A stretch of 64,000 nt of DNA, taken from contig JABLWZ010000011.1 of the NCBI GenBank assembly GCA_013178275.1, positions 89,422 to 153,421 of the forward strand, written 5' to 3'. The position numbers and the translations under genes are program-made. Source of the DNA: Bacillota bacterium (GTDB taxonomy: Bacteria > Bacillota > Ch66 > Ch109). Positions 1-64,000 of the stretch are shown in pieces. Position 1 is the first letter of the stretch. The number at the start of each line of letters is the position of its first letter. The notes beneath the pieces were generated by a model. The model made no database searches. It saw only the letters and a program-made list of their open reading frames with translations, and was not told where the DNA came from.

Positions 1-2289
1 AGAAAATTCGCCCGGTGGAATGCCAGCCCGTTAATCAGTGAAGACGGCGGAATCATCGGAGCGATCGGGGCATTAGAGGACGTCACCGAGCGCAAGCAGG
101 CGGAGGAGGAGCTGCGGAAATCAAAACAGCAGATCGACGAGATTTTAGAGAGCATCTCGGACGCGTTCTACGCCGTCGATGCCGAGTGGCGGCTGACTTA
201 CATCAATCACCGGGCTGAAGAATGGTGGAAGCGCCGCAAGGAAGATCTGATAGGCACGGTGCTGTGGGACATGTTCCCGGACCCGGAGGTAACCAAGGGA
301 TATCAGGAGCACCACCGGGCCATGAATGAGCATATCCCGGTAACCTTCGAGACTTTTTTACCCCACTTCCTGGCCTGGGTCGAGGCAACTGTCTATCCTA
401 CCGCTGATGGCGGCGTGTCAGTATATCTTCAAGATATCACTGGGCGCAAAAAGGCGGAAGAGGTTTTGCTAGAAAATGAGCTGCGGCTGGAGGAACTGGT
501 ACGAGAGCGTACCAGGGAGTTGGAAGCGGCCAACCAGCGTATAACTCATATCCTGGAGAGCATAAAAGACCCTTTTTTCACCCTGGATGGACAGTGGAGA
601 TTCACTTACGTGAATCCCTCGGCGCAGGAGCAGTTTTCTTACCTGGGAGACATGGTCGGACAGAATATCTGGGAGTTGTTTCCCAAAATGGCGGGCACCT
701 TTTTCTGGGACAAGTACCATACGGTGATGGAGAGCAAAAGGCCCCTCTGTTTCGAAGCGAAGACCCGGTATACCGGGTTCTGGTCAGAGGTCACGGTCTA
801 TCCATATAGAGAAGGAATCTCCGTGCTTTTCCAGGACATCACCGAGCGCAAGCGGGCGGAGCAGGCTCTCCAAAAAAACGAGGAGCGCCTTCGCGCCCTG
901 GTGACGGCCAGCTCTGAGGTACTTTATCAGATGAGCCCGGACTGGAGCATGATGCGCCAGCTCCAGAGCCGGGGTTTCCTCACCTACACGGAAAGGCCGA
1001 ACAGTAACTGGCTCCAGGAGTACATTCCCCCTGACGAGCAGCCGTATGTAACCGCTGCTATTAATGAGGCCATCCATACGAAAAGCGTCTTCGAGCTGGA
1101 ACACCGGGTCTGGCAGGCGGACGGCAGCCTGGGATGGACGTTCTCGCGCGCGATCCCCCTGCTGGATGAGAAGGGCGAAATTGTAGAGTGGTTCGGTGCC
1201 GCTGGCGATATCACCGAAAGAAGGCGAGCGCAAAAAGACCTCCTGGAATCCAGGCAAAAATTTGCCAAAGCCTTTTATGGCAACCCGATAATGATGGTCT
1301 TAGTCACGATCGATGAGGGGAGAAACTTGGACTGCAACGATACGTTTTGTTCCACGACCGGCTATACCCGTGATGAGGTTGTAGGTCACACCAGCAGAGA
1401 GCTGAACCTCTTCGTGGACCTTGAAAAAAGAAGGGAGAATATCTCCAAACTCTTGAAAACTGGCCGGCAGGAGAATGTTGAAATCGACATCAGAACTAAA
1501 TCCGGAAAAATCCTGAATTGCCATATGTGGAGCCAGCTGCTTTATCTGGACGGGAAACCCTGTCACATTACCGGTTTAATCGATGTAACTAAACAAAAGC
1601 AAATGGAGAAAGAAATATCGCACCTGGACCGCCTGAACCTGGTGGGTGAGATGGCGGCATCCATCGGTCACGAGATAAGAAACCCCATGACCACGATACG
1701 TGGGTTCCTGCAGATGCTCTCCACCAAAGAGGGCTGCGAACCTTACCAGGATTACTACGACCTGATGATCGAGGAGCTGGACCGGGCCAACACGATTATT
1801 ACCGAATACCTCAATATGGCTAAGGATAAAGCCGTAGAGCTGCAGCCAAGGTACTTGGATTCGATAGTAAGGGCGATTCATCCGATGATACTGGCTGATG
1901 CCAATTTACAGGACAAGCAGGTAAGGCTGGATCTAGACTTTCCACCCAAGCTGATTATTGACGAGAAGGAGATTCGGCAGATGGTATTAAATCTGGCCCG
2001 TAATGGTCTGGAGGCCATGAATCAAGGTGGCGTGCTGACCATTAGAACCAGGACGTACGATGGAGCGGCGGTGCTGGAGGTGGAAGACAAGGGGAATGGG
2101 ATACCACCTAAAATACTCGAACGAATCGGTACTCCATTCCAGACCACCAAGGATAACGGCACCGGCCTGGGACTGCCGGTGTGTTACAGCATCGCAGCTA
2201 GACATAGAGCTAAGATCGAGGTGGATACCGGACCCGGCGGGACGACGTTTAAGGTTATATTCAAACAGAATGGAATCGGGGTTCAGTGA
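1..2289 (+). CDS. multi-PAS sensor histidine kinase, 5'-partial (paralogue 1 of 3)
   Basis: Frame 1 is open from base 1 (RKFARWNASPLISEDGG..DVTERKQAEEEL..), so the gene begins left of the window and not at ATG 259. It has repeated PAS-like blocks separated by D(I/V)TERK(K/R)AE linkers. H-box GHEIRNPMTTIRGFLQML. ATPase boxes NLARNGLEAM, DKGNGIP, GTGLGL. No TM segment seen. Confidence 0.85.
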   Translation, partial: RKFARWNASPLISEDGGIIGAIGALEDVTERKQAEEELRKSKQQIDEILESISDAFYAVDAEWRLTYINHRAEEWWKRRKEDLIGTVLWDMFPDPEVTKGYQEHHRAMNEHIPVTFETFLPHFLAWVEATVYPTADGGVSVYLQDITGRKKAEEVLLENELRLEELVRERTRELEAANQRITHILESIKDPFFTLDGQWRFTYVNPSAQEQFSYLGDMVGQNIWELFPKMAGTFFWDKYHTVMESKRPLCFEAKTRYTGFWSEVTVYPYREGISVLFQDITERKRAEQALQKNEERLRALVTASSEVLYQMSPDWSMMRQLQSRGFLTYTERPNSNWLQEYIPPDEQPYVTAAINEAIHTKSVFELEHRVWQADGSLGWTFSRAIPLLDEKGEIVEWFGAAGDITERRRAQKDLLESRQKFAKAFYGNPIMMVLVTIDEGRNLDCNDTFCSTTGYTRDEVVGHTSRELNLFVDLEKRRENISKLLKTGRQENVEIDIRTKSGKILNCHMWSQLLYLDGKPCHITGLIDVTKQKQMEKEISHLDRLNLVGEMAASIGHEIRNPMTTIRGFLQMLSTKEGCEPYQDYYDLMIEELDRANTIITEYLNMAKDKAVELQPRYLDSIVRAIHPMILADANLQDKQVRLDLDFPPKLIIDEKEIRQMVLNLARNGLEAMNQGGVLTIRTRTYDGAAVLEVEDKGNGIPPKILERIGTPFQTTKDNGTGLGLPVCYSIAARHRAKIEVDTGPGGTTFKVIFKQNGIGVQ

Positions 2290-2498
2290 AAAGTATGAAA
2301 AAGGTTTCTGGTGGAGCGGGTAATGCAGTCCCTTTGGCCCCGGTACTGACAGAACCCTGATAAACCCGCTGGATTGATTAAATTCCGACCTTCTATGTTT
2401 CCATAAAGCAGTGCCTCGAATCGTTCTGATCCTTATCACGATTATACATAATAATAATTTAATTAAGGGAAAATAGAAAAAAGACTTCGGAAGGGAAT

Positions 2499-3047
2499 AT
2501 GTATCAGCAGCTAGCCTACAATCCAATTAATGATCTCAATGTGCAGGCCTCACTGGCCAGAATCATGTTTTGGCGGGAAAACACTCTTTTCACCTGGCAG
2601 TGGTGGCTCCTATTAGCTGTAGTTGCGGTGTCCGCTTTAATATGGTGGCGTCTGGTTGACAGGAGCCGGCTGCTGGAGATAGTCTGCTACGGAATACTGG
2701 GAGCCGTTCCGGCAATGGTATTCGATATCACTGGAACTATGCTCGGATGGTATGCCTACCCGATCCTGCTGCAGCCCTATTACCCCGGTACCATATTCGG
2801 GATCATAACCCCGGCGATTATTGGCATGCTAATATACCAATACTTCCCCTCCTGGCGGGGCTTCCTCATCACGGTGACTCTGGCCTCAGCCGTGCTTTCT
2901 TTTACAGGGCAGCCGCTTCTTGCCTATATCGGGGTCTATAAGATCTACAATTTCAGCTACCTCTACTCGTTCCTGATTTTCATAATTATTGCTGTATGGG
3001 ATAAATGGACGGTAGGAAAGATGAAATCGGCAAGAACTGGTTATTGA
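2499..3047 (+). CDS. small polytopic membrane protein (CBO0543-like, tentative)
   Basis: 182-aa ORF with about 5 hydrophobic helices and Trp-rich loops. The family name is recalled from memory only. Confidence 0.5.
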   Translation: MYQQLAYNPINDLNVQASLARIMFWRENTLFTWQWWLLLAVVAVSALIWWRLVDRSRLLEIVCYGILGAVPAMVFDITGTMLGWYAYPILLQPYYPGTIFGIITPAIIGMLIYQYFPSWRGFLITVTLASAVLSFTGQPLLAYIGVYKIYNFSYLYSFLIFIIIAVWDKWTVGKMKSARTGY

Positions 3048-3409
3048 CAATCTCTTACAATAAAATTTGGATTCAACTGTCTTAGTATCAAACAGATCCC
3101 TCTGCTTCTTAATTCTACCTAACAGCTTCCTCGCTTTCCCCCTTTTCAATAAAAAGCGGAACGAATGCCATCCCGCCAGTCTCCAACCGGGAGAAGGCAT
3201 GCCAGGTTTCAACAAAAGAACCTTGATTTCAGCATAATTCGCTAAAGGATAAATGTCATTATACATCAAATATATTATAAACATCAAATTCGGAATTGTT
3301 AGTATAGTCAATCGATTTAAAATCGACCGGAGAACATCAGTGTTGCAAAAGAGGCTTAAAACAAACTAAAGTTGGAGGCAAATGCATTCAGACAGAGATA
3401 GGCTGGCTT

Positions 3410-5443
3410 ATGGAGAAGCAGACCGTTATAGTTGGAAGTATGCTTTTGGATAGTTATGAGTCAGAAGGTGATTGCATGAATTCTTTTAAAGAACATATAC
3501 AAAACTTATTAGCCCATAAAGAGAAAGAGCTTATTGATGCGGTGATCGGGTATGCCAAGGCTGCCAATTATGTTAAATACACTTCAACCCTGGAGGAGGC
3601 CTGGAGGGTATCGATAGCCGGGCTTACAAGTGCGATAATACAGGCCTTAAACCACAGCGAGGAGGTACCGGAGCTTAACCCCGATGAGGATTACCAGGAG
3701 GAGCCATCGGCTGCCTTCGGGATACTGGAAGCCCGGCGGCATCGTTCTCGCGGGGTTACCTTAGCTATGTTTCTGGGGCTGATGAAGTACTACCGCCAGT
3801 CGTATCTAGATTTGGTTAATGAGGCGGGATGGCCAAGACCGCTTACCGATAAAGCCTTGCTGTATCTGCACCGGGTTTTTGACCGGATAGAGCTGGGGTT
3901 CTGTTCAGAGTGGAACAGTAACACTCAAAATGGTCTCCTTGCTGAGCTGCAATCTGCCAATCGTTATATAAATGAAAAGAACAAGTATCTTACCGTATTC
4001 GAAAGCTTATCCAACCCGGTGGTTATTCTCGATGAGCGTAATTATATAGAGAATGCTAACTATTCCGCTTCGGAGCTACTGCTTGGGGCATCGGTCGCCG
4101 GAGCCGTCTATTACGGGAAAGGGAAGAGGCATTTTCAGGAACTGCTACCATGGTTAGAAAAAGAACTGGGTGAGTTTATCAGCGGTGGATACCTGGCGGC
4201 TGTTTTTGAAAAGGAAATAGAGCTTAATAACCAGAGAAAATTCTTTTTGATTCAGTTCAAACAGAACATGGATATAAGCGGTAAATTTCGCGGTACAATA
4301 ATTACTTTAAATGATCTGACCGTAAGAAAGAAGGTCGAGGAGGCGCTGCGGGACAGCGAGGAGAAATTCGCCAAGGCCTTCCATGGAATTCCGATCATGA
4401 TGATGGTTGCAACTATTGATGAGGGAAGATACCTTGATTGCAACGAGGCATTGTGCCTGGGATCGGGTTATTCCCGAGCGGAGATAATAGGGCGTACCAG
4501 CAGGGACATAAACCTTTTTTCAGACTTTGGAAGAAGGCCGGAGTACCTGAAGAAACTCCTGAAGGATGGAAGGATAGAGAACGAGGAGATTACCATCCGC
4601 ACTAAATCAGGGGAACGCCGCGACTGTTTATTCTGGAGTCAGTTAATAAACATAGATAGGAGACAGTGCCATATATCCGGGATGATCGACGTGACCAAGC
4701 AAAAACGCATGGAGAAGGAAATATCCCGACTCGACCGGTTGAACCTGGTTGGCGAGATGGCCGCATCAATTGGGCACGAGATACGCAACCCGATGACTAC
4801 CATACGCGGCTTCTTACAGATGCTGGGCGAGAAGGACGTTAGCGAAGAAAACCAGGAGTACTATAACCTGATGATTGAAGAGCTAGATCGGGCCAACTCA
4901 ATTATTAGCGATTACCTGAGCATGGCCAAAGACAAAGTGGTTGACCGGAAGCCAGGATACCTCAATTCAATAATAAAAACCATTCTCCCAATGCTCCAGG
5001 CTGACGCGAACTTATCTGATAAACAAGTGAAGCTGGATTTAGGCCTTCCTCCCAAGCTGCTTGTTGACGAGAAGGAAATACGGCAGATGATTTTTAACTT
5101 AGCCCGCAATGGGCTGGAAGCCATGCAGCACGGTGGAACGCTTACCATCAGGACCAGAGCGTATAATGGCGGGGCGGTATTGGAGGTTGAGGACGAGGGA
5201 TGCGGAATACCACCCGAAATACTTGAAAAAATAGGCACGCCATTTCATACTACCAAAGAGAACGGGACCGGCCTTGGGTTGGCGGTCTGCTACAGCATAG
5301 CTAACCGGCACGACGCGAAGATGGAGGTAGATACCGGGTCAGGAGGAACTAAGGTTAAGGTGAAGTTCAACTCGAATAGAATTATCACCACCACAATCAA
5401 TGGGAAGGAGAGAACGTGTCCGAAGATGTTTAACCCGAGTTAA
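3410..5443 (+). CDS. PAS sensor histidine kinase (paralogue 2 of 3)
   Basis: The C-terminal ~330 aa are collinear with kinase 1 (FAKAF(H/Y)G.PIMM..TIDEGR.LDCN, LDRLNLVGEMAASIGHEIRNPMTTIRGFLQML, GTGLGL). It has a distinct helical N-terminal domain. An alternative start at ATG 3476 has a better RBS (GAAGGTGA). Confidence 0.85.
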   Translation: MEKQTVIVGSMLLDSYESEGDCMNSFKEHIQNLLAHKEKELIDAVIGYAKAANYVKYTSTLEEAWRVSIAGLTSAIIQALNHSEEVPELNPDEDYQEEPSAAFGILEARRHRSRGVTLAMFLGLMKYYRQSYLDLVNEAGWPRPLTDKALLYLHRVFDRIELGFCSEWNSNTQNGLLAELQSANRYINEKNKYLTVFESLSNPVVILDERNYIENANYSASELLLGASVAGAVYYGKGKRHFQELLPWLEKELGEFISGGYLAAVFEKEIELNNQRKFFLIQFKQNMDISGKFRGTIITLNDLTVRKKVEEALRDSEEKFAKAFHGIPIMMMVATIDEGRYLDCNEALCLGSGYSRAEIIGRTSRDINLFSDFGRRPEYLKKLLKDGRIENEEITIRTKSGERRDCLFWSQLINIDRRQCHISGMIDVTKQKRMEKEISRLDRLNLVGEMAASIGHEIRNPMTTIRGFLQMLGEKDVSEENQEYYNLMIEELDRANSIISDYLSMAKDKVVDRKPGYLNSIIKTILPMLQADANLSDKQVKLDLGLPPKLLVDEKEIRQMIFNLARNGLEAMQHGGTLTIRTRAYNGGAVLEVEDEGCGIPPEILEKIGTPFHTTKENGTGLGLAVCYSIANRHDAKMEVDTGSGGTKVKVKFNSNRIITTTINGKERTCPKMFNPS

Positions 5444-5690
5444 TCGAAGGAACTGTAAATCCAACCGGCCTGAAGTGGGCTGTTTCTCATTTGAATTTTT
5501 ATATACTTTTTCTTAATATATCCCATACATTTTAAAATCATATTTGTTATTCTAATACGAAGAGAGTTGCTGATTATCGATTCTAAAAAAAGTAAAAACA
5601 TAATATTAAAATTTTAATTGGGCCTTCATGGGGTCTAATTTAATTTTCATCTTAATCTTAATCTAAATTTAAAATCACTACGCCGGGGAA

Positions 5691-6650
5691 ATGATGAAGG
5701 ATACAAGCAATTTATATATAAAAAGAAAAAACCGAAGGAAGACAAGAAGGAAAAGAAGAAGGACCCGGTGGTACCGGAGGCTACGGTTGATATTGATAAT
5801 CGTTGTTATCGTTTGCTTGTGCAGATCGATTAATAACCGATACCTAAATATCCAGAACACGGATCCCGTTCAGTCTTTGTTAGTCAATACCGGTACCCAG
5901 GGCGATTCGAGGGCGGTAGATGCCTTAAAAATCGAATTGGAGAATTATATTAAGAATTACAAAGGACAGTACGGCATTTACTACTACAATATCGTCACCG
6001 GGGAGGAGTTCGGGATCAACGAAGCTGATGAATACACGGCCGCCAGCACGATAAAAGTGCCTTTAAATCTTTACCTCTATAATAATATTAAATCAGGGGC
6101 CGTTGATCCCCAGGGAACAATAAAGTATTTGAAGGACGACTACGAGGGGGGCACCGGCAAGATACAGTACGAGAAAGTCGGAAATACCTATACTATCGAT
6201 GAATTATCAAAATTCTCCATAGTGTTGAGTGATAATGTGGCTGCCAACATGCTGATAAGGTTTTTAGGGATAGATAACATCAAACAGTATATGAGACAGG
6301 TTGGCGGTGTGGTGGTGCAGGACGGGCAAAACGTTTCATGCCCCAAGGACATGGGGCTTTATATGAGACTGGTGTATGAATTCAGCAGCAGAGAGGGAGT
6401 GCTTGGCCAGCAACTGATGGATTGTTTCCTGAACACCCAGTTCAATGATATGATACCCGCTTTACTCCCAACAAATATTAAAGTGGCGCATAAAATCGGG
6501 AATCAGGTCGGGGTTGTCAACGATGTGGGAATCGTATTTTCAGATAGGCCCTACATCCTGGCCGTCATGTCCAAAGATGTGGATGAGAAAGAGGCTGCAA
6601 CGGTTTTACCCATTGTTTCTAAGAAAGTCTTTGATTATGCAACCAATTGA
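5691..6650 (+). CDS. membrane-anchored class A beta-lactamase-related serine hydrolase
   Basis: Contains an SxxK motif (AASTIKVP), an SDN motif (VLSDNVAAN) and a KTG-like motif (AHKIGN). The N-terminus is a hyper-basic tract followed by one TM helix. Confidence 0.7.
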   Translation: MMKDTSNLYIKRKNRRKTRRKRRRTRWYRRLRLILIIVVIVCLCRSINNRYLNIQNTDPVQSLLVNTGTQGDSRAVDALKIELENYIKNYKGQYGIYYYNIVTGEEFGINEADEYTAASTIKVPLNLYLYNNIKSGAVDPQGTIKYLKDDYEGGTGKIQYEKVGNTYTIDELSKFSIVLSDNVAANMLIRFLGIDNIKQYMRQVGGVVVQDGQNVSCPKDMGLYMRLVYEFSSREGVLGQQLMDCFLNTQFNDMIPALLPTNIKVAHKIGNQVGVVNDVGIVFSDRPYILAVMSKDVDEKEAATVLPIVSKKVFDYATN

Positions 6651-6692
6651 GACGCAAACTGAACTTTATCAACCTAAACTATTGTTGATTTA

Positions 6693-6720
6693 AAAAACCC
6701 GGTAGCCAAGCTACCGGGTT
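6693..6720 (-). terminator. rho-independent terminator downstream of spo0A
   Basis: Hairpin AACCCGGTAGC-ttg-GCTACCGGGTT followed by TTTTTTAA when read on the minus strand. It lies between the convergent genes ending at 6650 (+) and 6989 (-). Confidence 0.5.
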
Positions 6721-6988
6721 AAATATAGGGGTGGTGTAGGACTTCTTTCCGACTTAACTAATTATACGGAATTGGACTAGGCTTGGTTCTATCTTGGTTC
6801 GAAAAAATAACTGGGGCTCCATCTGTTTAGCCAGGAAGCTGGCGGCGGTCCCTGCCGCTTCAGTTCCATACCGCCCGGTTTAATTCCTGGTCTTTAGGTA
6901 TATGAATTACAGTCGCGTATATAATTATAAATCCTATGTCACCTTGGATGTCATTGGATTAATAGGATACGGACTTGTATATAAAGAC

Positions 6989-7774
6989 CTAGCTCACCTT
7001 CAACCCGGTTCGTAGTTTATCTGCGATCAGGGCTATAAACTCCGAATTGGTCGGCTTACCCTTTTCCACGTTAATGGTATAGCCGAAGACCTTATTCATC
7101 AATTCAACGTTACCGCGGTCCCAGGCCAACTCGATAGCATGCCGAATCGCCCGCTCCACCCTGCTGGAGGTAGTCGTGTTTTTCGCGGCGATCATCGGGT
7201 ACAGCTCTTTGGTCACCGCTCCGAGCAGATTGAAATCTCCGACCACTAAAAGAATAGCGTCTCTCATGTATTGATAGCCCTTAATATGCGCGGGTACTCC
7301 CAACTGGTGAATTATTTCAGTAACCTCTAGGTCCAGGTTTCTGGTTTTCAGTGTTCGCGGGACAATAACCTGGTGCCTATTCTTCAGTTGGCGCAACCGA
7401 TTACCCAGAACCTCTATATCGAAGGGTTTTAATATATAGTAATCAGCGCCAAGCTCTACCGCCCGGTGCGTCATATTTTCCTGGCCGAAAGCCGTAAGCA
7501 TGACGATCTTGGGTCGGGTATCGGTATTTTCCTGGGCCAGTCTTTCCAGAACCCCGACACCATCCAGCTGCGGCATTATAATATCCAGGATCACGATATC
7601 AGGCTGTTCATTACTTATTAGACTTAAAGCCTCAATACCATTATGGGCTATACCGACTAATTCAAAGTCATCTTGCCCAACCAAGTATTCCTTGAGTATC
7701 TCGCAAAACTCCCTGCTATCATCTGCGATAAGCACCCTAAATTTCCCCATGCTGGTATAATCCTCCTCAGTCAT
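6989..7774 (-). CDS. spo0A: sporulation master response regulator Spo0A
   Basis: Receiver domain residues are present ([35 protein letters not shown]). The Spo0A-specific C-terminal domain motifs are present ([51 protein letters not shown]). Confidence 0.95.
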
Positions 7775-8200
7775 TTTTTACCGTGACATTCCCAATTCGA
7801 CGGATGGAAGGCTAATCCTCTATCGTATTTTGTAATATAAAAGGAGAATATGTCTGAGTGAAATTAAGAGAATTGATGAAAGGGATTAAGCTGGTAACAC
7901 CAGGAATAGTAAGCGGAAACGAAGAAGACAATGAGGCTGTCGTCTGATTTTTTATACCGTTGAACTGGCGGGGAGGATAAAGAGAAGGCCATTATAGGCC
8001 TCCAACTGCCTGACCATGCACCTAAAATCTATAAAAACAGTAAAAATCGCCAATAACCACCAAAACAATCCATATTTTTACATATTTCGTTGCAGGATAT
8101 ATATGGTTCTACATCAAATGTATCAAAGTCACTAATTGAGCAATTATAAAAAGGTTAGCATCATTTCCTGTAATGCAACTGAATAGGAGGAAAAATCGCA

Positions 8201-10819
8201 GTGGAAATTGCAGAAAAGACCCACGACCAACTCCTGGCTGAAAACAATCAACTGCGGCAGCAACTCGCCTTGTATGAAGAGCAGGCCAATATTGTAGATG
8301 CTCCAACTAATGGTATGGGTGTAACCGCTGAGTATTACGAAGCGCCGATATGGGTGACCGACCTTAAGGCCAAGAGGTTAAGGAAGACTCGAAAAAACGA
8401 ACTATTTGGTGACGATGGTAAAATAATCGATGCAATAGCGGCTTTCGAGGACATCAGCGAACGCATCCAGGTACAGGAATCCCTGCAGAAGGAGCGCGGG
8501 ATATTAAGAGCCGTGATCGAGAACACCGAGACGCAGCTGGTATATCTCGATCCGGAGTTCAACTTCATCTGGGTGAACTCGGCTTACGCTAAAGGGTGCA
8601 GGCGCCCGGTCGAGGATTTCATTGGCAGAAACCACTTCGAACTGTTTCCCCATGAAGAAAACGAGGCGATATTCCGTAAGGTGTGCGATACCGGTAAACC
8701 TATACTTTTCAAGGCCAAACCCTTCGTACACCCGGATCGACCCGAACAGGGGGTTACATACTGGGACTGGATGCTGACCCCCATCACCGACTGTTTCGGA
8801 AAGGTTACCGGACTCGTTCTCTCGCTTACCGACGTCACGGAAATGGTGCGCACCGAGGAAACACTGCGAGAGACCAAGGATTATCTTGAAAACCTTATCA
8901 ACTACGCCAATGCTCCAATTATTGTATGGGATTCGAATTTTAAAATAATTCGTTTTAACCGGGCTTTTGAACGTTTGACCGGTTACAGCGCAGATTATGT
9001 CCTGGGCAGATCACTGGAAATTCTCTTCCCGGACGACCGTAAGAAGGAATCCATGGATATTATCGGCCGAACAGCATCGGGGGAATACTGGGAGGTGGTG
9101 GAGATACCTATCCTCCAAAAAGGAGGAAATGTACGAATTGTACTCTGGAACTCGGCGAATATCAGTGATGAATCAGGAAAAATCGTGGCGACTATAGCCC
9201 AGGGGCAGGACATCACTGAACGAAAAATCGCAGAGGAATCTCTGCGCAAGAGCCAGCAGCGTGATGAACTCCTCTCCACAGTTGCTAGCCGTCTCTTGTC
9301 CAGTGAGGATCCGCAGGCCATCATCGAGGAACTTTGCCATAAGACCATAGACCATCTGGGGTGCGACGTCTTCTTAAACTACATGGAGGATAGGGAAAAA
9401 GGCTATCTGCACCTCAATGCCTGCACCGGGATTCCCGAGGATGAGGCTAGAAAGATCGAATGGCTTGACTACGGAAGCGCGGTATGCGGATGTGTAGCTT
9501 TGGAAGGACAGCGTATCATAGTCGAGAACATCTCCGAATTCCATGATCCAAGGACTGACAAAGTCAGGACCTACGGTATCCTGGCTTATGCCTGTTATCC
9601 CTTGAAGATGATAGATAGGGTTATCGGCACCATCTCCTTTGGTACTCGTTCCCGATCCAGTTTTACGGATGAAGAACTGGTGGTGATGAAGAGCGTAGCT
9701 GATCAAATAGCTATCGCCATGAGCCGCCTCCTGACAACCCGGCAGTTAAGGGAGAGCGAGGCCAGGCTGGAGGAACTGGTAAGGGAGCGAACCCGGGAGC
9801 TATACGACTCAAACCAGAGAATGGTTAAAACGGTTGAGAGTATAACTGATACTTTTTTCTCTCTCGACCGGGAATGGCTGGTAACCTATTGGAATAGAGC
9901 GGCCGAAGATATGTTTGATTTAAAGCGAGAAGAAATACTGGGAAGGAATTTCTGGGAGGTATTTCCCAGGGCGGTCGAGTCGGAATTTTACACCCAGTAT
10001 CGTCTTGCTATGCGCTTAAACAATCCGGTTAATTTTGAGGCTATGGAAGCCCACACCGGCCGATGGGTGGAAGCCCGCGCTTACCCCTCCCAGGTTGGGC
10101 TTACGATATACTTGAACGACATCACGGAACAGAAACGATTAGGTGAAGAAATCGCCCGCTTAGACCGCTTAAACCTGGTTGGCGAAATGGCGGCTTCTAT
10201 CGGCCACGAGATAAGGAATCCGATGACCACTATCCGGGGATTTTTACAGATACTGGCTTCTAAAAAGGGCTGCCAGCTTTATAGAGAATACTTTGACCTG
10301 ATGATTGAAGAACTGGACCGGGCGAATTCTATTATTACCGACTATCTAAGCATGGCTAAGGATAAAGCGGTCGATATGAATCCAAGATATCTCAATTCGA
10401 TAATCAGAACCATCCACCCCTTGATCCAAGCGGACGCGAATTACTCTGACAAGCAGGTGAGGCTGGATCTGGACTTACCGCCAAAGCTGCTGCTTGACGA
10501 AAAGGAAGTCCGCCAGCTGATTTTGAACCTGGCCCGCAATGGCCTGGAAGCCATGGGACCAGGGGGTATACTCACCATCAGAACCCATGTGGAAAACAGC
10601 GAGACGGTACTGGAAGTAGGGGACCAAGGCTCTGGGATTCCGCCGGCGATGATGGATAGGCTGGGTACGCCATTCCATACCACCAAGGAGAACGGGACCG
10701 GCCTCGGCCTAGCCGTCTGCTACAGTATTGCCCATAGACACAACGCCAAGATCGAGGTGGATACCGGGCCCGAGGGGACGACGTTCAGGGTCAGGTTCAA
10801 ACCGAATAGTGATCCTTAA
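8201..10819 (+). CDS. PAS-PAS-GAF-PAS sensor histidine kinase (paralogue 3 of 3)
   Basis: GTG start. GAF-like block (..CDVFLNYMEDREKGYLHLNA..GTISFGTRS..). RLEELVRERTREL linker shared with kinase 1. Same H-box LDRLNLVGEMAASIGHEIRNPMTTIRGFLQ and ATPase boxes as the other two kinases. Confidence 0.85.
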   Translation: MEIAEKTHDQLLAENNQLRQQLALYEEQANIVDAPTNGMGVTAEYYEAPIWVTDLKAKRLRKTRKNELFGDDGKIIDAIAAFEDISERIQVQESLQKERGILRAVIENTETQLVYLDPEFNFIWVNSAYAKGCRRPVEDFIGRNHFELFPHEENEAIFRKVCDTGKPILFKAKPFVHPDRPEQGVTYWDWMLTPITDCFGKVTGLVLSLTDVTEMVRTEETLRETKDYLENLINYANAPIIVWDSNFKIIRFNRAFERLTGYSADYVLGRSLEILFPDDRKKESMDIIGRTASGEYWEVVEIPILQKGGNVRIVLWNSANISDESGKIVATIAQGQDITERKIAEESLRKSQQRDELLSTVASRLLSSEDPQAIIEELCHKTIDHLGCDVFLNYMEDREKGYLHLNACTGIPEDEARKIEWLDYGSAVCGCVALEGQRIIVENISEFHDPRTDKVRTYGILAYACYPLKMIDRVIGTISFGTRSRSSFTDEELVVMKSVADQIAIAMSRLLTTRQLRESEARLEELVRERTRELYDSNQRMVKTVESITDTFFSLDREWLVTYWNRAAEDMFDLKREEILGRNFWEVFPRAVESEFYTQYRLAMRLNNPVNFEAMEAHTGRWVEARAYPSQVGLTIYLNDITEQKRLGEEIARLDRLNLVGEMAASIGHEIRNPMTTIRGFLQILASKKGCQLYREYFDLMIEELDRANSIITDYLSMAKDKAVDMNPRYLNSIIRTIHPLIQADANYSDKQVRLDLDLPPKLLLDEKEVRQLILNLARNGLEAMGPGGILTIRTHVENSETVLEVGDQGSGIPPAMMDRLGTPFHTTKENGTGLGLAVCYSIAHRHNAKIEVDTGPEGTTFRVRFKPNSDP

Positions 10820-10995
10820 TGCAATGAAAATATAGCTGATTATATTGTATTGCCATAGGAGATAATTCCTGAAGTACCGGAACTAAAACATTGAATTTTA
10901 GATAGTTGCGTAAGGAGACAGATTCATGTAAATTAAATATAGAGTGAAAATACATTGAAAAATTAGTTAACGCAAGACCTGGAGGACTGAATAAA

Positions 10996-12267
10996 GTGAA
11001 AGACAAAGAAAAAACCAAGCAGCAATTAATAGACGAGATAGTGAATTTGAGGGAGAAAAATCTTAGATTAGAAAACCTGGTTGAAATAAATAAAAGAATC
11101 AAGCAGGTTATTGGCATAAATTCCTTTAATGAGATATTGGATAACATTCAGGAACCCGTGATTATAACCAATAATCAGGAGTCCACCACTGAGCGAAAAC
11201 CAAAAGAACAAGAATTGGTTAAACGCGAAGTTGAATTTGCGACAAGAAAGGCTCAGCAAAAGATCATACGCCTTAAAAAAGTGGCGGCCCAACAATTAGG
11301 ATTAGAGGAAATCGGGTTTTACTCAGAATCTATGAGCCAGATATATCAATTATCACAGAGATATTATCTGGACCGGTCGATACCAGTGTTGATCCAGGGA
11401 GAAACCGGGACTGGAAAGGAAATAGTCGCTAAATTGATACACTATGGAGACCTGAAAGAAATGGACCAGCCTTTCGTCGATATAAACTGCGCTGCTTTAA
11501 GTCCCAGCCTGTTTGAAAGCGAGCTTTTTGGTTACGAGGCCGGGGCCTTCACGGGCAGCCTGGCAAAAGGGCAGAAAGGCAAGTTTGATATCGCCGATGG
11601 CGGGACTATTTTCCTGGATGAAATCTCTGAACTGCCTCTAGAACTGCAGGTTAAGCTGCTGCGTGTGATTCAGGAAAAACAGTTTTACCGGGTAGGCGGG
11701 CTGAAAAAGGTCAAGGCTGATGTCAGAATCATCTGTGCGACGAATAAGGACCTGAATCAGGCTGTAGTGGAGGACAAGTTCAGAGATGATTTGTATTACC
11801 GGCTTAAAGTAGGGTATATAAACATACCCCCTTTGAGGGAACGAAAAGAAGATATCCTGCCTCTGGCGAGAATGTATCTTCAAGAGTATTCAAGGCAAAA
11901 AGGGAAGAGTTTTCAGGAGTTCGACCCTAAAGCTGCCGATATTCTTTTATCCTATGCGTGGCCGGGGAATATCCGGGAATTGAAAAATGTTATTGAGGTG
12001 TCTGTATTTATGCATAACGGGATAAAGCTAAAACCAGAGCATCTCGAGTTTGTATCCCACTGCGAGGATAGGATGTGCAGGAAAACCGAAATACAATGTC
12101 CGGAGGCTATAAAAAAACCGTACAATAATCTGGTGGACGAGTTGTTGTTCAGAACGCTTGAAGAGAACAAAGGCAATATTTCGAGAACTGCAAGGGCCTT
12201 AGGCATAAGTAGAAATACAGTCTACAAAAAAGTTAAGGAATACAAAAACGCACCGCTCAAAAATTAA
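10996..12267 (+). CDS. sigma-54-dependent transcriptional activator (bEBP) with coiled-coil N-terminus
   Basis: AAA+ Walker A GETGTGKE. GAFTGA-type loop ESELFGYEAGAFTGS. Walker B GGTIFLDEI. WPGNIRELKN. C-terminal Fis-type HTH (GNISRTARALGISRNTVYKKV). The first ~115 aa are heptad-like, with no REC/PAS/GAF motifs seen. RBS GGAGG 9 nt before GTG. Confidence 0.85.
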   Translation: MKDKEKTKQQLIDEIVNLREKNLRLENLVEINKRIKQVIGINSFNEILDNIQEPVIITNNQESTTERKPKEQELVKREVEFATRKAQQKIIRLKKVAAQQLGLEEIGFYSESMSQIYQLSQRYYLDRSIPVLIQGETGTGKEIVAKLIHYGDLKEMDQPFVDINCAALSPSLFESELFGYEAGAFTGSLAKGQKGKFDIADGGTIFLDEISELPLELQVKLLRVIQEKQFYRVGGLKKVKADVRIICATNKDLNQAVVEDKFRDDLYYRLKVGYINIPPLRERKEDILPLARMYLQEYSRQKGKSFQEFDPKAADILLSYAWPGNIRELKNVIEVSVFMHNGIKLKPEHLEFVSHCEDRMCRKTEIQCPEAIKKPYNNLVDELLFRTLEENKGNISRTARALGISRNTVYKKVKEYKNAPLKN

Positions 12268-12352
12268 CATTTTTTACCTTGAGTGTTCATATATCAAACA
12301 CCCGGGGAGCGTTTATTAGCGAAAACCCTAATAAAAACGGCATGCCTCTTAT

Positions 12353-12368
12353 TGGCATGCTTTTTGCT
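12353..12368 (+). promoter_or_regulatory. candidate sigma-54 (-24/-12) promoter
   Basis: TGGCATgctttTTGCT compared with the consensus TGGCAC-N5-TTGCW, with correct GG/GC spacing. It lies 86 nt downstream of the bEBP stop. An 8-bp inverted repeat TTTATTAG-N8-CTAATAAA sits at 12312-12335 just upstream. Confidence 0.55.
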
Positions 12369-12475
12369 TCTATAAGAAAGTTTGAGTTTAATGATAACCG
12401 GTGGGATATAAACTGTGTAAATCATCTTAAAACTGATGAATCGCACTTTAAACTCAATTACAGGGGTGGATAACC

Positions 12476-12664
12476 TTGCCGTATTTTTTCTGCTGCGAAA
12501 ACTGTGGGGCCAAGTATTATTCTTCATCATCACTAGAGCATTTTATTAATTGTTGCTGCTATAGTTGTGGGCATCTATTAAAAGAAAAAAAGAAAGAGCA
12601 TCTGATCGAATCACAGAAGGTGGAGAAGAATGCCATTGAATCTGGGTCGCGAATAGGGACCTGA
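12476..12664 (+). CDS. small Cys-rich (zinc-ribbon-like) protein
   Basis: 62-aa ORF with a TTG start preceded by AGGGGTGGA. Two CxxC pairs (CENC ... CYSC) are separated by ~17 aa. Lys/Glu-rich tail. Confidence 0.4.
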   Translation: MPYFFCCENCGAKYYSSSSLEHFINCCCYSCGHLLKEKKKEHLIESQKVEKNAIESGSRIGT

Positions 12665-12695
12665 GTTTTAGTTTAACCTTGAGGACGAACCTTAC

Positions 12696-12809
12696 TATTA
12701 CTCCGGCAATTAAATATGTGAATACTATCAGATTACATTGTAGTTATTTCCCGGAATTACCAACATTTCGCGTTCCAAAGAATTTATCTATTTAACTGCC
12801 GGAGTAATA
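12696..12809. repeat. 20-nt inverted repeat pair enclosing 74 nt
   Basis: TATTACTCCGGCAATTAAAT (12696-12715) matches the reverse complement of ATTTAACTGCCGGAGTAATA (12790-12809) at 19/20 positions. Confidence 0.6.
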
Positions 12810-12825
12810 AGAAGGGATTGGATAT

Positions 12826-13050
12826 GTGATTATCAGAACTGGATATAAAAATATTATCCGCGAAATAGATATAGAGGTTGGACAGGTTTATTATATAGAA
12901 CCGCTTAATCCGTTAAAAACCAAGAACCAGGGGAGAGGAGTAGTGGTATTGGCGTTTCTGGAGCAAAACCAGCGGGCGTTGGTTAAATATCTTGATAATA
13001 ATCGTTCGGGCAAAGTTCATCTATCTGACTTAAACTCGAGAAATAAGTAA
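12826..13050 (+). CDS. hypothetical 74-aa protein
   Basis: GTG start with GAAGGGA about 8 nt upstream. No recognisable motif. Confidence 0.4.
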   Translation: MIIRTGYKNIIREIDIEVGQVYYIEPLNPLKTKNQGRGVVVLAFLEQNQRALVKYLDNNRSGKVHLSDLNSRNK

Positions 13051-13484
13051 ATATCAATCTTTTTTAATAGGGGTTAAAGGTATAATCGGACGATAATTTT
13101 AATCGTTCAACCATCGGGATTTGGATATGGACAGAATACTTGACCATATCCGAACCCGTAAATTATAATCAGGTAGAAGAGCAGAGTATAGTGAAAGGCC
13201 CAGGTGAGACACTATTCAGTTAAGGTCCACCTGGGTTGAGACGAGAGAGGTGAGAAGAGATGTTAGTATCATTTCACGCTTCTAAGACGTAAGTTGGCAC
13301 AGAGCTGACTTTCGTTAGCCATCACGCCTCCTTCCCTTTACCAACCAAAGATTTTCTTAATAAAGGCGGTATTGCAGGCAATATCTGTCCTTGAATTGGG
13401 ATGGATTCATTATCGATGGCTTTTGATATCTGGTCTTTCCGCGTCGTGTCACCTTCCATCGATTTATTGAAAGGAGTAATTATT

Positions 13485-14474
13485 ATGAAAAAGTTGGTCG
13501 CGTTATTTCTCGTTCTGATAATGGGACTTGCCATATTGAGCGGATGCTCAGGCTCAAGCACCAGCCAAAGCGAAACTCCCCAGAAAAAGGTTTATAAAAT
13601 TGGAATTGTACAGCCCATGGATCATCCCTCCCTGAATGAAATCCGCGAGACGATCATCTCAGAACTGAAGGCACCGGGTATGGGAGACAAGGTCGAAATC
13701 ATCACCAAGAACGCTAACGGCGACATGAACCTGCTGCCGTCCATTATGCAGGAGTTGATAAACAGCAAAGTCGACATGATCGTTCCCATTGCCACCCCTG
13801 CGGCACAGGCCGCGCGCGCGTCCACCAAAACAGTGCCGATCGTGTTTTCGGCAGTGAGCAATCCGGTGGAAGCCGGCCTGGTTACTTCTTTTTCTGAGAC
13901 GACCGGCAATATAACCGGGGTTTCCAACTCGATCCCGGTGGAAGATATTTTTAAGCTGGCCGCTCAGGTGACCCCCAACGTAAAAACATTCGGTTTTGTT
14001 TATAACAGCAGTGAAATAAACTCCACCAGTGGGATTAAAAGAGCCAAAGCTTACTGCGATCAAAACGGCATCAAGTACAAGGAGGCTACTATCACGGGTA
14101 CTGCCGACCTGCAGCAGTCCGCTTCTTCGCTGGTTGGCCAGGTGGACGCCTTCTTTACCCCCAATGACAATACGGTCGCTTCCGCGATGGCTACCTATGT
14201 TAAGGTGGCGACTGACGCAAAACTCCCTATCTACGCGGGTGCGGATTCCATGGTTAAAGACGGGGCTCTGGCGACCGTGGGTATCGACTATGTAAAACTG
14301 GGGAAACAGACTGCAGCGATGGTTATACGTATTGTCAACGGGCAGACCGTCAAAGACAACCATGTCGAGCAGGTCGCCGAGTATGCCAATATGATCAATA
14401 TCAATACAGCCGATAAGCTGGGTATAAGCATTTCGGACGAATTGAAGCAGAAGTTTGTGATCCTCGGAAAATAG
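13485..14474 (+). CDS. ABC transporter substrate-binding lipoprotein (ABC_sub_bind / BMP-like family)
   Basis: The preferred start is ATG 13485 (RBS AAAGGAG), giving MKKLVALFLVLIMGLAILSGC with lipobox LSGC. The mature part (KVYKIGIVQPMDHPSLNEI..) is typical of PF04392-type binding proteins. Confidence 0.85.
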   Translation: MKKLVALFLVLIMGLAILSGCSGSSTSQSETPQKKVYKIGIVQPMDHPSLNEIRETIISELKAPGMGDKVEIITKNANGDMNLLPSIMQELINSKVDMIVPIATPAAQAARASTKTVPIVFSAVSNPVEAGLVTSFSETTGNITGVSNSIPVEDIFKLAAQVTPNVKTFGFVYNSSEINSTSGIKRAKAYCDQNGIKYKEATITGTADLQQSASSLVGQVDAFFTPNDNTVASAMATYVKVATDAKLPIYAGADSMVKDGALATVGIDYVKLGKQTAAMVIRIVNGQTVKDNHVEQVAEYANMININTADKLGISISDELKQKFVILGK

Positions 14475-14510
14475 AATCCAGTCAAGCCAAGTGATGAGAA
14501 GGAAAGACGC

Positions 14511-15422
14511 ATGACACTCTTAATAGGTTCTATACAGCTCGGTCTGCTATACGCCATCCTGGCTTTGGGAATCTATATAACATTTCGTATTTTGAACCTG
14601 CCTGACTTGACGGTTGACGGCAGTTTCTCCCTGGGCATGGCCTGTGCTGCTGTGGCGACTATAAGCGGTCATCCTTTCCTTGCGCTGTTCATCGCCATTT
14701 TGGCCGGCGCTCTCGCCGGCCTGACAACTGGTTTGCTGCATACCAGGTTAAGCATACACCCCATACTGGCAGGGATTCTGGTTATGACCGGCTTGTATAC
14801 GGTAAATCTTGCCTTTATGGGAGGAAAAGCAAATCTATCGGTGGTTGGCAGCGATACCGTTTTTTCTTTAATCGAATCGATATCCTGGGCACCAGGCGAG
14901 ATGGGGATTACCCTGCTCGCCTTATCCATCTGCATAATCATAATCGCGATCCTGGCGGTATTCTTTAAGACGAGAGTTGGCCTCGCCGTTCGTGCAACCG
15001 GCGATAACGAGGACATGGTCCGTTCATCCTCGATAAATGCCAACGTCACGAAATGTATAGGCCTGTCGATGGGTAATGCCGCTGTCGCTCTGTCCGGGGC
15101 CTTGATCTGCCAGTACCAGATGTTTTCAGATGTAGGCTCGGGAAGCGGCATGGTCATCATCGGCCTGGCCTCGGTTATTATTGGAGAAACCATCTTTGGC
15201 AGGCGATCGGTGACCATCGGCCTGGTTGCTGCGGCGTTCGGTTCTATCATGTACCGGATAATCGTGGCGTTCGCGCTGAAGATAGATATGTTCCCTCCGT
15301 ACGCGTTAAAACTGATATCCGCGGTCATCGTGATAATCGCTCTTTCCGGTCCTGCGATAAAGGCCATCATACAGCAGAACAAGATCAGGAGGGAGGTCAA
15401 CAGCCATTTAATTAATAAATAG
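14511..15422 (+). CDS. ABC transporter permease
   Basis: 303-aa polytopic membrane protein immediately after the binding protein. RBS GAAGGAAAG. Confidence 0.85.
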   Translation: MTLLIGSIQLGLLYAILALGIYITFRILNLPDLTVDGSFSLGMACAAVATISGHPFLALFIAILAGALAGLTTGLLHTRLSIHPILAGILVMTGLYTVNLAFMGGKANLSVVGSDTVFSLIESISWAPGEMGITLLALSICIIIIAILAVFFKTRVGLAVRATGDNEDMVRSSSINANVTKCIGLSMGNAAVALSGALICQYQMFSDVGSGSGMVIIGLASVIIGETIFGRRSVTIGLVAAAFGSIMYRIIVAFALKIDMFPPYALKLISAVIVIIALSGPAIKAIIQQNKIRREVNSHLINK

Positions 15423-15432
15423 GCTGTAAACT

Positions 15433-16224
15433 ATGTTGGATTTAATAAAGGTCAGCAAAACCTTTTTTGCTGGAACCTTGAATGAAAAAAAGGCGTTAAA
15501 TTCAATAGACCTCCATCTTGATCGGGGCGACTTTTTGACTATCATCGGCTCGAATGGCGCCGGGAAATCCTCCTTATTCAACGCCATAGCCGGCGTATTC
15601 TATGTCGATACGGGCGCTATCCTTTTAGATAATCAGAATATTACCATGGTGGCGGACTATAAAAGGGCTTATGACATCGGCCGGCTTATGCAGGACCCCA
15701 TGAAAGGTACGGCTCCTTCCATGACTATCGAGGAGAATCTGGCCCTGGCGTACAGCAGAAAGGCGCATAAAAGCTTTTTTGCTTTAAACCGGAGGGACTC
15801 AGAATACTTTAGAGAACTGCTGGCCCGGCTTGATTTAGGCCTGGAAAACCGCATGAAAACCAAGGTCGGTAATCTGTCGGGAGGTCAGAGGCAGGCGGTC
15901 ACACTGCTGATGTGCACTATTTCGTTACCCAAGCTGCTGCTTTTAGATGAACATACGGCTGCTCTCGATCCCGCAACGGCACAAAAAATATTAAAAATTA
16001 CTGTGGATATCGTTGCCGAATCCAGTATTACAACCATGATGATCACCCATGACATCAGGTCTGCCCTTGCTGTGGGCAATCGTACCATCATGATGGACGA
16101 GGGGGAGATTATCCTGGACATTAAAGGAGAAGAGCGCGACCGGATGACCATAGAGGAATTATTGGACTACTATTACAAGGAAAGAAAAAAACAGCTGACC
16201 GATGACCGGATACTGTTATCTTAA
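15433..16224 (+). CDS. ABC transporter ATP-binding protein
   Basis: Walker A GSNGAGKSS, signature LSGGQRQ, Walker B LLLLDEHTAALD. Confidence 0.9.
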   Translation: MLDLIKVSKTFFAGTLNEKKALNSIDLHLDRGDFLTIIGSNGAGKSSLFNAIAGVFYVDTGAILLDNQNITMVADYKRAYDIGRLMQDPMKGTAPSMTIEENLALAYSRKAHKSFFALNRRDSEYFRELLARLDLGLENRMKTKVGNLSGGQRQAVTLLMCTISLPKLLLLDEHTAALDPATAQKILKITVDIVAESSITTMMITHDIRSALAVGNRTIMMDEGEIILDIKGEERDRMTIEELLDYYYKERKKQLTDDRILLS

Positions 16225-16283
16225 AAAGGGAACTGTCATTAAAAAGGTTATGATTACCCATAGCCCGAAGCGCCGATTATTAA

Positions 16284-16322
16284 AAGGGATCGCATGAGTG
16301 CTGTACTGCGATACCCTTTTTT
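16284..16322. terminator. bidirectional terminator between convergent genes
   Basis: AAAGGGATCGCA..TGCGATACCCTTTTTT hairpin with A/T runs on both sides. Confidence 0.5.
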
Positions 16323-16330
16323 CCCTCCGG

Positions 16331-17293
16331 CTATAGCTTTTCTGCTAATGCGATATGCTTCCGAATCACCGTACAGGATTCATCGAATAGCTTTTGTTCC
16401 TCTGCGGTTAAATGCAGCTCTACTATTTCCTCTATACCGTTTTTCCCAATAATTGCCGGCACACCAGCATGTAAACCGGTTTGGCCATACTCTCCCTCCA
16501 ACCCGGCGGATACCGGCATGACCCGATATTCATCATGAAAAACAGCCTTGACCATATCGGCAAGTACAGTGCCGATACCGAATTCCGTGGACTGTTTTCC
16601 GTTTATGATATCCATGCCGATCGTGCGGGTACGGTGTAAAACCTGCTCTAAATCCAGCCCGCCGTAAACATCGGGTTTTTCCTTCATTAACTCGAATAAG
16701 GGCTTGCCGCCGACACTAAAATGGGAAAACGGTATCATGCTGGAGTCGCCGTGCTCTCCCATGGAGAAACACTGCAGACTTCTGGCGTCTATCCCAACTG
16801 CTTCCTGAAACACCCGCTTAAGACGCGCGGTATCTAGGGAGGTGCCGGTACCAAACACCCGGTGCCTGGCCCACCCGGTGTGTTTTCTCATGTAATCAGC
16901 GATGACATCGGCCGGATTCGATATACAGATTAAGACACCTTTGAATCCCGAGTTTTTTAACGGATCGACGATATCCTTCATTACCCCGATCGAATCACCC
17001 ATGGTGTCCAGCCGGGTCTGCCCCGGTTTTCTTGGTACTCCTGCCGCTAAAACAATTATCGCGGCATCCCGGCAGTCTTCATAATCACCGGGCCTTATTA
17101 TGACGGGATGAGGCATGAAACCCGCTGCATCCGCTATATCACCGGCCTGCGCCGCAGCCTTTGGCCGGTCTATGTCGATAAAAACGATCTCGCTCGTATC
17201 CCCCTGGGTCATTAAAGCGTATGCGCAGTGCGAGCCCACGTGGCCGGCGCCAATGATAACAATTTTTCTTGGCTTGATAGTATTAGAGATCAG
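16331..17293 (-). CDS. L-2-hydroxyacid dehydrogenase of the LDH/MDH family
   Basis: GEHGDS, ISNPAD and GTSLDTARL motifs are present. The Rossmann loop KIVIIGAGHVGS is encoded upstream of the GTG (17239) used in the ORF track. The frame is closed by TGA at 17300-17302. The only plausible starts are CTG 17293 or ATC 17290, behind RBS AGAGGTG. Confidence 0.8.
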   Translation of the reverse strand: MISNTIKPRKIVIIGAGHVGSHCAYALMTQGDTSEIVFIDIDRPKAAAQAGDIADAAGFMPHPVIIRPGDYEDCRDAAIIVLAAGVPRKPGQTRLDTMGDSIGVMKDIVDPLKNSGFKGVLICISNPADVIADYMRKHTGWARHRVFGTGTSLDTARLKRVFQEAVGIDARSLQCFSMGEHGDSSMIPFSHFSVGGKPLFELMKEKPDVYGGLDLEQVLHRTRTIGMDIINGKQSTEFGIGTVLADMVKAVFHDEYRVMPVSAGLEGEYGQTGLHAGVPAIIGKNGIEEIVELHLTAEEQKLFDESCTVIRKHIALAEKL

Positions 17294-17516
17294 GTATATT
17301 CACCTCTTTCGAATTGATAGTCTATAATGCCAGCCGCTCAAAGGCGGGCATGGTATTAATTATACTATACAGCGGTGTCCGGCGTCAGCTTTCCGAAACG
17401 TGACCGGGGCGGGGGCCGCTTATTCGAACCCCTAGGCCTACAGGCCATGCCAATAGTGGATCTGGAGCGGCAGAGCGGGTGGATATTGATGCTCCAATTA
17501 ATTAAAAAATCAGACA

Positions 17517-17545
17517 TTGACAAAACATGGCCAAGTGGGTATATT
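17517..17545 (+). promoter_or_regulatory. sigma-A type promoter of the T-box leader
   Basis: TTGACA (17517-17522), 17-nt spacer, TATATT (17540-17545). Confidence 0.6.
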
Positions 17546-17570
17546 AGATGAAACAATTTAAAATTATAAA

Positions 17571-17814
17571 GGCATTGACGGAGAGAGTACGTTTCAGCCG
17601 AACGTTGCAGCGAGCCGGGGGCGGTGCAAGCCCGGTACCAGTAGTCTGAACCAGGAAAATCACTCCTGAGCTGCGGACCGAACGAGTAATCCAGTAGGCT
17701 CCGACGGTTTCCCCCGTCACCGGGAACGCATATGATGGTATGTTTGTTTAATGGGTGGTACAGCGAATGTCTTTCAGGCTTTCGTCCCTTTGCGGACGAA
17801 AGCTTTTTAATTTT
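17571..17814 (+). promoter_or_regulatory. T-box leader, predicted specifier AUC (Ile)
   Basis: Stem I elements: TTGAC..CTGAGC GA motif, AGAGAGTA, distal GGTGCAA. The 3' side of the specifier loop is GGAAAAUCA followed by CUCC, which pairs with GGAG. T-box sequence AATGGGTGGTACAGCG at 17750-17765. Terminator GCTTTCGTCC-ctttgc-GGACGAAAGC plus TTTTTAATTTT at 17778-17814. Confidence 0.8.
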
Positions 17815-17834
17815 AATGACTGGAGGATAGGGCA

Positions 17835-18419
17835 ATGGCGACTAATGGTATGGTAGAAATCCGCTGGCACGGCCGGGGCGGACAGGGAGCCAAGGTAGCC
17901 TGCCTGCTGCTGGCGGAAGCGGCTGGTCTGGGAGGAAAATTCGTGCAGGGATTCCCGGAGTATGGACCGGAACGCATGGGGGCCCCTATAACGGCTTATA
18001 ATCGCATCAGTGAAAAACGGTGTACTATCCATTCCAACATTTACTACCCGGACTATGTGGTCGTGATAGATGAAACTCTGCTGGACAGCGTCGACGTCAC
18101 CGGAGGACTGAAAGAGGACGGCGCGATAATCATCAACACCCCCAGCTCTCCCCGGGAGATGCGTCCCCGGCTGCGGGAATGGACCGGAAAGGTCTGTACC
18201 ATAGATGCCCGCCGCATCTCGGAAGAGACCCTGGGCAAGAACTTACCGAATACCCCTATGCTGGCCGCTGTGGTCAAGGTGAGCGGCGTTTTGGAGACCG
18301 GGCGTTTTTTAGTGGATATAGAAGAATCCTTCAGACATAAATTTGCTGATAAACCCCAGGTTATCGAGGGAAACATGGCAGCACTGAAAAAATCCATGGA
18401 GGAGGTGCAGGTAGGATGA
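17835..18419 (+). CDS. 2-oxoacid:ferredoxin oxidoreductase, gamma subunit
   Basis: 194 aa. N-terminus (EIRWHGRGGQGAKVACLLLAEAA) is typical of the POR/VOR gamma subunit. It overlaps the next gene (ATGA). Confidence 0.9.
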   Translation: MATNGMVEIRWHGRGGQGAKVACLLLAEAAGLGGKFVQGFPEYGPERMGAPITAYNRISEKRCTIHSNIYYPDYVVVIDETLLDSVDVTGGLKEDGAIIINTPSSPREMRPRLREWTGKVCTIDARRISEETLGKNLPNTPMLAAVVKVSGVLETGRFLVDIEESFRHKFADKPQVIEGNMAALKKSMEEVQVG

Positions 18420-18724
18420 TTCAGGCGAAGGATATCAACGAACGTACCCCATGGCAGGACCTGACCCCCGGCGGGGAGATTTACGAACCAGGAACCGCAC
18501 GGGCCTTCGATACTGGTACCTGGCGGACCAACACGCCGGTCTTTCATGAGGAGGCATGTAAACACTGTATGCTGTGTGTTCCATTCTGCCCGGACTGTGC
18601 TATCCCGGTGAAGGACGGGAAGCGTCTGGACTTCGATTATATGCACTGCAAGGGCTGCGGCGTCTGTGAGAAGGTGTGTCCCTTCCCGGCGATCACGATG
18701 GTGACTGGAGGTGCGGCCAGATGA
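18416..18724 (+). CDS. 2-oxoacid:ferredoxin oxidoreductase, delta (2x[4Fe-4S]) subunit
   Basis: 102 aa with two ferredoxin Cys clusters (CKHCMLCVPFCPD, CKGCGVCEKVCP). Confidence 0.9.
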   Translation: MIQAKDINERTPWQDLTPGGEIYEPGTARAFDTGTWRTNTPVFHEEACKHCMLCVPFCPDCAIPVKDGKRLDFDYMHCKGCGVCEKVCPFPAITMVTGGAAR

Positions 18725-19911
18725 GCAACCGCCTTTCCGGCAACGAGGCTGTAGCCTATGCCTTGAAGCAGATTAATCCTGATGTCATGGGAGCGTTCCC
18801 TATCACCCCCTCCACAGAGATTCCCGAGTATTTCGCCGGTTATGTGGCTAACGGCGAGGTAAATACCGAATACGTCACCGTGGAGTCCGAGCACAGTTCG
18901 ATGTCCGTGTGCATCGCGGCGCAGGCCGCGGGAGCCAGGGCTGTCTGTGCCACTTCATCCTGCGGCCTGGCACTGATGTACGAGCTTTTATACGTAGCGG
19001 CTTCATGCCGGCTGCCGATCACACTGGCCTGCGTCAACCGGGCCCTTTCAGGGCCGATCAACATAAACAACGATCACTCTGACTCTATGGGGGCCCGTGA
19101 TAGCGGCTGGATCCAAATCTATGCCGAGAATAATCAGGAGGCCTACGATAATTTTCTTATGGCTATGCCTATCGGCGAGACCCCCAGCGTGCGCCTGCCG
19201 GTGATGACCTGTATGGACGGCTTCATCACCAGTCATGCCGTAGAGAATATAGAGCTTTTGGAGACGGATGTCGTGCGCGGGTTCATCGGGGAATACAACC
19301 CTGAAAACTACCTGCTGAAAAAGGAGAACCCGCTGGCGATAGGACCGTACGACGTGAGTCCCTATTACATGGAACACAAGGTCCAGGAGGCTGAGGCGAT
19401 GAAGGCGGCCAAGGCCCGCATTCTGGAGGTGGCCGCGGAGTTTGAGAAGATCTCCGGCCGGCGCTACGGCCTGTTTGAAGAATACCGGATGGAGGATGCC
19501 GAACTCGCTCTGGTTCTAATCGGGTCCACTGCCGGAACCGCCAAGGCGGCGGTCGACAAGCTGCGGGAGGATGGGGTAAAGGCCGGGCTCGTTAAGATCA
19601 GGGTATTCCGTCCTTTCCCGGGCGAGGAACTGGCCCGGGCTCTGGCCAGCACCAAGGCCGTGGCTGTCATGGATAAGTCCGAGGGCTTTTCGGCAAACGG
19701 GGGTCCTTTATTCGCAGAGACCCGCAGCGCCCTGTATGACCTGAAGGAACGCCCGTACCTGATCGATATCGTTTACGGTCTGGGCGGCCGTGATGTAAAG
19801 ACCGAGGACATTGAAAAAGTGTTCGGCCGGCTGGCGGATATCGCTGCGACCGGCGAGACTGGACCGGTGTATACCCATATGGGGCAGAGGTCAAAGGAGG
19901 AGAAGGCATGA
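18721..19911 (+). CDS. 2-oxoacid:ferredoxin oxidoreductase, alpha subunit
   Basis: Start ATG 18721 overlaps the delta stop (ATGA), giving MSNRLSGNEAVAYALKQINPDVMGAFPITPSTEI, which is typical of PorA/VorA. The 45-nt longer ORF-track start is rejected. Confidence 0.9.
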   Translation: MSNRLSGNEAVAYALKQINPDVMGAFPITPSTEIPEYFAGYVANGEVNTEYVTVESEHSSMSVCIAAQAAGARAVCATSSCGLALMYELLYVAASCRLPITLACVNRALSGPININNDHSDSMGARDSGWIQIYAENNQEAYDNFLMAMPIGETPSVRLPVMTCMDGFITSHAVENIELLETDVVRGFIGEYNPENYLLKKENPLAIGPYDVSPYYMEHKVQEAEAMKAAKARILEVAAEFEKISGRRYGLFEEYRMEDAELALVLIGSTAGTAKAAVDKLREDGVKAGLVKIRVFRPFPGEELARALASTKAVAVMDKSEGFSANGGPLFAETRSALYDLKERPYLIDIVYGLGGRDVKTEDIEKVFGRLADIAATGETGPVYTHMGQRSKEEKA

Positions 19912-20846
19912 GCACGGTGTATAACCTGAAACAGGAAGTAGAAAAGCCGCCCCGTCTCACCGGAGGGCATCGACTCTGCGCCGGCTGCGGCGCCGGGGTC
20001 GTTGTGGCCGGGGTTCTGCGTGCTCTGGATAAAGAGGACCGGGCGGTGGTAGTCAATGCCACCAGCTGTCTGGAGGTCTCCACCTTCATGTACCCTTACA
20101 CCGCCTACATGGACAGCTATATCCATTCGGCTTTTGAAAACTCCGCGGCTACCTGTTCCGGAGTGGAGGCGGCGTATAACGCCTTGAAACGCCGCGGCAA
20201 GGTGGAAGGAACCGTCAAGTTCATTACCTTTGGAGGTGACGGCGGCACCTACGATATAGGGTTTCAATCCCTGTCAGGCGCTATGGAACGCGGCCATGAC
20301 ATGGTCTACGTCTGCTATGACAACGAGGCCTACATGAATACCGGAATCCAGCGTTCGTCTTCGACGCCTCATTTCGCCCGCACGACTACCACGCCTACCG
20401 GTTCTGTGGCGCAGGGTAAGAAACAGAACAAAAAAGACCTGACTGAAATTATGGTGGCTCATAATATCCCTTATGCGGCTCAGACCGCCCCGCTGGGCAA
20501 TTTCAGAGATCTGCACGCCAAGTCTCATAAGGCTATCTATACCGAGGGCCCCTGCTTTTTGAACGTACTGTCCCCCTGTCCCCGTGGATGGGACTACCCC
20601 ATGGAGAGGCTCCCGGAGATCGCCCAGCTGGCGGTGGATACCTGCGTCTGGCCCCTTTACGAAGTAGAGGAGGGGGTGTGGCGTCTGAGCTATAAACCGA
20701 AGAAAAAGCTGCCCGTGGAAGACTTCCTCCGCCCTCAGGGCAGGTTCAACCATATGTTCCAAAAGGGCAATGAGTGGATGCTCGAAGAAGCGCAGCAGTA
20801 TATAGATCAAAAATGGGAACGCCTGCTGGAGCGCACCGGCGCCTAA
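19908..20846 (+). CDS. 2-oxoacid:ferredoxin oxidoreductase, beta (TPP-binding) subunit
   Basis: CAGCG Cys motif. TPP-binding region GGDGGTYDIGFQSL..CYDNEAYMNTG. Confidence 0.9.
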   Translation: MSTVYNLKQEVEKPPRLTGGHRLCAGCGAGVVVAGVLRALDKEDRAVVVNATSCLEVSTFMYPYTAYMDSYIHSAFENSAATCSGVEAAYNALKRRGKVEGTVKFITFGGDGGTYDIGFQSLSGAMERGHDMVYVCYDNEAYMNTGIQRSSSTPHFARTTTTPTGSVAQGKKQNKKDLTEIMVAHNIPYAAQTAPLGNFRDLHAKSHKAIYTEGPCFLNVLSPCPRGWDYPMERLPEIAQLAVDTCVWPLYEVEEGVWRLSYKPKKKLPVEDFLRPQGRFNHMFQKGNEWMLEEAQQYIDQKWERLLERTGA

Positions 20847-20915
20847 ACCTCTGGCTGAGACTGGGAATGGGTCCAAAATGTATGGTATGATAACGTTAGC
20901 AAGGAGGTTTTGCCC

Positions 20916-21824
20916 GTGGAGCAGACAATGTTTACCAATGAGGTTATTTTATCCTGGCTCCAGTATTTTTCACAGAACGTTGAGTTCAACCTGGCAAAAC
21001 TGAAGATGCTTGACATTACCGGGAAGAATAAGAACCTGATCCCGACCATTATGAGCAATCGGGCGGTGATGGTCTTTACGGACGCCGGGCATCCGAATAT
21101 CTTCTACGACATGTGGAATTCAGACCTGGGGGACTGCGAAATCTGGTACAATGAGGGTTCGGACCCTTCCGGCGAGATCAAGCACGACAAGGTTTCAAAC
21201 ATGATCAACCGCGGGATCAATGCCTCCGCGGCTATGCTGATCCTGAATCCCGGCGCTGTGACCAACTATCAGATCGGTATAGAGAACAGCCGTTTCTCCT
21301 GCGGTTCTGTTCAGTATGTGTGCCGGGAAGTTCGGGCTGTTATAATGAACAAGCTCAACCTGGGGGACCAGGACAATATATGTATAATCTCGGGTGAGAG
21401 CATCGCGGTGGAGGCCGCCATGATCGCCGCCGAGGGCAGTGTTATCGCTGTGGAATACGACCCCCGAGACCGGTGTACCATGAAAGAGAATATAGAGAAG
21501 TTTGGACTGAGCAACGTAACGATCGTTGAGTCTCTGAATAATGGTATCCTGGATAAGCTGCCGGTGCCGGACATAGCGTTTATAGTGGCTTCCCCGAGGA
21601 TCGACAGTGAAATAAAGCGTCTGCTGGCCATCAATCCAGCCATGAATTTTGTCATCTACACGCTGGACTTCGAAATGCTGACTTCTCTTCCTGCCCGGTT
21701 TCGGGAAAACGGCCTGGAGCGCACTGAAGCTATCCATATAGCGGTATCCCGGGTCAACAGCAAAAACATGGTGGAGCCATTCCCAGCTCCCTGGCTGATC
21801 TCCGGCAGAAGCGTTAAAGGATAG
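20916..21824 (+). CDS. CbiT-like methyltransferase-fold protein with degenerate SAM loop and unknown N-terminal domain
   Basis: The C-terminal ~170 aa align by eye to precorrin-6B methyltransferase CbiT (..GSVIAVEYDPRDRCTMKENIEKFGLSNVTIVE.., ..AVSRVN..PWLISG). The expected D-x-G-x-G-x-G loop reads IISGESIA. GTG 20916 fits RBS AAGGAGG better than TTG 20910. Confidence 0.5.
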   Translation: MEQTMFTNEVILSWLQYFSQNVEFNLAKLKMLDITGKNKNLIPTIMSNRAVMVFTDAGHPNIFYDMWNSDLGDCEIWYNEGSDPSGEIKHDKVSNMINRGINASAAMLILNPGAVTNYQIGIENSRFSCGSVQYVCREVRAVIMNKLNLGDQDNICIISGESIAVEAAMIAAEGSVIAVEYDPRDRCTMKENIEKFGLSNVTIVESLNNGILDKLPVPDIAFIVASPRIDSEIKRLLAINPAMNFVIYTLDFEMLTSLPARFRENGLERTEAIHIAVSRVNSKNMVEPFPAPWLISGRSVKG

Positions 21825-21929
21825 TTGATAACGCTGCGGTCTGGATAAGGCTGGCGCCGGATGATTTATTAAAGGGACTGTGGTTTCGGCCCGGTACCTT
21901 CATCTTCACCAAAATAAGAGAGAATGCTT

Positions 21930-21962
21930 AAACAACTACTCGTTTTTGAGTAGTTGTTTTTA
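21930..21962 (+). terminator. rho-independent terminator of the oxidoreductase operon
   Basis: AAACAACTACTC-gttttt-GAGTAGTTGTTTTT. Confidence 0.75.
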
Positions 21963-21976
21963 TTCAATGCAGATCC

Positions 21977-22039
21977 AGGCAAGGTTTTGTAAGAATTAGA
22001 CACGATTTTGCTACTTTATGACTATAAATATAGACAGTC
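21977..22039 (+). promoter_or_regulatory. 21-nt phased direct repeats (site A), candidate LytTR operator
   Basis: AGGCAAGGTTTTGTAAGAATT | AGACACGATTTTGCTACTTTA | TGACTATAAATATAGACAGTC, upstream of the gene starting at 22152. Confidence 0.5.
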
Positions 22040-22151
22040 AACTTTGGGATTGTTAACTTAGGGTTTGCTGAAAAACCGTCAAGGCCTTAAAACAACGGGT
22101 GACGCTGGTGCCATCTTTTCGCCTTAGTCCGTTAAAGGGGTTGAACTGTTT

Positions 22152-22985
22152 ATGAGGATAGAAGTAAAAAACGAGTTCTCCTATATACTATTTTTTTCGG
22201 TTATCCTGTTGATTCTTATGGATGTAAGCGTAACTGTACGGGTTGCCTTGGGTGTGCCTTTTGTCCTGTTTTTTCCCGGGTATACCTTAATAGCAGCCCT
22301 GTTTCCAGCCCGGGACGATCTCGACGGCATTGAACGGGTTGCCTTGAGCTGCGGTCTAAGTATAGCCGTGGTACCGCTTCTAGGTCTCATCCTGAATTTC
22401 ACCCCGTGGGGAATAAGGCTTTACCCCATCCTGCTGACGCTTTTGTTTTTCATGCTACTGCTGTCCATTATTACAATCCACCGAAGAAATAAACTTACTC
22501 TCGATAAGCGCTTTGTGGTTGCTTTAAACGTTAAAATAATAAAATGGAGCGACCTTTCAAGAATGGACAAAATTCTCTCGGTGGCGCTGGCGGGAGCTGT
22601 TATTTTTGCGGCCGGAAGCCTTTATTACGCCTCAGCTACACCAAAAGTTGATGAGAAATTCACCGAGTTTTACATGTTGGGTCCAGGCGGGAAGGCAGAG
22701 GGTTACCCCCGGGTTATGAAAACGGGTGAGGAAAAGGAAGTCATCCTGGGAACCGTTAACCACGAATACCGCCAGGTTTCCTATTCCGTCGAGGTGCGAA
22801 TGGATGGGGTTGTGATGACGCGACTAGGTCCTTTTAAAATAAACCACGAGGAAAAAAAGGAAGAGTCAGTTAGCTTCAGTGTTTATGAACCCCATGAAAA
22901 TCTGAAGGTAGAGTTTCTACTATTTAAAGACGGAGAGAGCGCCCCCTATCGATCCCTGCATTTGTGGGTGAACGTTCATGAGTAG
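22152..22985 (+). CDS. DUF1616-like membrane protein
   Basis: N-terminal 4-5 TM helices (..VALGVPFVLFFPGYTLIAALFP..DLDGIERVALS..) plus a C-terminal beta-rich soluble domain. The family name is from memory. Confidence 0.55.
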   Translation: MRIEVKNEFSYILFFSVILLILMDVSVTVRVALGVPFVLFFPGYTLIAALFPARDDLDGIERVALSCGLSIAVVPLLGLILNFTPWGIRLYPILLTLLFFMLLLSIITIHRRNKLTLDKRFVVALNVKIIKWSDLSRMDKILSVALAGAVIFAAGSLYYASATPKVDEKFTEFYMLGPGGKAEGYPRVMKTGEEKEVILGTVNHEYRQVSYSVEVRMDGVVMTRLGPFKINHEEKKEESVSFSVYEPHENLKVEFLLFKDGESAPYRSLHLWVNVHE

Positions 22986-23802
22986 ACTACGGGTACATAT
23001 CCAAATACATATCCCAAAATGGGATTTCGTTATCAAAAGTACTGTTTCTAATAAAGATCACTTTTTAATCTGGCTGTATGCGGCCGCTGTCACTGCCGCG
23101 GAAGTTGTCACGGCCTACTACAACCCGATTTACGGGGTCGCCGGTCACGTGGTTTTGCTGGTAGCCTTGCTCGTACACGCTTCCTTGGCTTATAAGCAAG
23201 CTATAAAACTGATTTATCTGTCTTTGTCCCTGGCTCCGATGATCCGGATCATGAGCCTTTCCATGCCGCTGATGGGCCTGCCGCCCATCTACTGGTACCT
23301 GATCATCAGTCTTCCGCTTTTTGTTACCGCCGCTTTGGTAATGCAGTATGCCGGTTTTAAGCCCCGGGAGGTCGGGCTGATTGTGGGTAACCTGCCCCTT
23401 CAGTTGCTGGTGGCGTTCATCGGGGTGCCGCTGGGCCTGATAGAGTACCTGATTTTAAAACCCACTTCCCTGGTGCCGGGGCTTGCCTTGCAGCACGCCT
23501 GGCTTCCAGCGCTGATCCTGCTTGTCAGCACCGGGTTTTTAGAGGAATTTATCTTTCGTGGGATTATGTATCGTGCGGCTGTGGAGACTTTAGGCAGGTG
23601 GTACAGCATTATCTATATCAGTTTCATATTCGGGGCGCTGCACATCACCCACCGTTCACCGGTAGAGCTGGTTTTTGTTTTTGCGGTGGCGCTTCTCTTT
23701 TCCATAATCGTTGACTTTTTCAGATCCCTTTTGGGTGTCTCCCTAGCTCATGGAATAACGAATATCAGTTTATACATTATATGGCCGTATTTTTTAAGCT
23801 GA
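22978..23802 (+). CDS. CPBP-family intramembrane glutamic protease (CAAX protease-like)
   Basis: EEFIFRG and FGALH motifs in a polytopic protein. The start overlaps the upstream stop. Confidence 0.8.
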   Translation: MSRLRVHIQIHIPKWDFVIKSTVSNKDHFLIWLYAAAVTAAEVVTAYYNPIYGVAGHVVLLVALLVHASLAYKQAIKLIYLSLSLAPMIRIMSLSMPLMGLPPIYWYLIISLPLFVTAALVMQYAGFKPREVGLIVGNLPLQLLVAFIGVPLGLIEYLILKPTSLVPGLALQHAWLPALILLVSTGFLEEFIFRGIMYRAAVETLGRWYSIIYISFIFGALHITHRSPVELVFVFAVALLFSIIVDFFRSLLGVSLAHGITNISLYIIWPYFLS

Positions 23803-23980
23803 AAAAAGAATATTTGAGTAAAAAGAAACGCACAACATTTTCTCGCGACCCTCAAAATCGAGTGACGGAAGCGCATATACAAGTATGGGATATATAGAGA
23901 TTCGTGTTTTAGCGCTATCCTATAAGGTTCTGGGGTCTATGTTGCAGGTAAGCTGAACCGAGCTGAACCGGTGAAAAATA

Positions 23981-24030
23981 AGGCGAGAAATTGTAATTTT
24001 TAGACAAGAAAATGTAACTTTTAGACAAGG
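23981..24030 (+). promoter_or_regulatory. 21-nt phased direct repeats (site D), candidate autoregulatory LytTR operator
   Basis: AGGCGAGAAATTGTAATTTTT | AGACAAGAAAATGTAACTTTT | AGACAAGG, ending 59 nt upstream of the agrC-like start. Confidence 0.55.
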
Positions 24031-24088
24031 CGAGCAGGAACCGGCTTCCTTTATCAATAAATAAATCCGGGATAAGGAAGGTGACCAT

Positions 24089-25522
24089 TTGGATACGATT
24101 ACCCCCTTTTTTTCCTTGTTAATGGTTTCGTTTCCGGAAGCGGTCCTGGTAGCGAGCCTGGGATTTCTACTGGTAGGGCTCAAACCCTGGTGGCGCGATT
24201 TACTTATAATCGGGGTTTTACAGGCGGGTTTTTCTTATATCATCCGGCTCCTGCAGGTGCCTTTTGGGCTCCACTCAATCTTTGAAATACTTTTATTCGT
24301 TCTAAATATTCGCCTGGTAACCCGCCTGCCATACCGGATAGTTTTACTTGCATCTTTACTTGGCCTGATTTTTTACGGCTCAGTTGAAACGATAGCAGTT
24401 CAGTTCATGCTGCATATCGAAGGTTTCTCATTGACCGATGTTTGGAATAATAACTCTATAAAAATTATATTCTTTCTTCCCCAGGCCCTGGTCATGCTGA
24501 TATTTATAGCAGCCTGTAAAGCTTTTAATATCTCTTTAATCGATTATACCCAAGAATACAATCGTTCAGGATACTTATCGAGAAAGGAATTTCAGGACAA
24601 TTTGAAGGTAGACATCGTTAATAAACATAATCTTTTTATATTTGTAGTCGTTCTCCTGCCATTACTTTTACTGGTCATATTGAACACTACCTTTGAGGCA
24701 GCCAGGTTGAACATTTTCCCGGGAGAGCATTTTATCATCTTTAACGGGCTCATGGGATTATTCATTATTGTTTTAACGGTACTGTCCACTGTCGCTGTAA
24801 AAAAAATCGGACAGTATATAGAAAAGGAATACGAGGCTAAGAGAGCGGAGGAAAACTTAAAACAGATCAAGCAGTTGATTGACTCTTCTAGAAAGCAGAG
24901 ACATGACTTCCACCACCAGCTGCAGACTATTTACGGACTGCTGGAAGGCGGCTCCTATGAGCGGGCGCGGGATTATATAAGCAGGGCGTTCGGTGACATA
25001 TCCAAAACCGCGGAATTGATAAAAATTGACAATTTTAGTATTGGCGCCCTTCTCTACACCAAGATAGGACTGGCTGAGGCCAGGAACATCGAAATGGAAA
25101 TAGCCGTTGAATGTAGCCTCAAAGAGATACCTTTAACTCCTCATGAAGCAAGCTCCTTACTCGGGAACCTGATTGATAATGCGCTTGAAAACGTGGAAGC
25201 TAAAGCCGGTGAAAGCAGGCGGGTAAAAGTAAAAATAGTCCGTGAACCGGGGGCATACGTAATCATAATAAGCAATACCGGGAGCCCTATCTCTCCCAAA
25301 ATCAGAGAAACCATGTTCAAACCCGGTTTTACTACCAAAGAAGATCACTCCGGTTTGGGCCTGTCAATCGTCAAAGATATCGTCTCCAAACACCGAGGCA
25401 GCATCGCGATAAGCAGCGATACTGAAGAAACGACTTTTACCATTACAGTACCGCTCAAAAAAGAGGTGAGGTTGAATGAATCTAAGTCAAATGGCTGGAG
25501 GAACCGCAAACTATCTGGCTAA
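24089..25522 (+). CDS. agrC: AgrC-like (HPK10) membrane sensor histidine kinase
   Basis: About 6-7 N-terminal TM helices. H-box RKQRHDFHHQLQTIYGLL. GHKL ATPase motifs (LLGNLIDNALENV, ISNTG, TTKEDHSGLGLSIV). Confidence 0.8.
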   Translation: MDTITPFFSLLMVSFPEAVLVASLGFLLVGLKPWWRDLLIIGVLQAGFSYIIRLLQVPFGLHSIFEILLFVLNIRLVTRLPYRIVLLASLLGLIFYGSVETIAVQFMLHIEGFSLTDVWNNNSIKIIFFLPQALVMLIFIAACKAFNISLIDYTQEYNRSGYLSRKEFQDNLKVDIVNKHNLFIFVVVLLPLLLLVILNTTFEAARLNIFPGEHFIIFNGLMGLFIIVLTVLSTVAVKKIGQYIEKEYEAKRAEENLKQIKQLIDSSRKQRHDFHHQLQTIYGLLEGGSYERARDYISRAFGDISKTAELIKIDNFSIGALLYTKIGLAEARNIEMEIAVECSLKEIPLTPHEASSLLGNLIDNALENVEAKAGESRRVKVKIVREPGAYVIIISNTGSPISPKIRETMFKPGFTTKEDHSGLGLSIVKDIVSKHRGSIAISSDTEETTFTITVPLKKEVRLNESKSNGWRNRKLSG

Positions 25523-26144
25523 AGAGCTGTCGCTGGATACCGGTAAAACCGATACTTTACGCTTCGGCTTGGAAATAATTTTAGCTGTTCTCATTAAAGG
25601 GATTATCCTTCTCAGCCTAGCCCACTTCCTTGGAATACTTCCCGAAGTGACGTTTGCGATGGCTTGTGGGGTTATTTACCGGCTTCTCAGCGGTGGAGCC
25701 CACTGCAATGGCTATTGGAGATGCCTTACCTTGGGAGTTTTGAGTTATCTCGGGGCCGGAGAACTGGGATTATACTTGGGAAGTTATTTATCAAAAGATT
25801 TGCTGGTATATTCACTGCTGGCCGGATATTTGCTATCCTCCCTCTGCATTATAGCCTGGGTGCCGGGGGAAGTACCTTTTAAAAAAATTACAATAGTTTC
25901 CGAAAGAATCATGTTTAAACTCCTTTCGCTGGGCTATCTCAGTTTATGGTTAGGGACCAGTATAATTATTGTTCACTATACCAGTTCATCTCTTGCCGTT
26001 GCCGGTCTTATTGCTGTTATTATCCAGACGATCAGTTTTTCTCCGCCCGGCTACAAGACAATCTACCAGTTAGATAAACTTTTGGCAGGATTAGCAAGAT
26101 TATTTAAAGAAAGGAGGTGCTTGGCCAATGCTGCGGATCATTAA
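25476..26144 (+). CDS. agrB: AgrB-like peptide-processing membrane protease
   Basis: YRLLSGGAHCNGYWRC region carrying the conserved His/Cys pair of AgrB. Polytopic. RBS AAGAGGTGAGG. Confidence 0.85.
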   Translation: MNLSQMAGGTANYLAKELSLDTGKTDTLRFGLEIILAVLIKGIILLSLAHFLGILPEVTFAMACGVIYRLLSGGAHCNGYWRCLTLGVLSYLGAGELGLYLGSYLSKDLLVYSLLAGYLLSSLCIIAWVPGEVPFKKITIVSERIMFKLLSLGYLSLWLGTSIIIVHYTSSSLAVAGLIAVIIQTISFSPPGYKTIYQLDKLLAGLARLFKERRCLANAADH

Positions 26145-26259
26145 AAAACTGATGTTTACACCGGTGGTTATGTTGGCTCTTTTGGTTGCCGTTGTCGGTA
26201 TCAAGCCAGCTAGTTTCTTTTGGTTTTACCAACCCGCTCCCCCTGTGAAGTCTGAATAA
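26128..26259 (+). CDS. agrD: AgrD-like autoinducing-peptide precursor (43 aa, not in ORF track)
   Basis: ATG 26128 lies 9 nt after AAGGAGGTG and overlaps the agrB end. Sequence: MLRIIKKLMFTPVVMLALLVAVVGIKPASFFWFYQPAPPVKSE. It has an amphipathic/hydrophobic leader, an aromatic core and a Pro-containing charged tail. Confidence 0.7.
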   Translation: MLRIIKKLMFTPVVMLALLVAVVGIKPASFFWFYQPAPPVKSE

Positions 26260-26276
26260 AGGACGGGAGATCTCAC

Positions 26277-27047
26277 ATGAAAATAACCGTCTTGATCGCT
26301 GAAGATGATCCGGACATGCGTCATGTGATCAGAAAAGTGGTTGAAGAAATTGAAGATGTAAGAGTCGTTGGCGAGGCCGGAGATGGGCTAGAGGCCATAA
26401 AGTTGATTGAAGAGCTATCACCTCAAGTGGTCTTTGTAGATATCGACCTGCCAGGGAAAAATGGCATTGAACTGGCCCAGGAAATATTCGATATCAAACC
26501 GTGGACCATTATTGTCTTTGCTACAGCTTTCAGCGAATTCAGAGGTGAGGCTTATGATGTCTATGCTTTTGACTACCTCGTCAAGCCCTTTAAAATGAAC
26601 CGGGTTCGGCAGACAATGGAGAGGATCAAACTAATTCTGTCCAGTCAGGCTGCTGGCAGGCCAAGGCCTAACTCAAAAAATCTTAATCATAAAAATGTAA
26701 GCCGGAAACAATTTTTTAGAAGCGATAGCAAACTTATTTATTTGAACCTTGATGACATCATCTATGTCACAAGGGAAGGCCGCAAGTCCACGATCTATTT
26801 TATTGGCGGGCAAATTCAAACCAACAACAAACTCTCTGTTCTTGAAGAGCAATTAGCGGGGTATCCATTTTTTAGAAGCCATAGCGGGTTCATTATAAAT
26901 TTAAATATGGTCAAGGAGCTTATTCCAATCAGCAGAAGCAGCTATGAACTGGTTATGGAAAACACCAAGAAAAGACCTTTGATAACAGTTGAAAAGTTTA
27001 AGGAACTGGAAGAAATGACAAATGTAAAAGTTCCAAAAATTAGCTGA
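26277..27047 (+). CDS. agrA: LytTR-family response regulator (AgrA-like)
   Basis: REC domain residues (AEDDPDM, VFVDIDLPGKNG, KPF). C-terminal LytTR domain (..IIYVTREGRKSTIYF..FFRSHSGFIINLN). Confidence 0.9.
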   Translation: MKITVLIAEDDPDMRHVIRKVVEEIEDVRVVGEAGDGLEAIKLIEELSPQVVFVDIDLPGKNGIELAQEIFDIKPWTIIVFATAFSEFRGEAYDVYAFDYLVKPFKMNRVRQTMERIKLILSSQAAGRPRPNSKNLNHKNVSRKQFFRSDSKLIYLNLDDIIYVTREGRKSTIYFIGGQIQTNNKLSVLEEQLAGYPFFRSHSGFIINLNMVKELIPISRSSYELVMENTKKRPLITVEKFKELEEMTNVKVPKIS

Positions 27048-27161
27048 AGAGTTCTAGGGGGTGAATCAAAATCACTGACTATCCAGGCTGCTGGGAGGAT
27101 AGACCGCGGCCAAGGGCAAAACTTCGATAAAACCTGATTTTTAAGCGATTTGGTACACTTT

Positions 27162-27192
27162 GGCACTGTTTATACGGTGCCTTTTTATTTTT
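27162..27192 (+). terminator. rho-independent terminator after the agrA-like gene
   Basis: GGCAC-tgtttatacg-GTGCC plus TTTTTATTTTT. A second hairpin GAAGGGGTTC-caaat-GAACCCTTC plus TTTGTTTT lies at 27243-27274. Confidence 0.65.
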
Positions 27193-27290
27193 ACCTGGCT
27201 GATGTTCCAATAATCCTAGACGCAAAGTTCCAAAGAGCAATTGAAGGGGTTCCAAATGAACCCTTCTTTGTTTTAATAAATGACAAATCC

Positions 27291-27353
27291 AGACACGATA
27301 TTGCTACTTTTAGACAAAATATATAGACAATCAATTTTAAGCTTGCTACTTTT
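27291..27353 (+). promoter_or_regulatory. 21-nt phased direct repeats (site B), candidate LytTR operator
   Basis: AGACACGATATTGCTACTTTT | AGACAAAATATATAGACAATC. TTGCTACTTTT recurs 42 nt (2 x 21) downstream at 27343. The site is upstream of the gene at 27415. Confidence 0.5.
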
Positions 27354-27414
27354 GGGTTGACTAATAACCTTAAATTGTCCTTTAAAAAGCTGACGTTGAA
27401 AGGAACTATCCGGT

Positions 27415-28623
27415 ATGAATTATTATGACGCCATAGTGATTGGTGGAGGACCGGCGGGCTGTGAGACAGCCCGACTTCTTGCTGAAAAAGGTTATAAGGT
27501 GATGGTAGCCGAGGAGCACCGGAAAATTGGTGAGCCCATCCAGTGCGCGGGGCTCGTTAGTCTTAGAACCTTGCAAGCCGCAACCATATCGGTTGGCATA
27601 ATCATCAACCAGATCAAAGGCGCCTTTATCCACTCTCCTGGCGGCGAAGTACTTTCTATCAGGGACCGAGAAGCATACGCCTTTGTGATCGACCGCACGG
27701 AATTTGACCGCAAGTTGTCGGAAAGGGCTCAATGTGCCGGCGCGGAAATCCTGACCGGGGTCAGGGCCAGTGTAGGCGAGTTTTTGCCCTATGAGGCCAG
27801 CGTAAGGTTAAAAGCTGACGGCGGAGAGACTACAGTCAAAACCCGTTTGCTGATCGGGGCCGATGGGGCCAACTCCCGTGTTGCCCGTCGGATCAATGCT
27901 CCCGGAGCGGAGGACGTGATCCGCATGTACGCAGCCGAAGTGGAATTAGAGTGCCTGGAAAAAGATATGGTTCACATTTTCCTGGGCCGGGAAATCGCAC
28001 CGGGCTGGTTCGGATGGGTCATACCGGTAGACGAAAAGCACGCAAGAGTGGGGATCGGTGTAAGCGGGGGAGACAAGCATCCATTATTTTACTTTAAAAG
28101 GATGATGAATGCCCACTCCGGAGTTTTTAAGGGCATGAATATTGTCCGTGGCACCGGTGGCGTTGTTCCTATCGGTTTGCCTTCCAAAATTTACAGCGAG
28201 AGAACGATGCTAGTGGGGGATGCTGCCTGCCAAACCAAGCCCATATCAGGGGGAGGGCTGTATCTTGGGCTGCTGGGAGCGGGACTCTGCGCCAAAGTGG
28301 CAGCTCAAGCGCTCTCCAAAGGAGATCTATCTTCAGAGTTCCTTTCACAGTACCAGCGGTTATGGGAGAGGGAGATGGGGGACGAAATACAGACGGCCCT
28401 CGCGCACCGGAATATTTTCCTGACTATGTCCGATAAGGAAATGGATGTATTGATTCATTTTTTCAGGCATCCATTATGGCAGAGTATTATATCCAGATAC
28501 GGCGATATCGACTATCCATCGAGGTTGGCAGGTATATTATCATTCGCCGGGCCTTGGGCAGAGAAGTTTTTTCTAGTTGGATGCAGAAAGATATTGCGCT
28601 ACTGCTCGACAGTCCGGGCTTAG
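27415..28623 (+). CDS. geranylgeranyl reductase-family FAD-dependent oxidoreductase
   Basis: YDAIVIGGGPAGC dinucleotide fold, LIGADGANS, LVGDAACQTKPISGGG. Confidence 0.8.
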   Translation: MNYYDAIVIGGGPAGCETARLLAEKGYKVMVAEEHRKIGEPIQCAGLVSLRTLQAATISVGIIINQIKGAFIHSPGGEVLSIRDREAYAFVIDRTEFDRKLSERAQCAGAEILTGVRASVGEFLPYEASVRLKADGGETTVKTRLLIGADGANSRVARRINAPGAEDVIRMYAAEVELECLEKDMVHIFLGREIAPGWFGWVIPVDEKHARVGIGVSGGDKHPLFYFKRMMNAHSGVFKGMNIVRGTGGVVPIGLPSKIYSERTMLVGDAACQTKPISGGGLYLGLLGAGLCAKVAAQALSKGDLSSEFLSQYQRLWEREMGDEIQTALAHRNIFLTMSDKEMDVLIHFFRHPLWQSIISRYGDIDYPSRLAGILSFAGPWAEKFFLVGCRKILRYCSTVRA

Positions 28624-28814
28624 AAAGAAACTATTTTATGGTAAATTTTTGTACATGATTCGTTAGCAGGAATAGGCAATAAAGAATTACCTGAGCCCCT
28701 GAAAGAGAAGCCGCCGGAGCAAGTGCAAATCAACTGTGATGTTCGGAGGTAATAAGAGATAGTTTAAATTATTTAAAATTATCGATTGAGCTTTTGGAAC
28801 AGGGGGTATGAATA

Positions 28815-29531
28815 GTGTCTATGGAATCTGAGGATGCAGCAAATAAAAGTCAAATAAAACCCAAAATTACAGCTCTTTTATGTACCCTTAATGAGGAAAA
28901 AAACCTGCCATATGTATTGCCAAAAATTCCGCCTGATGTGTACGAGGTTTTAATAGTCGACGGTTATTCCAAAGATAATACTGTTCAAGTAATAAAGCAA
29001 CTCCTTCCTAGGGCCCGGATATTACTCCAACCTGGTAAAGGTAAAGGTGACGCGCTCAGATACGGTATCCGAGAAGCAAAAGGCGATATTATTGTTATGC
29101 TGGATGCTGATGGATCAATGGCTCCAGAAGAAATACCACTGTTCGTTGAGCCTCTGTTGGGAGGGTATGATTTTGTAAAGGGATCAAGGTTTCTACCTGG
29201 TGGCGGCACGTCAGATATGTCTAAGCACAGAATTTTTGGGAACTGGGTTTTCACTACACTTACAAATATACTTCATCGCTGTCGCTATACCGATCTCTGT
29301 TATGGATATAATGCCTTCTGGAAGAAAGCTTTTGAAGCGGTGAATTTCAAAGGTAACGGATTCGAAGTGGAGACTGAAATTAACATAAAAATACGTAAAT
29401 TAGGACTGAAAGTTGCTGAGGTACCTAGCTTTGAGGCGGAAAGAATCAATGGTGAAGGGAAGCTGCACAGCCTAAAGGATGGATGGAGAATTTTAACTAC
29501 TATCTTTAAAGAGGTTAGGACATCGGTATAG
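28815..29531 (+). CDS. GT2 glycosyltransferase, DPM1/polyprenyl-phosphate-hexose synthase-like
   Basis: Soluble 238-aa GT-A protein with IVDGYSKDNT, LDADGS (DxD) and FEVETEI motifs. Confidence 0.8.
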   Translation: MSMESEDAANKSQIKPKITALLCTLNEEKNLPYVLPKIPPDVYEVLIVDGYSKDNTVQVIKQLLPRARILLQPGKGKGDALRYGIREAKGDIIVMLDADGSMAPEEIPLFVEPLLGGYDFVKGSRFLPGGGTSDMSKHRIFGNWVFTTLTNILHRCRYTDLCYGYNAFWKKAFEAVNFKGNGFEVETEINIKIRKLGLKVAEVPSFEAERINGEGKLHSLKDGWRILTTIFKEVRTSV

Positions 29532-29572
29532 TTGGCTTTTTAAAACTTGATTATATTACTTTGAGGTAAACG

Positions 29573-30739
29573 ATGCATATCTGTATTGTTGGTTCGTCCA
29601 AAAAATTTTTTAGTGGGATATCTGCTTATACCATTGTCATGGCCAATGCTTTTGCTGAACGTAGGCACAAAGTATCGGTTATACTTTTACGAAATCTTGT
29701 GCCGCTGTTCTTCTATCCTGGACGGGACCGCGTAGGCAAAGGAAAATATATAGTTGATTTTCTTCCCGGTATAAACGTATACAACGGTATGGACTGGAAT
29801 TCGCCGATTTCCTGGTACGGTGCGTACCGTTTTCTAAAAGAGAATAAACCGGACGCCACAATTTTACACTGGTGGACCTCTTCGGTAGCGCATATGCAAT
29901 TGTTGCTGGCACTGGCTAAAAATATGAACGGGGAAAAGAACAAGGTAATACTAGAGATGCATGAGGTCGTAGACACGTTAGAAGAAAAAATTATTCCTTT
30001 ACGCCTTTACTCCAGGGTAGCGGGGAAGGGTTTATTAAAACTATGCGACGCTTACACGGCACATTCAAATGATGCCAGGCAGTCTATTATTAAAGCATAT
30101 AACATACCGCAGGACAAGATTCATGTTGTTCCTCACGGGCCCTATAATGCGTATGGAACCGATGACAGCAAAGATGATGGAAATGAATTGAAATTGAATG
30201 GTTTTACTATACTTCACTTCGGTATGATCCGGCAGTATAAAGGTATATCGCTGTTAATAAAGGCTTTTAATATGTTACCCGAGGAGATTGCAGGCAATTC
30301 TAATTTGATTATTGTTGGCGAGGATTGGGGGGATGATGCGGAACTTTTACCAGCACTTAATGAATCTCCCTATCGCAATAGAATTATTTTTCAACCGGAG
30401 TTTTTACCAGATGAATTGGTACCAAGATATTTTAACGCGGCCGATGTGGTTGTATTACCCTATTTGCGTACCTGTGGCAGCGGGGTTGTCAACATTGCGG
30501 TCGCCCAGGGCAAGTACATAATTACCTCGGAACTCAACACCATGAAAGAGTCTCTCGGGGAGTATAAAGGAGTTGCTTATTTTCCGGTAGGAGATACTAA
30601 TACGCTTCGTAACCGGTTAATTGAGGCATATGATAAATGGCGGTTCGGAGAGATAGAGCATTATCATTATTCAGACACATCCTGGCAGTTTATTGTTCAG
30701 CAATATGAAAAAATCGTTGCAGCAATAAAAAATCAATAA
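29573..30739 (+). CDS. GT4-type (GT-B fold) glycosyltransferase
   Basis: 388 aa. The C-terminal half has the retaining GT-B pattern (..FGMIRQYKGI..LIIVGE..AADVVVLPY..). Confidence 0.75.
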   Translation: MHICIVGSSKKFFSGISAYTIVMANAFAERRHKVSVILLRNLVPLFFYPGRDRVGKGKYIVDFLPGINVYNGMDWNSPISWYGAYRFLKENKPDATILHWWTSSVAHMQLLLALAKNMNGEKNKVILEMHEVVDTLEEKIIPLRLYSRVAGKGLLKLCDAYTAHSNDARQSIIKAYNIPQDKIHVVPHGPYNAYGTDDSKDDGNELKLNGFTILHFGMIRQYKGISLLIKAFNMLPEEIAGNSNLIIVGEDWGDDAELLPALNESPYRNRIIFQPEFLPDELVPRYFNAADVVVLPYLRTCGSGVVNIAVAQGKYIITSELNTMKESLGEYKGVAYFPVGDTNTLRNRLIEAYDKWRFGEIEHYHYSDTSWQFIVQQYEKIVAAIKNQ

Positions 30740-30785
30740 AAATAGTACTCTTTTTATTGTGCTGCTCAATTATGGAGGAACCGTG

Positions 30786-31937
30786 ATGTTTAGTAATAGT
30801 TATGTGCCTAAAATGGCTTCCCGCCTAGTAAGTTATAAAACCCAGTGTTATATTGGCCTCCCGAAGACGAAACCGCTAAGTCTTACGGTAAGTATCACCC
30901 AAAGATGCAACAGCAAATGCAAAACCTGTAACATATGGAAAGACACCGGATCGGGAAAAAAGGCTGAATTGTCACTAGATGAATACGAGGCCATATTTAA
31001 ATCTTTAGGTCAGTCGGTGATATGGTACACCTTAAGCGGAGGAGAGCCATTTCTAAGAAGAGATATTGTAGATATAGCAAAATTAATAAAAAAGTATTCA
31101 AACCCGAAAGTGATAAACATTCCGACCAACGGCATTCTGGGAAATAAAATTATTAATGCCACAGAACAAATTTTGAAGGTTATATCACCGGAAACCATTT
31201 TAATTGTCAATCTTTCGATGGATGGTATCGGGAAAGCACATGATAAAATACGGGGAATACCCGGTAATTTTAAAATTTTGCTCAAAACCTATGCAGACTT
31301 GAAAGAACTTAAAAAGGCTTTTCCTGATTCATTCGAATTGGGTATACACAGTGTTGTTTCCCGCTTTAACGTGGAGTCCGTGCTGGAATTATACAATTAC
31401 GTTAAGGAAAATCTCAAGCCTGATTCTTATATCTGTGAAATCGCTGAAAACCGGGAGGAACTGCTCAATACGGACGATAGTATAACCCCGCCAGTGGATA
31501 TATATGAAGAAACAATCAGACCCTTGCAGCGGGAAATAAGAGAAGGTTTGCTTCGTAATAAAGGAATAACCGGTATAATACAGGCTTTTCGGTTGAAGTA
31601 TTATGATTATGTCATTTCAGAGATGAGGGAAAACCGGAGAATTATACCCTGCTACGCAGGCCAGGTGTCCGCTCAGATTTCACCCTGGGGGGATGTCTGG
31701 CCGTGTTGTATTCTCGCGTATAAATCCGACATGGGCAACCTCCGGGATTATGACTTGGATTTCGGTAAGCTGTGGTATTCACCAAAGGCGGTTAAGGTTA
31801 GAAGACAGGTTTTTAAGGGGGATTGTTATTGTCCTATGGCTAATGTTCATTATACGAATATGGCCTTGACCCCGTCTTCTGTGCTGGGGGTAATGAGCAA
31901 TTACCTTGGTGCCAAATTAGTGAGAGCAGATTTTTAA
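30786..31937 (+). CDS. radical SAM protein with Cys-rich (SPASM-like) C-terminus
   Basis: CNSKCKTCNIW is the CxxxCxxC motif. Later Cys cluster CYAGQ..WPCCIL..CYCP. ATG 30786 lies 7 nt after GGAGG and is preferred to GTG 30759. Confidence 0.8.
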   Translation: MFSNSYVPKMASRLVSYKTQCYIGLPKTKPLSLTVSITQRCNSKCKTCNIWKDTGSGKKAELSLDEYEAIFKSLGQSVIWYTLSGGEPFLRRDIVDIAKLIKKYSNPKVINIPTNGILGNKIINATEQILKVISPETILIVNLSMDGIGKAHDKIRGIPGNFKILLKTYADLKELKKAFPDSFELGIHSVVSRFNVESVLELYNYVKENLKPDSYICEIAENREELLNTDDSITPPVDIYEETIRPLQREIREGLLRNKGITGIIQAFRLKYYDYVISEMRENRRIIPCYAGQVSAQISPWGDVWPCCILAYKSDMGNLRDYDLDFGKLWYSPKAVKVRRQVFKGDCYCPMANVHYTNMALTPSSVLGVMSNYLGAKLVRADF

Positions 31938-31953
31938 ATGAGGGTACAGTTTC

Positions 31954-32943
31954 ATGAATGTTTTGGTTACCGGAGCAACTGGTTTTATTGGCGCCAGGCT
32001 GGTAGAAGAGCTTTTGGACCGTGGTTACGAGGTACGAGTGTTAATAAGAAAGCCAATCGAACAGTACCAAAATATTGCCTGGAGTAAAAAGGTCACCTCC
32101 ATCCCCGGCGATTTAAGGGACCGGGATTCCATTAAAAAGGCCGTCCGGGGAGCCGATGTGGTTGTCCACCTTGCTGCACAACTAGGCTCCTGGCGGGCAA
32201 AGCCGGAAGACTATACTGATGTAAATTACAATGGCACAAGGTTATTGGTTGAAGAGTCAGAAATGGCGGGGGTAAAGCACTTTTTGTATATCAGCACTGC
32301 GGGGGTGTTTGGCACGTTAAAACAAATTCCCGCTGACGAAACCCATCCCTGCAACCCCCGATACCCTTATGAAAAGACCAAGTTTCTGGCGGAACAATAT
32401 ATTGCAAAAAAAATACAAGATGGTTTCCCGGCGACAATTATACGACCGTCCCATATCTATGGCCCAGGTGATTTAAACACGGTACCGCTGCTTAAAATAT
32501 TGCAAAGTGTTCACTTGTTCCCGTTAATAGGTGGAGGCAGATCCTTCTTTCAACCGTTATATATTGACGACCTGCTCAAGGGGCTCATGCTTATTATTAA
32601 TAATCAAAAGACTGTGTGCGGTAAGCTATACGTCCTGGCAGGCAAAGAGTTTATCACTTTCAGAAGTTATATTCAATTATCTTCGAAGTTAATGGGAAAT
32701 AAGGTTTTAACGCCGACTTTTCCATATGTTCTCGCCAGATTTACGGCAGAATTAAATGAAGTATTAGCAAAATTACTAAATATTGAGCCGGTTCTCACGA
32801 GGTTTAGGGTCGATTTCCTGGGCGGGCACCAGTTTTATAGTATAAAACTGGCTCAACATGACTTTGGTTTTAATCCAGAAGTCGGGCTGGAGCAGGGTAT
32901 TGAAAAGGCAATAAACTGGTACCGTTATCGCAAACTGATTTGA
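31954..32943 (+). CDS. NAD-dependent sugar epimerase/dehydratase (extended SDR)
   Basis: VLVTGATGFIG. YxxxK present as YPYEKTK. Confidence 0.9.
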   Translation: MNVLVTGATGFIGARLVEELLDRGYEVRVLIRKPIEQYQNIAWSKKVTSIPGDLRDRDSIKKAVRGADVVVHLAAQLGSWRAKPEDYTDVNYNGTRLLVEESEMAGVKHFLYISTAGVFGTLKQIPADETHPCNPRYPYEKTKFLAEQYIAKKIQDGFPATIIRPSHIYGPGDLNTVPLLKILQSVHLFPLIGGGRSFFQPLYIDDLLKGLMLIINNQKTVCGKLYVLAGKEFITFRSYIQLSSKLMGNKVLTPTFPYVLARFTAELNEVLAKLLNIEPVLTRFRVDFLGGHQFYSIKLAQHDFGFNPEVGLEQGIEKAINWYRYRKLI

Positions 32944-32950
32944 AAATCCA

Positions 32951-34252
32951 GTGAGCTTGAGGATTAGGGAATCAATCATGAGTGCTAAGCAAAAAACAAG
33001 GATCGTCCTCTGGAATATGAACTATATCCTGGATGCCAGGTCGCCCAATATTGGCGACAAGGCGTTGCTGTCTTCTATTATCAATTCTATTAAGGAATCG
33101 AGAAGGGATGTTGAAATCATTGTCTTTTCCAGCGACCCGGATGTGGTTTTGCGGGAATTTGATGTCTGCGGGGTGAAATACAGACCCCTCAATTTAAATA
33201 AAGTCTTTTACGAGCTGTGGCATTGTGACGTGTTCGTGTTTGCCGGCGGTGAGGTTGTGGTTGACCGCGGCTCCGCTTTATACACCCCATTTATGCTTCA
33301 TGCAGCGTTTTTAGTAAAGCTGCTCGGGAAAAAGATAATGGGCTATGGTATCGGTATCGGTGAACAGCACGAGATCTCAGAGTTGGGAAAAATTTTGACC
33401 CGCATGGTTTTTAGAAAAGCCACTGTAAGTGTGCGGGATATTCAATCGAAAGAGTCCCTGCTGGCCATATGCAAACTAAAGGATATCCACTGCACTGCTG
33501 ACCCGGTGATTAATCTGAAACCCGTCTCCCAGGAAGAGATAGAAAGTTACTTGGCAAAGATTGGCGTGGTGAAAAACGATAGGACTTTAGTGGCTATTGT
33601 ACCAAGACAGCTCTTGATGCCATTAAATAAGTTCTCTGACCGCGTCTGTAACATTATCCCCATTAAGTTAAGAGAAAAAGTGAAATTAACGCCTCAAAAT
33701 TTCGATGGCCAGATAACGGCTTTTCAAAAAAACATTGCCAATATCGGCGATTACCTGGTCGATCAATATGATGCCGAATTATTGTTTGTACCCATGTTTA
33801 GCGGCTTCACGTCATATAATGATGACGTCATGTGCAGAGATATCATAAAAAAAATGAAATGGAGTATGAAGGCAAGAGTTATTGACAACAACCTGACCGC
33901 AAGTGCCTATAAGGCCCTGTTCGGCAGGATGGATCTGGTTATAGGCTTTCCCTTGCATTCCATCATCTTCTCTACATCAATGGGCGTACCGGTAATTTCT
34001 TTTTCTTATGAATCTAAGGTTGAACGTTATATGAAAGCATTAAAGTTAGAGAAATATAATTTTAACGTAAAAGATATAAACCAGGAAATCCATTTTGATC
34101 AGGTTATTGATACCATAGAACATTTAATGAATAACCGGGACGATATAAAAAAGCAGTTGATTAACAACATCATGAAGCTTAAAGATCTTGAACGGGAGAA
34201 TATTAGATTATTGTTTCAAAACATTCGCGTGCCGGTTATAGCAAAACCATGA
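32951..34252 (+). CDS. polysaccharide pyruvyl transferase-family protein (tentative)
   Basis: N-terminal ..NIGDKALLSSI.. and overall size resemble the PS_pyruv_trans family. An alternative start exists at ATG 32978. Confidence 0.55.
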   Translation: MSLRIRESIMSAKQKTRIVLWNMNYILDARSPNIGDKALLSSIINSIKESRRDVEIIVFSSDPDVVLREFDVCGVKYRPLNLNKVFYELWHCDVFVFAGGEVVVDRGSALYTPFMLHAAFLVKLLGKKIMGYGIGIGEQHEISELGKILTRMVFRKATVSVRDIQSKESLLAICKLKDIHCTADPVINLKPVSQEEIESYLAKIGVVKNDRTLVAIVPRQLLMPLNKFSDRVCNIIPIKLREKVKLTPQNFDGQITAFQKNIANIGDYLVDQYDAELLFVPMFSGFTSYNDDVMCRDIIKKMKWSMKARVIDNNLTASAYKALFGRMDLVIGFPLHSIIFSTSMGVPVISFSYESKVERYMKALKLEKYNFNVKDINQEIHFDQVIDTIEHLMNNRDDIKKQLINNIMKLKDLERENIRLLFQNIRVPVIAKP

Positions 34253-36039
34253 ACCAAGTGATGAATTTGAGGCTACTAGTATTTTATAAAAAATTCAAGA
34301 GATTGATTATGTTCAAAAAAAGATACACTAAAATATTAGCAATATTATCGTTTTTTATATCATATATATTATATTTGGATTACTTATTATTATTAAAAAA
34401 AGGAATTGGTGTAAATATAGAATTTTTTTGGGTCATAATTATAATTCTAATCATTGCTCTGCTCTATCAGATAATTAATTTTGATGGAACGCGTATCTCG
34501 GAACTTATAGTATTGTTTGAAATCGTTATCATATCCATGGGGTTATTGTTGATGTATGCTATGCCTCATGCTGGTCTATTCAGTCATGACCCTCACTGGG
34601 ATTATTCTGTCGTAAAAGCCATTTCGGAATATGGCTGGCCCCTGCCAAGCGCTGCTCCAATTATTGAGAGAACCCGTAATCTTGCAGAATGGCCCTTGTT
34701 GCATATTTTGACTATCATGTTTTCCAAAATAATTAGAATGGATTCACAGGTTATCGCAAAATACCTTCCCGTCATTATTACATCATTAACAACGATATTT
34801 TTCTACTTGGTTATAAAAAATCTGTATAAAAATGTTGTGGCTGCACTACTGGGGACCCTGGCATTTTGCTCTCTTTTCTGGCATGTATTTTTTCATTCGC
34901 TCTTTATAAGAGAAACGATAGCCTTCATGTTCTTCATTATGATTATTTATATTCTTAGCAAACGTCAAGATTTATCTATAAAGATAACATTTATCCTTAC
35001 TACCATAGCAGTAACATTTTCTCATCATTTAACATGTTTTATATTAATGTTCTTCGCTTTTGTCTTGATTATCGCCAAATACTTACTTCCCAAACTGATC
35101 AATACAAATACTTTTATGAAGTACCGAGAAGATTTTCAGGATAATAAATTAATAAAATCCAGCAATACCAGTTTTTTGTTTATTACTATATGTGTCATAG
35201 CATACTGGGTATATGTCGGCATATTTACATTCAAGGTATTGAATATATTGCAAAACGATTTTCTATATAGTTCATATGGCAGCTACAATTTGAATCATTA
35301 CTTTACTGCGAGTGCGAGAATGATAATTGGTTCTTACGGAAACGTCTTGTTCCTGATATCTGTTTTTATATTTCTGCTGTATTCAATAGTTAAAGGTAAA
35401 CACAATAAAAGTGTCGCCGATATTATCTTCTTGATCTGGGGTGGGCTAATTGTAGCTATAGGCTACATATCGACATATATAATGCCAAGAATAGAATTTT
35501 CAAGATTTATTCTTTTTGGTTATCCATTTTTAATAATAAGCGCTACTGCTGCCATAGTAAAATTTAAAAAGCCGATCAAATATATATATATGATTTTTGT
35601 GGTTTTTCAATTAATTCTAATACCGCCTTATCTGTACAATTACTCTTTGGCTCCAGAGTATGAATATGGAAGATACCGGGAGTATTTTTTACCTCAGGAA
35701 TATATAGCTGTATCCTGGTTTAAAAATAAAGTTCCGTTAAAGAACAAAATCGCTGGTGATTGGACATCATTTGAATTGTTCGGAAGTCAACAGTTTAATG
35801 TCTATCATGATAATGAGGATGCGGTTCAAATCTTTAAAGGCAACCTTGAGAGTCTGGGTTCTTATAACTGGCTTATTTTTCGTAGCGAGGATTTTTACGC
35901 CGCCAGGGTTGGCAAACCAAGAGCTACGAATCCAGTAGTGGTCTCCCAAGAAACCTTTGATAAGTTTAACCAAGATCCGAGAATGGCAAAAGTATATGAC
36001 AACCAAGAAATTATAAACTATAAAATCAATCAACAATAG
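34249..36039 (+). CDS. large polytopic membrane protein with C-terminal soluble domain (possible GT-C-fold transferase or glycan polymerase)
   Basis: 596 aa with more than 10 hydrophobic helices. An early extracytoplasmic loop carries HAGLFSHDPHWDY. The last ~130 aa are hydrophilic. The DNA is very AT-rich. Confidence 0.55.
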   Translation: MNQVMNLRLLVFYKKFKRLIMFKKRYTKILAILSFFISYILYLDYLLLLKKGIGVNIEFFWVIIIILIIALLYQIINFDGTRISELIVLFEIVIISMGLLLMYAMPHAGLFSHDPHWDYSVVKAISEYGWPLPSAAPIIERTRNLAEWPLLHILTIMFSKIIRMDSQVIAKYLPVIITSLTTIFFYLVIKNLYKNVVAALLGTLAFCSLFWHVFFHSLFIRETIAFMFFIMIIYILSKRQDLSIKITFILTTIAVTFSHHLTCFILMFFAFVLIIAKYLLPKLINTNTFMKYREDFQDNKLIKSSNTSFLFITICVIAYWVYVGIFTFKVLNILQNDFLYSSYGSYNLNHYFTASARMIIGSYGNVLFLISVFIFLLYSIVKGKHNKSVADIIFLIWGGLIVAIGYISTYIMPRIEFSRFILFGYPFLIISATAAIVKFKKPIKYIYMIFVVFQLILIPPYLYNYSLAPEYEYGRYREYFLPQEYIAVSWFKNKVPLKNKIAGDWTSFELFGSQQFNVYHDNEDAVQIFKGNLESLGSYNWLIFRSEDFYAARVGKPRATNPVVVSQETFDKFNQDPRMAKVYDNQEIINYKINQQ

Positions 36040-36092
36040 CTGATTTCTTGGTAAAAATCGAAAGTAAAAACTTTTAAAGGGTTGAGTTCATT

Positions 36093-37424
36093 ATGGCTAA
36101 ACCTATTCACGGGACTAACTTAGCGGATTCTCACCTGATCTTAGATTTATGCTTCAGGTGGATAAATAAGCCTCTTTACAATAATGCAATTTATCTCATG
36201 CTGAACAATATTATAACTTGTTTACTCGGTTTTGCTTTTTGGAATATTATGGCCCGGTTTTATACGCCTTCACAGGTAGGTATTGGCGCTTCACTGATCG
36301 CAGCATCAAGCCTCATCGGCATTCTTGCTGAATTGGGATTGAGAATCGGTTTAATCCGGTTTATTCCAGAAAGCAGAGAAAATGCGGGATTGTTGATAAA
36401 CGCTGTTTTTACTATAGCCGGCCTATCATCCATGGTTGGGGGAGTGATTTACCTCGTTGGCATAAAAATCTGGTCGCCGGCGCTCAGCTTTATTCAGGAA
36501 GACATTTGGCTCCTATTATTGTTCTTAATATTTACCATGATGAATTCATTGTCTGGTCTAACTGATAGTTCATTAATAGCGGGTCGGGCATCAAGGTATG
36601 TTTTATTTAAAAATACCCTGGTCTCTATACTCAAGATTCCTCTACCAATTTTTATTTTTACCCACCTTAAAGGTTTTGGAATCTTTGCCGGTAATGGAAT
36701 AAGCATCGCTGTTGCAGTTTTAATTGCCTGGTTATTGTATCTATCTAAGGTGTATAAAGGCTATTTGCCGAAGCCGGTAATAGCAAAGTCTATATTGAAG
36801 AAAGTGCTGCCCTATTCATTTGCAAACTATATGGCGAATATGCTTAACCTGTCTCCACAGTTTATTTACCCGCTGATGGTGCTAAATGTACTTGGTCCAG
36901 AAAATAGCGCGTATTTTTACATTGCTTGGATGATGACGATGGTATTAGTGGTAATCCCAAACGGGGTATCGCAGTCTCTACTGGCTGAGGGTTCCTATAA
37001 CCCGCATAAAATGGGGCGCGATGGGTGCAGTGTGTTGTATCTGTCGCTGGCGTTATCTGTTCCGGCGGTTGCGGCTATGACGGTTATGGCGAGCTGGCTG
37101 CTCCACTTCTTTGGCCCTGGATACGCCGAGTATGGCACCCCGGTGTTTCAGTTTTTAGCACTCGCTATAATACCTCAATGCATAAATACTCTTTATATCA
37201 CGGTGAACCAAATCAGAAAGCAGGTATTCCTTATAATCGCCCAGACTGGTTTTTTAGCGATTGTCGCCATTGGAGTCGGTTACTGGTGGTTTGGCCGCGT
37301 CGGTCTGCCCGGGTTGGGGATGGCTTATTTGCTAGCCCATTCAGTCCTCGCTTTAATCGTTATCAGGCCGCTGCTGAAGGTGCTGAAAGAAAAAAGCAGG
37401 GTTACCGTTCTGGAGCATAACTGA
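36093..37424 (+). CDS. Wzx-like oligosaccharide flippase (MOP superfamily)
   Basis: 443 aa with about 12-14 TM helices, in a polysaccharide gene context. Confidence 0.7.
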   Translation: MAKPIHGTNLADSHLILDLCFRWINKPLYNNAIYLMLNNIITCLLGFAFWNIMARFYTPSQVGIGASLIAASSLIGILAELGLRIGLIRFIPESRENAGLLINAVFTIAGLSSMVGGVIYLVGIKIWSPALSFIQEDIWLLLLFLIFTMMNSLSGLTDSSLIAGRASRYVLFKNTLVSILKIPLPIFIFTHLKGFGIFAGNGISIAVAVLIAWLLYLSKVYKGYLPKPVIAKSILKKVLPYSFANYMANMLNLSPQFIYPLMVLNVLGPENSAYFYIAWMMTMVLVVIPNGVSQSLLAEGSYNPHKMGRDGCSVLYLSLALSVPAVAAMTVMASWLLHFFGPGYAEYGTPVFQFLALAIIPQCINTLYITVNQIRKQVFLIIAQTGFLAIVAIGVGYWWFGRVGLPGLGMAYLLAHSVLALIVIRPLLKVLKEKSRVTVLEHN

Positions 37425-37496
37425 TTGTTCCTGCGATTAAAGTCCAATGTGTAAATTGCATTTAAAACGTCTTCTTATGAAAGGATTATATCTGTT

Positions 37497-38072
37497 ATGT
37501 TGCTATTGGCGCACGTTGGTTTAGCTCTGGGCTTTACCAAAGGTTTGGAAAAGGTCTTGAGCTGCCGGGGCATGAACGACTGTACGGAATTAATAGATTA
37601 CCGGCTTGTCTTTGGGGGTTCCATGCTACCGGACGTGATTGACAAGCCGCTGGGAGGACTTATATTAGGGTCGACGCTTGGAAACGGGCGTATATACTGT
37701 CATACCCTGTTATTTCAACTATTTCTGCTTATTTCAGGCATATATTTATGCTTTAAATACAAGAGGCCAGAACTGTTCGTGGCGGCCGGAGGCAGCGCGA
37801 TTCATTGTATTTTAGATGGTATGTGGTACTTCCCTGAAACTTTCCTATGGCCGGTATACGGTTGGAGTTTTCCGGAAGGAGATCCTGGGAACTGGTTGCG
37901 GCTGTGGGTGAATCTCCTGGCCGACCCCAAGTACTACATCCCGGAAATACTTGGTGGCGCTATTATTATAGTCTTTTTTACAGAGCTGGTTATTCGCAAA
38001 AATTTATACTGTTTTTTGGTAAGTGGAAAAGTGAAAGGCGGTATTACTCCACCGGAAGAGGATGCTGTTTAA
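37497..38072 (+). CDS. membrane-bound metal-dependent hydrolase-like protein (DUF457/YdjM-like, tentative)
   Basis: N-terminal LLLAHVGLALG and LPDVIDKP motifs, several TM helices. Confidence 0.4.
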   Translation: MLLLAHVGLALGFTKGLEKVLSCRGMNDCTELIDYRLVFGGSMLPDVIDKPLGGLILGSTLGNGRIYCHTLLFQLFLLISGIYLCFKYKRPELFVAAGGSAIHCILDGMWYFPETFLWPVYGWSFPEGDPGNWLRLWVNLLADPKYYIPEILGGAIIIVFFTELVIRKNLYCFLVSGKVKGGITPPEEDAV

Positions 38073-38097
38073 TTGTTAGTAACGAAAGGAGGATTAT

Positions 38098-39174
38098 GTG
38101 ATGCCTTTTGCTGTAATCATGGCTGGCGGACGGGGAGAGAGATTTTGGCCGCGTAGCCGAATGGCGGAGCCCAAGCAGTTTTTGAATCTCATCGGTGACA
38201 AGACCATGCTTCAACTCACTATGGAGCGGGTGGAGGGCTTGGCTGAAATATCTGATACATATATAGTGGCGGGTTCGGATTTTAAAGATATCATCATGGA
38301 GCAGGTGCCGCAACTGCCAGAAGAAAATATTATCGTCGAGCCCTTCGGGCGGGATACCGCGGCTGCCATAGGGCTGGCCGCTTTGGTCCTGGAGCGTAAA
38401 GACCCCCGGGAGGTAATGATTGTACTACCGGCGGACCATTATATCGGCGATGTCCCCCGTTTCCAGAAGGTGCTGAAAAGCGCGGTGGCGGCGGCCTGGC
38501 GGGGAGAAAACATAGTGACGCTGGGCATCACTCCGAACCGGCCTGAAACTGGATATGGGTATATTTACCAGGGGGAGTTGTACAATGCCTTTGCCGGCAC
38601 GCCGGCCTACCGGGTTGTCCGTTTCCTGGAAAAACCTAATTACGCGAGGGCTGTAAGATTTCTTTCAATCGGTAATTACCTTTGGAACAGCGGAATGTTT
38701 ATCTGGCGGGTGGATTTGATTCTTCAAATGATTGAAAAACACACCCCGCAACTGGCTCGGGGCCTGAATAAGATTGGGCCGGTTATAGGGACGGAACAAT
38801 ACTTGGCCGTGTTGGGAGAAGTTTACGCGGGGTTGCCCAAAATCTCGGTGGATTACGGTATCCTGGAAAAGGCGGAAAAGGTCCTGGTGATGCGGGGGGA
38901 CTTCGGCTGGGACGATATCGGCTCCTGGGCAGCTCTGGATCGCTACGCAGGAAAGGATGAGCGAGGAAATGTCATTGAGGGTCGGGGGGTTCTGCTGGAC
39001 ACAAGCGATACCTTCATTTATTCCCCTGACAAGACGATTGGTGTAATCGGGGTTGAGAGTTTAATCGTGGTGAACTACCGCGACAGTTTTCTGGTATGCC
39101 GCAAGGACCGGGCCCAGGAGATCAAAAAGGTTGTGCAGGCTTTAAAGGACCAGGGCCTGGATGAAGTGCTGTAA
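38098..39174 (+). CDS. manC: mannose-1-phosphate guanylyltransferase
   Basis: FAVIMAGGRGERFWPRSR..PKQF nucleotidyltransferase loop. LPADHYI. No C-terminal isomerase domain. ATG 38101 is an equally good start. Confidence 0.85.
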   Translation: MMPFAVIMAGGRGERFWPRSRMAEPKQFLNLIGDKTMLQLTMERVEGLAEISDTYIVAGSDFKDIIMEQVPQLPEENIIVEPFGRDTAAAIGLAALVLERKDPREVMIVLPADHYIGDVPRFQKVLKSAVAAAWRGENIVTLGITPNRPETGYGYIYQGELYNAFAGTPAYRVVRFLEKPNYARAVRFLSIGNYLWNSGMFIWRVDLILQMIEKHTPQLARGLNKIGPVIGTEQYLAVLGEVYAGLPKISVDYGILEKAEKVLVMRGDFGWDDIGSWAALDRYAGKDERGNVIEGRGVLLDTSDTFIYSPDKTIGVIGVESLIVVNYRDSFLVCRKDRAQEIKKVVQALKDQGLDEVL

Positions 39175-39211
39175 TGCCAAACGCTATGTAGCTTAAAGGA
39201 GGCATCTCAAC

Positions 39212-40594
39212 ATGGTAACGGTTAATGAACATATTTTTCGCCAGTATGACATCAGGGGCGTAGCTGAACAGGATCTTTCAGATGAGGTAGTAACCCTCCT
39301 GGGTAAAGCCTTTGGGACTGTAGCCTTACAAAGGGGCTTATATAAAGTACTGGTGGGGAGGGATAACCGCCTCAGTTCCGAACGCTTGCGGGACGCCCTG
39401 GTAAAGGGGCTTATGTCCGTTGGATGCGATGTGATTGATATAGGTCTGGTAGTCACGCCGATGCTTTACTACACCAGGATCTACTTTGGCATTAATGCTG
39501 CGGTGATGATTACCGGTAGCCACAACCCACCAGAAGAAAACGGATTTAAAATCGCCCTGGGAGCTGGGACCATCTACGGACATGATATTCAAAAGCTCAA
39601 AGAATTAATGCTGGCCGGGGAGTTTCCATACGGTTCGGGAAGCCTTGGAATGTTAAACTGCATCTTTCCGTACCTAAACATGCTGATAGAAAAAATAAAG
39701 CTTGGTCCACGAAGGTTAAAAGTGGCCGTGGACTGCGGCAACGGTACGGCTGCCTTGTTTGCTGAAAAAATATTACGAAACTGGGGCTGCGAGGTGATAC
39801 CGCTGTATTGTGAATCCGACGGCTGCTTCCCGAACCACCAACCGGACCCGGTAAAGACGGCTAACCTGGTGGAGTTGAAAAAAGCGGTGCTGGAAGAGAA
39901 GGCGGATCTTGGCGTAGCCTTTGACGGTGATGCGGACCGCATCGGGGTGGTGGACGATACCGGGAATGTTATCTGGGGAGATATGCTGATGTGCATTTAC
40001 TGGGAGGAAATCATGCCAAAGCATCCCGGGGCCGAGGCTATCGTCGAAGTGAAGTGTTCCCAGGCTCTGGTGGATGAAGTGGAGCGCCTCGGAGGCAAGC
40101 CTTTCTTCTATAAGACCGGGCACTCCTTGATCAAAGCCAAGATGAAGGAAATTGGGGCGGTCTTCACCGGGGAGATGTCCGGACACATATTTTTTGCAGA
40201 CGAGTTTTTCGGTTTTGACGACGCCTTTTACGCCGCCGGCCGCCTTCTGCGGATCCTCTCCAATTCCGATGTGCCGCTCTCAAAGATGCTCTCGGCTATA
40301 CCAAAGTATTACTCCACGGCTGAAACCAGGATTGCTTGCCCGGACCGGAAAAAATTCAAGGTGGTAAGCGGGCTGGCTGAACGTTTTAAGCGGGAATATC
40401 CCGTGCTTGATGTGGATGGGGCGAGGGTGCTCTTTGGCGACGGGTGGGGCCTGGTACGGGCTTCCAATACCCAACCCGTGCTGGTGGCCCGCTGTGAGGC
40501 AAAAACTGAAGAAGGAGTGCGTCGTATTTGCTCCATTATGAAAGAAGCCCTGAAGGAGTTCCCAGAAGTGGAAGATTTTGAGTGGGAGTATTAA
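39212..40594 (+). CDS. phosphomannomutase/phosphoglucomutase
   Basis: Active-site TGSHNPPEENGFK, metal loop FDGDADR, sugar loop GEMSGH. Confidence 0.9.
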   Translation: MVTVNEHIFRQYDIRGVAEQDLSDEVVTLLGKAFGTVALQRGLYKVLVGRDNRLSSERLRDALVKGLMSVGCDVIDIGLVVTPMLYYTRIYFGINAAVMITGSHNPPEENGFKIALGAGTIYGHDIQKLKELMLAGEFPYGSGSLGMLNCIFPYLNMLIEKIKLGPRRLKVAVDCGNGTAALFAEKILRNWGCEVIPLYCESDGCFPNHQPDPVKTANLVELKKAVLEEKADLGVAFDGDADRIGVVDDTGNVIWGDMLMCIYWEEIMPKHPGAEAIVEVKCSQALVDEVERLGGKPFFYKTGHSLIKAKMKEIGAVFTGEMSGHIFFADEFFGFDDAFYAAGRLLRILSNSDVPLSKMLSAIPKYYSTAETRIACPDRKKFKVVSGLAERFKREYPVLDVDGARVLFGDGWGLVRASNTQPVLVARCEAKTEEGVRRICSIMKEALKEFPEVEDFEWEY

Positions 40595-40662
40595 GCTCCA
40601 TTTGAAATTACATGGTAAGAGGTTGAAAATATAAAACCAATTTGCTTTAAGAGGGGATTCGT

Positions 40663-41802
40663 TTGACCAGGCTGAAAGAATTTGACTACATACGGGCAAT
40701 TTCTATTATCGCGGTAATTATGATTCATATTGGGACTTCAGGTCTTATAGTCCGGTATGGAAATGAGATAACCTTAAAACACCCCATGAGTACATATTAT
40801 ATATATCACCAGGTAACGGCGTTTGCAGTATCGGCGTTTGTTTGCATATCAGGATTAGTTCTTTGCCTGAGATATAAAGATAAATCCTTTAATTACATCA
40901 AATTTATCGGGACACGTATTTGGTATGTAATAATCCCGTTTGCTATATGGACATTGGTGTATTTGAAAGTGAACAACCTGATAACTGCAGAAGAAGGTGG
41001 GAAAGCAAGTCTTCCGTTTGACCAATTAGGCTTTGCCTTGTTAAGTGGAGGATCCTATTATCACATGTATTATATCCCCCTGATTTTTAGCCTTTACCTT
41101 CTATTCCCTCTTTTCAGGTGGTTCGTAAAGAGGTTTAAGTCTCCGTGGTGGCTTTTCTTATTGTTGCTGATCCAGCACTATGCACAAATAAGGTTAAATG
41201 ATGCGTTGTCCCCGGAGGCCTTAAAATTATTCCAGTTCAGATATTTTGTTTTCCTTTTTGCAGCGGGTTGTTATATTGGCGAGTACTACGACGAAGTAAA
41301 AGCATTTATTAACAAACACATTAACGCAGTTGTTGGCCTTGTGAGCGCAGTATTGCTATATAAAATAGTATTTTTCTATTACAGCGTCTTCTACCTGAAA
41401 ACACCTTTCAAGGATGTACCGCAGACCATTACTTTTGACAATAAAATTTACACCCTGCTTATTGTCGCCCTGATAATTTACATCACCCCGCAGGTTAAGA
41501 ACCGGGTTATCGATTTGATTCTCGACCGGTTAGGGAAAAACTCCTTCGGGATATACCTAATTCACCCGCTTATCCTTAAAGGCATTGAAGATATCGTTAA
41601 ACAAAACAAGTGGTTTAGTTTAAGCAGTGAGGCCGTTTTGGGTGTTCTCATAATAATTGTAACTATAAGCTATGCGATATCAGAGCTTGCTAATCTAATT
41701 CCTTATGGTTATCTGCTGGTTGGTAGAAACGACAGGCCGATCGGACCGCCAAAACTACCTAAATTGAATGATATTGTGACTATTGAAGTGATAAAGAAAT
41801 AG
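40663..41802 (+). CDS. acyltransferase family 3 (O-acetyltransferase-like) membrane protein
   Basis: N-terminal FDYIRAISIIAVIMIH motif, about 10 TM helices. Confidence 0.8.
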   Translation: MTRLKEFDYIRAISIIAVIMIHIGTSGLIVRYGNEITLKHPMSTYYIYHQVTAFAVSAFVCISGLVLCLRYKDKSFNYIKFIGTRIWYVIIPFAIWTLVYLKVNNLITAEEGGKASLPFDQLGFALLSGGSYYHMYYIPLIFSLYLLFPLFRWFVKRFKSPWWLFLLLLIQHYAQIRLNDALSPEALKLFQFRYFVFLFAAGCYIGEYYDEVKAFINKHINAVVGLVSAVLLYKIVFFYYSVFYLKTPFKDVPQTITFDNKIYTLLIVALIIYITPQVKNRVIDLILDRLGKNSFGIYLIHPLILKGIEDIVKQNKWFSLSSEAVLGVLIIIVTISYAISELANLIPYGYLLVGRNDRPIGPPKLPKLNDIVTIEVIKK

Positions 41803-41832
41803 ATAATTGTTATAAAAAGTGAGGATAGGGAC

Positions 41833-43020
41833 TTGGCTTTACTGTTCTTTTCCATTCAAAATGCCTTTCGTAAAAAAGCGGTGGCGGCCCTTGCGGTACT
41901 GGGGGTGGCCTTTGGCACCGCGCTCATGACCATCCTTTTTTCCCTCGCCGGGGGAATGGACCACCGGGTGGAAGGCACTTTTAGTGAGCTTGCCAACCGG
42001 GTCACGATTTCCGGCCGGGACGCTATTTTTGGCGGGTTGTATTTAGGTATGGGCACTCGACCGATACCCTCTTCCTATATTGATACCATTAGAAACATAC
42101 CCCATGTGGAAAAGGTCTATTCCCAGGTTTCGGTAGTTATGCGGCCACAGAACATGGACTACGTTATGCCTTTATTTGGCTACGACACGGAAGAAATTCA
42201 TGATCTGGACAACAATCCTTATAACAGAATTATCGAGGGAGCCGCTCCCAGCAATGAAAAGGAGATAATAATTGGAAAAAGTCTGCAGGAATATATGAGT
42301 TTATTAAATTTCCACTATGCAATCGGCAACTCTTATCCTTTTATTATCATGGAGGGAGACCGGGCAAAGGAGCTGGACGTAAAAATTGTGGGTGTCTACC
42401 AGACCGGCAACGAGGTTTTGGACGGGGCCTTCAGCGGTTCTGAAAAATTGGCCAGGGAGATAGGCAAGATACCAGAGGGGAGCGTTTCCGCCATCAACGT
42501 TGCTGTTGACGGGGTGGAGAATGTGGAGTCCACTGCCAAGGCCATTCAGCAAGAGTTATCGGGTAAAAAACCGGAACTGCAGGTGGTGGTGCCGGGAGAG
42601 GTTTTAAATCCGGTCAGAAATATACTTGACGTCTTGGGCAAGTTTTTGATGGCCGTTTCCCTGGTGGCCGTAGTGGCCGGGGGACTGTCCATCATGGTGG
42701 TGATGCTTTTATCCGTGATCAACCGGATGCGCGAGTTCGGCATTCTGAAGGCTCTGGGGTGGACTCCGGCCAATATCGTCTTCATGGTACTGGTGGAGTC
42801 TCTGGCCCTGAGCCTTTTGGGTGCCGCCCTGGGAGTGGCCTTGGGCTGCGCGGGACTTGCCGTGGCCAGGGTTTTAATTGCCGAGGATATCGCCGCCCTG
42901 TCCTGGCAGGTCACGGTCAGCGTGTTAGCGGCCGGTGTTCTGATCGGGGTGGCGGGAGGAATTTACCCGGCCTGGCGTGCGAACAGCGCGGCGCCGGTAA
43001 AGATTCTCAGGGAAATTTAA
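41833..43020 (+). CDS. ABC transporter permease, FtsX/MacB-like
   Basis: N-terminal TM helix, large extracytoplasmic domain, C-terminal 3-TM FtsX module (..REFGILKALGW..). Confidence 0.8.
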   Translation: MALLFFSIQNAFRKKAVAALAVLGVAFGTALMTILFSLAGGMDHRVEGTFSELANRVTISGRDAIFGGLYLGMGTRPIPSSYIDTIRNIPHVEKVYSQVSVVMRPQNMDYVMPLFGYDTEEIHDLDNNPYNRIIEGAAPSNEKEIIIGKSLQEYMSLLNFHYAIGNSYPFIIMEGDRAKELDVKIVGVYQTGNEVLDGAFSGSEKLAREIGKIPEGSVSAINVAVDGVENVESTAKAIQQELSGKKPELQVVVPGEVLNPVRNILDVLGKFLMAVSLVAVVAGGLSIMVVMLLSVINRMREFGILKALGWTPANIVFMVLVESLALSLLGAALGVALGCAGLAVARVLIAEDIAALSWQVTVSVLAAGVLIGVAGGIYPAWRANSAAPVKILREI

Positions 43021-43040
43021 ATCATGGAGGTTTTGCTTGG

Positions 43041-43706
43041 ATGCAGCCGGACGTGTTGATTGCTGTTAAAAATTTGACCAAGGTTTACGGAAAAGGTAAT
43101 CTCGCGGTAAATGTGTTGGATATTAAAAACCTGGAAATCAGGAGGGGGGAACTTGTGGCGCTGATCGGTCCTTCCGGGTGTGGTAAAACCACTCTGCTGA
43201 ACCTTTTGGGTGCCCTGGACCGGCCCACCGCCGGCGACATTTTTTTCGAGGGGAAAAGGATCGCCTTGAAAAGAGAGGCAGCCCTTTGCAGGTTTCGCCG
43301 GGAAAAAATCGGCTTTATCTTCCAGGCCTATCACCTGATTCCCACTTTGAGTGCCCTGAAGAATGTGCTTGCGCCAGCCCTCCCGCTGGGAAACGATTGC
43401 CGGCAGCGAGCGTTGGAGTTATTGCGGCTGGTGAGCCTGGCGGGCAAAGAAGGTCGCCGCCCGGGCGAGCTTTCCGGGGGAGAACAGCAGCGGGTGGCCA
43501 TTGCCCGGGCACTTCTGCTGGATCCGGATTTGATCCTGGCGGACGAGCCTACGGGTAATTTAGACTCGGCTACCGGAGCGGGAATTATGGCTTTGCTGAA
43601 GAAGTTGAACCAACGGGGGAAAACAGTGCTGGTGGCTACCCACGACCAGCGGGTGGCGGAAAATTGCGGTAGGAAAATCAGGATGATGGACGGGCAGGTA
43701 ATCTAA
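43041..43706 (+). CDS. ABC transporter ATP-binding protein (MacB/LolD-like)
   Basis: Start ATG 43041 gives [52 protein letters not shown]. The 282-nt 5' extension in the ORF track overlaps the permease and is rejected. Confidence 0.9.
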
Positions 43707-43729
43707 TCCGATTGAGTCATTGTAAATAC

Positions 43730-43792
43730 AGGCATGGTTTTGCAGGAAACAGGCAAGACCTTGCTACTTTTAGGCAAAAATTATAGACAGTC
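43730..43792 (+). promoter_or_regulatory. 21-nt phased direct repeats (site C), candidate LytTR operator plus promoter
   Basis: AGGCATGGTTTTGCAGGAAAC | AGGCAAGACCTTGCTACTTTT | AGGCAAAAATTATAGACAGTC. TAGACA, a 16-nt spacer and TATATT (43806-43811) could form the core promoter. Confidence 0.5.
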
Positions 43793-43946
43793 GTTTTGTA
43801 AGCATTATATTAGTGATAAATAAAGTTTTTAATGTCAACTTTATTTCGAGCGGAAGGTGGAGCAGATATTTACGGCTACCGGCTGGAAAATCGGCTGTAG
43901 ATGCACGGGGAGTCACCCGGCAGCGTTGCTTAAGGGGGGAGAAGCC

Positions 43947-44210
43947 ATGATTTCGACAGTAAGCACTGCAACCTCAACTACCGCGAGTACGGCCACATCC
44001 TTAGTGGCCGGGTTCGGCCTGATTGCCACGATAACCCTGATCGCGCTGCTGATCTCAAAGCAGCTGGCGGGTGCGGCCTCGGTGAATTCACCCGTTTCGG
44101 AACTTACCTTACCGGGCGCACTGGATAGGGTCTTGAATGTTGGTATTATACCACTGGCGATAGTTTTTATCTCCATCGTATTGGTCAAAATTTTAAATGT
44201 CCTCCAATAG
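43947..44210 (+). CDS. small two-TM membrane protein with Ser/Thr/Ala-rich N-terminus
   Basis: ATG 43947 lies behind GGGGGGAGAAG. Sequence begins MISTVSTATSTTASTATS, followed by two hydrophobic helices. The longer GTG 43857 start is not preferred. Confidence 0.5.
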   Translation: MISTVSTATSTTASTATSLVAGFGLIATITLIALLISKQLAGAASVNSPVSELTLPGALDRVLNVGIIPLAIVFISIVLVKILNVLQ

Positions 44211-44257
44211 TGGAAGAATTTTATATGGATTCGGGTTGCGGCAATGGTGAAGATGAT

Positions 44258-44288
44258 AAAAAGCGGCTCATCGTGGTGAGCCGCTTTC
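44258..44288. terminator. bidirectional terminator between convergent genes
   Basis: AAAAGCGGCTCA-tcgtgg-TGAGCCGCTTT. Confidence 0.6.
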
Positions 44289-44333
44289 ATTAATAAAATC
44301 AAGGCTTCCGTCAGCGTAAAAACTTGGTGGAAG

Positions 44334-45413
44334 CTATGCTTTTTTCTGGACACCTTCGAAGTATTTTTTATTGTACAGTACAGATGGATTATTTGGTTTG
44401 TGTTCTCCCGCCATATTATTATACTTGATGGCTTCTTCGATGTTTCCAAGCTTGTCATAGCAGACCGCCAGTTCTATACAAGGTGTATAGCCCCAGCAGT
44501 CATTACGGATAAAACCCCAGTTGTTTTCGGGTTTTTTAAGCCGGGTGGCCAGTTCAAACCAGAAGAGCGCGCTGGCATAGTCGCTAACATTCTTGTAGTG
44601 ATAACCTATCTGGCAGCAAATCTCCGCTCTGGGAGTGGCGAATTCAAAGCTTCTTAACATGGCCCGGAGCGAGCTTTTGCGATCGTTTATCGCGCTGTAG
44701 CAGTTTGCCATCTCGTAACACGCGCAGATATTGTCTTCAACCCAGCCTTTTCCCGAGTCGAGAAACCTTCCAAAGTATTTTATAGCGTCTTCGTAACGGC
44801 GGTTGTTTTCTAACTCACGGGCATAGTAGTATAAGCCCCGGGGACTAAGTTCTTTTCCTTCTGAGATGATTCTTTCGTATATCCTGATGTTTCTATCGGT
44901 CGCGGGAGAATGCGCTTTTTGATGGGTGATCGCGATGTCCGCGTTGATGATGCGGCCTCCTTTTTCAAGGAGCTCGTGTACCGGCTCACACCACTTGAAG
45001 TTTCTGGATCTCTTCGAGAGCCTTTCTCTGTAGTAGGAAAAGGTTACATTCCCTTCAGCGTCAAAACCGGTGTTGTATTTCATCATAACGACGTCGACGC
45101 CTGAATCCAGTGTCTCCTTCAAGTCTTTAAGCTTTGTCCGATCCTCGGGTGATACCACGTCATCCGCGTCGAGCCACATGATGTACTCCATGCTTGCCTG
45201 GTCATAGGAGTAGTTTCTGGCGGCTGAGAAATCATCGATCCACTCGAAGTCATAGATCTTATCGGTAAATTTACGCGCGACCTCTTTTGTCTGGTCGATG
45301 GAACCGGTATCGACGATTATTATCTCATCAAAGATGCCCGGGACTGAACTCAGGCACCTTTCAAGCGTGTCCTCTTCATTTTTTACGATCATGCAAAGAC
45401 TGATAGTAATCAC
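44334..45413 (-). CDS. GT2 glycosyltransferase with C-terminal TPR repeats
   Basis: ISLCMIVKNEEDTLERCL, IIVDTGSIDQT, WLDADDV (DxD). The C-terminal half has TPR-like repeats (..YYYARELENNRRYEDAIKYF..). Confidence 0.85.
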   Translation of the reverse strand: MITISLCMIVKNEEDTLERCLSSVPGIFDEIIIVDTGSIDQTKEVARKFTDKIYDFEWIDDFSAARNYSYDQASMEYIMWLDADDVVSPEDRTKLKDLKETLDSGVDVVMMKYNTGFDAEGNVTFSYYRERLSKRSRNFKWCEPVHELLEKGGRIINADIAITHQKAHSPATDRNIRIYERIISEGKELSPRGLYYYARELENNRRYEDAIKYFGRFLDSGKGWVEDNICACYEMANCYSAINDRKSSLRAMLRSFEFATPRAEICCQIGYHYKNVSDYASALFWFELATRLKKPENNWGFIRNDCWGYTPCIELAVCYDKLGNIEEAIKYNNMAGEHKPNNPSVLYNKKYFEGVQKKA

Positions 45414-45447
45414 AAATTCCCCTCCCTAAAACGTATAATGGCCGGCA

Positions 45448-47019
45448 TTATTCTTTCCATTCCACCAACCTGGGGTTGGGGTCAAGGATCGATTCATATT
45501 GTTCTTTCCATCCATAAAAGGATCCCTGGTCGAGCTGCGTATACCGTTGATACTTGGCAAGGCGATCCCCGGGATCGATCCAGCCCAGGTGCTTTAACCT
45601 GAATTCGGACAGTTTCAGGGGAAGCATCGCTATATTTTTGGGGAATCTGCCGCAGTGCAGGGGCATCTCATTCCACTCATCGACAAAACCCGGCCGGTAC
45701 CTGAGCAAAAAAGGCCGGTAGATAGTATGGGCACGCCAGTAGTTGTCTTCCCGGTAGTGGTTCTCGTCCCAGAAGTCATACAGCCTGAAATAGTAAACAT
45801 CTGCGTCGGGATCTTCGATCAATATCCGGACTCCCTGCCTAAATTTGCTTTCAAATACTTCATCGGCATCAAGGTTTAATATCCACTGCGGACCGGTCTC
45901 GACGGTCGCTTTCCACTGCTGCTTTCTAAGCTCCACTTCGTTGGAAAACTTGGAAACTGAGTTCGAAACGATATGAAGAGGAATCCCGCGCAGTATGCTC
46001 CGGCAAAGGTTTACGCTGTGGTCCGTGCTGCCGTCGTCAATGATGACGGCTTCGTCTATATAGTGCTTATGTTCATCTAATACCCTCGCCAGATATCTAT
46101 CCGCCTCATTTTTAATTATCATCGATAAGGTTAAGTGAGGTTTGCGCCGGTCTTTGATCGTTAGGTCAGGGAGCTTCTGGACCACGGGTTTTTCCACTCT
46201 GCACCTGGCCTTGAAATCGTTTGCTCCTGCCAGCAGTGATTCTCGGTAGATGTGGTATGCCGGGTAATGGGTATCCACAAAAAGATTCAGGCCCAGCGCG
46301 ATGGCCCGTACACAAAAATGACGGTCCTCCCCCCATAAGGTCAGGTTTTTTATTTGTTTGAAACTGACCCCGGCGAGCAGGGCTTTTTTACTGATAAGCG
46401 TACATGCTCCGAGCCCACCGACTTCGTAGACGCCCGGAGTTTTTAACTGTTCGAGAAAACTCTGCTGCCTCGCTGCCTGTTCTTCCGAACTCAGCCTCTC
46501 CCCCCTCACCCGGCGGGCCATGTCATAATGATCGTACAGCCACACATTGGGAAGTTCCGGGCTTCCCGGATACCATGCGGTCCAGAAGACCTCTGAAATA
46601 ATATCCTTTCCCGTGTCGATAAGGTGTTGAATGGTCGCCGGATGCAGGATCAGGTCCGAATCGATCAGAAACAGGTAATCATAATCGAGTTCGATGGCTT
46701 TTTCGATCATAAAGTCTTTAAAGCCGGCGACCCTCCAAATCAGGTGTTCCTTCCAATAATGGGTAGTATCATCACATACATAAGCCTCATGAGTATTCCC
46801 GGCCTTCTCTATGCTTTCAGCCTTAAACAGAAAAGTGCGCTGGTTTTCTTCGAAACGCAGCAACTGTCGGCTGGATTCTTCGTATTCGTTGTCATCGACC
46901 AAGATGAAGCTCAGTTCTATATCCCTTTGATCCAAAGAGTTCAGTGATTCAATAAACTCTTTCAAAATTTCAGGTTTTTGTCGTATCGGGCTCCCGAGCA
47001 GTACCCTTTTCTTTGCCAT
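45448..47019 (-). CDS. two-domain glycosyltransferase (N-terminal GT-A-like plus C-terminal GT2)
   Basis: N-terminal half has FILVDDNE and LIDSDLIL. C-terminal half has LSMIIKNEADRYL, IIDDGSTDHS and NLDADEVF. Confidence 0.75.
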   Translation of the reverse strand: MAKKRVLLGSPIRQKPEILKEFIESLNSLDQRDIELSFILVDDNEYEESSRQLLRFEENQRTFLFKAESIEKAGNTHEAYVCDDTTHYWKEHLIWRVAGFKDFMIEKAIELDYDYLFLIDSDLILHPATIQHLIDTGKDIISEVFWTAWYPGSPELPNVWLYDHYDMARRVRGERLSSEEQAARQQSFLEQLKTPGVYEVGGLGACTLISKKALLAGVSFKQIKNLTLWGEDRHFCVRAIALGLNLFVDTHYPAYHIYRESLLAGANDFKARCRVEKPVVQKLPDLTIKDRRKPHLTLSMIIKNEADRYLARVLDEHKHYIDEAVIIDDGSTDHSVNLCRSILRGIPLHIVSNSVSKFSNEVELRKQQWKATVETGPQWILNLDADEVFESKFRQGVRILIEDPDADVYYFRLYDFWDENHYREDNYWRAHTIYRPFLLRYRPGFVDEWNEMPLHCGRFPKNIAMLPLKLSEFRLKHLGWIDPGDRLAKYQRYTQLDQGSFYGWKEQYESILDPNPRLVEWKE

Positions 47020-47166
47020 AAATACCGGCTCCTTGTCTCAGTATTACACTCGAACGAAGCGTTCGATGAATTCTCATAGTATTTTCAGTTTAAGCAGGAC
47101 CAGTTTGTCATCGGGTCTGGATTCTCCCGTCTTATCACGCTTTTTTGTCCCTTTCAGGTTAAACTA

Positions 47167-47198
47167 AGCTGACGCCGCTTGCAGAGCGGCGCCAGCTT
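47167..47198. other. strong GC-rich hairpin between the collagen-like gene and downstream GT genes
   Basis: AGCTGACGCCGCT-tgcag-AGCGGCGCCAGCT, about 13 bp with one G-U when read on the minus strand. No clear U-tract. Confidence 0.4.
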
Positions 47199-47225
47199 AT
47201 TATAGATTTAATCTTCAACTACCAG

Positions 47226-49910
<2,685 letters not shown>

Positions 49911-50075
49911 CTACCCCTGTAAAAGATAAGAAAATGCGGGCCCAGCTACTGGGGACAGGACTTCGGTATAGATTCATTTCGAAAGGGGATTGCCGAAATC
50001 TTACGAAAGAATAATAATAGAGGAAGTAATAGTGGTATTAATATTTATTTGCGGTAATGTAAGGGGGAGCGACAG

Positions 50076-50468
50076 GTGATTAAATGGAAAGAGGAGTATA
50101 AGGTTGGAGTAGAAGAAATCGATAAACAGCACCAGAAACTGTTTGAAATCGCCAATCGGGCTTTTCAACTTTTTAAAAACGATTTATTACTTGACAAGTA
50201 CGACCAAATCATTTGTGTATTGGAGGAACTGAAAGATTATACGGTTTACCACTTCAAATATGAAGAGGATTATATGACCAGTATCGGGTATAAGAAGTTT
50301 CTATCACATAAGGTTGAACATAATGACTTTATTGAAAAAATTAATAACGTAGATCTTAATAAGGTGGACGAAGACCAGAGCCGCTACCTTATGGACATTC
50401 TGAATTTTGTAGTTAAATGGATTGAGGTGCACATTTTAGATAGGGATAAAAAGATTGTTATGGATTAA
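50076..50468 (+). CDS. bacteriohemerythrin
   Basis: W.EEYKVGVEEIDKQHQKLF, later H..EE..M and H..EH..F, and a C-terminal W...HI...D iron-ligand pattern. Confidence 0.85.
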   Translation: MIKWKEEYKVGVEEIDKQHQKLFEIANRAFQLFKNDLLLDKYDQIICVLEELKDYTVYHFKYEEDYMTSIGYKKFLSHKVEHNDFIEKINNVDLNKVDEDQSRYLMDILNFVVKWIEVHILDRDKKIVMD

Positions 50469-50801
50469 GATGTATTGAAAACCTCATAAAAATGGTCAAG
50501 AAGCGGTATTCGAGTTGTTCGGACACCGCATTTTTTTCTTCGTTATGTTGGAGAAATTATAAGGAATCAGTGTTCGGGGGGGAAATTACTTTTCATCCTT
50601 TTAGTTTATATATTTTTTTTATAAATTTTCACAGCCGTTTCAGTGATAATTATATAAGGGGTACCCTCAGCAACATTGGCAATAATCGAACCACCTGATA
50701 TTGGAGCGACAGAAAGCTTAATTGATAACTTGAAAGAAACGCACCTGGAAAGTGTTAATGCTCGACTAAAAAAGCACTGATAACATCAGGAAGGGGATTT
50801 T

Positions 50802-51983
50802 ATGAGAATCACCGCGCTTATATTGATTGTTTTATTGTTGTTGCCTGGATGTTCGGCCGGCGGGAACCCCGACGGACAGCCCACCGGGTCATCCGCGCCT
50901 GGGGTCGGCGCGGAGACTGAGATATTTACACCCGACCATCAGCTTTCCATGGAAGAAACGATAGAGAACTTCTTTTCATTACAGTATGACATATACACCG
51001 GCATGCGGTATTTCGATATCAGCTGCCTTATCGATACCAGCCAGCAGCGTCTGGTAAACGAGTTGGTGTGGTTGCAGACCCTCACCCTCCGCAGAAGGCT
51101 GATCGCGGAGAATGGGTTCTGCTATGTGGAGACGCAGAGGTACCCATATACCATAAGGTTTGATGAGCAGGCTGAAGACGAACGACTTGAGTTTTGGAGC
51201 CGGCATGGGATGAAAACCGAGGGCAGCATGGTGGTCAATTTTACCATCACCGGAGAAGCGGGCCGGGCTTATCCACCTTTCCTGGCTGTGAATTCTCAGC
51301 ATACCATGTTCCTGAAGCAAGAAAACGGTGTCTGGAAGATCACCTTTCACTACTACTCGGGAGCCAGCCGTTTCAGGAATAAAACCCTGGTGGTGCCGGG
51401 TGAGGGCGAGATGCTGGCCGGGCTGAGGGATGAATTTAAAAATGTTTCAGAACCTGATCTGGAGAGGGCTTCGGTCCCTCCAGGCACAGCGGCTTATGAC
51501 GGTACGCGGGCGGTCGAATACGCCATGAGACATGCGGAGTCAGCGAATCCCATCTTCTATGACGCCGGGGACTGGCGGGGCAACTGCGCGAACTTTACCT
51601 CCCAATGCATCTGGGCCGGATTCGGGGGCCGCGGCGAGACGGATGTTTCAGGCCAGCGGTTCATGACTTCCCGGTGGTACGCGGGAGAGGGAGGCGGTTC
51701 TTCGGCATGGGAAAACGTCGTGTCTTTCTGGAATTACGCGGCCAATCCCCCACGATCAGGGGGATTGAACGGCACAGTGGCGGCGGGTATTTCACAGTTG
51801 AAACCCGGCGGCATTATTCAGACCCGGCTTCCGGGAGAGGGCGAGGAGTTCGGCCACTCTCTGCTGCTGGTCAACCCTTCCACTTTGATGCTGGCGCAAA
51901 ACTCCCCCGATAATTTTGTCTACTATTCCGATCTGGTCAGCTCCGAGATGCGTTTTTACAATCCCGCCTATCTGGTTGAATAA
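50802..51983 (+). CDS. lipoprotein with C-terminal putative amidase domain (Amidase_6-like)
   Basis: Signal peptide with lipobox LLLPGC. ..YDGTRAVEYAMRHA..GNCANFTSQCIWAG.. resembles the putative amidase domain of Firmicute proteins. Confidence 0.6.
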   Translation: MRITALILIVLLLLPGCSAGGNPDGQPTGSSAPGVGAETEIFTPDHQLSMEETIENFFSLQYDIYTGMRYFDISCLIDTSQQRLVNELVWLQTLTLRRRLIAENGFCYVETQRYPYTIRFDEQAEDERLEFWSRHGMKTEGSMVVNFTITGEAGRAYPPFLAVNSQHTMFLKQENGVWKITFHYYSGASRFRNKTLVVPGEGEMLAGLRDEFKNVSEPDLERASVPPGTAAYDGTRAVEYAMRHAESANPIFYDAGDWRGNCANFTSQCIWAGFGGRGETDVSGQRFMTSRWYAGEGGGSSAWENVVSFWNYAANPPRSGGLNGTVAAGISQLKPGGIIQTRLPGEGEEFGHSLLLVNPSTLMLAQNSPDNFVYYSDLVSSEMRFYNPAYLVE

Positions 51984-52039
51984 AGGCCCGGGATTAAAAA
52001 TTGATCGTGATGGACGGGGTGTATTTATATTAAAAGAAC

Positions 52040-52066
52040 AGCGGCTAAATTCATAGCCGCTTTTTG
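52040..52066 (+). terminator. rho-independent terminator
   Basis: AGCGGCTA-aattca-TAGCCGCT plus TTTTT. Confidence 0.65.
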
Positions 52067-52317
52067 CATTATCAGAGATTTCGTTACCGGCCTGGATTTC
52101 ACCCGATTGTATCAAGGCGGTCATAGAAATTGTGGCAAAAAAAAGGAAAATGCAAGGGAAACAACGAATCTTATTTTTTAAAGCAGATAATGCAGTCTTC
52201 AACGGATGTAGCTGCCGAGCCAAAAAATATATTCCATATGATACCGATTCTGCACTGTGCGCTCCGCTTCAAATTGCTGCAGATAAACGGCCTGAAATAA
52301 ACTAATAATCAAAGCGG

Positions 52318-53877
52318 GTGATTGCGATAAGGTATCAATTCGTTTCATATCTGTGGATATCATTGTTCTTAACACTGTTGATCATAGGTTTAATCGTTTA
52401 CGCCTGGAAAAACCGCTCAGTAATCGGGAGCCGCTATTTTTTATCGACCCTGGCTCTGGTCGAGGTCTGGGTCTTCGCGCAGGCCCTGGAGATGGCGGCG
52501 CTCGATCTACCAACCAAACTGGTCTGGGCCAACATCCAGTACATGCCGATCATGCTGACGCCCCTGGCTTACCTGTATTTAACTCTGCAGTTGACGAGGC
52601 GTGAGTACTGGTTGCAGCAGCGGTGGTTGAAGATAGTGCTGTTGATTGCCCCGGTTGTGATAAACATCCTGGTATGGACCAACGATACGCACGGGTTGAT
52701 CAGGCAGAACGTTTATTTAAACGACAGCGGCCTGTTTCCGACTGTAGGTAAAACCTTCGGCCCGCTGTTCTGGGTGGCGGCCGTTTATAATTATTCGATC
52801 ATAGTATTAACATTCATAAACCTGGCGTATGCCTTCCAGGAGAAGATATCGATATACCGTAAGCAGATAGTTTTCCTCATTATCGCCCTTTTACTGCCCG
52901 TTATTTCGAACCTGATCCATATCACCGGGTTGAACCCTTTTCGGGTCGATACTACACCGCCGGTTTTCGGATTATCCGCGATCATAATCTCATGGGGGAT
53001 TTTCCGGTTCCGTTTATTCGATGTCGTTCCCATAGCTCATTCCATAATCATTCAGGAAATGAAGACTGGAATGATCGTACTGGACGATAAAGGCCGGTTT
53101 TTAGATATAAACGCGGCTGCCAGAAAAATGCTGAACCTCTCTTCCGAACGCCTCATCGGGCATTCCATCGAGACCGAACTGCAGGGGCTGCCCGATCTGA
53201 TACGCATCTGCCGGGAAGGGAAGGACGCCGTCCAGGAGATGGTTTTTAAGAGCGATGAAACTAAATACTACGAGGTTTCCTTTACCAAGATAACCAACTC
53301 GGATAATGAATTCATCGGGTGGCTGCTGCAGATATACGACATCACGGAGCGGAAACTGGCAGAGGAGATAGTCAGGCACGCGGCCCTGCATGACGCCTTG
53401 ACGGGGTTGCCGAACCGGAACTACTTTCAGATCCTGTTTTCACAGGAACTGGCCCTGGCTAAAATGCGGCGGGACGTATTGACGGCGGCCTATCTGGACC
53501 TGGACGATTTCAAGGTTATCAATGACACCTATGGACACGATGTCGGCGACCGGGCGCTGGTCGAGGTCGCGGAAAGGCTTAAAGGGGTTTTGCGTCAATC
53601 GGATATAGTATCCAGATACGGGGGAGACGAGTTCACGATAATACTGCCCCAGGTTGGAGATGACGAGACGATCGGGCAGATAGGAAGCAAGATACTGGAA
53701 ACATTTAAAGCCAGCGTCGATCTCCATGAAGTCTCTCTGCAGGTCGGAGCCAGCATCGGATTCAGCGTGTTTCCCCGGGATGGCGACAATATCAATGTTT
53801 TATTGAAGAAGGCCGACCAGGCCATGTACATGGTAAAAGGCAATAATAAAGGCAACTACTGTATTTACAAAGAATAG
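52318..53877 (+). CDS. 7TM-PAS-GGDEF diguanylate cyclase
   Basis: N-terminal ~7 TM helices, a PAS block (..IIQEMKTGMIVLDDKGRF..) and a GGDEF domain with an intact RYGGDEF active site. Confidence 0.85.
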   Translation: MIAIRYQFVSYLWISLFLTLLIIGLIVYAWKNRSVIGSRYFLSTLALVEVWVFAQALEMAALDLPTKLVWANIQYMPIMLTPLAYLYLTLQLTRREYWLQQRWLKIVLLIAPVVINILVWTNDTHGLIRQNVYLNDSGLFPTVGKTFGPLFWVAAVYNYSIIVLTFINLAYAFQEKISIYRKQIVFLIIALLLPVISNLIHITGLNPFRVDTTPPVFGLSAIIISWGIFRFRLFDVVPIAHSIIIQEMKTGMIVLDDKGRFLDINAAARKMLNLSSERLIGHSIETELQGLPDLIRICREGKDAVQEMVFKSDETKYYEVSFTKITNSDNEFIGWLLQIYDITERKLAEEIVRHAALHDALTGLPNRNYFQILFSQELALAKMRRDVLTAAYLDLDDFKVINDTYGHDVGDRALVEVAERLKGVLRQSDIVSRYGGDEFTIILPQVGDDETIGQIGSKILETFKASVDLHEVSLQVGASIGFSVFPRDGDNINVLLKKADQAMYMVKGNNKGNYCIYKE

Positions 53878-54010
53878 GAGACGGCAGCAACCGCGCAGTC
53901 ATTGACTGAACGGGCGGCGAAGAAAGCTATTGCTACCGCCAAGGGCGGAGCCGTAGCTGCACTTGCTTGCATCGGAAAGTCCTCTAATATACTTTCCGAT
54001 AGCGAAAAGG

Positions 54011-54040
54011 AGGCGGCACCCGGTTGCCGCCTTTTATTTA
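54011..54040. terminator. bidirectional terminator
   Basis: AGGCGGCA-cccgg-TTGCCGCCT with a T-run on plus and an A-run before it. It is preceded by a perfect 10-bp hairpin ATCGGAAAGT..ACTTTCCGAT at 53971-54000. Confidence 0.65.
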
Positions 54041-54085
54041 CATTATCATCTTTACCGGCGGTTATCCGTATCATCTGGCAGGGTA

Positions 54086-55288
54086 TTAAACCAGTATGTT
54101 GACTAAAAGGAGTGTCAGAAAGATTACGAACAGGCTCGGCAGGATTATCGGTTTGTACGACCTCCAAAAATCGGCCTGGAAGTACTGTACCGTCAAAACG
54201 AAACACAGGTGTACGGGGGAGATCATCACGCCAATGACTGCCGAGATATAAGCCAGCGTCACATAGGCGGGTGCAGGATCGACCAGCGCCATGACCAGGG
54301 GGAACGAGATGCCGATGCAGGCCTGAACCAGCCCGGTCAAAATACCCGCCAGGAGCGGGATCCCGATGATAGTTGCGGCCACCGGCATGTGCAGGGCAAG
54401 GATAGCCTGGCTCACCTCATTCACCGCTCCCGATAAAGAAAGTACATCCTTGAAAGCCATCGTCCCCCAGGTCAACAGTACGATCTGAATCGTTAACCGC
54501 TCGAACAGGGTCTCGACGACAGACCGCAGGGGATAGCGTTTTTGGATAATGAGGACTGTCAATGTGATGACCAGGGCCCACTCGAGGGGGACGCGGCTCA
54601 GGACCATGGCTACAGTCGCCAGCAGCGGCCAGGTGTTTTTAAGCAGGGTTGGTCCGACCTTTGAATCGGGACGGTTGTTGTCAGGTCGGCCGGAAACGGC
54701 CCGGTAGCGCCGGAATATATAAAGATAGCCGACCACCGCCCAGATAATGGTGAACGGCCACTGCCAGAGCACCATGGTCGATAATGAGGCCCCGGAGAGG
54801 TAGGCGGCCAGTACCAGACCGGGATATAGAGGCAGGGAGTATTCCCAGATGTGCCTGAACCAGAAATTGATGAACACCTTGTCTTCGGGTGGATAGGAGG
54901 AGTCGGTTGTCGCCTGTCCTACCAGGGGGGCGGAGAATCTCGCTCCCCCGGCTGAAGGCAGCAGACCGATAATGGCGGGGACGGCAGCAACCAGCAGCTT
55001 TGGGTTTAAGGGCAGTTTGAACAGCGACTCGGTCATCGCGGCGAGCATCCCGGTACGCCTCATGACCGATTCCAAAAGCATTATCAATACCAGGGCGGTG
55101 ATCAGGGTAATGGTGGAGGGGGTGATAAACGTCAGGAGGTATTGTTTCGCCAGGGAAAAGATGCTCAGGCCAAACAGCAGTCCGAGAAAAGTGGTCGAGA
55201 CCAGCATCGTAATGCCCAGACCGACTTTTCTGCGCAGCAGGATTATTATCAAGGTGAAAACGACTAATATTTTAAAAATAGACAGCAT
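54086..55288 (-). CDS. polytopic membrane protein (DUF401-like, tentative)
   Basis: 400 aa, more than 10 TM helices, no catalytic motif recognised. Confidence 0.5.
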   Translation of the reverse strand: MLSIFKILVVFTLIIILLRRKVGLGITMLVSTTFLGLLFGLSIFSLAKQYLLTFITPSTITLITALVLIMLLESVMRRTGMLAAMTESLFKLPLNPKLLVAAVPAIIGLLPSAGGARFSAPLVGQATTDSSYPPEDKVFINFWFRHIWEYSLPLYPGLVLAAYLSGASLSTMVLWQWPFTIIWAVVGYLYIFRRYRAVSGRPDNNRPDSKVGPTLLKNTWPLLATVAMVLSRVPLEWALVITLTVLIIQKRYPLRSVVETLFERLTIQIVLLTWGTMAFKDVLSLSGAVNEVSQAILALHMPVAATIIGIPLLAGILTGLVQACIGISFPLVMALVDPAPAYVTLAYISAVIGVMISPVHLCFVLTVQYFQADFWRSYKPIILPSLFVIFLTLLLVNILV

Positions 55289-55348
55289 ATCCGGCTCCGT
55301 ACTTTAAAATAATATTCTATTAATTTATCAATCAATAACCCTATAATT

Positions 55349-55711
55349 TTATATCATTATGTACATGGGTGTACAGTTAAAGTTCTCGTCATCACAGTGT
55401 ATCTCCATCTTCGGGTCGGCCTCCTCGAATCCAAAATTTTTATAAAACCCCACAGCGGATGGGATGGCCATTACCGAAATTATTTTAACCCCGAGCTTGC
55501 GTTCCCGTTTGATGATGTGTTCCAGGAATTTCCTGCCCAGTCCACTTCCGTGCAGGTCCTTGTCTATCCCAAACCCGATTATTTCAACCGTCGGGAGGAA
55601 TGGAAACTCGTTATCGTGCTTGTGCCTGATCCCGGAGATACAAAAAAAGGCCACTATTTTCATGGTTTTCTTGGCCGCGACCAGGTAGGTTCTGGATTTT
55701 CCGATTTTAGA
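55349..55711 (-). pseudogene. GNAT N-acetyltransferase, 3' fragment (interrupted by IS)
   Basis: Encodes SKIGKSRTYLV..HGSGLGRKFLEHI.. (acetyl-CoA loop Q/RxxGxG/A). The first 4 codons of the ORF-track product (MGIY) are IS-derived or ambiguous. Confidence 0.75.
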
Positions 55712-57274
55712 GTAGATTCCCATGCCGCCTGCGGCGGCACCATCAGAGGAACGAAAATGGGTTATATCGAATTAGTTCTTTAGCGGCTGGCGAAGCGAGG
55801 TCGATTCTTTATTGGTGCCTTGAGCCCGTAGTGGTAGATTGACCTCAGCGATCTGGTGCACCACAGAATGTTGCTCCCGCGAGGGAAGCACGCAGGGCAG
55901 AATGCCTTATTTAGGTCGCTGCACCAACCCAATACAAACCGCTAAAGGAGTGCAACACAAATGGAGATCCTCTATTCACGCTGCTGTGGGCTGGATGTTC
56001 ACAAAAAAACGATCACTGCCTGCAGCATCACACCCAAAGGAAAGGAGCTAAGAACGTTTGGTACCATGACCCCCGATCTGCTCAATCTGGCTGAGTGGAT
56101 CAAGGCTGAGGGCTGCACCCACGTGGCCATGGAATCTACCGGCGTTTTCTGGAAGCCAGTCTACAACATCCTTGAATGTTACAATGTGGAGATCCTGGTG
56201 GTCAACGCCCAGCACATAAAGGCTGTTCCTGGGCGTAAGACCGATGTCAAGGATGCCGAGTGGATCGCCAACCTGCTCCGCCATGGGCTCCTTAAAAGTA
56301 GCTTCATTCAGAACCGGGAGCAGAGGGAACTAAAAGAGCTGGTCGGATACCGTAAGAGCCTGGTTGACGAGCGTGCCCGCGAAGTAAACCGAATTCAAAA
56401 AGTACTTGAGGGTGCCGGCATCAAACTGGCATCGGTAGCTACTGACATCACAGGAGTTTCCGGACGCAGCATACTTGATGCCATCGTTTCCGGCGTCGAA
56501 GACCCAAAATTCCTGGCGTCGTTGTCCAGAGGGAAGCTCAAGAATAAACATGAGCAGATGGAGCAGGCCCTCCAGGGACTGGTGGGCAAACATCAAAGGA
56601 TGCTGATTTCCACGCAGTTGAAGCACATTGACTTTCTCGATCAGGAGATTGCCAGGCTAGATCAGGAGATTGAGGAGCAGATGCGCCCTTTTGAACAGGA
56701 GATCGCGTTTCTCGATGCCGTCCCGGGTATCGGGGTGAGGAGCGCCCAGGTCATCCTGGCCTGTATCGGCACGGATATGTCCCGCTTCCCCACTACGTCA
56801 CACATTGCCTCATGGTCAGGGCTCTGTCCGGGGAATAACGAGAGCGCCGGCAAGCGTAAGAAAGTTAAAAGCAAAAAGGGGAATCCACTCTTACGCACTA
56901 CGTTGATCCAGGCCGCCAAATCAGCTTCACATACCAAGAATACGTATCTTTCTGCTCAGTACCATCGGATAGCTGCCCGGCGTGGAAAGAACAAAGCCGC
57001 TGTTGCTGTTGCTCACTCCATACTGGTCATCGTCTATTGTATGTTGAAGCATCACCGTCCTTACCAGGAAATGGGCGCCGATTACTTTGCCAAGACTAAT
57101 GCTAAGGCTATTAAAAACCGTGCTATCAAACAGCTTGAGATGTTAGGCTTCAGGTCAGGATCGAGGCCGCTTAATTTTTCGTTATTTGTTTTTTCTTTAA
57201 AAGCTACGTTATTGAACCCTTTTGGGAGGGGTTTAGTCAGGTGTTGCCTTTCCGGAACTGTTATTTTCAGGACA
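55712..57274 (+). mobile_element. IS110-family insertion sequence (~1563 bp)
   Basis: Boundaries come from rejoining the two GNAT fragments. AGTA is present at both junctions (55711-55714 and 57274-57277), so the ends are defined to within 4 nt. The non-coding left end is ~245 nt and the right end ~100 nt. No terminal inverted repeats were noticed, as expected for IS110. Confidence 0.75.
55961..57173 (+). CDS. IS110-family (DEDD) transposase, probable frameshift near 57150
   Basis: [16 protein letters not shown].. N-terminal DEDD domain. ..[45 protein letters not shown].. is the C-terminal Transposase_20 domain. The in-frame ORF runs on to 57577, beyond the IS end. The +1 frame gives ..VRIEAA stop at 57171-57173. 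Confidence 0.7.
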
Positions 57275-57421
57275 GTAAAGTACATCGTCTCTCAGGTAAT
57301 AGTCTATCGAATGAACCCCGCAGCTGAAGTTTTCTATCAATTTTTTGTTGCGTTCTCTAAGTCTGACCAGTTTATAACGGTGCATCTGTTTTACCCCGAA
57401 ATTCTCGCAGTTTGTATCCAC
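57275..57421 (-). pseudogene. GNAT N-acetyltransferase, 5' fragment
   Basis: MHRYKLVRLRERNKKLIENFSCGVHSIDYYLRDDVLY (start ATG 57385, or TTG 57421). The F.CG....D.YL motif is typical of the N-terminus of small GNATs. The following CPENNSSGKATPD-stop is read from IS sequence. Confidence 0.7.
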
Positions 57422-57654
57422 CGGGGATTATCCCTTTGGTATCAATTATATATCCCAACCCATGCCGGTTACCAGGTATTGAGGCGCAAAGCACCTGGAT
57501 ATATCCAGTATACTTTGGACCGTCCCAGGGGTAAGTATAATTCACTTATACCGGATTTAAGGATTTACAGTGGATAATATCGTACAACTGAATCAGGTAT
57601 CCGGGGAATCGCAAAACCTCCAGTGCCCATAATAGATAAAAAGGAGTGAGAAAA

Positions 57655-58461
57655 ATGCGCGGGAGAAAAGACAGCGAGCTGAGGCCCTTCCCGGACAGCC
57701 GGGTCTCTATGATAGATGTTTCTGAACTGGGTTTAAAAAAGCACCATATCAAGGTGCTGCTTGAGATCGATGTAACAGAGGCTCGGGAACTTTTTAGAAA
57801 AATTAGGGAGAGAGATGGGAAAGGCCTGTCGTTCACGGCCTGGCTGGTTAAGTGCGTCAGTACCGCGGTCGACGAGCATAGAGAGGCCAACGCCTTTTTA
57901 AAAAACAGCAAAACGATGCTGATCTTTAATGAGATAGACGTCTCGATCACAGTGGAAAAGGAGTATAAGGGCTGTAATGTTCCCCTGCCCTACGTAATCA
58001 GAAACACCAACCGCAAGAGCATACTGGATATCCACCACGAGATCAGAGAGGCGAAGCGGCCCGCCTCCGGGGAAGACAGTATCGTGATCGGTCAGGAGAA
58101 CAGCCGGTTTTACCAGCTCTTCCGGTCACTGCCGGGGGCTATCCGCAGGTTGGTGTGGAAGGTATTCCTGTTAGAACCGTATACCGCGAAAAGGAACATG
58201 GGATCGGTTATGCTGACATCGGTCGGGATGTTCGGCTCGATCGATGGATGGTTCATCCCGACCAGCATACACCCGCTCTGCTTTGCCGTGGGGACGGTCG
58301 TAAAGAAACCGGGGGTTGTGGATGATAAAATCACTGCCAGAGAGTATCTGAAGATGACGGTGTTGATAGACCACGATGTCATGGACGGGGCGCCGGCCGC
58401 ACGTTTTCTATCGAGGCTGTCCGAACTGCTGAAGAACGCCTACGGACTCGTGGACCTTTAA
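57655..58461 (+). CDS. stand-alone 2-oxoacid dehydrogenase E2-type acyltransferase catalytic domain
   Basis: C-terminal catalytic motif DHDVMDGAPAARFL (DHRxxDG type). No lipoyl or subunit-binding domain. ATG 57655 lies 8 nt after AAGGAG. Confidence 0.75.
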   Translation: MRGRKDSELRPFPDSRVSMIDVSELGLKKHHIKVLLEIDVTEARELFRKIRERDGKGLSFTAWLVKCVSTAVDEHREANAFLKNSKTMLIFNEIDVSITVEKEYKGCNVPLPYVIRNTNRKSILDIHHEIREAKRPASGEDSIVIGQENSRFYQLFRSLPGAIRRLVWKVFLLEPYTAKRNMGSVMLTSVGMFGSIDGWFIPTSIHPLCFAVGTVVKKPGVVDDKITAREYLKMTVLIDHDVMDGAPAARFLSRLSELLKNAYGLVDL

Positions 58462-58626
58462 GCAATCGTTGGTATTCCTTTAAAACTGCATTATAGGTCA
58501 AGGGATAAAACTGTCGACAAGCTACGGTGATCAGGCCTTTAGCGTATATAAAAAGAGGGGTGTAAGGTTCCCTCGGTTAGGTGGTCGGTGGAGACGGGTG
58601 GAGGGTTGGACGCAGGTGAAGTTTGT

Positions 58627-58980
58627 TTATTTATTTTCGATGGTGACTATCACCCGGTTCGGCATGCATATCGCGATATCACCGTATTTTTCCAGCCACC
58701 CGGTCTGGACGCAGATCTTGTCCGGGCAGTCTGAGGTTTCGAAGCTTATCCTGCCCGGCTCCACCCGGATGTGGTTTTGGTAGTTTCCGGAGACGGTTAT
58801 CAAACGGGATTCCTTCACCTCGTTGAGGTCGATGCGTTCGATCACCTTGTTGTTCTGTATTATTTCCGCCATGAGGTGATCGCTTTTATTGAAGTTCTTA
58901 TATATATAAAACCCGGTGGAGGCAAGAACCGCTCCTATGACAATGACGGCTATCAGTAATAAATCGCCTTTCTTCGGCAT
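58627..58980 (-). CDS. NusG domain II-containing (DUF1312) membrane-anchored protein
   Basis: N-terminal TM anchor and a beta-rich domain with a CPDKIC motif. The family is recalled from memory. Confidence 0.65.
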   Translation of the reverse strand: MPKKGDLLLIAVIVIGAVLASTGFYIYKNFNKSDHLMAEIIQNNKVIERIDLNEVKESRLITVSGNYQNHIRVEPGRISFETSDCPDKICVQTGWLEKYGDIAICMPNRVIVTIENK

Positions 58981-59021
58981 CTCAAGGTCTCGCTTTCATA
59001 TTATTAAAAGTAATAACACAC

Positions 59022-59546
59022 CTATTTATAGAAAAGCGCGTCGAAACGGTTGGTGGATTTCAGGAACCTTACCAGCTCCTTTAACAGGATCCCGGTGATA
59101 ACCCCTGCCGGCACCGACAGCAGCAGCATCACCGGCAGGTAATAGAAGATGCCGGGTTGATTGATAATCAGCGCGGCCATGAAGAGTTGCCCTATACAGT
59201 GGGCCGCGGCGCCGGCGATGCTGATGCCGATCAGGCTGAGGGCGGGCGAGATTCGCAGTAGAAGCGCCATGAGGCAGCCCGCCGCGACCGCGCCGGTAAA
59301 ACTCAGAAAAAAGCCGACCCCGAAAAGCGTCCCGTTCAGCAGTGAGCCGAGTATGGTCCGGAACACGATGATGCTGAGAGCGGTCTTGAAATCGAATACC
59401 ACCAGGGCCAGCAGGGTGATGATGTTCGCCAGTCCGAGCTTCACCCCCGGTACCGGGATGGGATTGGGCAGCAGGCCTTCGAGATAGTGGAGGACCGTGG
59501 CCTGGGCTACCAGTATTGCGATTACCGCCAGTCTTTTAGTTGACAT
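59022..59546 (-). CDS. Gx transporter-family membrane protein (PF07456 / 'heptaprenyl diphosphate synthase component I'-like), putative ECF S-component
   Basis: 174 aa, ~5 TM helices, N-terminal ..AILVAQATVLHYLEGLLPNPIPVPGVKLGLANI... Confidence 0.65.
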   Translation of the reverse strand: MSTKRLAVIAILVAQATVLHYLEGLLPNPIPVPGVKLGLANIITLLALVVFDFKTALSIIVFRTILGSLLNGTLFGVGFFLSFTGAVAAGCLMALLLRISPALSLIGISIAGAAAHCIGQLFMAALIINQPGIFYYLPVMLLLSVPAGVITGILLKELVRFLKSTNRFDALFYK

Positions 59547-59562
59547 ACGCTGTTTTTCCTCA

Positions 59563-60444
59563 TCACGGGCTTGGGGTCTGCGGCTGCCGCCTTTCCGACA
59601 GAACCCTGATCAGCTCTGAACCAGCCTCATTCATGTCCTTGATACCGGTATCCACCTTTATCCCCCGGTCGGCCAGGGCTTGTACCACCTGAAGGTAGTC
59701 GGGCAGTTCAAACCTGAACCGGGCGAGGAGTTTCGAGTCTGCCTGCAGTTCCCCGACCCCTCCGAAAAAAACCAGGGCCCCCCGGTCCAGGATGGCGATT
59801 TTATCCGCCAGGGCCAGTATCTCTTTCAGGTTGTGGGAGATCATGACGGTCGTCTCGTTACGGTTTTCCCGGCGCCGGTTTATGATATCCAGGACCAGTC
59901 TCCGCCCCCGAGGGTCCAGACCCGCCATCGGTTCGTCCAGCACCATTATTTCGGGGTGCAGCGCCAGTATCCCGGCGATGGCCACCCTTCTGCGGATGCC
60001 GCCGCTCAGGTTGATGGGAGACAGCAGGGAGGTCGGATCAGGAGCCAGCCCCACCTTCTCCAGGGCGTCGTGGACCCGATCCCTGATCTCCGATTCATCC
60101 AGTCCCAGGTTCCGGGGGCCGTACGACACCTCGTCGTATACACTGGCCTCGAATATCTGCTGCTCCGGGTACTGAAAGACCAGACCCACCTTTTTCCACA
60201 GCCCGGTCCGCTGCTCCTTGACGCTGGTGTCGATGCCGCAGACCCTCACGGTGCCGCTGGTCGGGTAAACCAGGCCGTTCAAGTGCTTGGCCAGGGTGGA
60301 CTTGCCCGAGCTGTTGGGCCCGAATACTCCCAGAAACTCTCCCCGGCCCAGTGATAGGCTGATGTCCCTCAAGGCCCGGTGTTCGTAAGGGGAGCCCGGC
60401 AGATAGGTATAGTTGAGTCCCTGAATCTCGATTATATTCGACAT
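59563..60444 (-). CDS. ecfA: energy-coupling factor transporter ATPase (EcfA2-like)
   Basis: GPNSSGKST, LSGGIRRRVAIAG, VLDEPMAGLD. Overlaps the upstream ATPase gene by 13 nt. Confidence 0.9.
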   Translation of the reverse strand: MSNIIEIQGLNYTYLPGSPYEHRALRDISLSLGRGEFLGVFGPNSSGKSTLAKHLNGLVYPTSGTVRVCGIDTSVKEQRTGLWKKVGLVFQYPEQQIFEASVYDEVSYGPRNLGLDESEIRDRVHDALEKVGLAPDPTSLLSPINLSGGIRRRVAIAGILALHPEIMVLDEPMAGLDPRGRRLVLDIINRRRENRNETTVMISHNLKEILALADKIAILDRGALVFFGGVGELQADSKLLARFRFELPDYLQVVQALADRGIKVDTGIKDMNEAGSELIRVLSERRQPQTPSP

Positions 60445-61268
60445 AGGCTCTCTACCAGCTGCGGTATAGTCTCGATGGCGCCGTCAATCCGATACCCTTC
60501 CCGTTCCAGACGGTTGATCAGGTTGTAGATGCCGGGCGGTTCCAGTCCGATGGCCGCCAGTTTGTCCACCTCCGAGTATACCTCCCGCGGACTCCCCTGG
60601 AGGTAGATCGAGCCCCGGTCCAGAACGATCAGCCGGCTGGCGTGGATCAGGTCTTCTGGGTTATGGCTGATCAGCACTATGGTAATGCCGTTCTCAGCGT
60701 TTACCTTTCTCAGGTACTCCAGCACATCCCACCGGCTCGAGGGGTCCAGCATGGACGTGGGTTCGTCCAGGATGAGGTAGTCCGGCCGCATGGCCAGCAC
60801 GGAGGCCAGGGCGACCTTCTGTTTCTGTCCCCCGGACAGGAGATGGGGGGCGTGGTGCTTCTTGTCCTCCAGGCCCACGAGGCGCAGGGACCAGTCCACC
60901 CGGCTGTCGACTTCGGAGGACGGCAGGCCCAGGTTTTCGGGGCCAAAGGAGACCTCCTCCGCGACCACCGGGCAGACCAGCTGGTTATCGGGGTTCTGAA
61001 AAACCATGCCCACTATCTGCCGGACCTCTGTCAGCCGCCCGGGGGAATCCAGGTCGATGCCGTTAACGTACACCTTTCCTGTGTTGGGCTTGACCAGACC
61101 GTTCAAGATCCGGGCCAGGGTCGATTTTCCCGACCCGTTCAGCCCCAGGATGCCGATATACTCCCCAGGCCCAATGCTCAGTGATATGTCAGCGAGCGCG
61201 GTGATTTTGCCGTCATCGCCGGCAAAATCCTTGCTCACGTTTATCAGTTCAATGCCGCGGCCGTTCAT
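60432..61268 (-). CDS. ecfA: energy-coupling factor transporter ATPase (EcfA1-like)
   Basis: Start ATG 61268 lies behind GGGGGGAAG, giving MNGRGIELINVSKDF. GLNGSGKST, LSGGQKQKVALAS, ILDEPTSMLD. The longer ORF-track N-terminus overlaps ecfT and is rejected. Confidence 0.9.
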   Translation of the reverse strand: MNGRGIELINVSKDFAGDDGKITALADISLSIGPGEYIGILGLNGSGKSTLARILNGLVKPNTGKVYVNGIDLDSPGRLTEVRQIVGMVFQNPDNQLVCPVVAEEVSFGPENLGLPSSEVDSRVDWSLRLVGLEDKKHHAPHLLSGGQKQKVALASVLAMRPDYLILDEPTSMLDPSSRWDVLEYLRKVNAENGITIVLISHNPEDLIHASRLIVLDRGSIYLQGSPREVYSEVDKLAAIGLEPPGIYNLINRLEREGYRIDGAIETIPQLVESLCRI

Positions 61269-61303
61269 AACGCTTCCCCCCGGGTATATTGATACAGAAA
61301 CAT

Positions 61304-62113
61304 CTAAGCGTAGGAGATAATCAAGCCCAGCAGCAGCACCGCCGCCATAAAACCCATCAGCGCGGCATCCCGGCCCTGCAGTTTCAAAGAGTTCATCCGG
61401 TACCGGTTCCGATGGCCCGCGTAACATCTGCTGTCCATGGCCTCGGCCAGGTCCTCGGCCCTCAGCAGCGAAGAGGCCAGGAGGGGTATCAGGATCGCCA
61501 GGTAGCTCTTCAGCCGGACCAGCAGCCTCGGCGAATCGAACGGTGCCCCCCGCGAGCTCTGGGCGTCCTTGATGATGTTTACCTCTTCGACCAGGGTGGG
61601 TATGAAGCGGAACGAGATGTTCACCACCGTGGTGAAGTTGTGTACCGGGACCCTGATGCGGTTCAGGGGTGACAGCAGATACTCCAGACCCGCCGCGAAC
61701 TTCAAGGGGGAGGTGGTCATCAGCAGGATGATCGAGCCCAGGTACAGTATCACCAGGCGGAAAAGGTTTACGGTGCCGAGCGTCAAGCCTTCGCGGGTGA
61801 CGCTCAGGGACCCTATGCGGAAGGCCGGTTCCCCGGCCGTGAGGACGGCCTGAAAGACAAAGGTTATCAAAAGCAGGTACCTGATACTGCGCAGGCTGCG
61901 GAGTATCGAATCAGGCGGTATCCCAGAGCCCTTGATCGCGGCAGCCATCAAAACCAGGAAAAAAAGCAGGTAGTACAGGCTGTGGCTGGTCAGCACCGCG
62001 ATGACGGCAAATGTACAGCAGATAATCTTGGTGCGGGGGTCCAGTGAGTGTATCAGCGAATCCCCGTAGACGTACTGGCCGAGTTTTATCCGGGTCATCT
62101 CGCTCATCCCCAA
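61304..62113 (-). CDS. ecfT: energy-coupling factor transporter transmembrane protein EcfT
   Basis: 269 aa. ..IHSLDPRTKI.. N-terminus and an ..ARG/SSRG.. coupling-helix region (AQSSRGAPF). Confidence 0.85.
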   Translation of the reverse strand: MGMSEMTRIKLGQYVYGDSLIHSLDPRTKIICCTFAVIAVLTSHSLYYLLFFLVLMAAAIKGSGIPPDSILRSLRSIRYLLLITFVFQAVLTAGEPAFRIGSLSVTREGLTLGTVNLFRLVILYLGSIILLMTTSPLKFAAGLEYLLSPLNRIRVPVHNFTTVVNISFRFIPTLVEEVNIIKDAQSSRGAPFDSPRLLVRLKSYLAILIPLLASSLLRAEDLAEAMDSRCYAGHRNRYRMNSLKLQGRDAALMGFMAAVLLLGLIISYA

Positions 62114-62372
62114 TAAACAGGTTGATCGAATCCTTGGATACCGGCAGCGCCGCCGACGACCGGTTTAAAACCGTTCCCAAACGTATAAGCACAGTATACC
62201 AGATATCCACCCCGAAACTAATAGCGCCGGACAAACCGGTCTTCCATCGACCGGAAGCTGGCCAAACGGCCGCCGGCGCCAATTCCGGGCGGCGGGCATA
62301 AATGAAGGAAACCGGGGTTTAGACGGTTCCCTTCATTTATGGGTTCGAGCGGATTCCGCTCAGGTGTGAGCC

Positions 62373-63929
62373 TTACTGGACCGTCTTGATGTACTTGACG
62401 GAGTTCATCCCACTATTTCTGCCGGTGAAGACAGATATGCCCTGGCAGGAACCGGGGATGTTCAGGCCGTAAGTATCGCCCGTGAATCCGTCGCAGTCCA
62501 TGCCGGCGGCGTACAGCCCCTTGATCGGCTGCAGGTCTTTGTTGAGCACCTCATTTTTAAGGTTGACTTTGATGCCGCCCATCGAGTTGAGGTTCAGGAT
62601 CTTGATGTGGAAGGCGTAAAACGGACCCGTCTTCACCGGGTTAAGGTACTTGGGGTCCTTGCCGTAGTCAGGGTCGGCGCCCTTGGCGCAGTAGTCGTTG
62701 TACTGGTTTATGGTCGCCAGGAAGGTTGCCCGGTCGACCCCGATCTTGTCGGCTAGTTCTTCCAAGGTATCGGCCTTGAAGACGTTCGCGGCGTTCTTCT
62801 CAAGGGCCTTCTGCAGCTCACCGCTCAGGTCGGTCAGCTTGGTCCCGGGGAGGACGTAAGCCCCGAAGCCGTTGTAGCAGCCTTCGTTGATCATCTTGTT
62901 GATCAGGTCGCTGTCCATAACCGAGAAGGTCTTGGGCTGCTGTTCGACCGCGTTGGCCGCGCGGGTGTAGTGGAAGATGACATCCTCGTTCACATAGCGC
63001 ATACCGCTCTTATTGATCCAGAGACTGGGCTCCATGGCGGCCGCGGAGTTGATGTGCGAGTGAACCGAGTAACCCTCCAGGGTGAGGCCGATCTTGCTGA
63101 ATATTCCCCATCCACGGGAAGTTGCGCCAACTTTCTGGGCCATCTTGATGCCATCCCCGGTGTGCCCGGGCGTACCGCCGTTGACGACCTGGGTCATGTC
63201 CTCCTGCGCCAGCTTGGCGACCAGTTCCGGGTCATCCGAGAAACCGCCCGTCGCTATAATGGCGGCCTTGGTGTTGATGAGCAGTTCTTTGCCGTCCGAG
63301 GTGGTGGCCTTGACGCCGGTGACGCGTCCGTTGTCCATGACCAGTTCTTTACCGGGGGTGTTGAGCATTATCTCCACACCGAGCGTCTTGGCCTTAGGCT
63401 CCAGGTACTTGTCGAAGAGGGCGTCGCCGAAGCCTTCGTAGACGTGCCAGGTCTTTTCACCCGCGCCGGGGCTGCTCACGGTCGAAAACTTGACCCCCAT
63501 GTCCAGGAGCCACTGGATATTCGCGCCTGACGCGTCTATCAGGGCCTTCCACAGGGGAGCGTCGACCCGGTAGTTGTGGAACTCCATCTCTTTCCGCAGA
63601 ATCTGAAGCTTGTTGGTGGTGATACCCATCTGCTTCTGGATCGGGCTTTCGGCGCCAAAGACACCTTCGGCGAACCGGCTGCTTCCACCGACCTTCCCCA
63701 TTTTCTCCAACAGGATAACCTTCGCTCCCTGGCTGGCGGCTTCGATCGCCGCGGTCATGCCGGCGGTGCCGGCGCCGATGACTACGACATCAGCCTGTTT
63801 GGTGACCGCCGGGCCGGTACTGGTGCTGGGACCGGGGGTTGGCTGTGTTCCTCCGCAGCCGGTCAGGCTGAACAGCAGCGAAACGGTCAACAGCAGAACC
63901 AGTGACAGTCTAGCCTTTTTCATGGACAT
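62373..63929 (-). CDS. exported FAD-dependent reductase lipoprotein (flavocytochrome c / fumarate-reductase-like FAD_binding_2)
   Basis: Signal peptide with lipobox SLTGC. DVVVIGAGTAGMTAAIEA dinucleotide fold. ..GGSS.. and C-terminal ..GLYAAG...G.. motifs of soluble fumarate/urocanate-type reductases. No FMN_bind or heme domain seen. Confidence 0.8.
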   Translation of the reverse strand: MSMKKARLSLVLLLTVSLLFSLTGCGGTQPTPGPSTSTGPAVTKQADVVVIGAGTAGMTAAIEAASQGAKVILLEKMGKVGGSSRFAEGVFGAESPIQKQMGITTNKLQILRKEMEFHNYRVDAPLWKALIDASGANIQWLLDMGVKFSTVSSPGAGEKTWHVYEGFGDALFDKYLEPKAKTLGVEIMLNTPGKELVMDNGRVTGVKATTSDGKELLINTKAAIIATGGFSDDPELVAKLAQEDMTQVVNGGTPGHTGDGIKMAQKVGATSRGWGIFSKIGLTLEGYSVHSHINSAAAMEPSLWINKSGMRYVNEDVIFHYTRAANAVEQQPKTFSVMDSDLINKMINEGCYNGFGAYVLPGTKLTDLSGELQKALEKNAANVFKADTLEELADKIGVDRATFLATINQYNDYCAKGADPDYGKDPKYLNPVKTGPFYAFHIKILNLNSMGGIKVNLKNEVLNKDLQPIKGLYAAGMDCDGFTGDTYGLNIPGSCQGISVFTGRNSGMNSVKYIKTVQ

Positions 63930-64000
63930 TCCTCCTTACTGGAACGTTTAATCGGACTACCCGGTTTCCTCCGCCGTGTGCCGAGGCAGTCCAGAAAAAC

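Follow-up and report, generated by a model that had tools for sequence, protein, structure and literature searches.

The locus described here raises the question of which amino acid controls a 2-oxoacid:ferredoxin oxidoreductase (OFOR) operon, and which reaction an enzyme under such control would carry out. The operon lies at 17517–21962 of the window, the whole 64-kb stretch of DNA that was analysed. We consider it likely that a class-I T-box for tRNA-Ile(GAU) switches on a PFOR-like OFOR together with a CobL-derived protein (ORF5), and that the enzyme acts in the synthase direction, most likely making 2-oxobutyrate.

The T-box leader and its specifier

The regulatory elements located upstream of the first gene were as follows.

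17517–17545, plus strand: predicted sigma-70-type promoter, TTGACA-17 nt-TATATT (11/12 matches in the consensus scan)
17566–17775, plus strand: T-box leader from Stem I to the antiterminator 5′ strand (full-model match to RF00230)
17659–17661, plus strand: specifier codon AUC (isoleucine), followed by A17662 (specifier position assigned to AUC in the Rfam alignment)
17750–17765, plus strand: T-box sequence AAUGGGUGGUACAGCG with its UGGU bulge (read directly from the sequence)
17776–17815, plus strand: intrinsic terminator, 12-bp stem and T-run (terminator scan, fold energy and covariation)

The RF00230 covariance model matched the leader over its full length (model positions 1–219; 80.1 bits, E = 7e-18), and this was the sole RNA match in the 64 kb. 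No RF00230 match was obtained in the window at the Rfam gathering threshold because the leader, at 80.1 bits, stays below the cut-off of 93; the subgroup of related leaders as a whole scores 60–82 bits against this value, which is that of the Rfam copy used. Together with the terminator, the complete transcription-terminating leader spans 17566–17815, and it consists of Stem I (K-turn, specifier loop and distal platform), Stem II, the IIA/B pseudoknot, Stem III and the T-box, which is the 5′ strand of the antiterminator. The base of Stem I contains the K-turn (GC-AUUGAC-GGAG ... CUCC-UGA-GC), the specifier loop is formed by AGAGAGUA on its 5′ side and GAAAAUCA on its 3′ side, and the distal loop carries GGUGCAA. 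The architecture, and presumably the mechanism, is the same as that of the Bacillus subtilis glyQS, tyrS and ileS leaders (RF00230), which likewise have the Stem I K-turn, an S-turn specifier loop and a distal tRNA-elbow platform, then Stem II, the IIA/B pseudoknot and Stem III, and finally a 14-nt T-box with a UGGN bulge within an antiterminator, in competition with an intrinsic terminator. In contrast to those leaders, the target here is an OFOR and a CobL-derived protein rather than an aaRS, a classical biosynthetic gene or a transporter.

Covariation was assessed in 40 leader sequences from 40 genomes, with slid partners and 500 shuffles as controls. The canonical structure was paired in 96.0% of the base-pair cells, compared to 39–48% for the slid partners, and compensatory changes were present in 29 of the 46 base pairs; the observed values were reached by none of the 500 shuffles. 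All helices covaried, including the IIA/B pseudoknot, the antiterminator (for example, columns 227–269, GC 23 / AU 14) and the terminator. The terminator stem (17776–17805), which is mutually exclusive with the antiterminator, covaried separately (95% of cells paired and 7/11 pairs compensatory in the 40 genomes), has a fold energy of -20.3 kcal/mol (z = -2.8), and its T-run ends about 20 nt 5′ of the gamma ATG at 17835. Promoter-like TTGACA/TATA(A/T)T pairs comparable to the one found here lie 5′ of several related leaders. Because homologous leaders precede orthologous operons and the structure covaries, the T-box match is more than chance.

The ATC specifier was invariant in all 69 related leaders, with no Val or Leu specifier among them. 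In the 67 tabulated leaders the preceding base varies (A47/G8/T8/C4), and the base that follows is distributed as A54/C12/T1. The UGGU bulge, present in 68/69 leaders, is predicted to pair with the tRNA 3′ end A73-C-C-A. The discriminator of tRNA-Ser and tRNA-Asn in the related genomes is G73, which is incompatible with UGGU, so that overlapping specifier frames are excluded. The preliminary description of this DNA had proposed a complete T-box leader that acts by transcription termination and antitermination, with this promoter, an intrinsic terminator before the gamma gene, an AUC specifier for Ile, and a UGGU bulge predicting discriminator A. Every sequence feature that it listed was recovered in place, and these proposals are borne out by the full-length match, by the covariation of both the antiterminator and the terminator, and by the conservation of the specifier and the bulge. 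In its suggested comparison with RF00230, the match appeared by E-value over the full length, with AUC in the specifier position, but not at the gathering threshold.

Gene content and conservation of the cassette

Five genes follow the leader in the order gamma, delta, alpha, beta and ORF5.

17835–18419, plus strand: OFOR gamma subunit, 194 aa (TIGR02175 PorC_KorC, 209.8 bits, cut-off 81.1; Pfam POR)
18416–18724, plus strand: OFOR delta subunit, 2x[4Fe-4S] ferredoxin-like, 102 aa (TIGR02179 PorD_KorD, 96.6 bits, cut-off 60.05; Fer4 domains)
18721–19911, plus strand: OFOR alpha subunit, 396 aa (Pfam POR_N and PFOR_II)
19908–20846, plus strand: OFOR beta subunit, thiamine-diphosphate-binding, 312 aa (Pfam TPP_enzyme_C)
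20916–21824, plus strand: ORF5, CobL/CbiET-derived protein, 302 aa (collinear CbiET alignment; AlphaFold model)
21930–21964, plus strand: operon-end intrinsic terminator, 13-bp AT-rich hairpin and T-run (fold energy versus shuffles)

The gamma gene is preceded by a GGAGG RBS, and ORF5 has the RBS AAGGAGG and a GTG start. The true start of alpha is 18721 rather than the 18676 of the ORF list, as its homologues are 396 aa long and span 96% of the longer ORF. Alpha carries the motifs FPITPS and NRALSGPININNDH, and beta carries GGDGGTYDIG and CYDNEAYMNTG. The terminator scan revealed no terminator between beta and ORF5, and the operon-end hairpin (-16.1 kcal/mol, z = -6.4) was equalled in folding by 0/200 shuffles. 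The operon had been described as one of four OFOR subunits; these four are present, but ORF5 had been overlooked, and five genes are predicted to be co-transcribed.

The T-box-controlled cassette was found in at least 69 related genome loci. The T-box lies directly 5′ of gamma in 66 of the 74 assessable loci, which span 72–96% alpha-subunit identity. The genes that flank the cassette are not conserved, and therefore selection acts on the cassette itself. The RNA architecture and its covariation, the specifier, the gene content and this conserved association are direct observations. No report of a T-box/OFOR association was found in the searchable literature, a scope that leaves Vitreschak 2008 and Gutierrez-Preciado 2009 outside.

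Enzyme family, pocket and likely substrate

The NCBIfam Por models outscored the Vor models for all four subunits, among them alpha (481 vs 334 bits), beta (357 vs 293) and delta (91 vs 69). The Por/Vor-family subfamily models PorC_KorC and PorD_KorD were passed, and the operon subunits missed all of the PorA-D equivalog cut-offs. Among solved structures, the four-subunit pyruvate:ferredoxin oxidoreductase 9bt4 lies closest (alpha with 9bt4_B, E = 2e-94; beta with 9bt4_C, E = 2e-78); it belongs with the archaeal/Thermotoga-type PorCDAB enzymes to the same separate-subunit family and shares the pocket motifs FPITP, NRA..PINI, CLEV and NEAYMNTG. At the pyruvate-pocket positions of D. africanus PFOR, which we take to be Thr31, Arg114, Ile123, Ile843 and Asn996, the aligned residues are T, R, I, V and N, identical to those in 9bt4. 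These residues suggest a small-substrate PFOR pocket that would fit pyruvate and 2-oxobutyrate alike. Unlike the 9bt4-type PFORs, the present operon is controlled by an Ile riboswitch and is linked to ORF5, and the position that follows the pocket Ile, aromatic in true PFORs, is occupied by Asn, His or Ala.

An enzyme that is switched on by isoleucine starvation would act in the synthase direction. This regulatory logic implies a biosynthetic role in reductive carboxylation rather than a catabolic one, as the preliminary description had argued. The most likely product is 2-oxobutyrate from propionyl-CoA. A physiological route to isoleucine by reductive carboxylation of propionyl-CoA to 2-ketobutyrate has been documented (PMC7476758), and a 2026 engineering study used a generic nifJ PFOR for this 2-ketobutyrate synthase reaction, so that such an enzyme can carry out the conversion in engineered E. 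coli (PMC12879463). The '2-ketobutyrate synthase' activity (Buchanan 1969, Monticello 1984, Eikmanns 1983) is alike in being Ile-specific, ferredoxin-dependent and anaerobic (PMC7476758); it differs in that it is known only as an activity, which we infer the present operon may encode.

The best family matches (PorA, PorB, PorC and PorD) and the operon of genome L041, which lacks a T-box and lies immediately 3′ of a PEP-synthase-like gene, are points that favour pyruvate. A plain pyruvate synthase/POR (acetyl-CoA + CO2 -> pyruvate), with Ile charging as a proxy for pyruvate-derived building blocks such as those of the citramalate pathway, would also agree with the PFOR-type structure and pocket, and with the need of fatty-acid oxidisers like Syntrophomonas to make pyruvate from acetyl-CoA. 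However, we regard it as unlikely: the subunits stay below the Por equivalog cut-offs, Asn, His or Ala stands where true PFORs have an aromatic residue, and control of a central anabolic enzyme by one amino acid, with an Ile specifier in 69/69 leaders, would be odd. Ile control of the cassette extends to Oscillospiraceae, Agathobaculum and Butyricicoccus, in which we assume that sugars are fermented and that pyruvate comes from glycolysis.

The preliminary description had favoured a VOR-type branched-chain enzyme that converts 2-methylbutyryl-CoA to 3-methyl-2-oxovalerate, followed by transamination to isoleucine. Its product would be as Ile-specific as the control. The VOR of methanogens has been proposed to act anabolically in making branched-chain amino acids, and like that of Pyrococcus/Thermococcus it shares the superfamily and the four-subunit layout. 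The physiology of rumen anaerobes and Clostridium sporogenes includes the route from 2-methylbutyrate, which Robinson and Allison in 1969 and Monticello in 1984 are said to have described; the second of these works is cited in PMC7476758. In the digesters and guts where the hosts live, 2-methylbutyrate is presumably available. One source names the S. wolfei copy '2-ketoisovalerate ferredoxin oxidoreductase', a name for which no experimental backing was found. The VOR-type assignment nevertheless found no support, as the Vor scores are the lower ones, the nearest structure is a PFOR, and the aligned pocket residues match the pyruvate enzymes with no sign of enlargement for 3-methyl-2-oxovalerate. 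A broad-range VOR would also serve Val and Leu, yet regulation is by Ile only. A VOR-type enzyme thus seems doubtful, and carboxylation of 2-methylbutyryl-CoA is one of several options, with 2-oxobutyrate fitting at least as well.

The CobL-derived protein and the role of the operon

ORF5 is collinear with residues 112-411 of true CbiET (28% identity, E = 4e-32), the precorrin-6B C5,C15-methyltransferase (decarboxylating). Its AlphaFold model (pLDDT 86.8) has a CbiT-like C-terminal domain (TM 0.86 to CbiT 3e05). In contrast to CobL/CbiET, ORF5 is without the N-terminal ~110 residues (the N-terminal half of the CbiE domain), and the CbiT SAM loop is eroded from IYDIGAGTGSVSVE to ICIISGE--SIAVE, in which GxGxG has become SGES with a 2-residue deletion and the motif I glycines are lost. 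ORF5 had no Pfam family above cut-off, methyltransferase families included, compared to about a dozen in true CbiET, and fell below all cut-offs of the CbiT models; no cobalamin genes were seen near the operon. These comparisons show that ORF5 derives from CobL/CbiET, with both SAM-binding motifs lost.

ORF5 lies within 52 of the 69 assessable loci (directly 3′ of beta in 43), and is kept in three gene arrangements, in T-box-less genomes and in the most divergent members. It forms only two full-length clusters at 50% identity, and it is under strong constraint. Its conservation is left unexplained by any simple acyl-CoA carboxylation scheme. An undescribed two-step route by the OFOR and ORF5 together, for example one in which butyryl-CoA -> 2-oxovalerate or acetyl-CoA -> pyruvate comes first and a C3 modification dependent on ORF5 then builds the isoleucine skeleton, or an ORF5 that is a new accessory subunit required for the synthase direction, would draw on this constraint, on the C-methyltransferase ancestry and on an endogenous acyl-CoA substrate, attractive because S. 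wolfei can live on butyrate or crotonate as its only substrate; it is very improbable, given that both SAM sites are eroded, that in 17 loci a T-box-linked or homologous OFOR has no ORF5 within 7 kb of it, and that the sequence yields no derivable chemistry.

The preferred reading, with 2-oxobutyrate as product, would operate as follows, where tRNA binding, catalytic direction and substrate are predictions from sequence. When isoleucine is plentiful, charged tRNA-Ile would be unable to stabilise the antiterminator, the 17776–17805 hairpin would form, and transcription would stop before the genes. Under isoleucine scarcity, uncharged tRNA-Ile would pair through its anticodon with the AUC of the Stem I specifier loop and through its free A73-C-C-A end with the UGGU bulge, the antiterminator would form, and RNA polymerase would read through into the five genes. 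The OFOR would then use acyl-CoA, CO2 and reduced ferredoxin to make a 2-oxoacid that feeds isoleucine synthesis, most likely 2-oxobutyrate, the isoleucine-committed precursor, from propionyl-CoA, with 3-methyl-2-oxovalerate from 2-methylbutyryl-CoA as the second option. The costliness of reduced ferredoxin in Syntrophomonas (PMC5626996) agrees with a tight control on demand. No dedicated gene was found described for the 2-ketobutyrate synthase route, and the association reported here points to genes for this long-known way of making isoleucine.

The T-box leader and its specifier

The preliminary description, which was made from the sequence alone, had placed a promoter and a complete T-box leader in front of a 2-oxoacid:ferredoxin oxidoreductase (OFOR) operon, and the individual elements were all recovered at the positions it gave. 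The promoter, TTGACA-17-TATATT, lies at 17517–17545 and matches the consensus at 11 of 12 positions; the Stem I K-turn base, the specifier loop (AGAGAGUA and GAAAAUCA) and the distal GGUGCAA loop are present, and the T-box sequence AAUGGGUGGUACAGCG is found at 17750–17765. The K-turn base reads UGAC-GGAG/CUCC-UGA, and the specifier loop is of the S-turn type (AGAGAGUA with GAA-A-AUC-A), with a codon that is followed by a single unpaired base and then by the closing helix. The distal Stem I platform (AG bulge and distal loop) stacks on the tRNA elbow in T-boxes, and its sequence, AGCGAG ... GGUGNAAG ... AGUA, is kept across the leader alignment. The covariance alignment agrees with the proposed AUC specifier at 17659–17661, which is followed by an A and the closing CUCC helix.

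The expected match to the Rfam T-box family RF00230 depended on how hits were reported. A scan of the whole window at the gathering threshold was empty, because the gathering score of the copy used (93 bits) exceeds the 80.1 bits of the leader. With E-value reporting, the leader (17566–17792) matched the full model (positions 1–219 of 219, E = 7e-18), and this was the only RNA-family match in the 64-kb window. The orthologous leaders of five related loci (L051, L055, L057, L068 and L069) scored between 60 and 82 bits against the same model, so that threshold-based annotation would miss the whole T-box subgroup.

Relatives of the alpha subunit with 72–96% identity occur in many Clostridia, and 80 genomic loci were collected, 74 of which had enough upstream sequence for a T-box to be assessed. 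A homologous T-box was located directly 5′ of the gamma gene in 66 of these 74 loci, and leader remnants with internal deletions were present in two more (L032 and L039). In the other six (L040, L041, L065, L067, L071 and L075) the T-box is absent. For the covariation analysis, 40 diverse leaders were aligned, the canonical T-box structure was taken from the Rfam alignment, and base pairs were counted explicitly. The RNAalifold consensus was not used because it wrongly paired the 3′ strand of Stem I with the T-box sequence. In the canonical structure 96.0% of the cells were paired, compared to 39–48% when the 3′ partners were slid by 1–3 columns; compensatory double changes were seen in 29 of 46 pairs, and none of 500 shuffles reached any of the observed pairing or covariation measures.

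This count supports Stem I, Stem II, the IIA/B pseudoknot, Stem III and the antiterminator individually. The helices that close the specifier region (helices 1–2) are paired in 100% of the 40 sequences and include compensatory changes, while the distal Stem I helix (helix 5) is 99% paired with covariation at four of its six pairs. Among helices 6–10, compensatory changes were found in 5/6 pairs of Stem II, 4/4 of pseudoknot IIB and 3/6 of Stem III, and the antiterminator helices 11–12 are 94–100% paired. The terminator, counted on its own, had 95.2% of its cells paired and compensatory changes at 7 of 11 pairs. Alignment column 269 covaries with each of two partners that exclude one another, one in the antiterminator and one in the terminator, which is the pattern expected for a switch. 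Based on this comparative evidence, namely the conservation across loci and the covariation counts, the T-box identification is secure despite the sub-threshold Rfam score.

Wherever a leader could be parsed (67 tabulated leaders and 2 more), the 3′ side of the specifier loop reads GAA-N-AUC-N, and AUC is the sole conserved frame in these leaders. In the tabulated leaders the base 5′ of AUC is A in 47, G in 8, U in 8 and C in 4, and the base 3′ of it is A 54 times, C 12 times and U once. A frame of the type NAU was rejected since its first base varies, and it would read Asn, Tyr, Asp or His depending on the genome. Of 69 leaders, 68 have UGGU as the T-box bulge. The genes for tRNA-Ser(UGA), tRNA-Ser(GGA) and tRNA-Asn(GUU) found in the related loci all have the discriminator G73, which needs UGGC, and the overlapping Ser (UCA/UCC) and Asn (AAU) frames are excluded on this basis. 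Bacterial tRNA-Ile has A73 and is compatible with UGGU. A lone UGGG bulge, which would mismatch A73, occurs at L081:3837 in a leader whose specifier is still AUC. There are no tRNA genes in the window, and no tRNA-Ile gene was found in the fetched loci.

The oxidoreductase and its candidate products

The interval 17517–21962 had been described as a T-box followed by a four-subunit OFOR operon. The four subunits are indeed present, but the operon has five genes, and the last of these, ORF5, had been overlooked.

Features of the operon and its surroundings in the window (the leader and the operon are on the + strand)
259–12267: three PAS-domain sensor histidine kinases, Spo0A and a sigma-54-dependent activator, upstream of the operon, no evident link
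17776–17815, +: leader terminator, 12-bp stem and T-run (terminator scan and fold energy)
17835, +: ATG of the gamma subunit, 3′ of the terminator, with GGAGG upstream
17835–18419, +: gamma, OFOR subunit; TIGR02175, 209.8 bits (cut-off 81.1); Pfam POR
18416–18724, +: delta, 2x[4Fe-4S]; TIGR02179, 96.6 bits (cut-off 60.05); Pfam Fer4
18721–19911, +: alpha, true start at 18721, 396 aa; Pfam POR_N and PFOR_II; motif FPITPS
19908–20846, +: beta, TPP-binding; Pfam TPP_enzyme_C; motif GDGGTYDIG
20916–21824, +: ORF5, after beta, preceded by an RBS of its own; the beta–ORF5 gap has no terminator
21930–21964, +: hairpin terminator at the end of the operon, −16.1 kcal/mol, z = −6.4
22152–23802: DUF1616 protein and CPBP-family intramembrane protease, downstream of the operon, no evident link

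Judged by their sequences, gamma, delta, alpha and beta make up a four-subunit OFOR of the Por/Vor family. The NCBIfam Por equivalog cut-offs were missed by alpha (481.1 vs. 550), beta (357.5 vs. 405), gamma (184.9 vs. 270) and delta (91 vs. 120), as were all of the Vor cut-offs (alpha 333.8 vs. 646, beta 293 vs. 405 and delta 68.6 vs. 166). When the two sets of models are compared, the Por scores are higher for alpha (481 vs. 334 bits), beta (357 vs. 293) and delta (91 vs. 69). The nearest solved structures were, in order, the four-subunit pyruvate:ferredoxin oxidoreductase (PFOR) 9bt4 (alpha, E = 2e-94; beta, E = 2e-78), oxalate oxidoreductase and the fused PFORs.

In alpha, T29, R107 and I115, and in beta, V57 and N144 align with five substrate positions of the Desulfovibrio africanus PFOR: Thr31 and Arg114 for the carboxylate, Ile123 and Ile843 for the methyl pocket, and Asn996. 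The alpha and beta residues at these five positions are identical to those of 9bt4. The pocket motifs do not vary anywhere in the clade, and no differences were found between copies with and without a T-box. Relative to true PFORs, the only notable departure of the cassette OFOR is the residue after the pocket Ile, which is Asn, His or Ala in the clade, Phe in 1b0p (a true PFOR structure) and Trp in 9bt4. Pyruvate and 2-oxobutyrate are both compatible with the pocket, which is thus of a small-substrate kind. The VOR-type branched-chain enzyme suggested in the preliminary description is not supported by these results, given the lower Vor scores for alpha, beta and delta, the PFOR-like pocket and the PFOR as nearest structure.

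The expression of a T-box-controlled gene rises when the cognate tRNA, here tRNA-Ile, is uncharged. An enzyme that is induced by isoleucine starvation should raise the isoleucine supply, and this would imply that the reversible oxidoreductase acts as a synthase, using an acyl-CoA, CO2 and reduced ferredoxin. The favored candidate reaction is the one that turns propionyl-CoA into 2-oxobutyrate, a precursor committed to isoleucine, because it reconciles the PFOR-like pocket with the strictly Ile-specific control, a control that is also kept in gut Clostridia that are presumably sugar fermenters without a need for a pyruvate synthase. This route is known from physiological work (Buchanan 1969; Monticello 1984; Eikmanns 1983, cited in PMC7476758), and the relevant passages of PMC7476758 name no gene for the propionyl-CoA carboxylation route to isoleucine. 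A 2026 engineering study ran the same conversion with the generic PFOR nifJ (PMC12879463), which shows that a PFOR-type site can perform 2-oxobutyrate synthesis.

Another candidate is that the enzyme makes pyruvate, as might be expected from the Por-like model scores and from the related locus L041, where an operon without a T-box is located directly 3′ of the C-terminus of a PEP-synthase-like gene; this neighbor is a hint that the L041 operon is tied to pyruvate metabolism. A further possible reaction is the conversion of 2-methylbutyryl-CoA to 3-methyl-2-oxovalerate that was proposed in the preliminary description, although the pocket residues, as read from the sequence alone, have no feature that points to this product and no sign of adaptation to it. 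None of the three candidates accounts for ORF5.

A second four-subunit oxidoreductase operon is located 2–5 kb upstream of the cassette in Gelria (L020:1111–4161 and L054:1177–4227). This paralogue is 35–38% identical, and because its pocket motifs clearly differ (PWTLW, SCAVAS), it probably has a different substrate.

ORF5, the fifth gene of the cassette

In the source databases ORF5 is labeled as precorrin-6B methylase, CbiT or CbiET. The protein has no Pfam family above the cut-off, methyltransferase families included, and it falls under all CbiT cut-offs (TIGR02469, 41.5 vs. 78.3 bits; PRK07402, 44.3 vs. 219). In its AlphaFold model (pLDDT 86.8, pTM 0.82), the C-terminal domain is predicted to have the CbiT fold, with 3e05 and 2yxd as the top Foldseek matches and a TM score of 0.86 (normalized to the target) and an rmsd of 2.3 Å on the CbiT structure 3e05. 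The N-terminal domain is modeled as an alpha/beta domain of about 110 residues, and neither sequence nor profile searches gave a PDB match for it. When 1.84 billion representative proteins were searched with a profile, full-length ORF5-type clusters at 50% identity numbered only two; the next tier consisted of proteins of ~400 aa, to which residues 13–298 of ORF5 align at residues ~105–400.

One of these ~400-aa proteins, P0392, carries both TP_methylase and class-I methyltransferase domains and is a true CbiET; its alignment with ORF5 is collinear (28% identity, E = 4e-32). The start of ORF5 corresponds to residue ~112 of CbiET, and ORF5 lacks ~110 residues from the N-terminal end of the CbiE half. 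Both P0392 and a second related protein, P0401, match TP_methylase, while ORF5 has no such match. Motif I of the class-I SAM site is also lost, as DIGAGSAS/IGAGTGS is aligned to IISGES with a 2-residue deletion; in place of the CbiT SAM loop IYDIGAGTGSVSVE, ORF5 has ICIISGE--SIAVE, and this sequence does not vary across the ORF5 family. ORF5 therefore has the CbiT fold in common with CbiT and CbiET, but it is without a complete CbiE domain and without the E/DxGxGxG motif. By this comparison ORF5 is a derivative of CobL/CbiET with two losses, the N-terminal part of CbiE and the SAM loop of CbiT, and SAM-dependent methylation by ORF5 seems unlikely. The idea that ORF5 is an active 2-oxoacid C3-methyltransferase, which could for example convert 2-oxovalerate to 3-methyl-2-oxovalerate, is rated low because both SAM sites are eroded. 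No cobalamin genes were seen near ORF5.

The linkage of ORF5 to the oxidoreductase is strong, with ORF5 present in 52 of 69 assessable loci. In Syntrophomonas wolfei the alpha subunit is ABI68682 and ORF5 is ABI68680. It is located directly 3′ of beta in 43 loci (median gap, 68 nt), directly upstream on the same strand in eight, and on the opposite strand in one. The linkage is kept in high-GC MAGs without a T-box (L040 and L041) and in the most divergent ORF5 members. In 17 loci, most of which still have the T-box, the oxidoreductase occurs without ORF5 within 7 kb. A second T-box was not found before the ORF5 genes located upstream.

Distribution of the cassette and its proposed role

Clustering of 520 flanking ORFs found essentially no conserved neighbors outside the cassette. 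Housekeeping genes with no relation to it surround the cassette in cultured isolates; in the window it is accompanied by PAS histidine kinases, Spo0A, a sigma-54 activator, a TrpX-type ABC transporter and an opposite-strand L-lactate dehydrogenase (LDH), and no ilv genes lie nearby. The LDH gene (16331–17300, − strand) is divergent from the T-box promoter. Its frame extends upstream through an intact NAD-binding motif, IIGAGHVGS, and no ATG, GTG or TTG occurs between the in-frame stop and this motif, so either the start would be non-canonical or the N-terminus would be damaged.

When the alpha gene of the window was compared to loci assigned to other families, the identity at four-fold degenerate sites was 0.6–0.77, where saturated comparisons have an identity of about 0.2–0.3. 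The high identity combined with the absence of synteny suggests that, besides being under strong purifying selection, the cassette has spread horizontally among syntrophic and digester Clostridia. MAGs labeled as Chitinophagales, Desulfosudis and Proteobacteria also carry the cassette, which suggests horizontal transfer or, for some of them, binning contamination.

Some loci depart from the common arrangement. Within the 420 nt upstream of gamma in L032 (L032:5690–6112) and L039 (L039:2820–3242), internal deletions have removed most of Stem I along with the specifier region and, in L032, everything up to the T-box; the terminator is kept in both, and these operons, as written, would be permanently terminated or decayed. 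Two high-GC "Proteobacteria" MAGs (L041:5450–5876 and L040:3216–3636) have the oxidoreductase and ORF5 with no T-box, and part of the T-box 3′ half and terminator persists in L040 as a remnant. Insertions of 130–200 nt are present in the 5′ UTR between the terminator and gamma in L002, L006, L013 and L031 (and L004). They resemble only each other and are found only at that position; a dispersed repeat was rejected, as no copies occur elsewhere among the examined loci. L023 and the other long-UTR loci have no homology to these insertions.

We propose, tentatively and with low confidence, that this cassette holds the genes dedicated to the ferredoxin-dependent reductive-carboxylation route to isoleucine, that ORF5 is a new functional component of it, and that the module has spread horizontally. 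T-boxes reliably report which amino acid the downstream gene serves, and an invariant Ile specifier before a POR-like OFOR in dozens of Clostridia provides a gene candidate for the carboxylation of propionyl-CoA (or 2-methylbutyryl-CoA). The carboxylation route to an isoleucine precursor, so far only an activity since the 1960s, thereby becomes directly testable. Our literature search found no gene assignment for the reductive-carboxylation route, whose physiology has been known since 1969, and no report in full-text literature of por/vor-type genes preceded by a T-box, with an earlier mention in two key surveys being possible; oxidoreductases are not mentioned in the T-box survey of Wels (2008). 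The T-box mechanism is well known, and it is the regulated module and the breadth of its conservation that appear to be new.

The database names "pyruvate synthase", "ketoisovalerate oxidoreductase" and "precorrin-6B methylase" are probably misleading for the cassette genes, and the cassette exposes a conserved pseudo-methyltransferase partner, ORF5, that is so far unexplained. If the proposal is true, ORF5 could be an accessory subunit that makes the synthase direction possible, or it could catalyze an undescribed step. Reduced ferredoxin is costly in Syntrophomonas (PMC5626996), and on-demand control would be sensible there for this reason. On this proposal, gut and digester Clostridia would convert short-chain fatty acids to isoleucine on demand, which suggests that these acids, abundant in guts and anaerobic digesters, feed amino-acid synthesis under the control of a riboswitch.

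Follow-up and report, generated by a model that had tools for sequence, protein, structure and literature searches.

The 64-kb stretch of DNA analysed here (the window) contains an agr-like operon on the + strand (24089..27047), delineated from profile matches and open reading frames. The operon starts with an AgrC-type (HPK10) membrane histidine kinase (24089-25522; PF14689, PF14501 and PF02518), followed by an AgrB peptidase (25476-26144; PF04647, E=3.4e-31), a small ORF adjoining agrB that encodes an AgrD-like 43-aa peptide (26128-26259) and a receiver+LytTR regulator (26277-27047; PF00072 and PF04397). No other LytTR regulator is encoded in the window; the LytTR domain of this one shows a weak match to solved AgrA structures (E about 0.2). 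The AgrD-like ORF has no Pfam match; it reads ...KPASFFWFYQPAPPVKSE and displays the features expected of AgrD, a Cys or Ser followed by four residues and then a conserved C-terminal tail. The equivalent position is C or S in orthologs, with the ring position being Ser in the window peptide versus Cys in four orthologs. The gene order is agrC-B-D-A both here and in close orthologs, rather than the canonical agrB-D-C-A, while one further locus (L108) has agrC-A followed by agrB-D. A predicted intrinsic terminator located past the regulator gene (27162..27190, + strand), consisting of GGCACTGTTTATACGGTGCC and a T-run, separates the agr operon from the promoter that follows it (site B, see below).

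The agr-like operon is flanked by co-directional genes. Upstream are a DUF1616 membrane protein (22152-22985; PF07760, E=2.4e-88) and a CPBP/Rce1-like protease (22978-23802; PF02517, E=5.1e-14). Downstream, a putative glycan operon headed by a GGR-like gene (27415..43706, + strand) consists of co-directional genes with short gaps. It encodes the GGR-like flavoprotein, GT2 and GT4 glycosyltransferases, a radical SAM/SPASM enzyme, an epimerase, a pyruvyl transferase, a 596-aa protein without family assignment, a flippase, YdjM, a mannose-1-P guanylyltransferase, a phosphomannomutase, an acyltransferase_3 protein and an FtsX/ABC pair. Terminator-like matches inside the 27-43 kb cluster occur only at background level. 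The cluster may be a single operon controlled from site B, and control of the entire cluster from this site assumes one long operon. These gene identities (DUF1616, CPBP, AgrC, AgrB, AgrD-like, LytTR, and GGR-like with the glycan cluster) had been proposed in a first-pass annotation of the sequence, and were confirmed.

Past the glycan cluster lies a gene for a small 87-aa membrane protein (43947..44210, + strand), which is rich in Thr/Ser/Ala at its N-terminus and has two hydrophobic segments. This protein belongs to no Pfam family and is 67-78% identical among relatives. In the relatives, the small gene and its promoter are located between the regulator and the GGR gene, and the differing placement indicates that cassette movement occurred.

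Two to three head-to-tail units of 21 nt are present at four intergenic sites of the window, each on the + strand and upstream of + strand genes, and all four were found at the positions given in the first-pass annotation. We redefined the repeat unit as wTG-N8-AGACA-GAT, with a consensus of aTG.aA.aTTtAGACAaGAtt drawn from 90 units at 30 sites. The gap within the unit, previously given as N6-7, is in fact N5 (AGACA-CGATA-TTGCTACTTTT). Site A, upstream of the DUF1616/CPBP pair, is a predicted operator of three phased units (21966..22028; 21966-22059 including the promoter), with cores AGGCA at 21977, AGACA at 21998 and TGACT at 22019, the last of these being TGACA in orthologs. Site D, the putative autoregulatory site upstream of agrC, also has three predicted units (23970..24032; 23970-24063 including the promoter), with cores AGGCG at 23981 and AGACA at 24002 and 24023. 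Site B, upstream of the GGR-like gene, has two (27280..27321; 27280-27352 including the promoter), with AGACA at 27291 and 27312, and is without the distal unit, as is the case in S. glycolicus. Site C, upstream of the small membrane protein gene, again has three (43719..43781; 43719-43811 including the promoter), with AGGCA at 43730, 43751 and 43772.

Successive cores start exactly 21 nt from one another at each site, as had been claimed for AGRCA-type cores. The AG(A/G)CA form proposed for these cores describes most of them, but not the first core of site D (AGGCG). Exact matches to TATAGACARTC in the window are limited to 22029, 27322 and 43782, in agreement with the earlier observation that sites A, B and C share a sequence that includes TAGACA. 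At site B, TTGCTACTTTT does recur after 42 nt as described (27301 and 27343), but the second copy is the -10 box and not a binding unit.

The repeats stand out clearly from the remainder of the window. Allowing for up to two mismatches, TTGYWAMTTTTAGRCA has 4 matches versus 0.58 expected, with none of 100 shuffles reaching 4. In leave-one-site-out tests, a matrix trained on three sites was used to score the fourth across the whole 64 kb. Every held-out site ranked first on both strands, scoring 24.6-33.5 bits versus 10.9-15.3 bits for the best background position. Independently, Tandem Repeats Finder reported site D (23986-24029) as a repeat of period 21, with 2.1 copies and 91% matches. No further comparable sites were found in the other ~42 kb of the window.

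A core promoter is predicted directly downstream of each repeat array. For site A (22031..22059) this consists of a -35 TAGACA (22031-22036), a 17-nt spacer and an extended -10 TGT-TAACTT (22051-22059), and for site B (27324..27352) of a -35 TAGACA (27324-27329), a 17-nt spacer and an extended -10 TGC-TACTTT (27344-27352). The site C promoter (43784..43811) combines TAGACA (43784-43789) with a 16-nt spacer and a -10 TATATT (43806-43811). This is the TAGACA-16-TATATT spacing noted previously, and it was the sole promoter among the four to be picked by a generic promoter scan (10/12 matches). At site D (24035..24063), CAGGAA occupies the -35 position (24035-24040), with a 17-nt spacer and a -10 TAAATA (24058-24063). 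TAGACA is kept in 24 of the 28 non-agrC promoters, together with the 17-nt spacer and a TGn-TAAnTT -10, which supports the earlier suggestion that it acts as a conserved -35 box. The -35/-10 geometry of the predicted promoters is kept in 36 sites, 28 of class I and 8 of class II, with the third core located 12 nt before the conserved -35 hexamer and 35 nt before the conserved -10. The -10 of site D is likewise 35 nt from the third core, matching the class I promoters. An alignment of the region upstream of agrC from six genomes reveals GGCAGGA as invariant, the conserved blocks adjoining the gene being the three units, GGCAGGA and ATAAATA. Relative to the inferred start, the AGACA cores fall at approximately -89, -68 and -47, and the repeats run right up to the -35 hexamer. 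Most of the -10 boxes, which are weak (TAACTT, TACTTT, TAAATA), have the extended TGn in addition.

Some 12 related genomes (Syntrophobotulus, Pelotomaculum, Desulfocucumis and Peptococcaceae MAGs) have an equivalent motif architecture at equivalent positions: upstream of DUF1616 and of agrC, past the regulator gene, and upstream of the gene for the small 87-89-aa membrane protein. A matrix trained on the window only was used for cross-genome scoring, and finds the motif at orthologous positions in every related locus examined. Orthologous positions bear the motif in S. glycolicus, Peptococcaceae BRH_c4b, P. terephthalicicum JT and D. palustris, as well as in five metagenome loci and six further genomes identified by a pattern scan. 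Counterparts of site A are located before DUF1616 in L001-L004, L032, L059, L112 and L113, those of site D before agrC in L001-L004, L014, L110, L112 and L113, and those of site C before the small gene in L002, L003, L004, L111 and L114. Loci with a regulator at least 74% identical contain 4-8 matches of at least 18 bits per 20 kb versus 0.00-0.02 in shuffles.

The motif is present at every locus with a regulator ortholog of at least 61% identity, and additionally at L110 (47%). It was not found at L109, which has an orphan regulator at 52% identity, nor at 24 control loci with unrelated regulators (202 kb), where the maximum score was 11 bits. At L005 and L066 the motif is present although agrBD is absent; at L005 the genes downstream of it are an MFS gene and an acyltransferase...HK-RR operon, with HK-RR at the operon's end. 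It is located before agrBD in L108. L110 has copies upstream of agrC and past the regulator gene, and another on the opposite strand that faces a divergent radical SAM gene. The motif follows the LytTR regulator into differing gene contexts, and does so with regulators as little as 47% identical. When 185,579 species genomes were scanned with the pattern, 101 stretches matched, and the full architecture occurred only beside the genes named above. All pattern matches are inside the locus in P. terephthalicicum JT (3/3) and in BRH_c4b (2/2). The source organism was scanned over the 64-kb window and S. glycolicus over its orthologous locus, and further regulon members at a distance, or unrelated copies too weak for the pattern, may occur elsewhere in either genome.

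LytTR operators consist of direct repeats of 9-11 nt that are 11-13 nt apart and lack a common consensus (PMC4847170), and the sites of AgrA are repeat pairs that closely precede P2 and P3 (PMC4227749). The repeats described here are probably operator sites of the AgrA-type (receiver+LytTR) regulator at 26277-27047, a prediction that rests on sequence. Their 21-nt period at all four sites falls within the ~20-22 bp of LytTR direct repeats, they closely precede or adjoin the -35 in the 36 sites with predicted promoters, the regulator's own operon is among those preceded (site D before agrC-B-D-A), and motif and regulator co-occur across genomes. Units arranged head-to-tail every 21 bp are two helical turns apart, and thus on one face of the DNA. 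Against this reading, three phased units and an AGACA-containing -35 box exceed the classical repeat pair. The position of the motif, its conservation, its link to the regulator and the promoter geometry support in silico the autoregulation and small local regulon proposed in the first-pass annotation.

It is unlikely that another transcription factor encoded elsewhere binds the repeats, for example Spo0A or the regulator of a second agr-like system, with adjacency to the LytTR regulator reflecting coincidence or co-regulation. Spo0A recognises the 0A box TGNCGAA, the reverse complement of which (TTCGNCA) is one base off the TTAGACA core. The third agrC unit of L001 and L002, TTTTCGACA, matches the 0A box without mismatch when read on the opposite strand, and the host organisms are related to spore formers. 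However, 0A boxes were rejected as the identity of the unit, as 2 of the 90 tabulated units match (TTCGACA, + strand) while the others are TTAGACA or similar, with A where Spo0A needs G. Furthermore, the conserved unit spans ~16-21 bp with a strict 21-bp period as opposed to a 7-mer, and the confinement of the extended motif to the agr-like locus in the scanned genomes is a poor fit to a global sporulation regulon. A second agr-like system does adjoin DUF1616 in L002 and L032, but a second LytTR regulator was not found in the window, and the kinase and the LytTR regulator are the only genes common to all motif-bearing loci.

Sites A, B and C are alike across ~90 bp, -35 and -10 boxes included, and this, together with the differing placement of the small gene and its promoter, could reflect duplication of one promoter cassette during locus rearrangement, the units serving no dedicated regulator and acting only as structural (UP-like or curved) promoter DNA. 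We consider this very unlikely: the agrC promoter shares the repeat units only, with a core promoter of CAGGAA/TAAATA versus TAGACA/TAACTT, the units are conserved base by base despite diverged flanks down to 47% regulator identity, and weak -10 boxes are typical of activator-dependent promoters. A dispersed genomic repeat (the case that the first-pass annotation had named as speaking against regulation), mobile-element remnant or transcribed RNA element unrelated to transcription initiation is barely credible and was rejected, as such repeats would be numerous and orientation-independent, whereas the four copies of the window all precede + strand genes, with none in the other ~42 kb, every copy is intergenic and faces its downstream gene at 105-220 nt, pattern matches of related genomes are confined to the agr-like locus, there is no Rfam match, and the repeats are direct rather than inverted and lie upstream of a conserved -10.

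With the LytTR regulator of the locus as the binding factor, a cyclic peptide processed by AgrB, possibly from ...KPA-S-FFWF|YQPAPP, would activate the AgrC-type kinase. The phosphorylated regulator would then bind the phased units cooperatively and recruit or reposition RNA polymerase, presumably leading to activation rather than repression. Activation of its own agrC-B-D-A operon would provide positive feedback. The predicted local regulon comprises the DUF1616 and CPBP protease genes and that of the small membrane protein rich in Thr/Ser; in the glycan cluster headed by the GGR-like gene, it would include the first genes at the least.

The AgrA box of S. aureus is ACAGTTAAG. The consensus of the 90 units, with its AGACA core, does not match this box. 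The mismatch is expected given that LytTR sites share architecture and not sequence (PMC4847170), and is no argument against the proposed mechanism. Both systems encode a LytTR response regulator with AgrB, AgrD and AgrC, both have direct repeats of ~21-bp period directly upstream of weak promoters, the own operon included (PMC4227749, PMC4847170), and in both a few extra promoters are within the regulon, which in the present case is a predicted one. In contrast to S. aureus, usually three phased units are present rather than a pair, the spacer is the optimal 17 nt with an extended -10 (18 and 20 nt in P2/P3), the genes are ordered agrC-B-D-A, no RNAIII-like effector is evident, and membrane and glycan genes take the place of toxins as putative targets.

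Other LytTR quorum-sensing regulons are those of PlnC/PlnD (Lactobacillus plantarum), ComE/BlpR (streptococci), VirR (Clostridium perfringens) and FsrA (Enterococcus faecalis). As is proposed for the present locus, one regulator acts on several promoters with imperfect direct repeats, in a compact and mostly local regulon. The consensus differs, however, and both the third upstream unit and a -35 (TAGACA) that repeats the core of the binding unit are particular to the system described here.

A literature search on agr with Pelotomaculum or Desulfitobacterium found nothing relevant, and by this search a LytTR quorum-sensing regulon has no studied example in Peptococcaceae/Desulfotomaculum-like anaerobes. 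The probable LytTR operators are an expected kind of element, documented here in a bacterial group without earlier description. Agr-type peptide signalling is also reported from other anaerobic Firmicutes (C. difficile, C. acetobutylicum, Ruminiclostridium and C. autoethanogenum), where it controls surface, sporulation or metabolic traits. The conserved putative targets of the present system differ from these, and are the DUF1616/CPBP pair, the small Thr/Ser-rich protein and the GGR-headed glycan cluster.

The four intergenic sites at which the first-pass annotation described 21-nt direct repeats (A, D, B and C, preceding the DUF1616, agrC, geranylgeranyl-reductase-like (GGR) and 87-aa genes, respectively) were borne out with small corrections when aligned in 21-nt register. 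AGRCA cores are located at 21977 and 21998 in site A, 24002 and 24023 in site D, 27291 and 27312 in site B, and 43730, 43751 and 43772 in site C. The 21-nt spacing of the cores is exact at all sites, but their sequence is not uniformly AGRCA as had been described: the first core of site D (23981) is AGGCG, while the third phased core of site A (22019) is TGACT. The gap within each unit is 5 nt and not 6–7 nt, and a pattern with an N6 gap gave no match. The window contains three exact copies of TATAGACARTC, reported as common to sites A, B and C, at 22029, 27322 and 43782, and no others. Allowing up to two mismatches, TTGYWAMTTTTAGRCA matched the window four times compared to 0.58 expected, a count reached in no shuffle. 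In each case, a 26-nt matrix trained on three of the sites placed the held-out one first across both strands of the 64 kb, with scores of 24.6–33.5 bits compared to 10.9–15.3 bits for the best background position. Independent of these matrix tests, Tandem Repeats Finder detected 23986–24029 with a period of 21 and 91% matches.

The surrounding gene calls were confirmed by Pfam. Site A is followed by genes for a DUF1616 protein (22152–22985) and a CPBP/Rce1-like protease (22978–23802), and site D by those for an AgrC-type kinase (SPOB_a + GHKL, 24089–25522), AgrB (25476–26144) and a receiver+LytTR regulator (26277–27047). The latter is the sole LytTR regulator in the window, and its LytTR half has weak matches to PDB sequences (3d6w, E = 2e-4; AgrA, E about 0.2). 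An intrinsic terminator located 3' of the regulator gene (27162–27181) makes site B a separate promoter. No terminator is present between the CPBP gene and site D in the window, hence transcripts starting at site A could run on into agrC as well. Site B heads a co-directional glycan cluster starting with a GGR-like flavoprotein (27415–28623), with further genes for GT2, GT4, radical SAM/SPASM, epimerase, pyruvyl transferase, flippase, nucleotide-sugar enzymes, acyltransferase and an FtsX/ABC pair. Within this cluster, a 32.5% GC stretch holds a 596-aa ORF without Pfam match (34249–36039), and a syntenic 575–596-aa ORF without Pfam family is present in the relatives' loci L001 (S. glycolicus) and L002. 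Site C precedes a small Thr/Ser-rich membrane protein of 87 aa that belongs to no family (43947–44210). Further downstream, an 892-aa minus-strand ORF (47226–49904) contains ~570 aa of BclA-like, collagen-like Gly-Ala/Asp-Thr triplets, (GAT/GDT)n, with the repeat array at 47629–49348 (TRF period 9); it adjoins two minus-strand glycosyltransferases (GT2+TPR, 44334–45413; Anp1/GT2, 45448–47019).

A 43-aa AgrD-like ORF (26128–26259), reading ...KPASFFWFYQPAPPVKSE, is located between agrB and the regulator gene. Its predicted ring position is occupied by Ser (KPASFFWF), as in L006 and L110 (Desulfofundulus thermocisternus), and by Cys (KPACFFWF) in four of the seven orthologs examined. Such Cys/Ser alternation would fit a ring residue of AgrD, and from Ser at this position it follows that the signal would be a lactone and not a thiolactone.

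Regulator orthologs with 60–86% identity occur in Peptococcaceae, Pelotomaculum, Desulfocucumis and Syntrophobotulus. We compared the loci of S. glycolicus DSM 8271, a BRH_c4b-like contig, P. terephthalicicum JT and D. palustris (L004), all four of which keep the order DUF1616(+CPBP), agrC-B-D-regulator, (343–346-aa gene), (87–89-aa gene), GGR cluster. In each locus, a matrix derived from the window alone matched precisely upstream of DUF1616, agrC, the small gene and whichever gene follows the regulator, in every case on the coding strand. Loci with a regulator at least 74% identical contain 4–8 matches of at least 18 bits, compared to 0.00–0.02 in block shuffles. A metagenome search with the regulator yielded five orthologous loci with the same motif behaviour as the four above; the remaining 24 loci served as negative controls, and with their unrelated regulators (202 kb) the matrix reached a maximum of 11 bits. 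In L005 and L066 (regulator 73–74% identical, no agrBD), the motif lies upstream of an acyltransferase...HK-RR operon and of the gene that follows the regulator, while in L108 (61%) it is located between the regulator and agrB-agrD. At 47% identity, L110 has a TTTYAGACA triple with 21-nt period before agrC at the same distance, with the motif also found after the regulator gene and, in inverted orientation, ahead of a radical SAM gene that is divergent. No motif accompanies L109, an orphan paralogue located next to ribosomal genes. The motif tracks the regulator when all other context changes.

Several features of the relatives differ from the window. In the relatives, the small Thr/Ser-rich gene lies between the regulator and GGR, whereas in the window it follows the entire glycan cluster. 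All copies compared (window 43947–44210; L002 12291–12557; L003 10996–11259; L004 12714–12983) carry a copy of the promoter of their own, and in L112 the ORF is apparently truncated after five codons. Two relatives encode, directly 3' of the regulator gene, a 343–346-aa secreted protein that matches Big_2 weakly and has a triple-repeat promoter of its own (L002 10982–12022; L004 10985–12016); it has no homolog in the window. L002 (1364–5167, minus strand) and L032 (645–4410) additionally carry another agr-like system, distantly related (regulator ~27% identical) and divergent from DUF1616, which the window lacks.

From 90 units in 30 sites we derived the consensus aTG.aA.aTTtAGACAaGAtt, for which TG-N8-AGACA-GAT is the better, putative phasing of the binding unit. 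An aATGCAAATCC element is located 5' of the first core. Most promoters contain three units, with just two at site B and at its S. glycolicus counterpart, and information content is highest in the two proximal units (22–23 bits, with 18 in the distal unit). In the non-agrC promoters (class I, n = 28), TAGACA occurs at +12 after the third core in 24/28, and a 17-nt spacer ending TGC or TGT leads to TAACTT, TAAGTT, TAATTT or TACTTT. Conservation of this position and of the spacer/-10 geometry across class I supports the earlier proposal of TAGACA as the -35 box. The second copy of TTGCTACTTTT, said to recur 42 nt later at site B, is an extended -10 box and no binding unit. The agrC promoters (class II) share the class I geometry, with 35 nt from third core to -10; their -35 position is occupied by CAGGAA and their -10 is ATAAATA, both conserved in the alignment. 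GGCAGGA(A/G)C at the -35 position (window 24032–24040) is invariant in all agrC promoters (aligned L001–L004, L014) and missing from the three remaining types of promoter; it may represent an atypical -35 box or be recognised by a different factor. The conserved GGCAGGAAC in these promoters was not taken as a sigma-54 element, since on inspection of the alignment its spacing does not agree with GG-N10-GC. The cores would be positioned near -89, -68 and -47, with units recurring every two helical turns and abutting promoters predicted to be weak. A generic sigma-70 scan called the site C promoter alone; the other -10 boxes match just 3/6 positions, and promoter assignment therefore rests on cross-genome conservation.

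Duplication of a promoter cassette alone could account for both the similarity of sites A, B and C and the relocation of the small gene. It does not account, however, for the agrC promoter, which has the units alone in common with the other sites, or for the base-level conservation that persists down to 47% regulator identity. A reading of the repeats as Spo0A sites fails, as TGNCGAA is matched by 2/90 units only and, in the genomes scanned, the motif occurs at this locus alone. We scanned the pattern AGACAMGNNNWTGNWRNTTTNNGACA over 185,579 species genomes, a collection that holds neither the source genome nor S. glycolicus. About 101 stretches were returned, with ~70 estimated by chance; only eight, all from this clade, adjoin orthologs of locus genes, and the full architecture is limited to stretches from this group. 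The matches of P. terephthalicicum JT (3/3) and BRH_c4b (2/2) are all inside the locus, hence the element is no dispersed repeat at this stringency. A mobile-repeat or RNA element finds no support, and Rfam gave no family match in the window's region.

The repeats have the architecture known for LytTR regulators, which recognise direct repeats of 9–11 nt placed 11–13 nt apart without a shared consensus (PMC4847170); dimers of AgrA occupy DNA immediately 5' of P2 and P3 (PMC4227749). We consider it probable that the repeats are operators of the locus's own LytTR regulator, as the first-pass annotation proposed and as the in silico data support. The phosphorylated regulator would bind the 21-nt units cooperatively and activate its own operon, resulting in positive feedback, as well as a compact regulon of DUF1616/CPBP, the small membrane protein and the GGR-headed cluster. 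It is plausible that site B controls the entire 16-kb glycan cluster, given the short gaps and terminator-like matches at background level.

Relatives contain a c-di-GMP-I or c-di-GMP-I-GGC aptamer (62–69 bits) and an intrinsic terminator between CPBP and the triple-repeat agrC promoter (L001 7515–7621; L002 7519–7626; L003 7530–7636; L004 7349–7451; L014 192–299), which suggests c-di-GMP-gated read-through into their agr operon. The corresponding window stretch (23803–23969) has no c-di-GMP aptamer, even at E up to 1. In S. glycolicus, a Fic-domain gene is additionally preceded by a ZMP/ZTP riboswitch (L001 4842–4923).

A broader joint reading, which we offer tentatively and regard as rather unlikely in full, is a self-contained conserved quorum sensing module of syntrophic/sulfate-reducing Peptococcaceae. 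The regulator would occupy three phased sites as a higher-order oligomer, the site core being repeated in the -35 hexamer TAGACA, and would switch on an unusual surface programme of archaeal flavour: DUF1616 protein and CPBP protease, the small Thr/Ser-rich protein and the GGR-headed glycan pathway, where the GGR-like enzyme is a hint that the polyprenol carrier may be saturated. For the relatives, though not for the window, the c-di-GMP-I(-GGC) riboswitch and terminator would gate basal entry into the circuit, their position immediately 5' of the autoinduced agrC promoter joining second-messenger and peptide signalling at one operon. An archaeal flavour is also seen in a DUF2206 protein in the D. 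palustris cluster (L004 19770–20768), beside the GGR-like enzyme heading the glycan cluster, and the sole paper found mentioning DUF1616 (window 22152–22985) concerns Haloferax volcanii (PMC8241124).

Published agr work was found for staphylococci, Listeria and several clostridia, while our literature searches returned nothing for the Peptococcaceae/Desulfotomaculum-like clade. If correct, the present model would give these anaerobes a first operator consensus of an agr-type system, along with a set of targets that is defined and conserved; the group includes the cultured strains S. glycolicus DSM 8271 and P. terephthalicicum JT, and its quorum sensing is essentially unstudied. It would place a surface-glycan and membrane-protein programme under cell-density control, plausibly bearing on aggregation in syntrophic consortia, and the analysis yields precisely defined fragments and point mutations as well as a candidate peptide (ring S/C-FFWF) for direct tests. 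Conceptually, the locus follows the established LytTR/agr paradigm: it adds scope and detail but introduces no new principle. It departs from the textbook case in having three units in place of two, a unit core that recurs in the -35 hexamer, 17-nt spacers of optimal length together with an extended -10, and a different target set.
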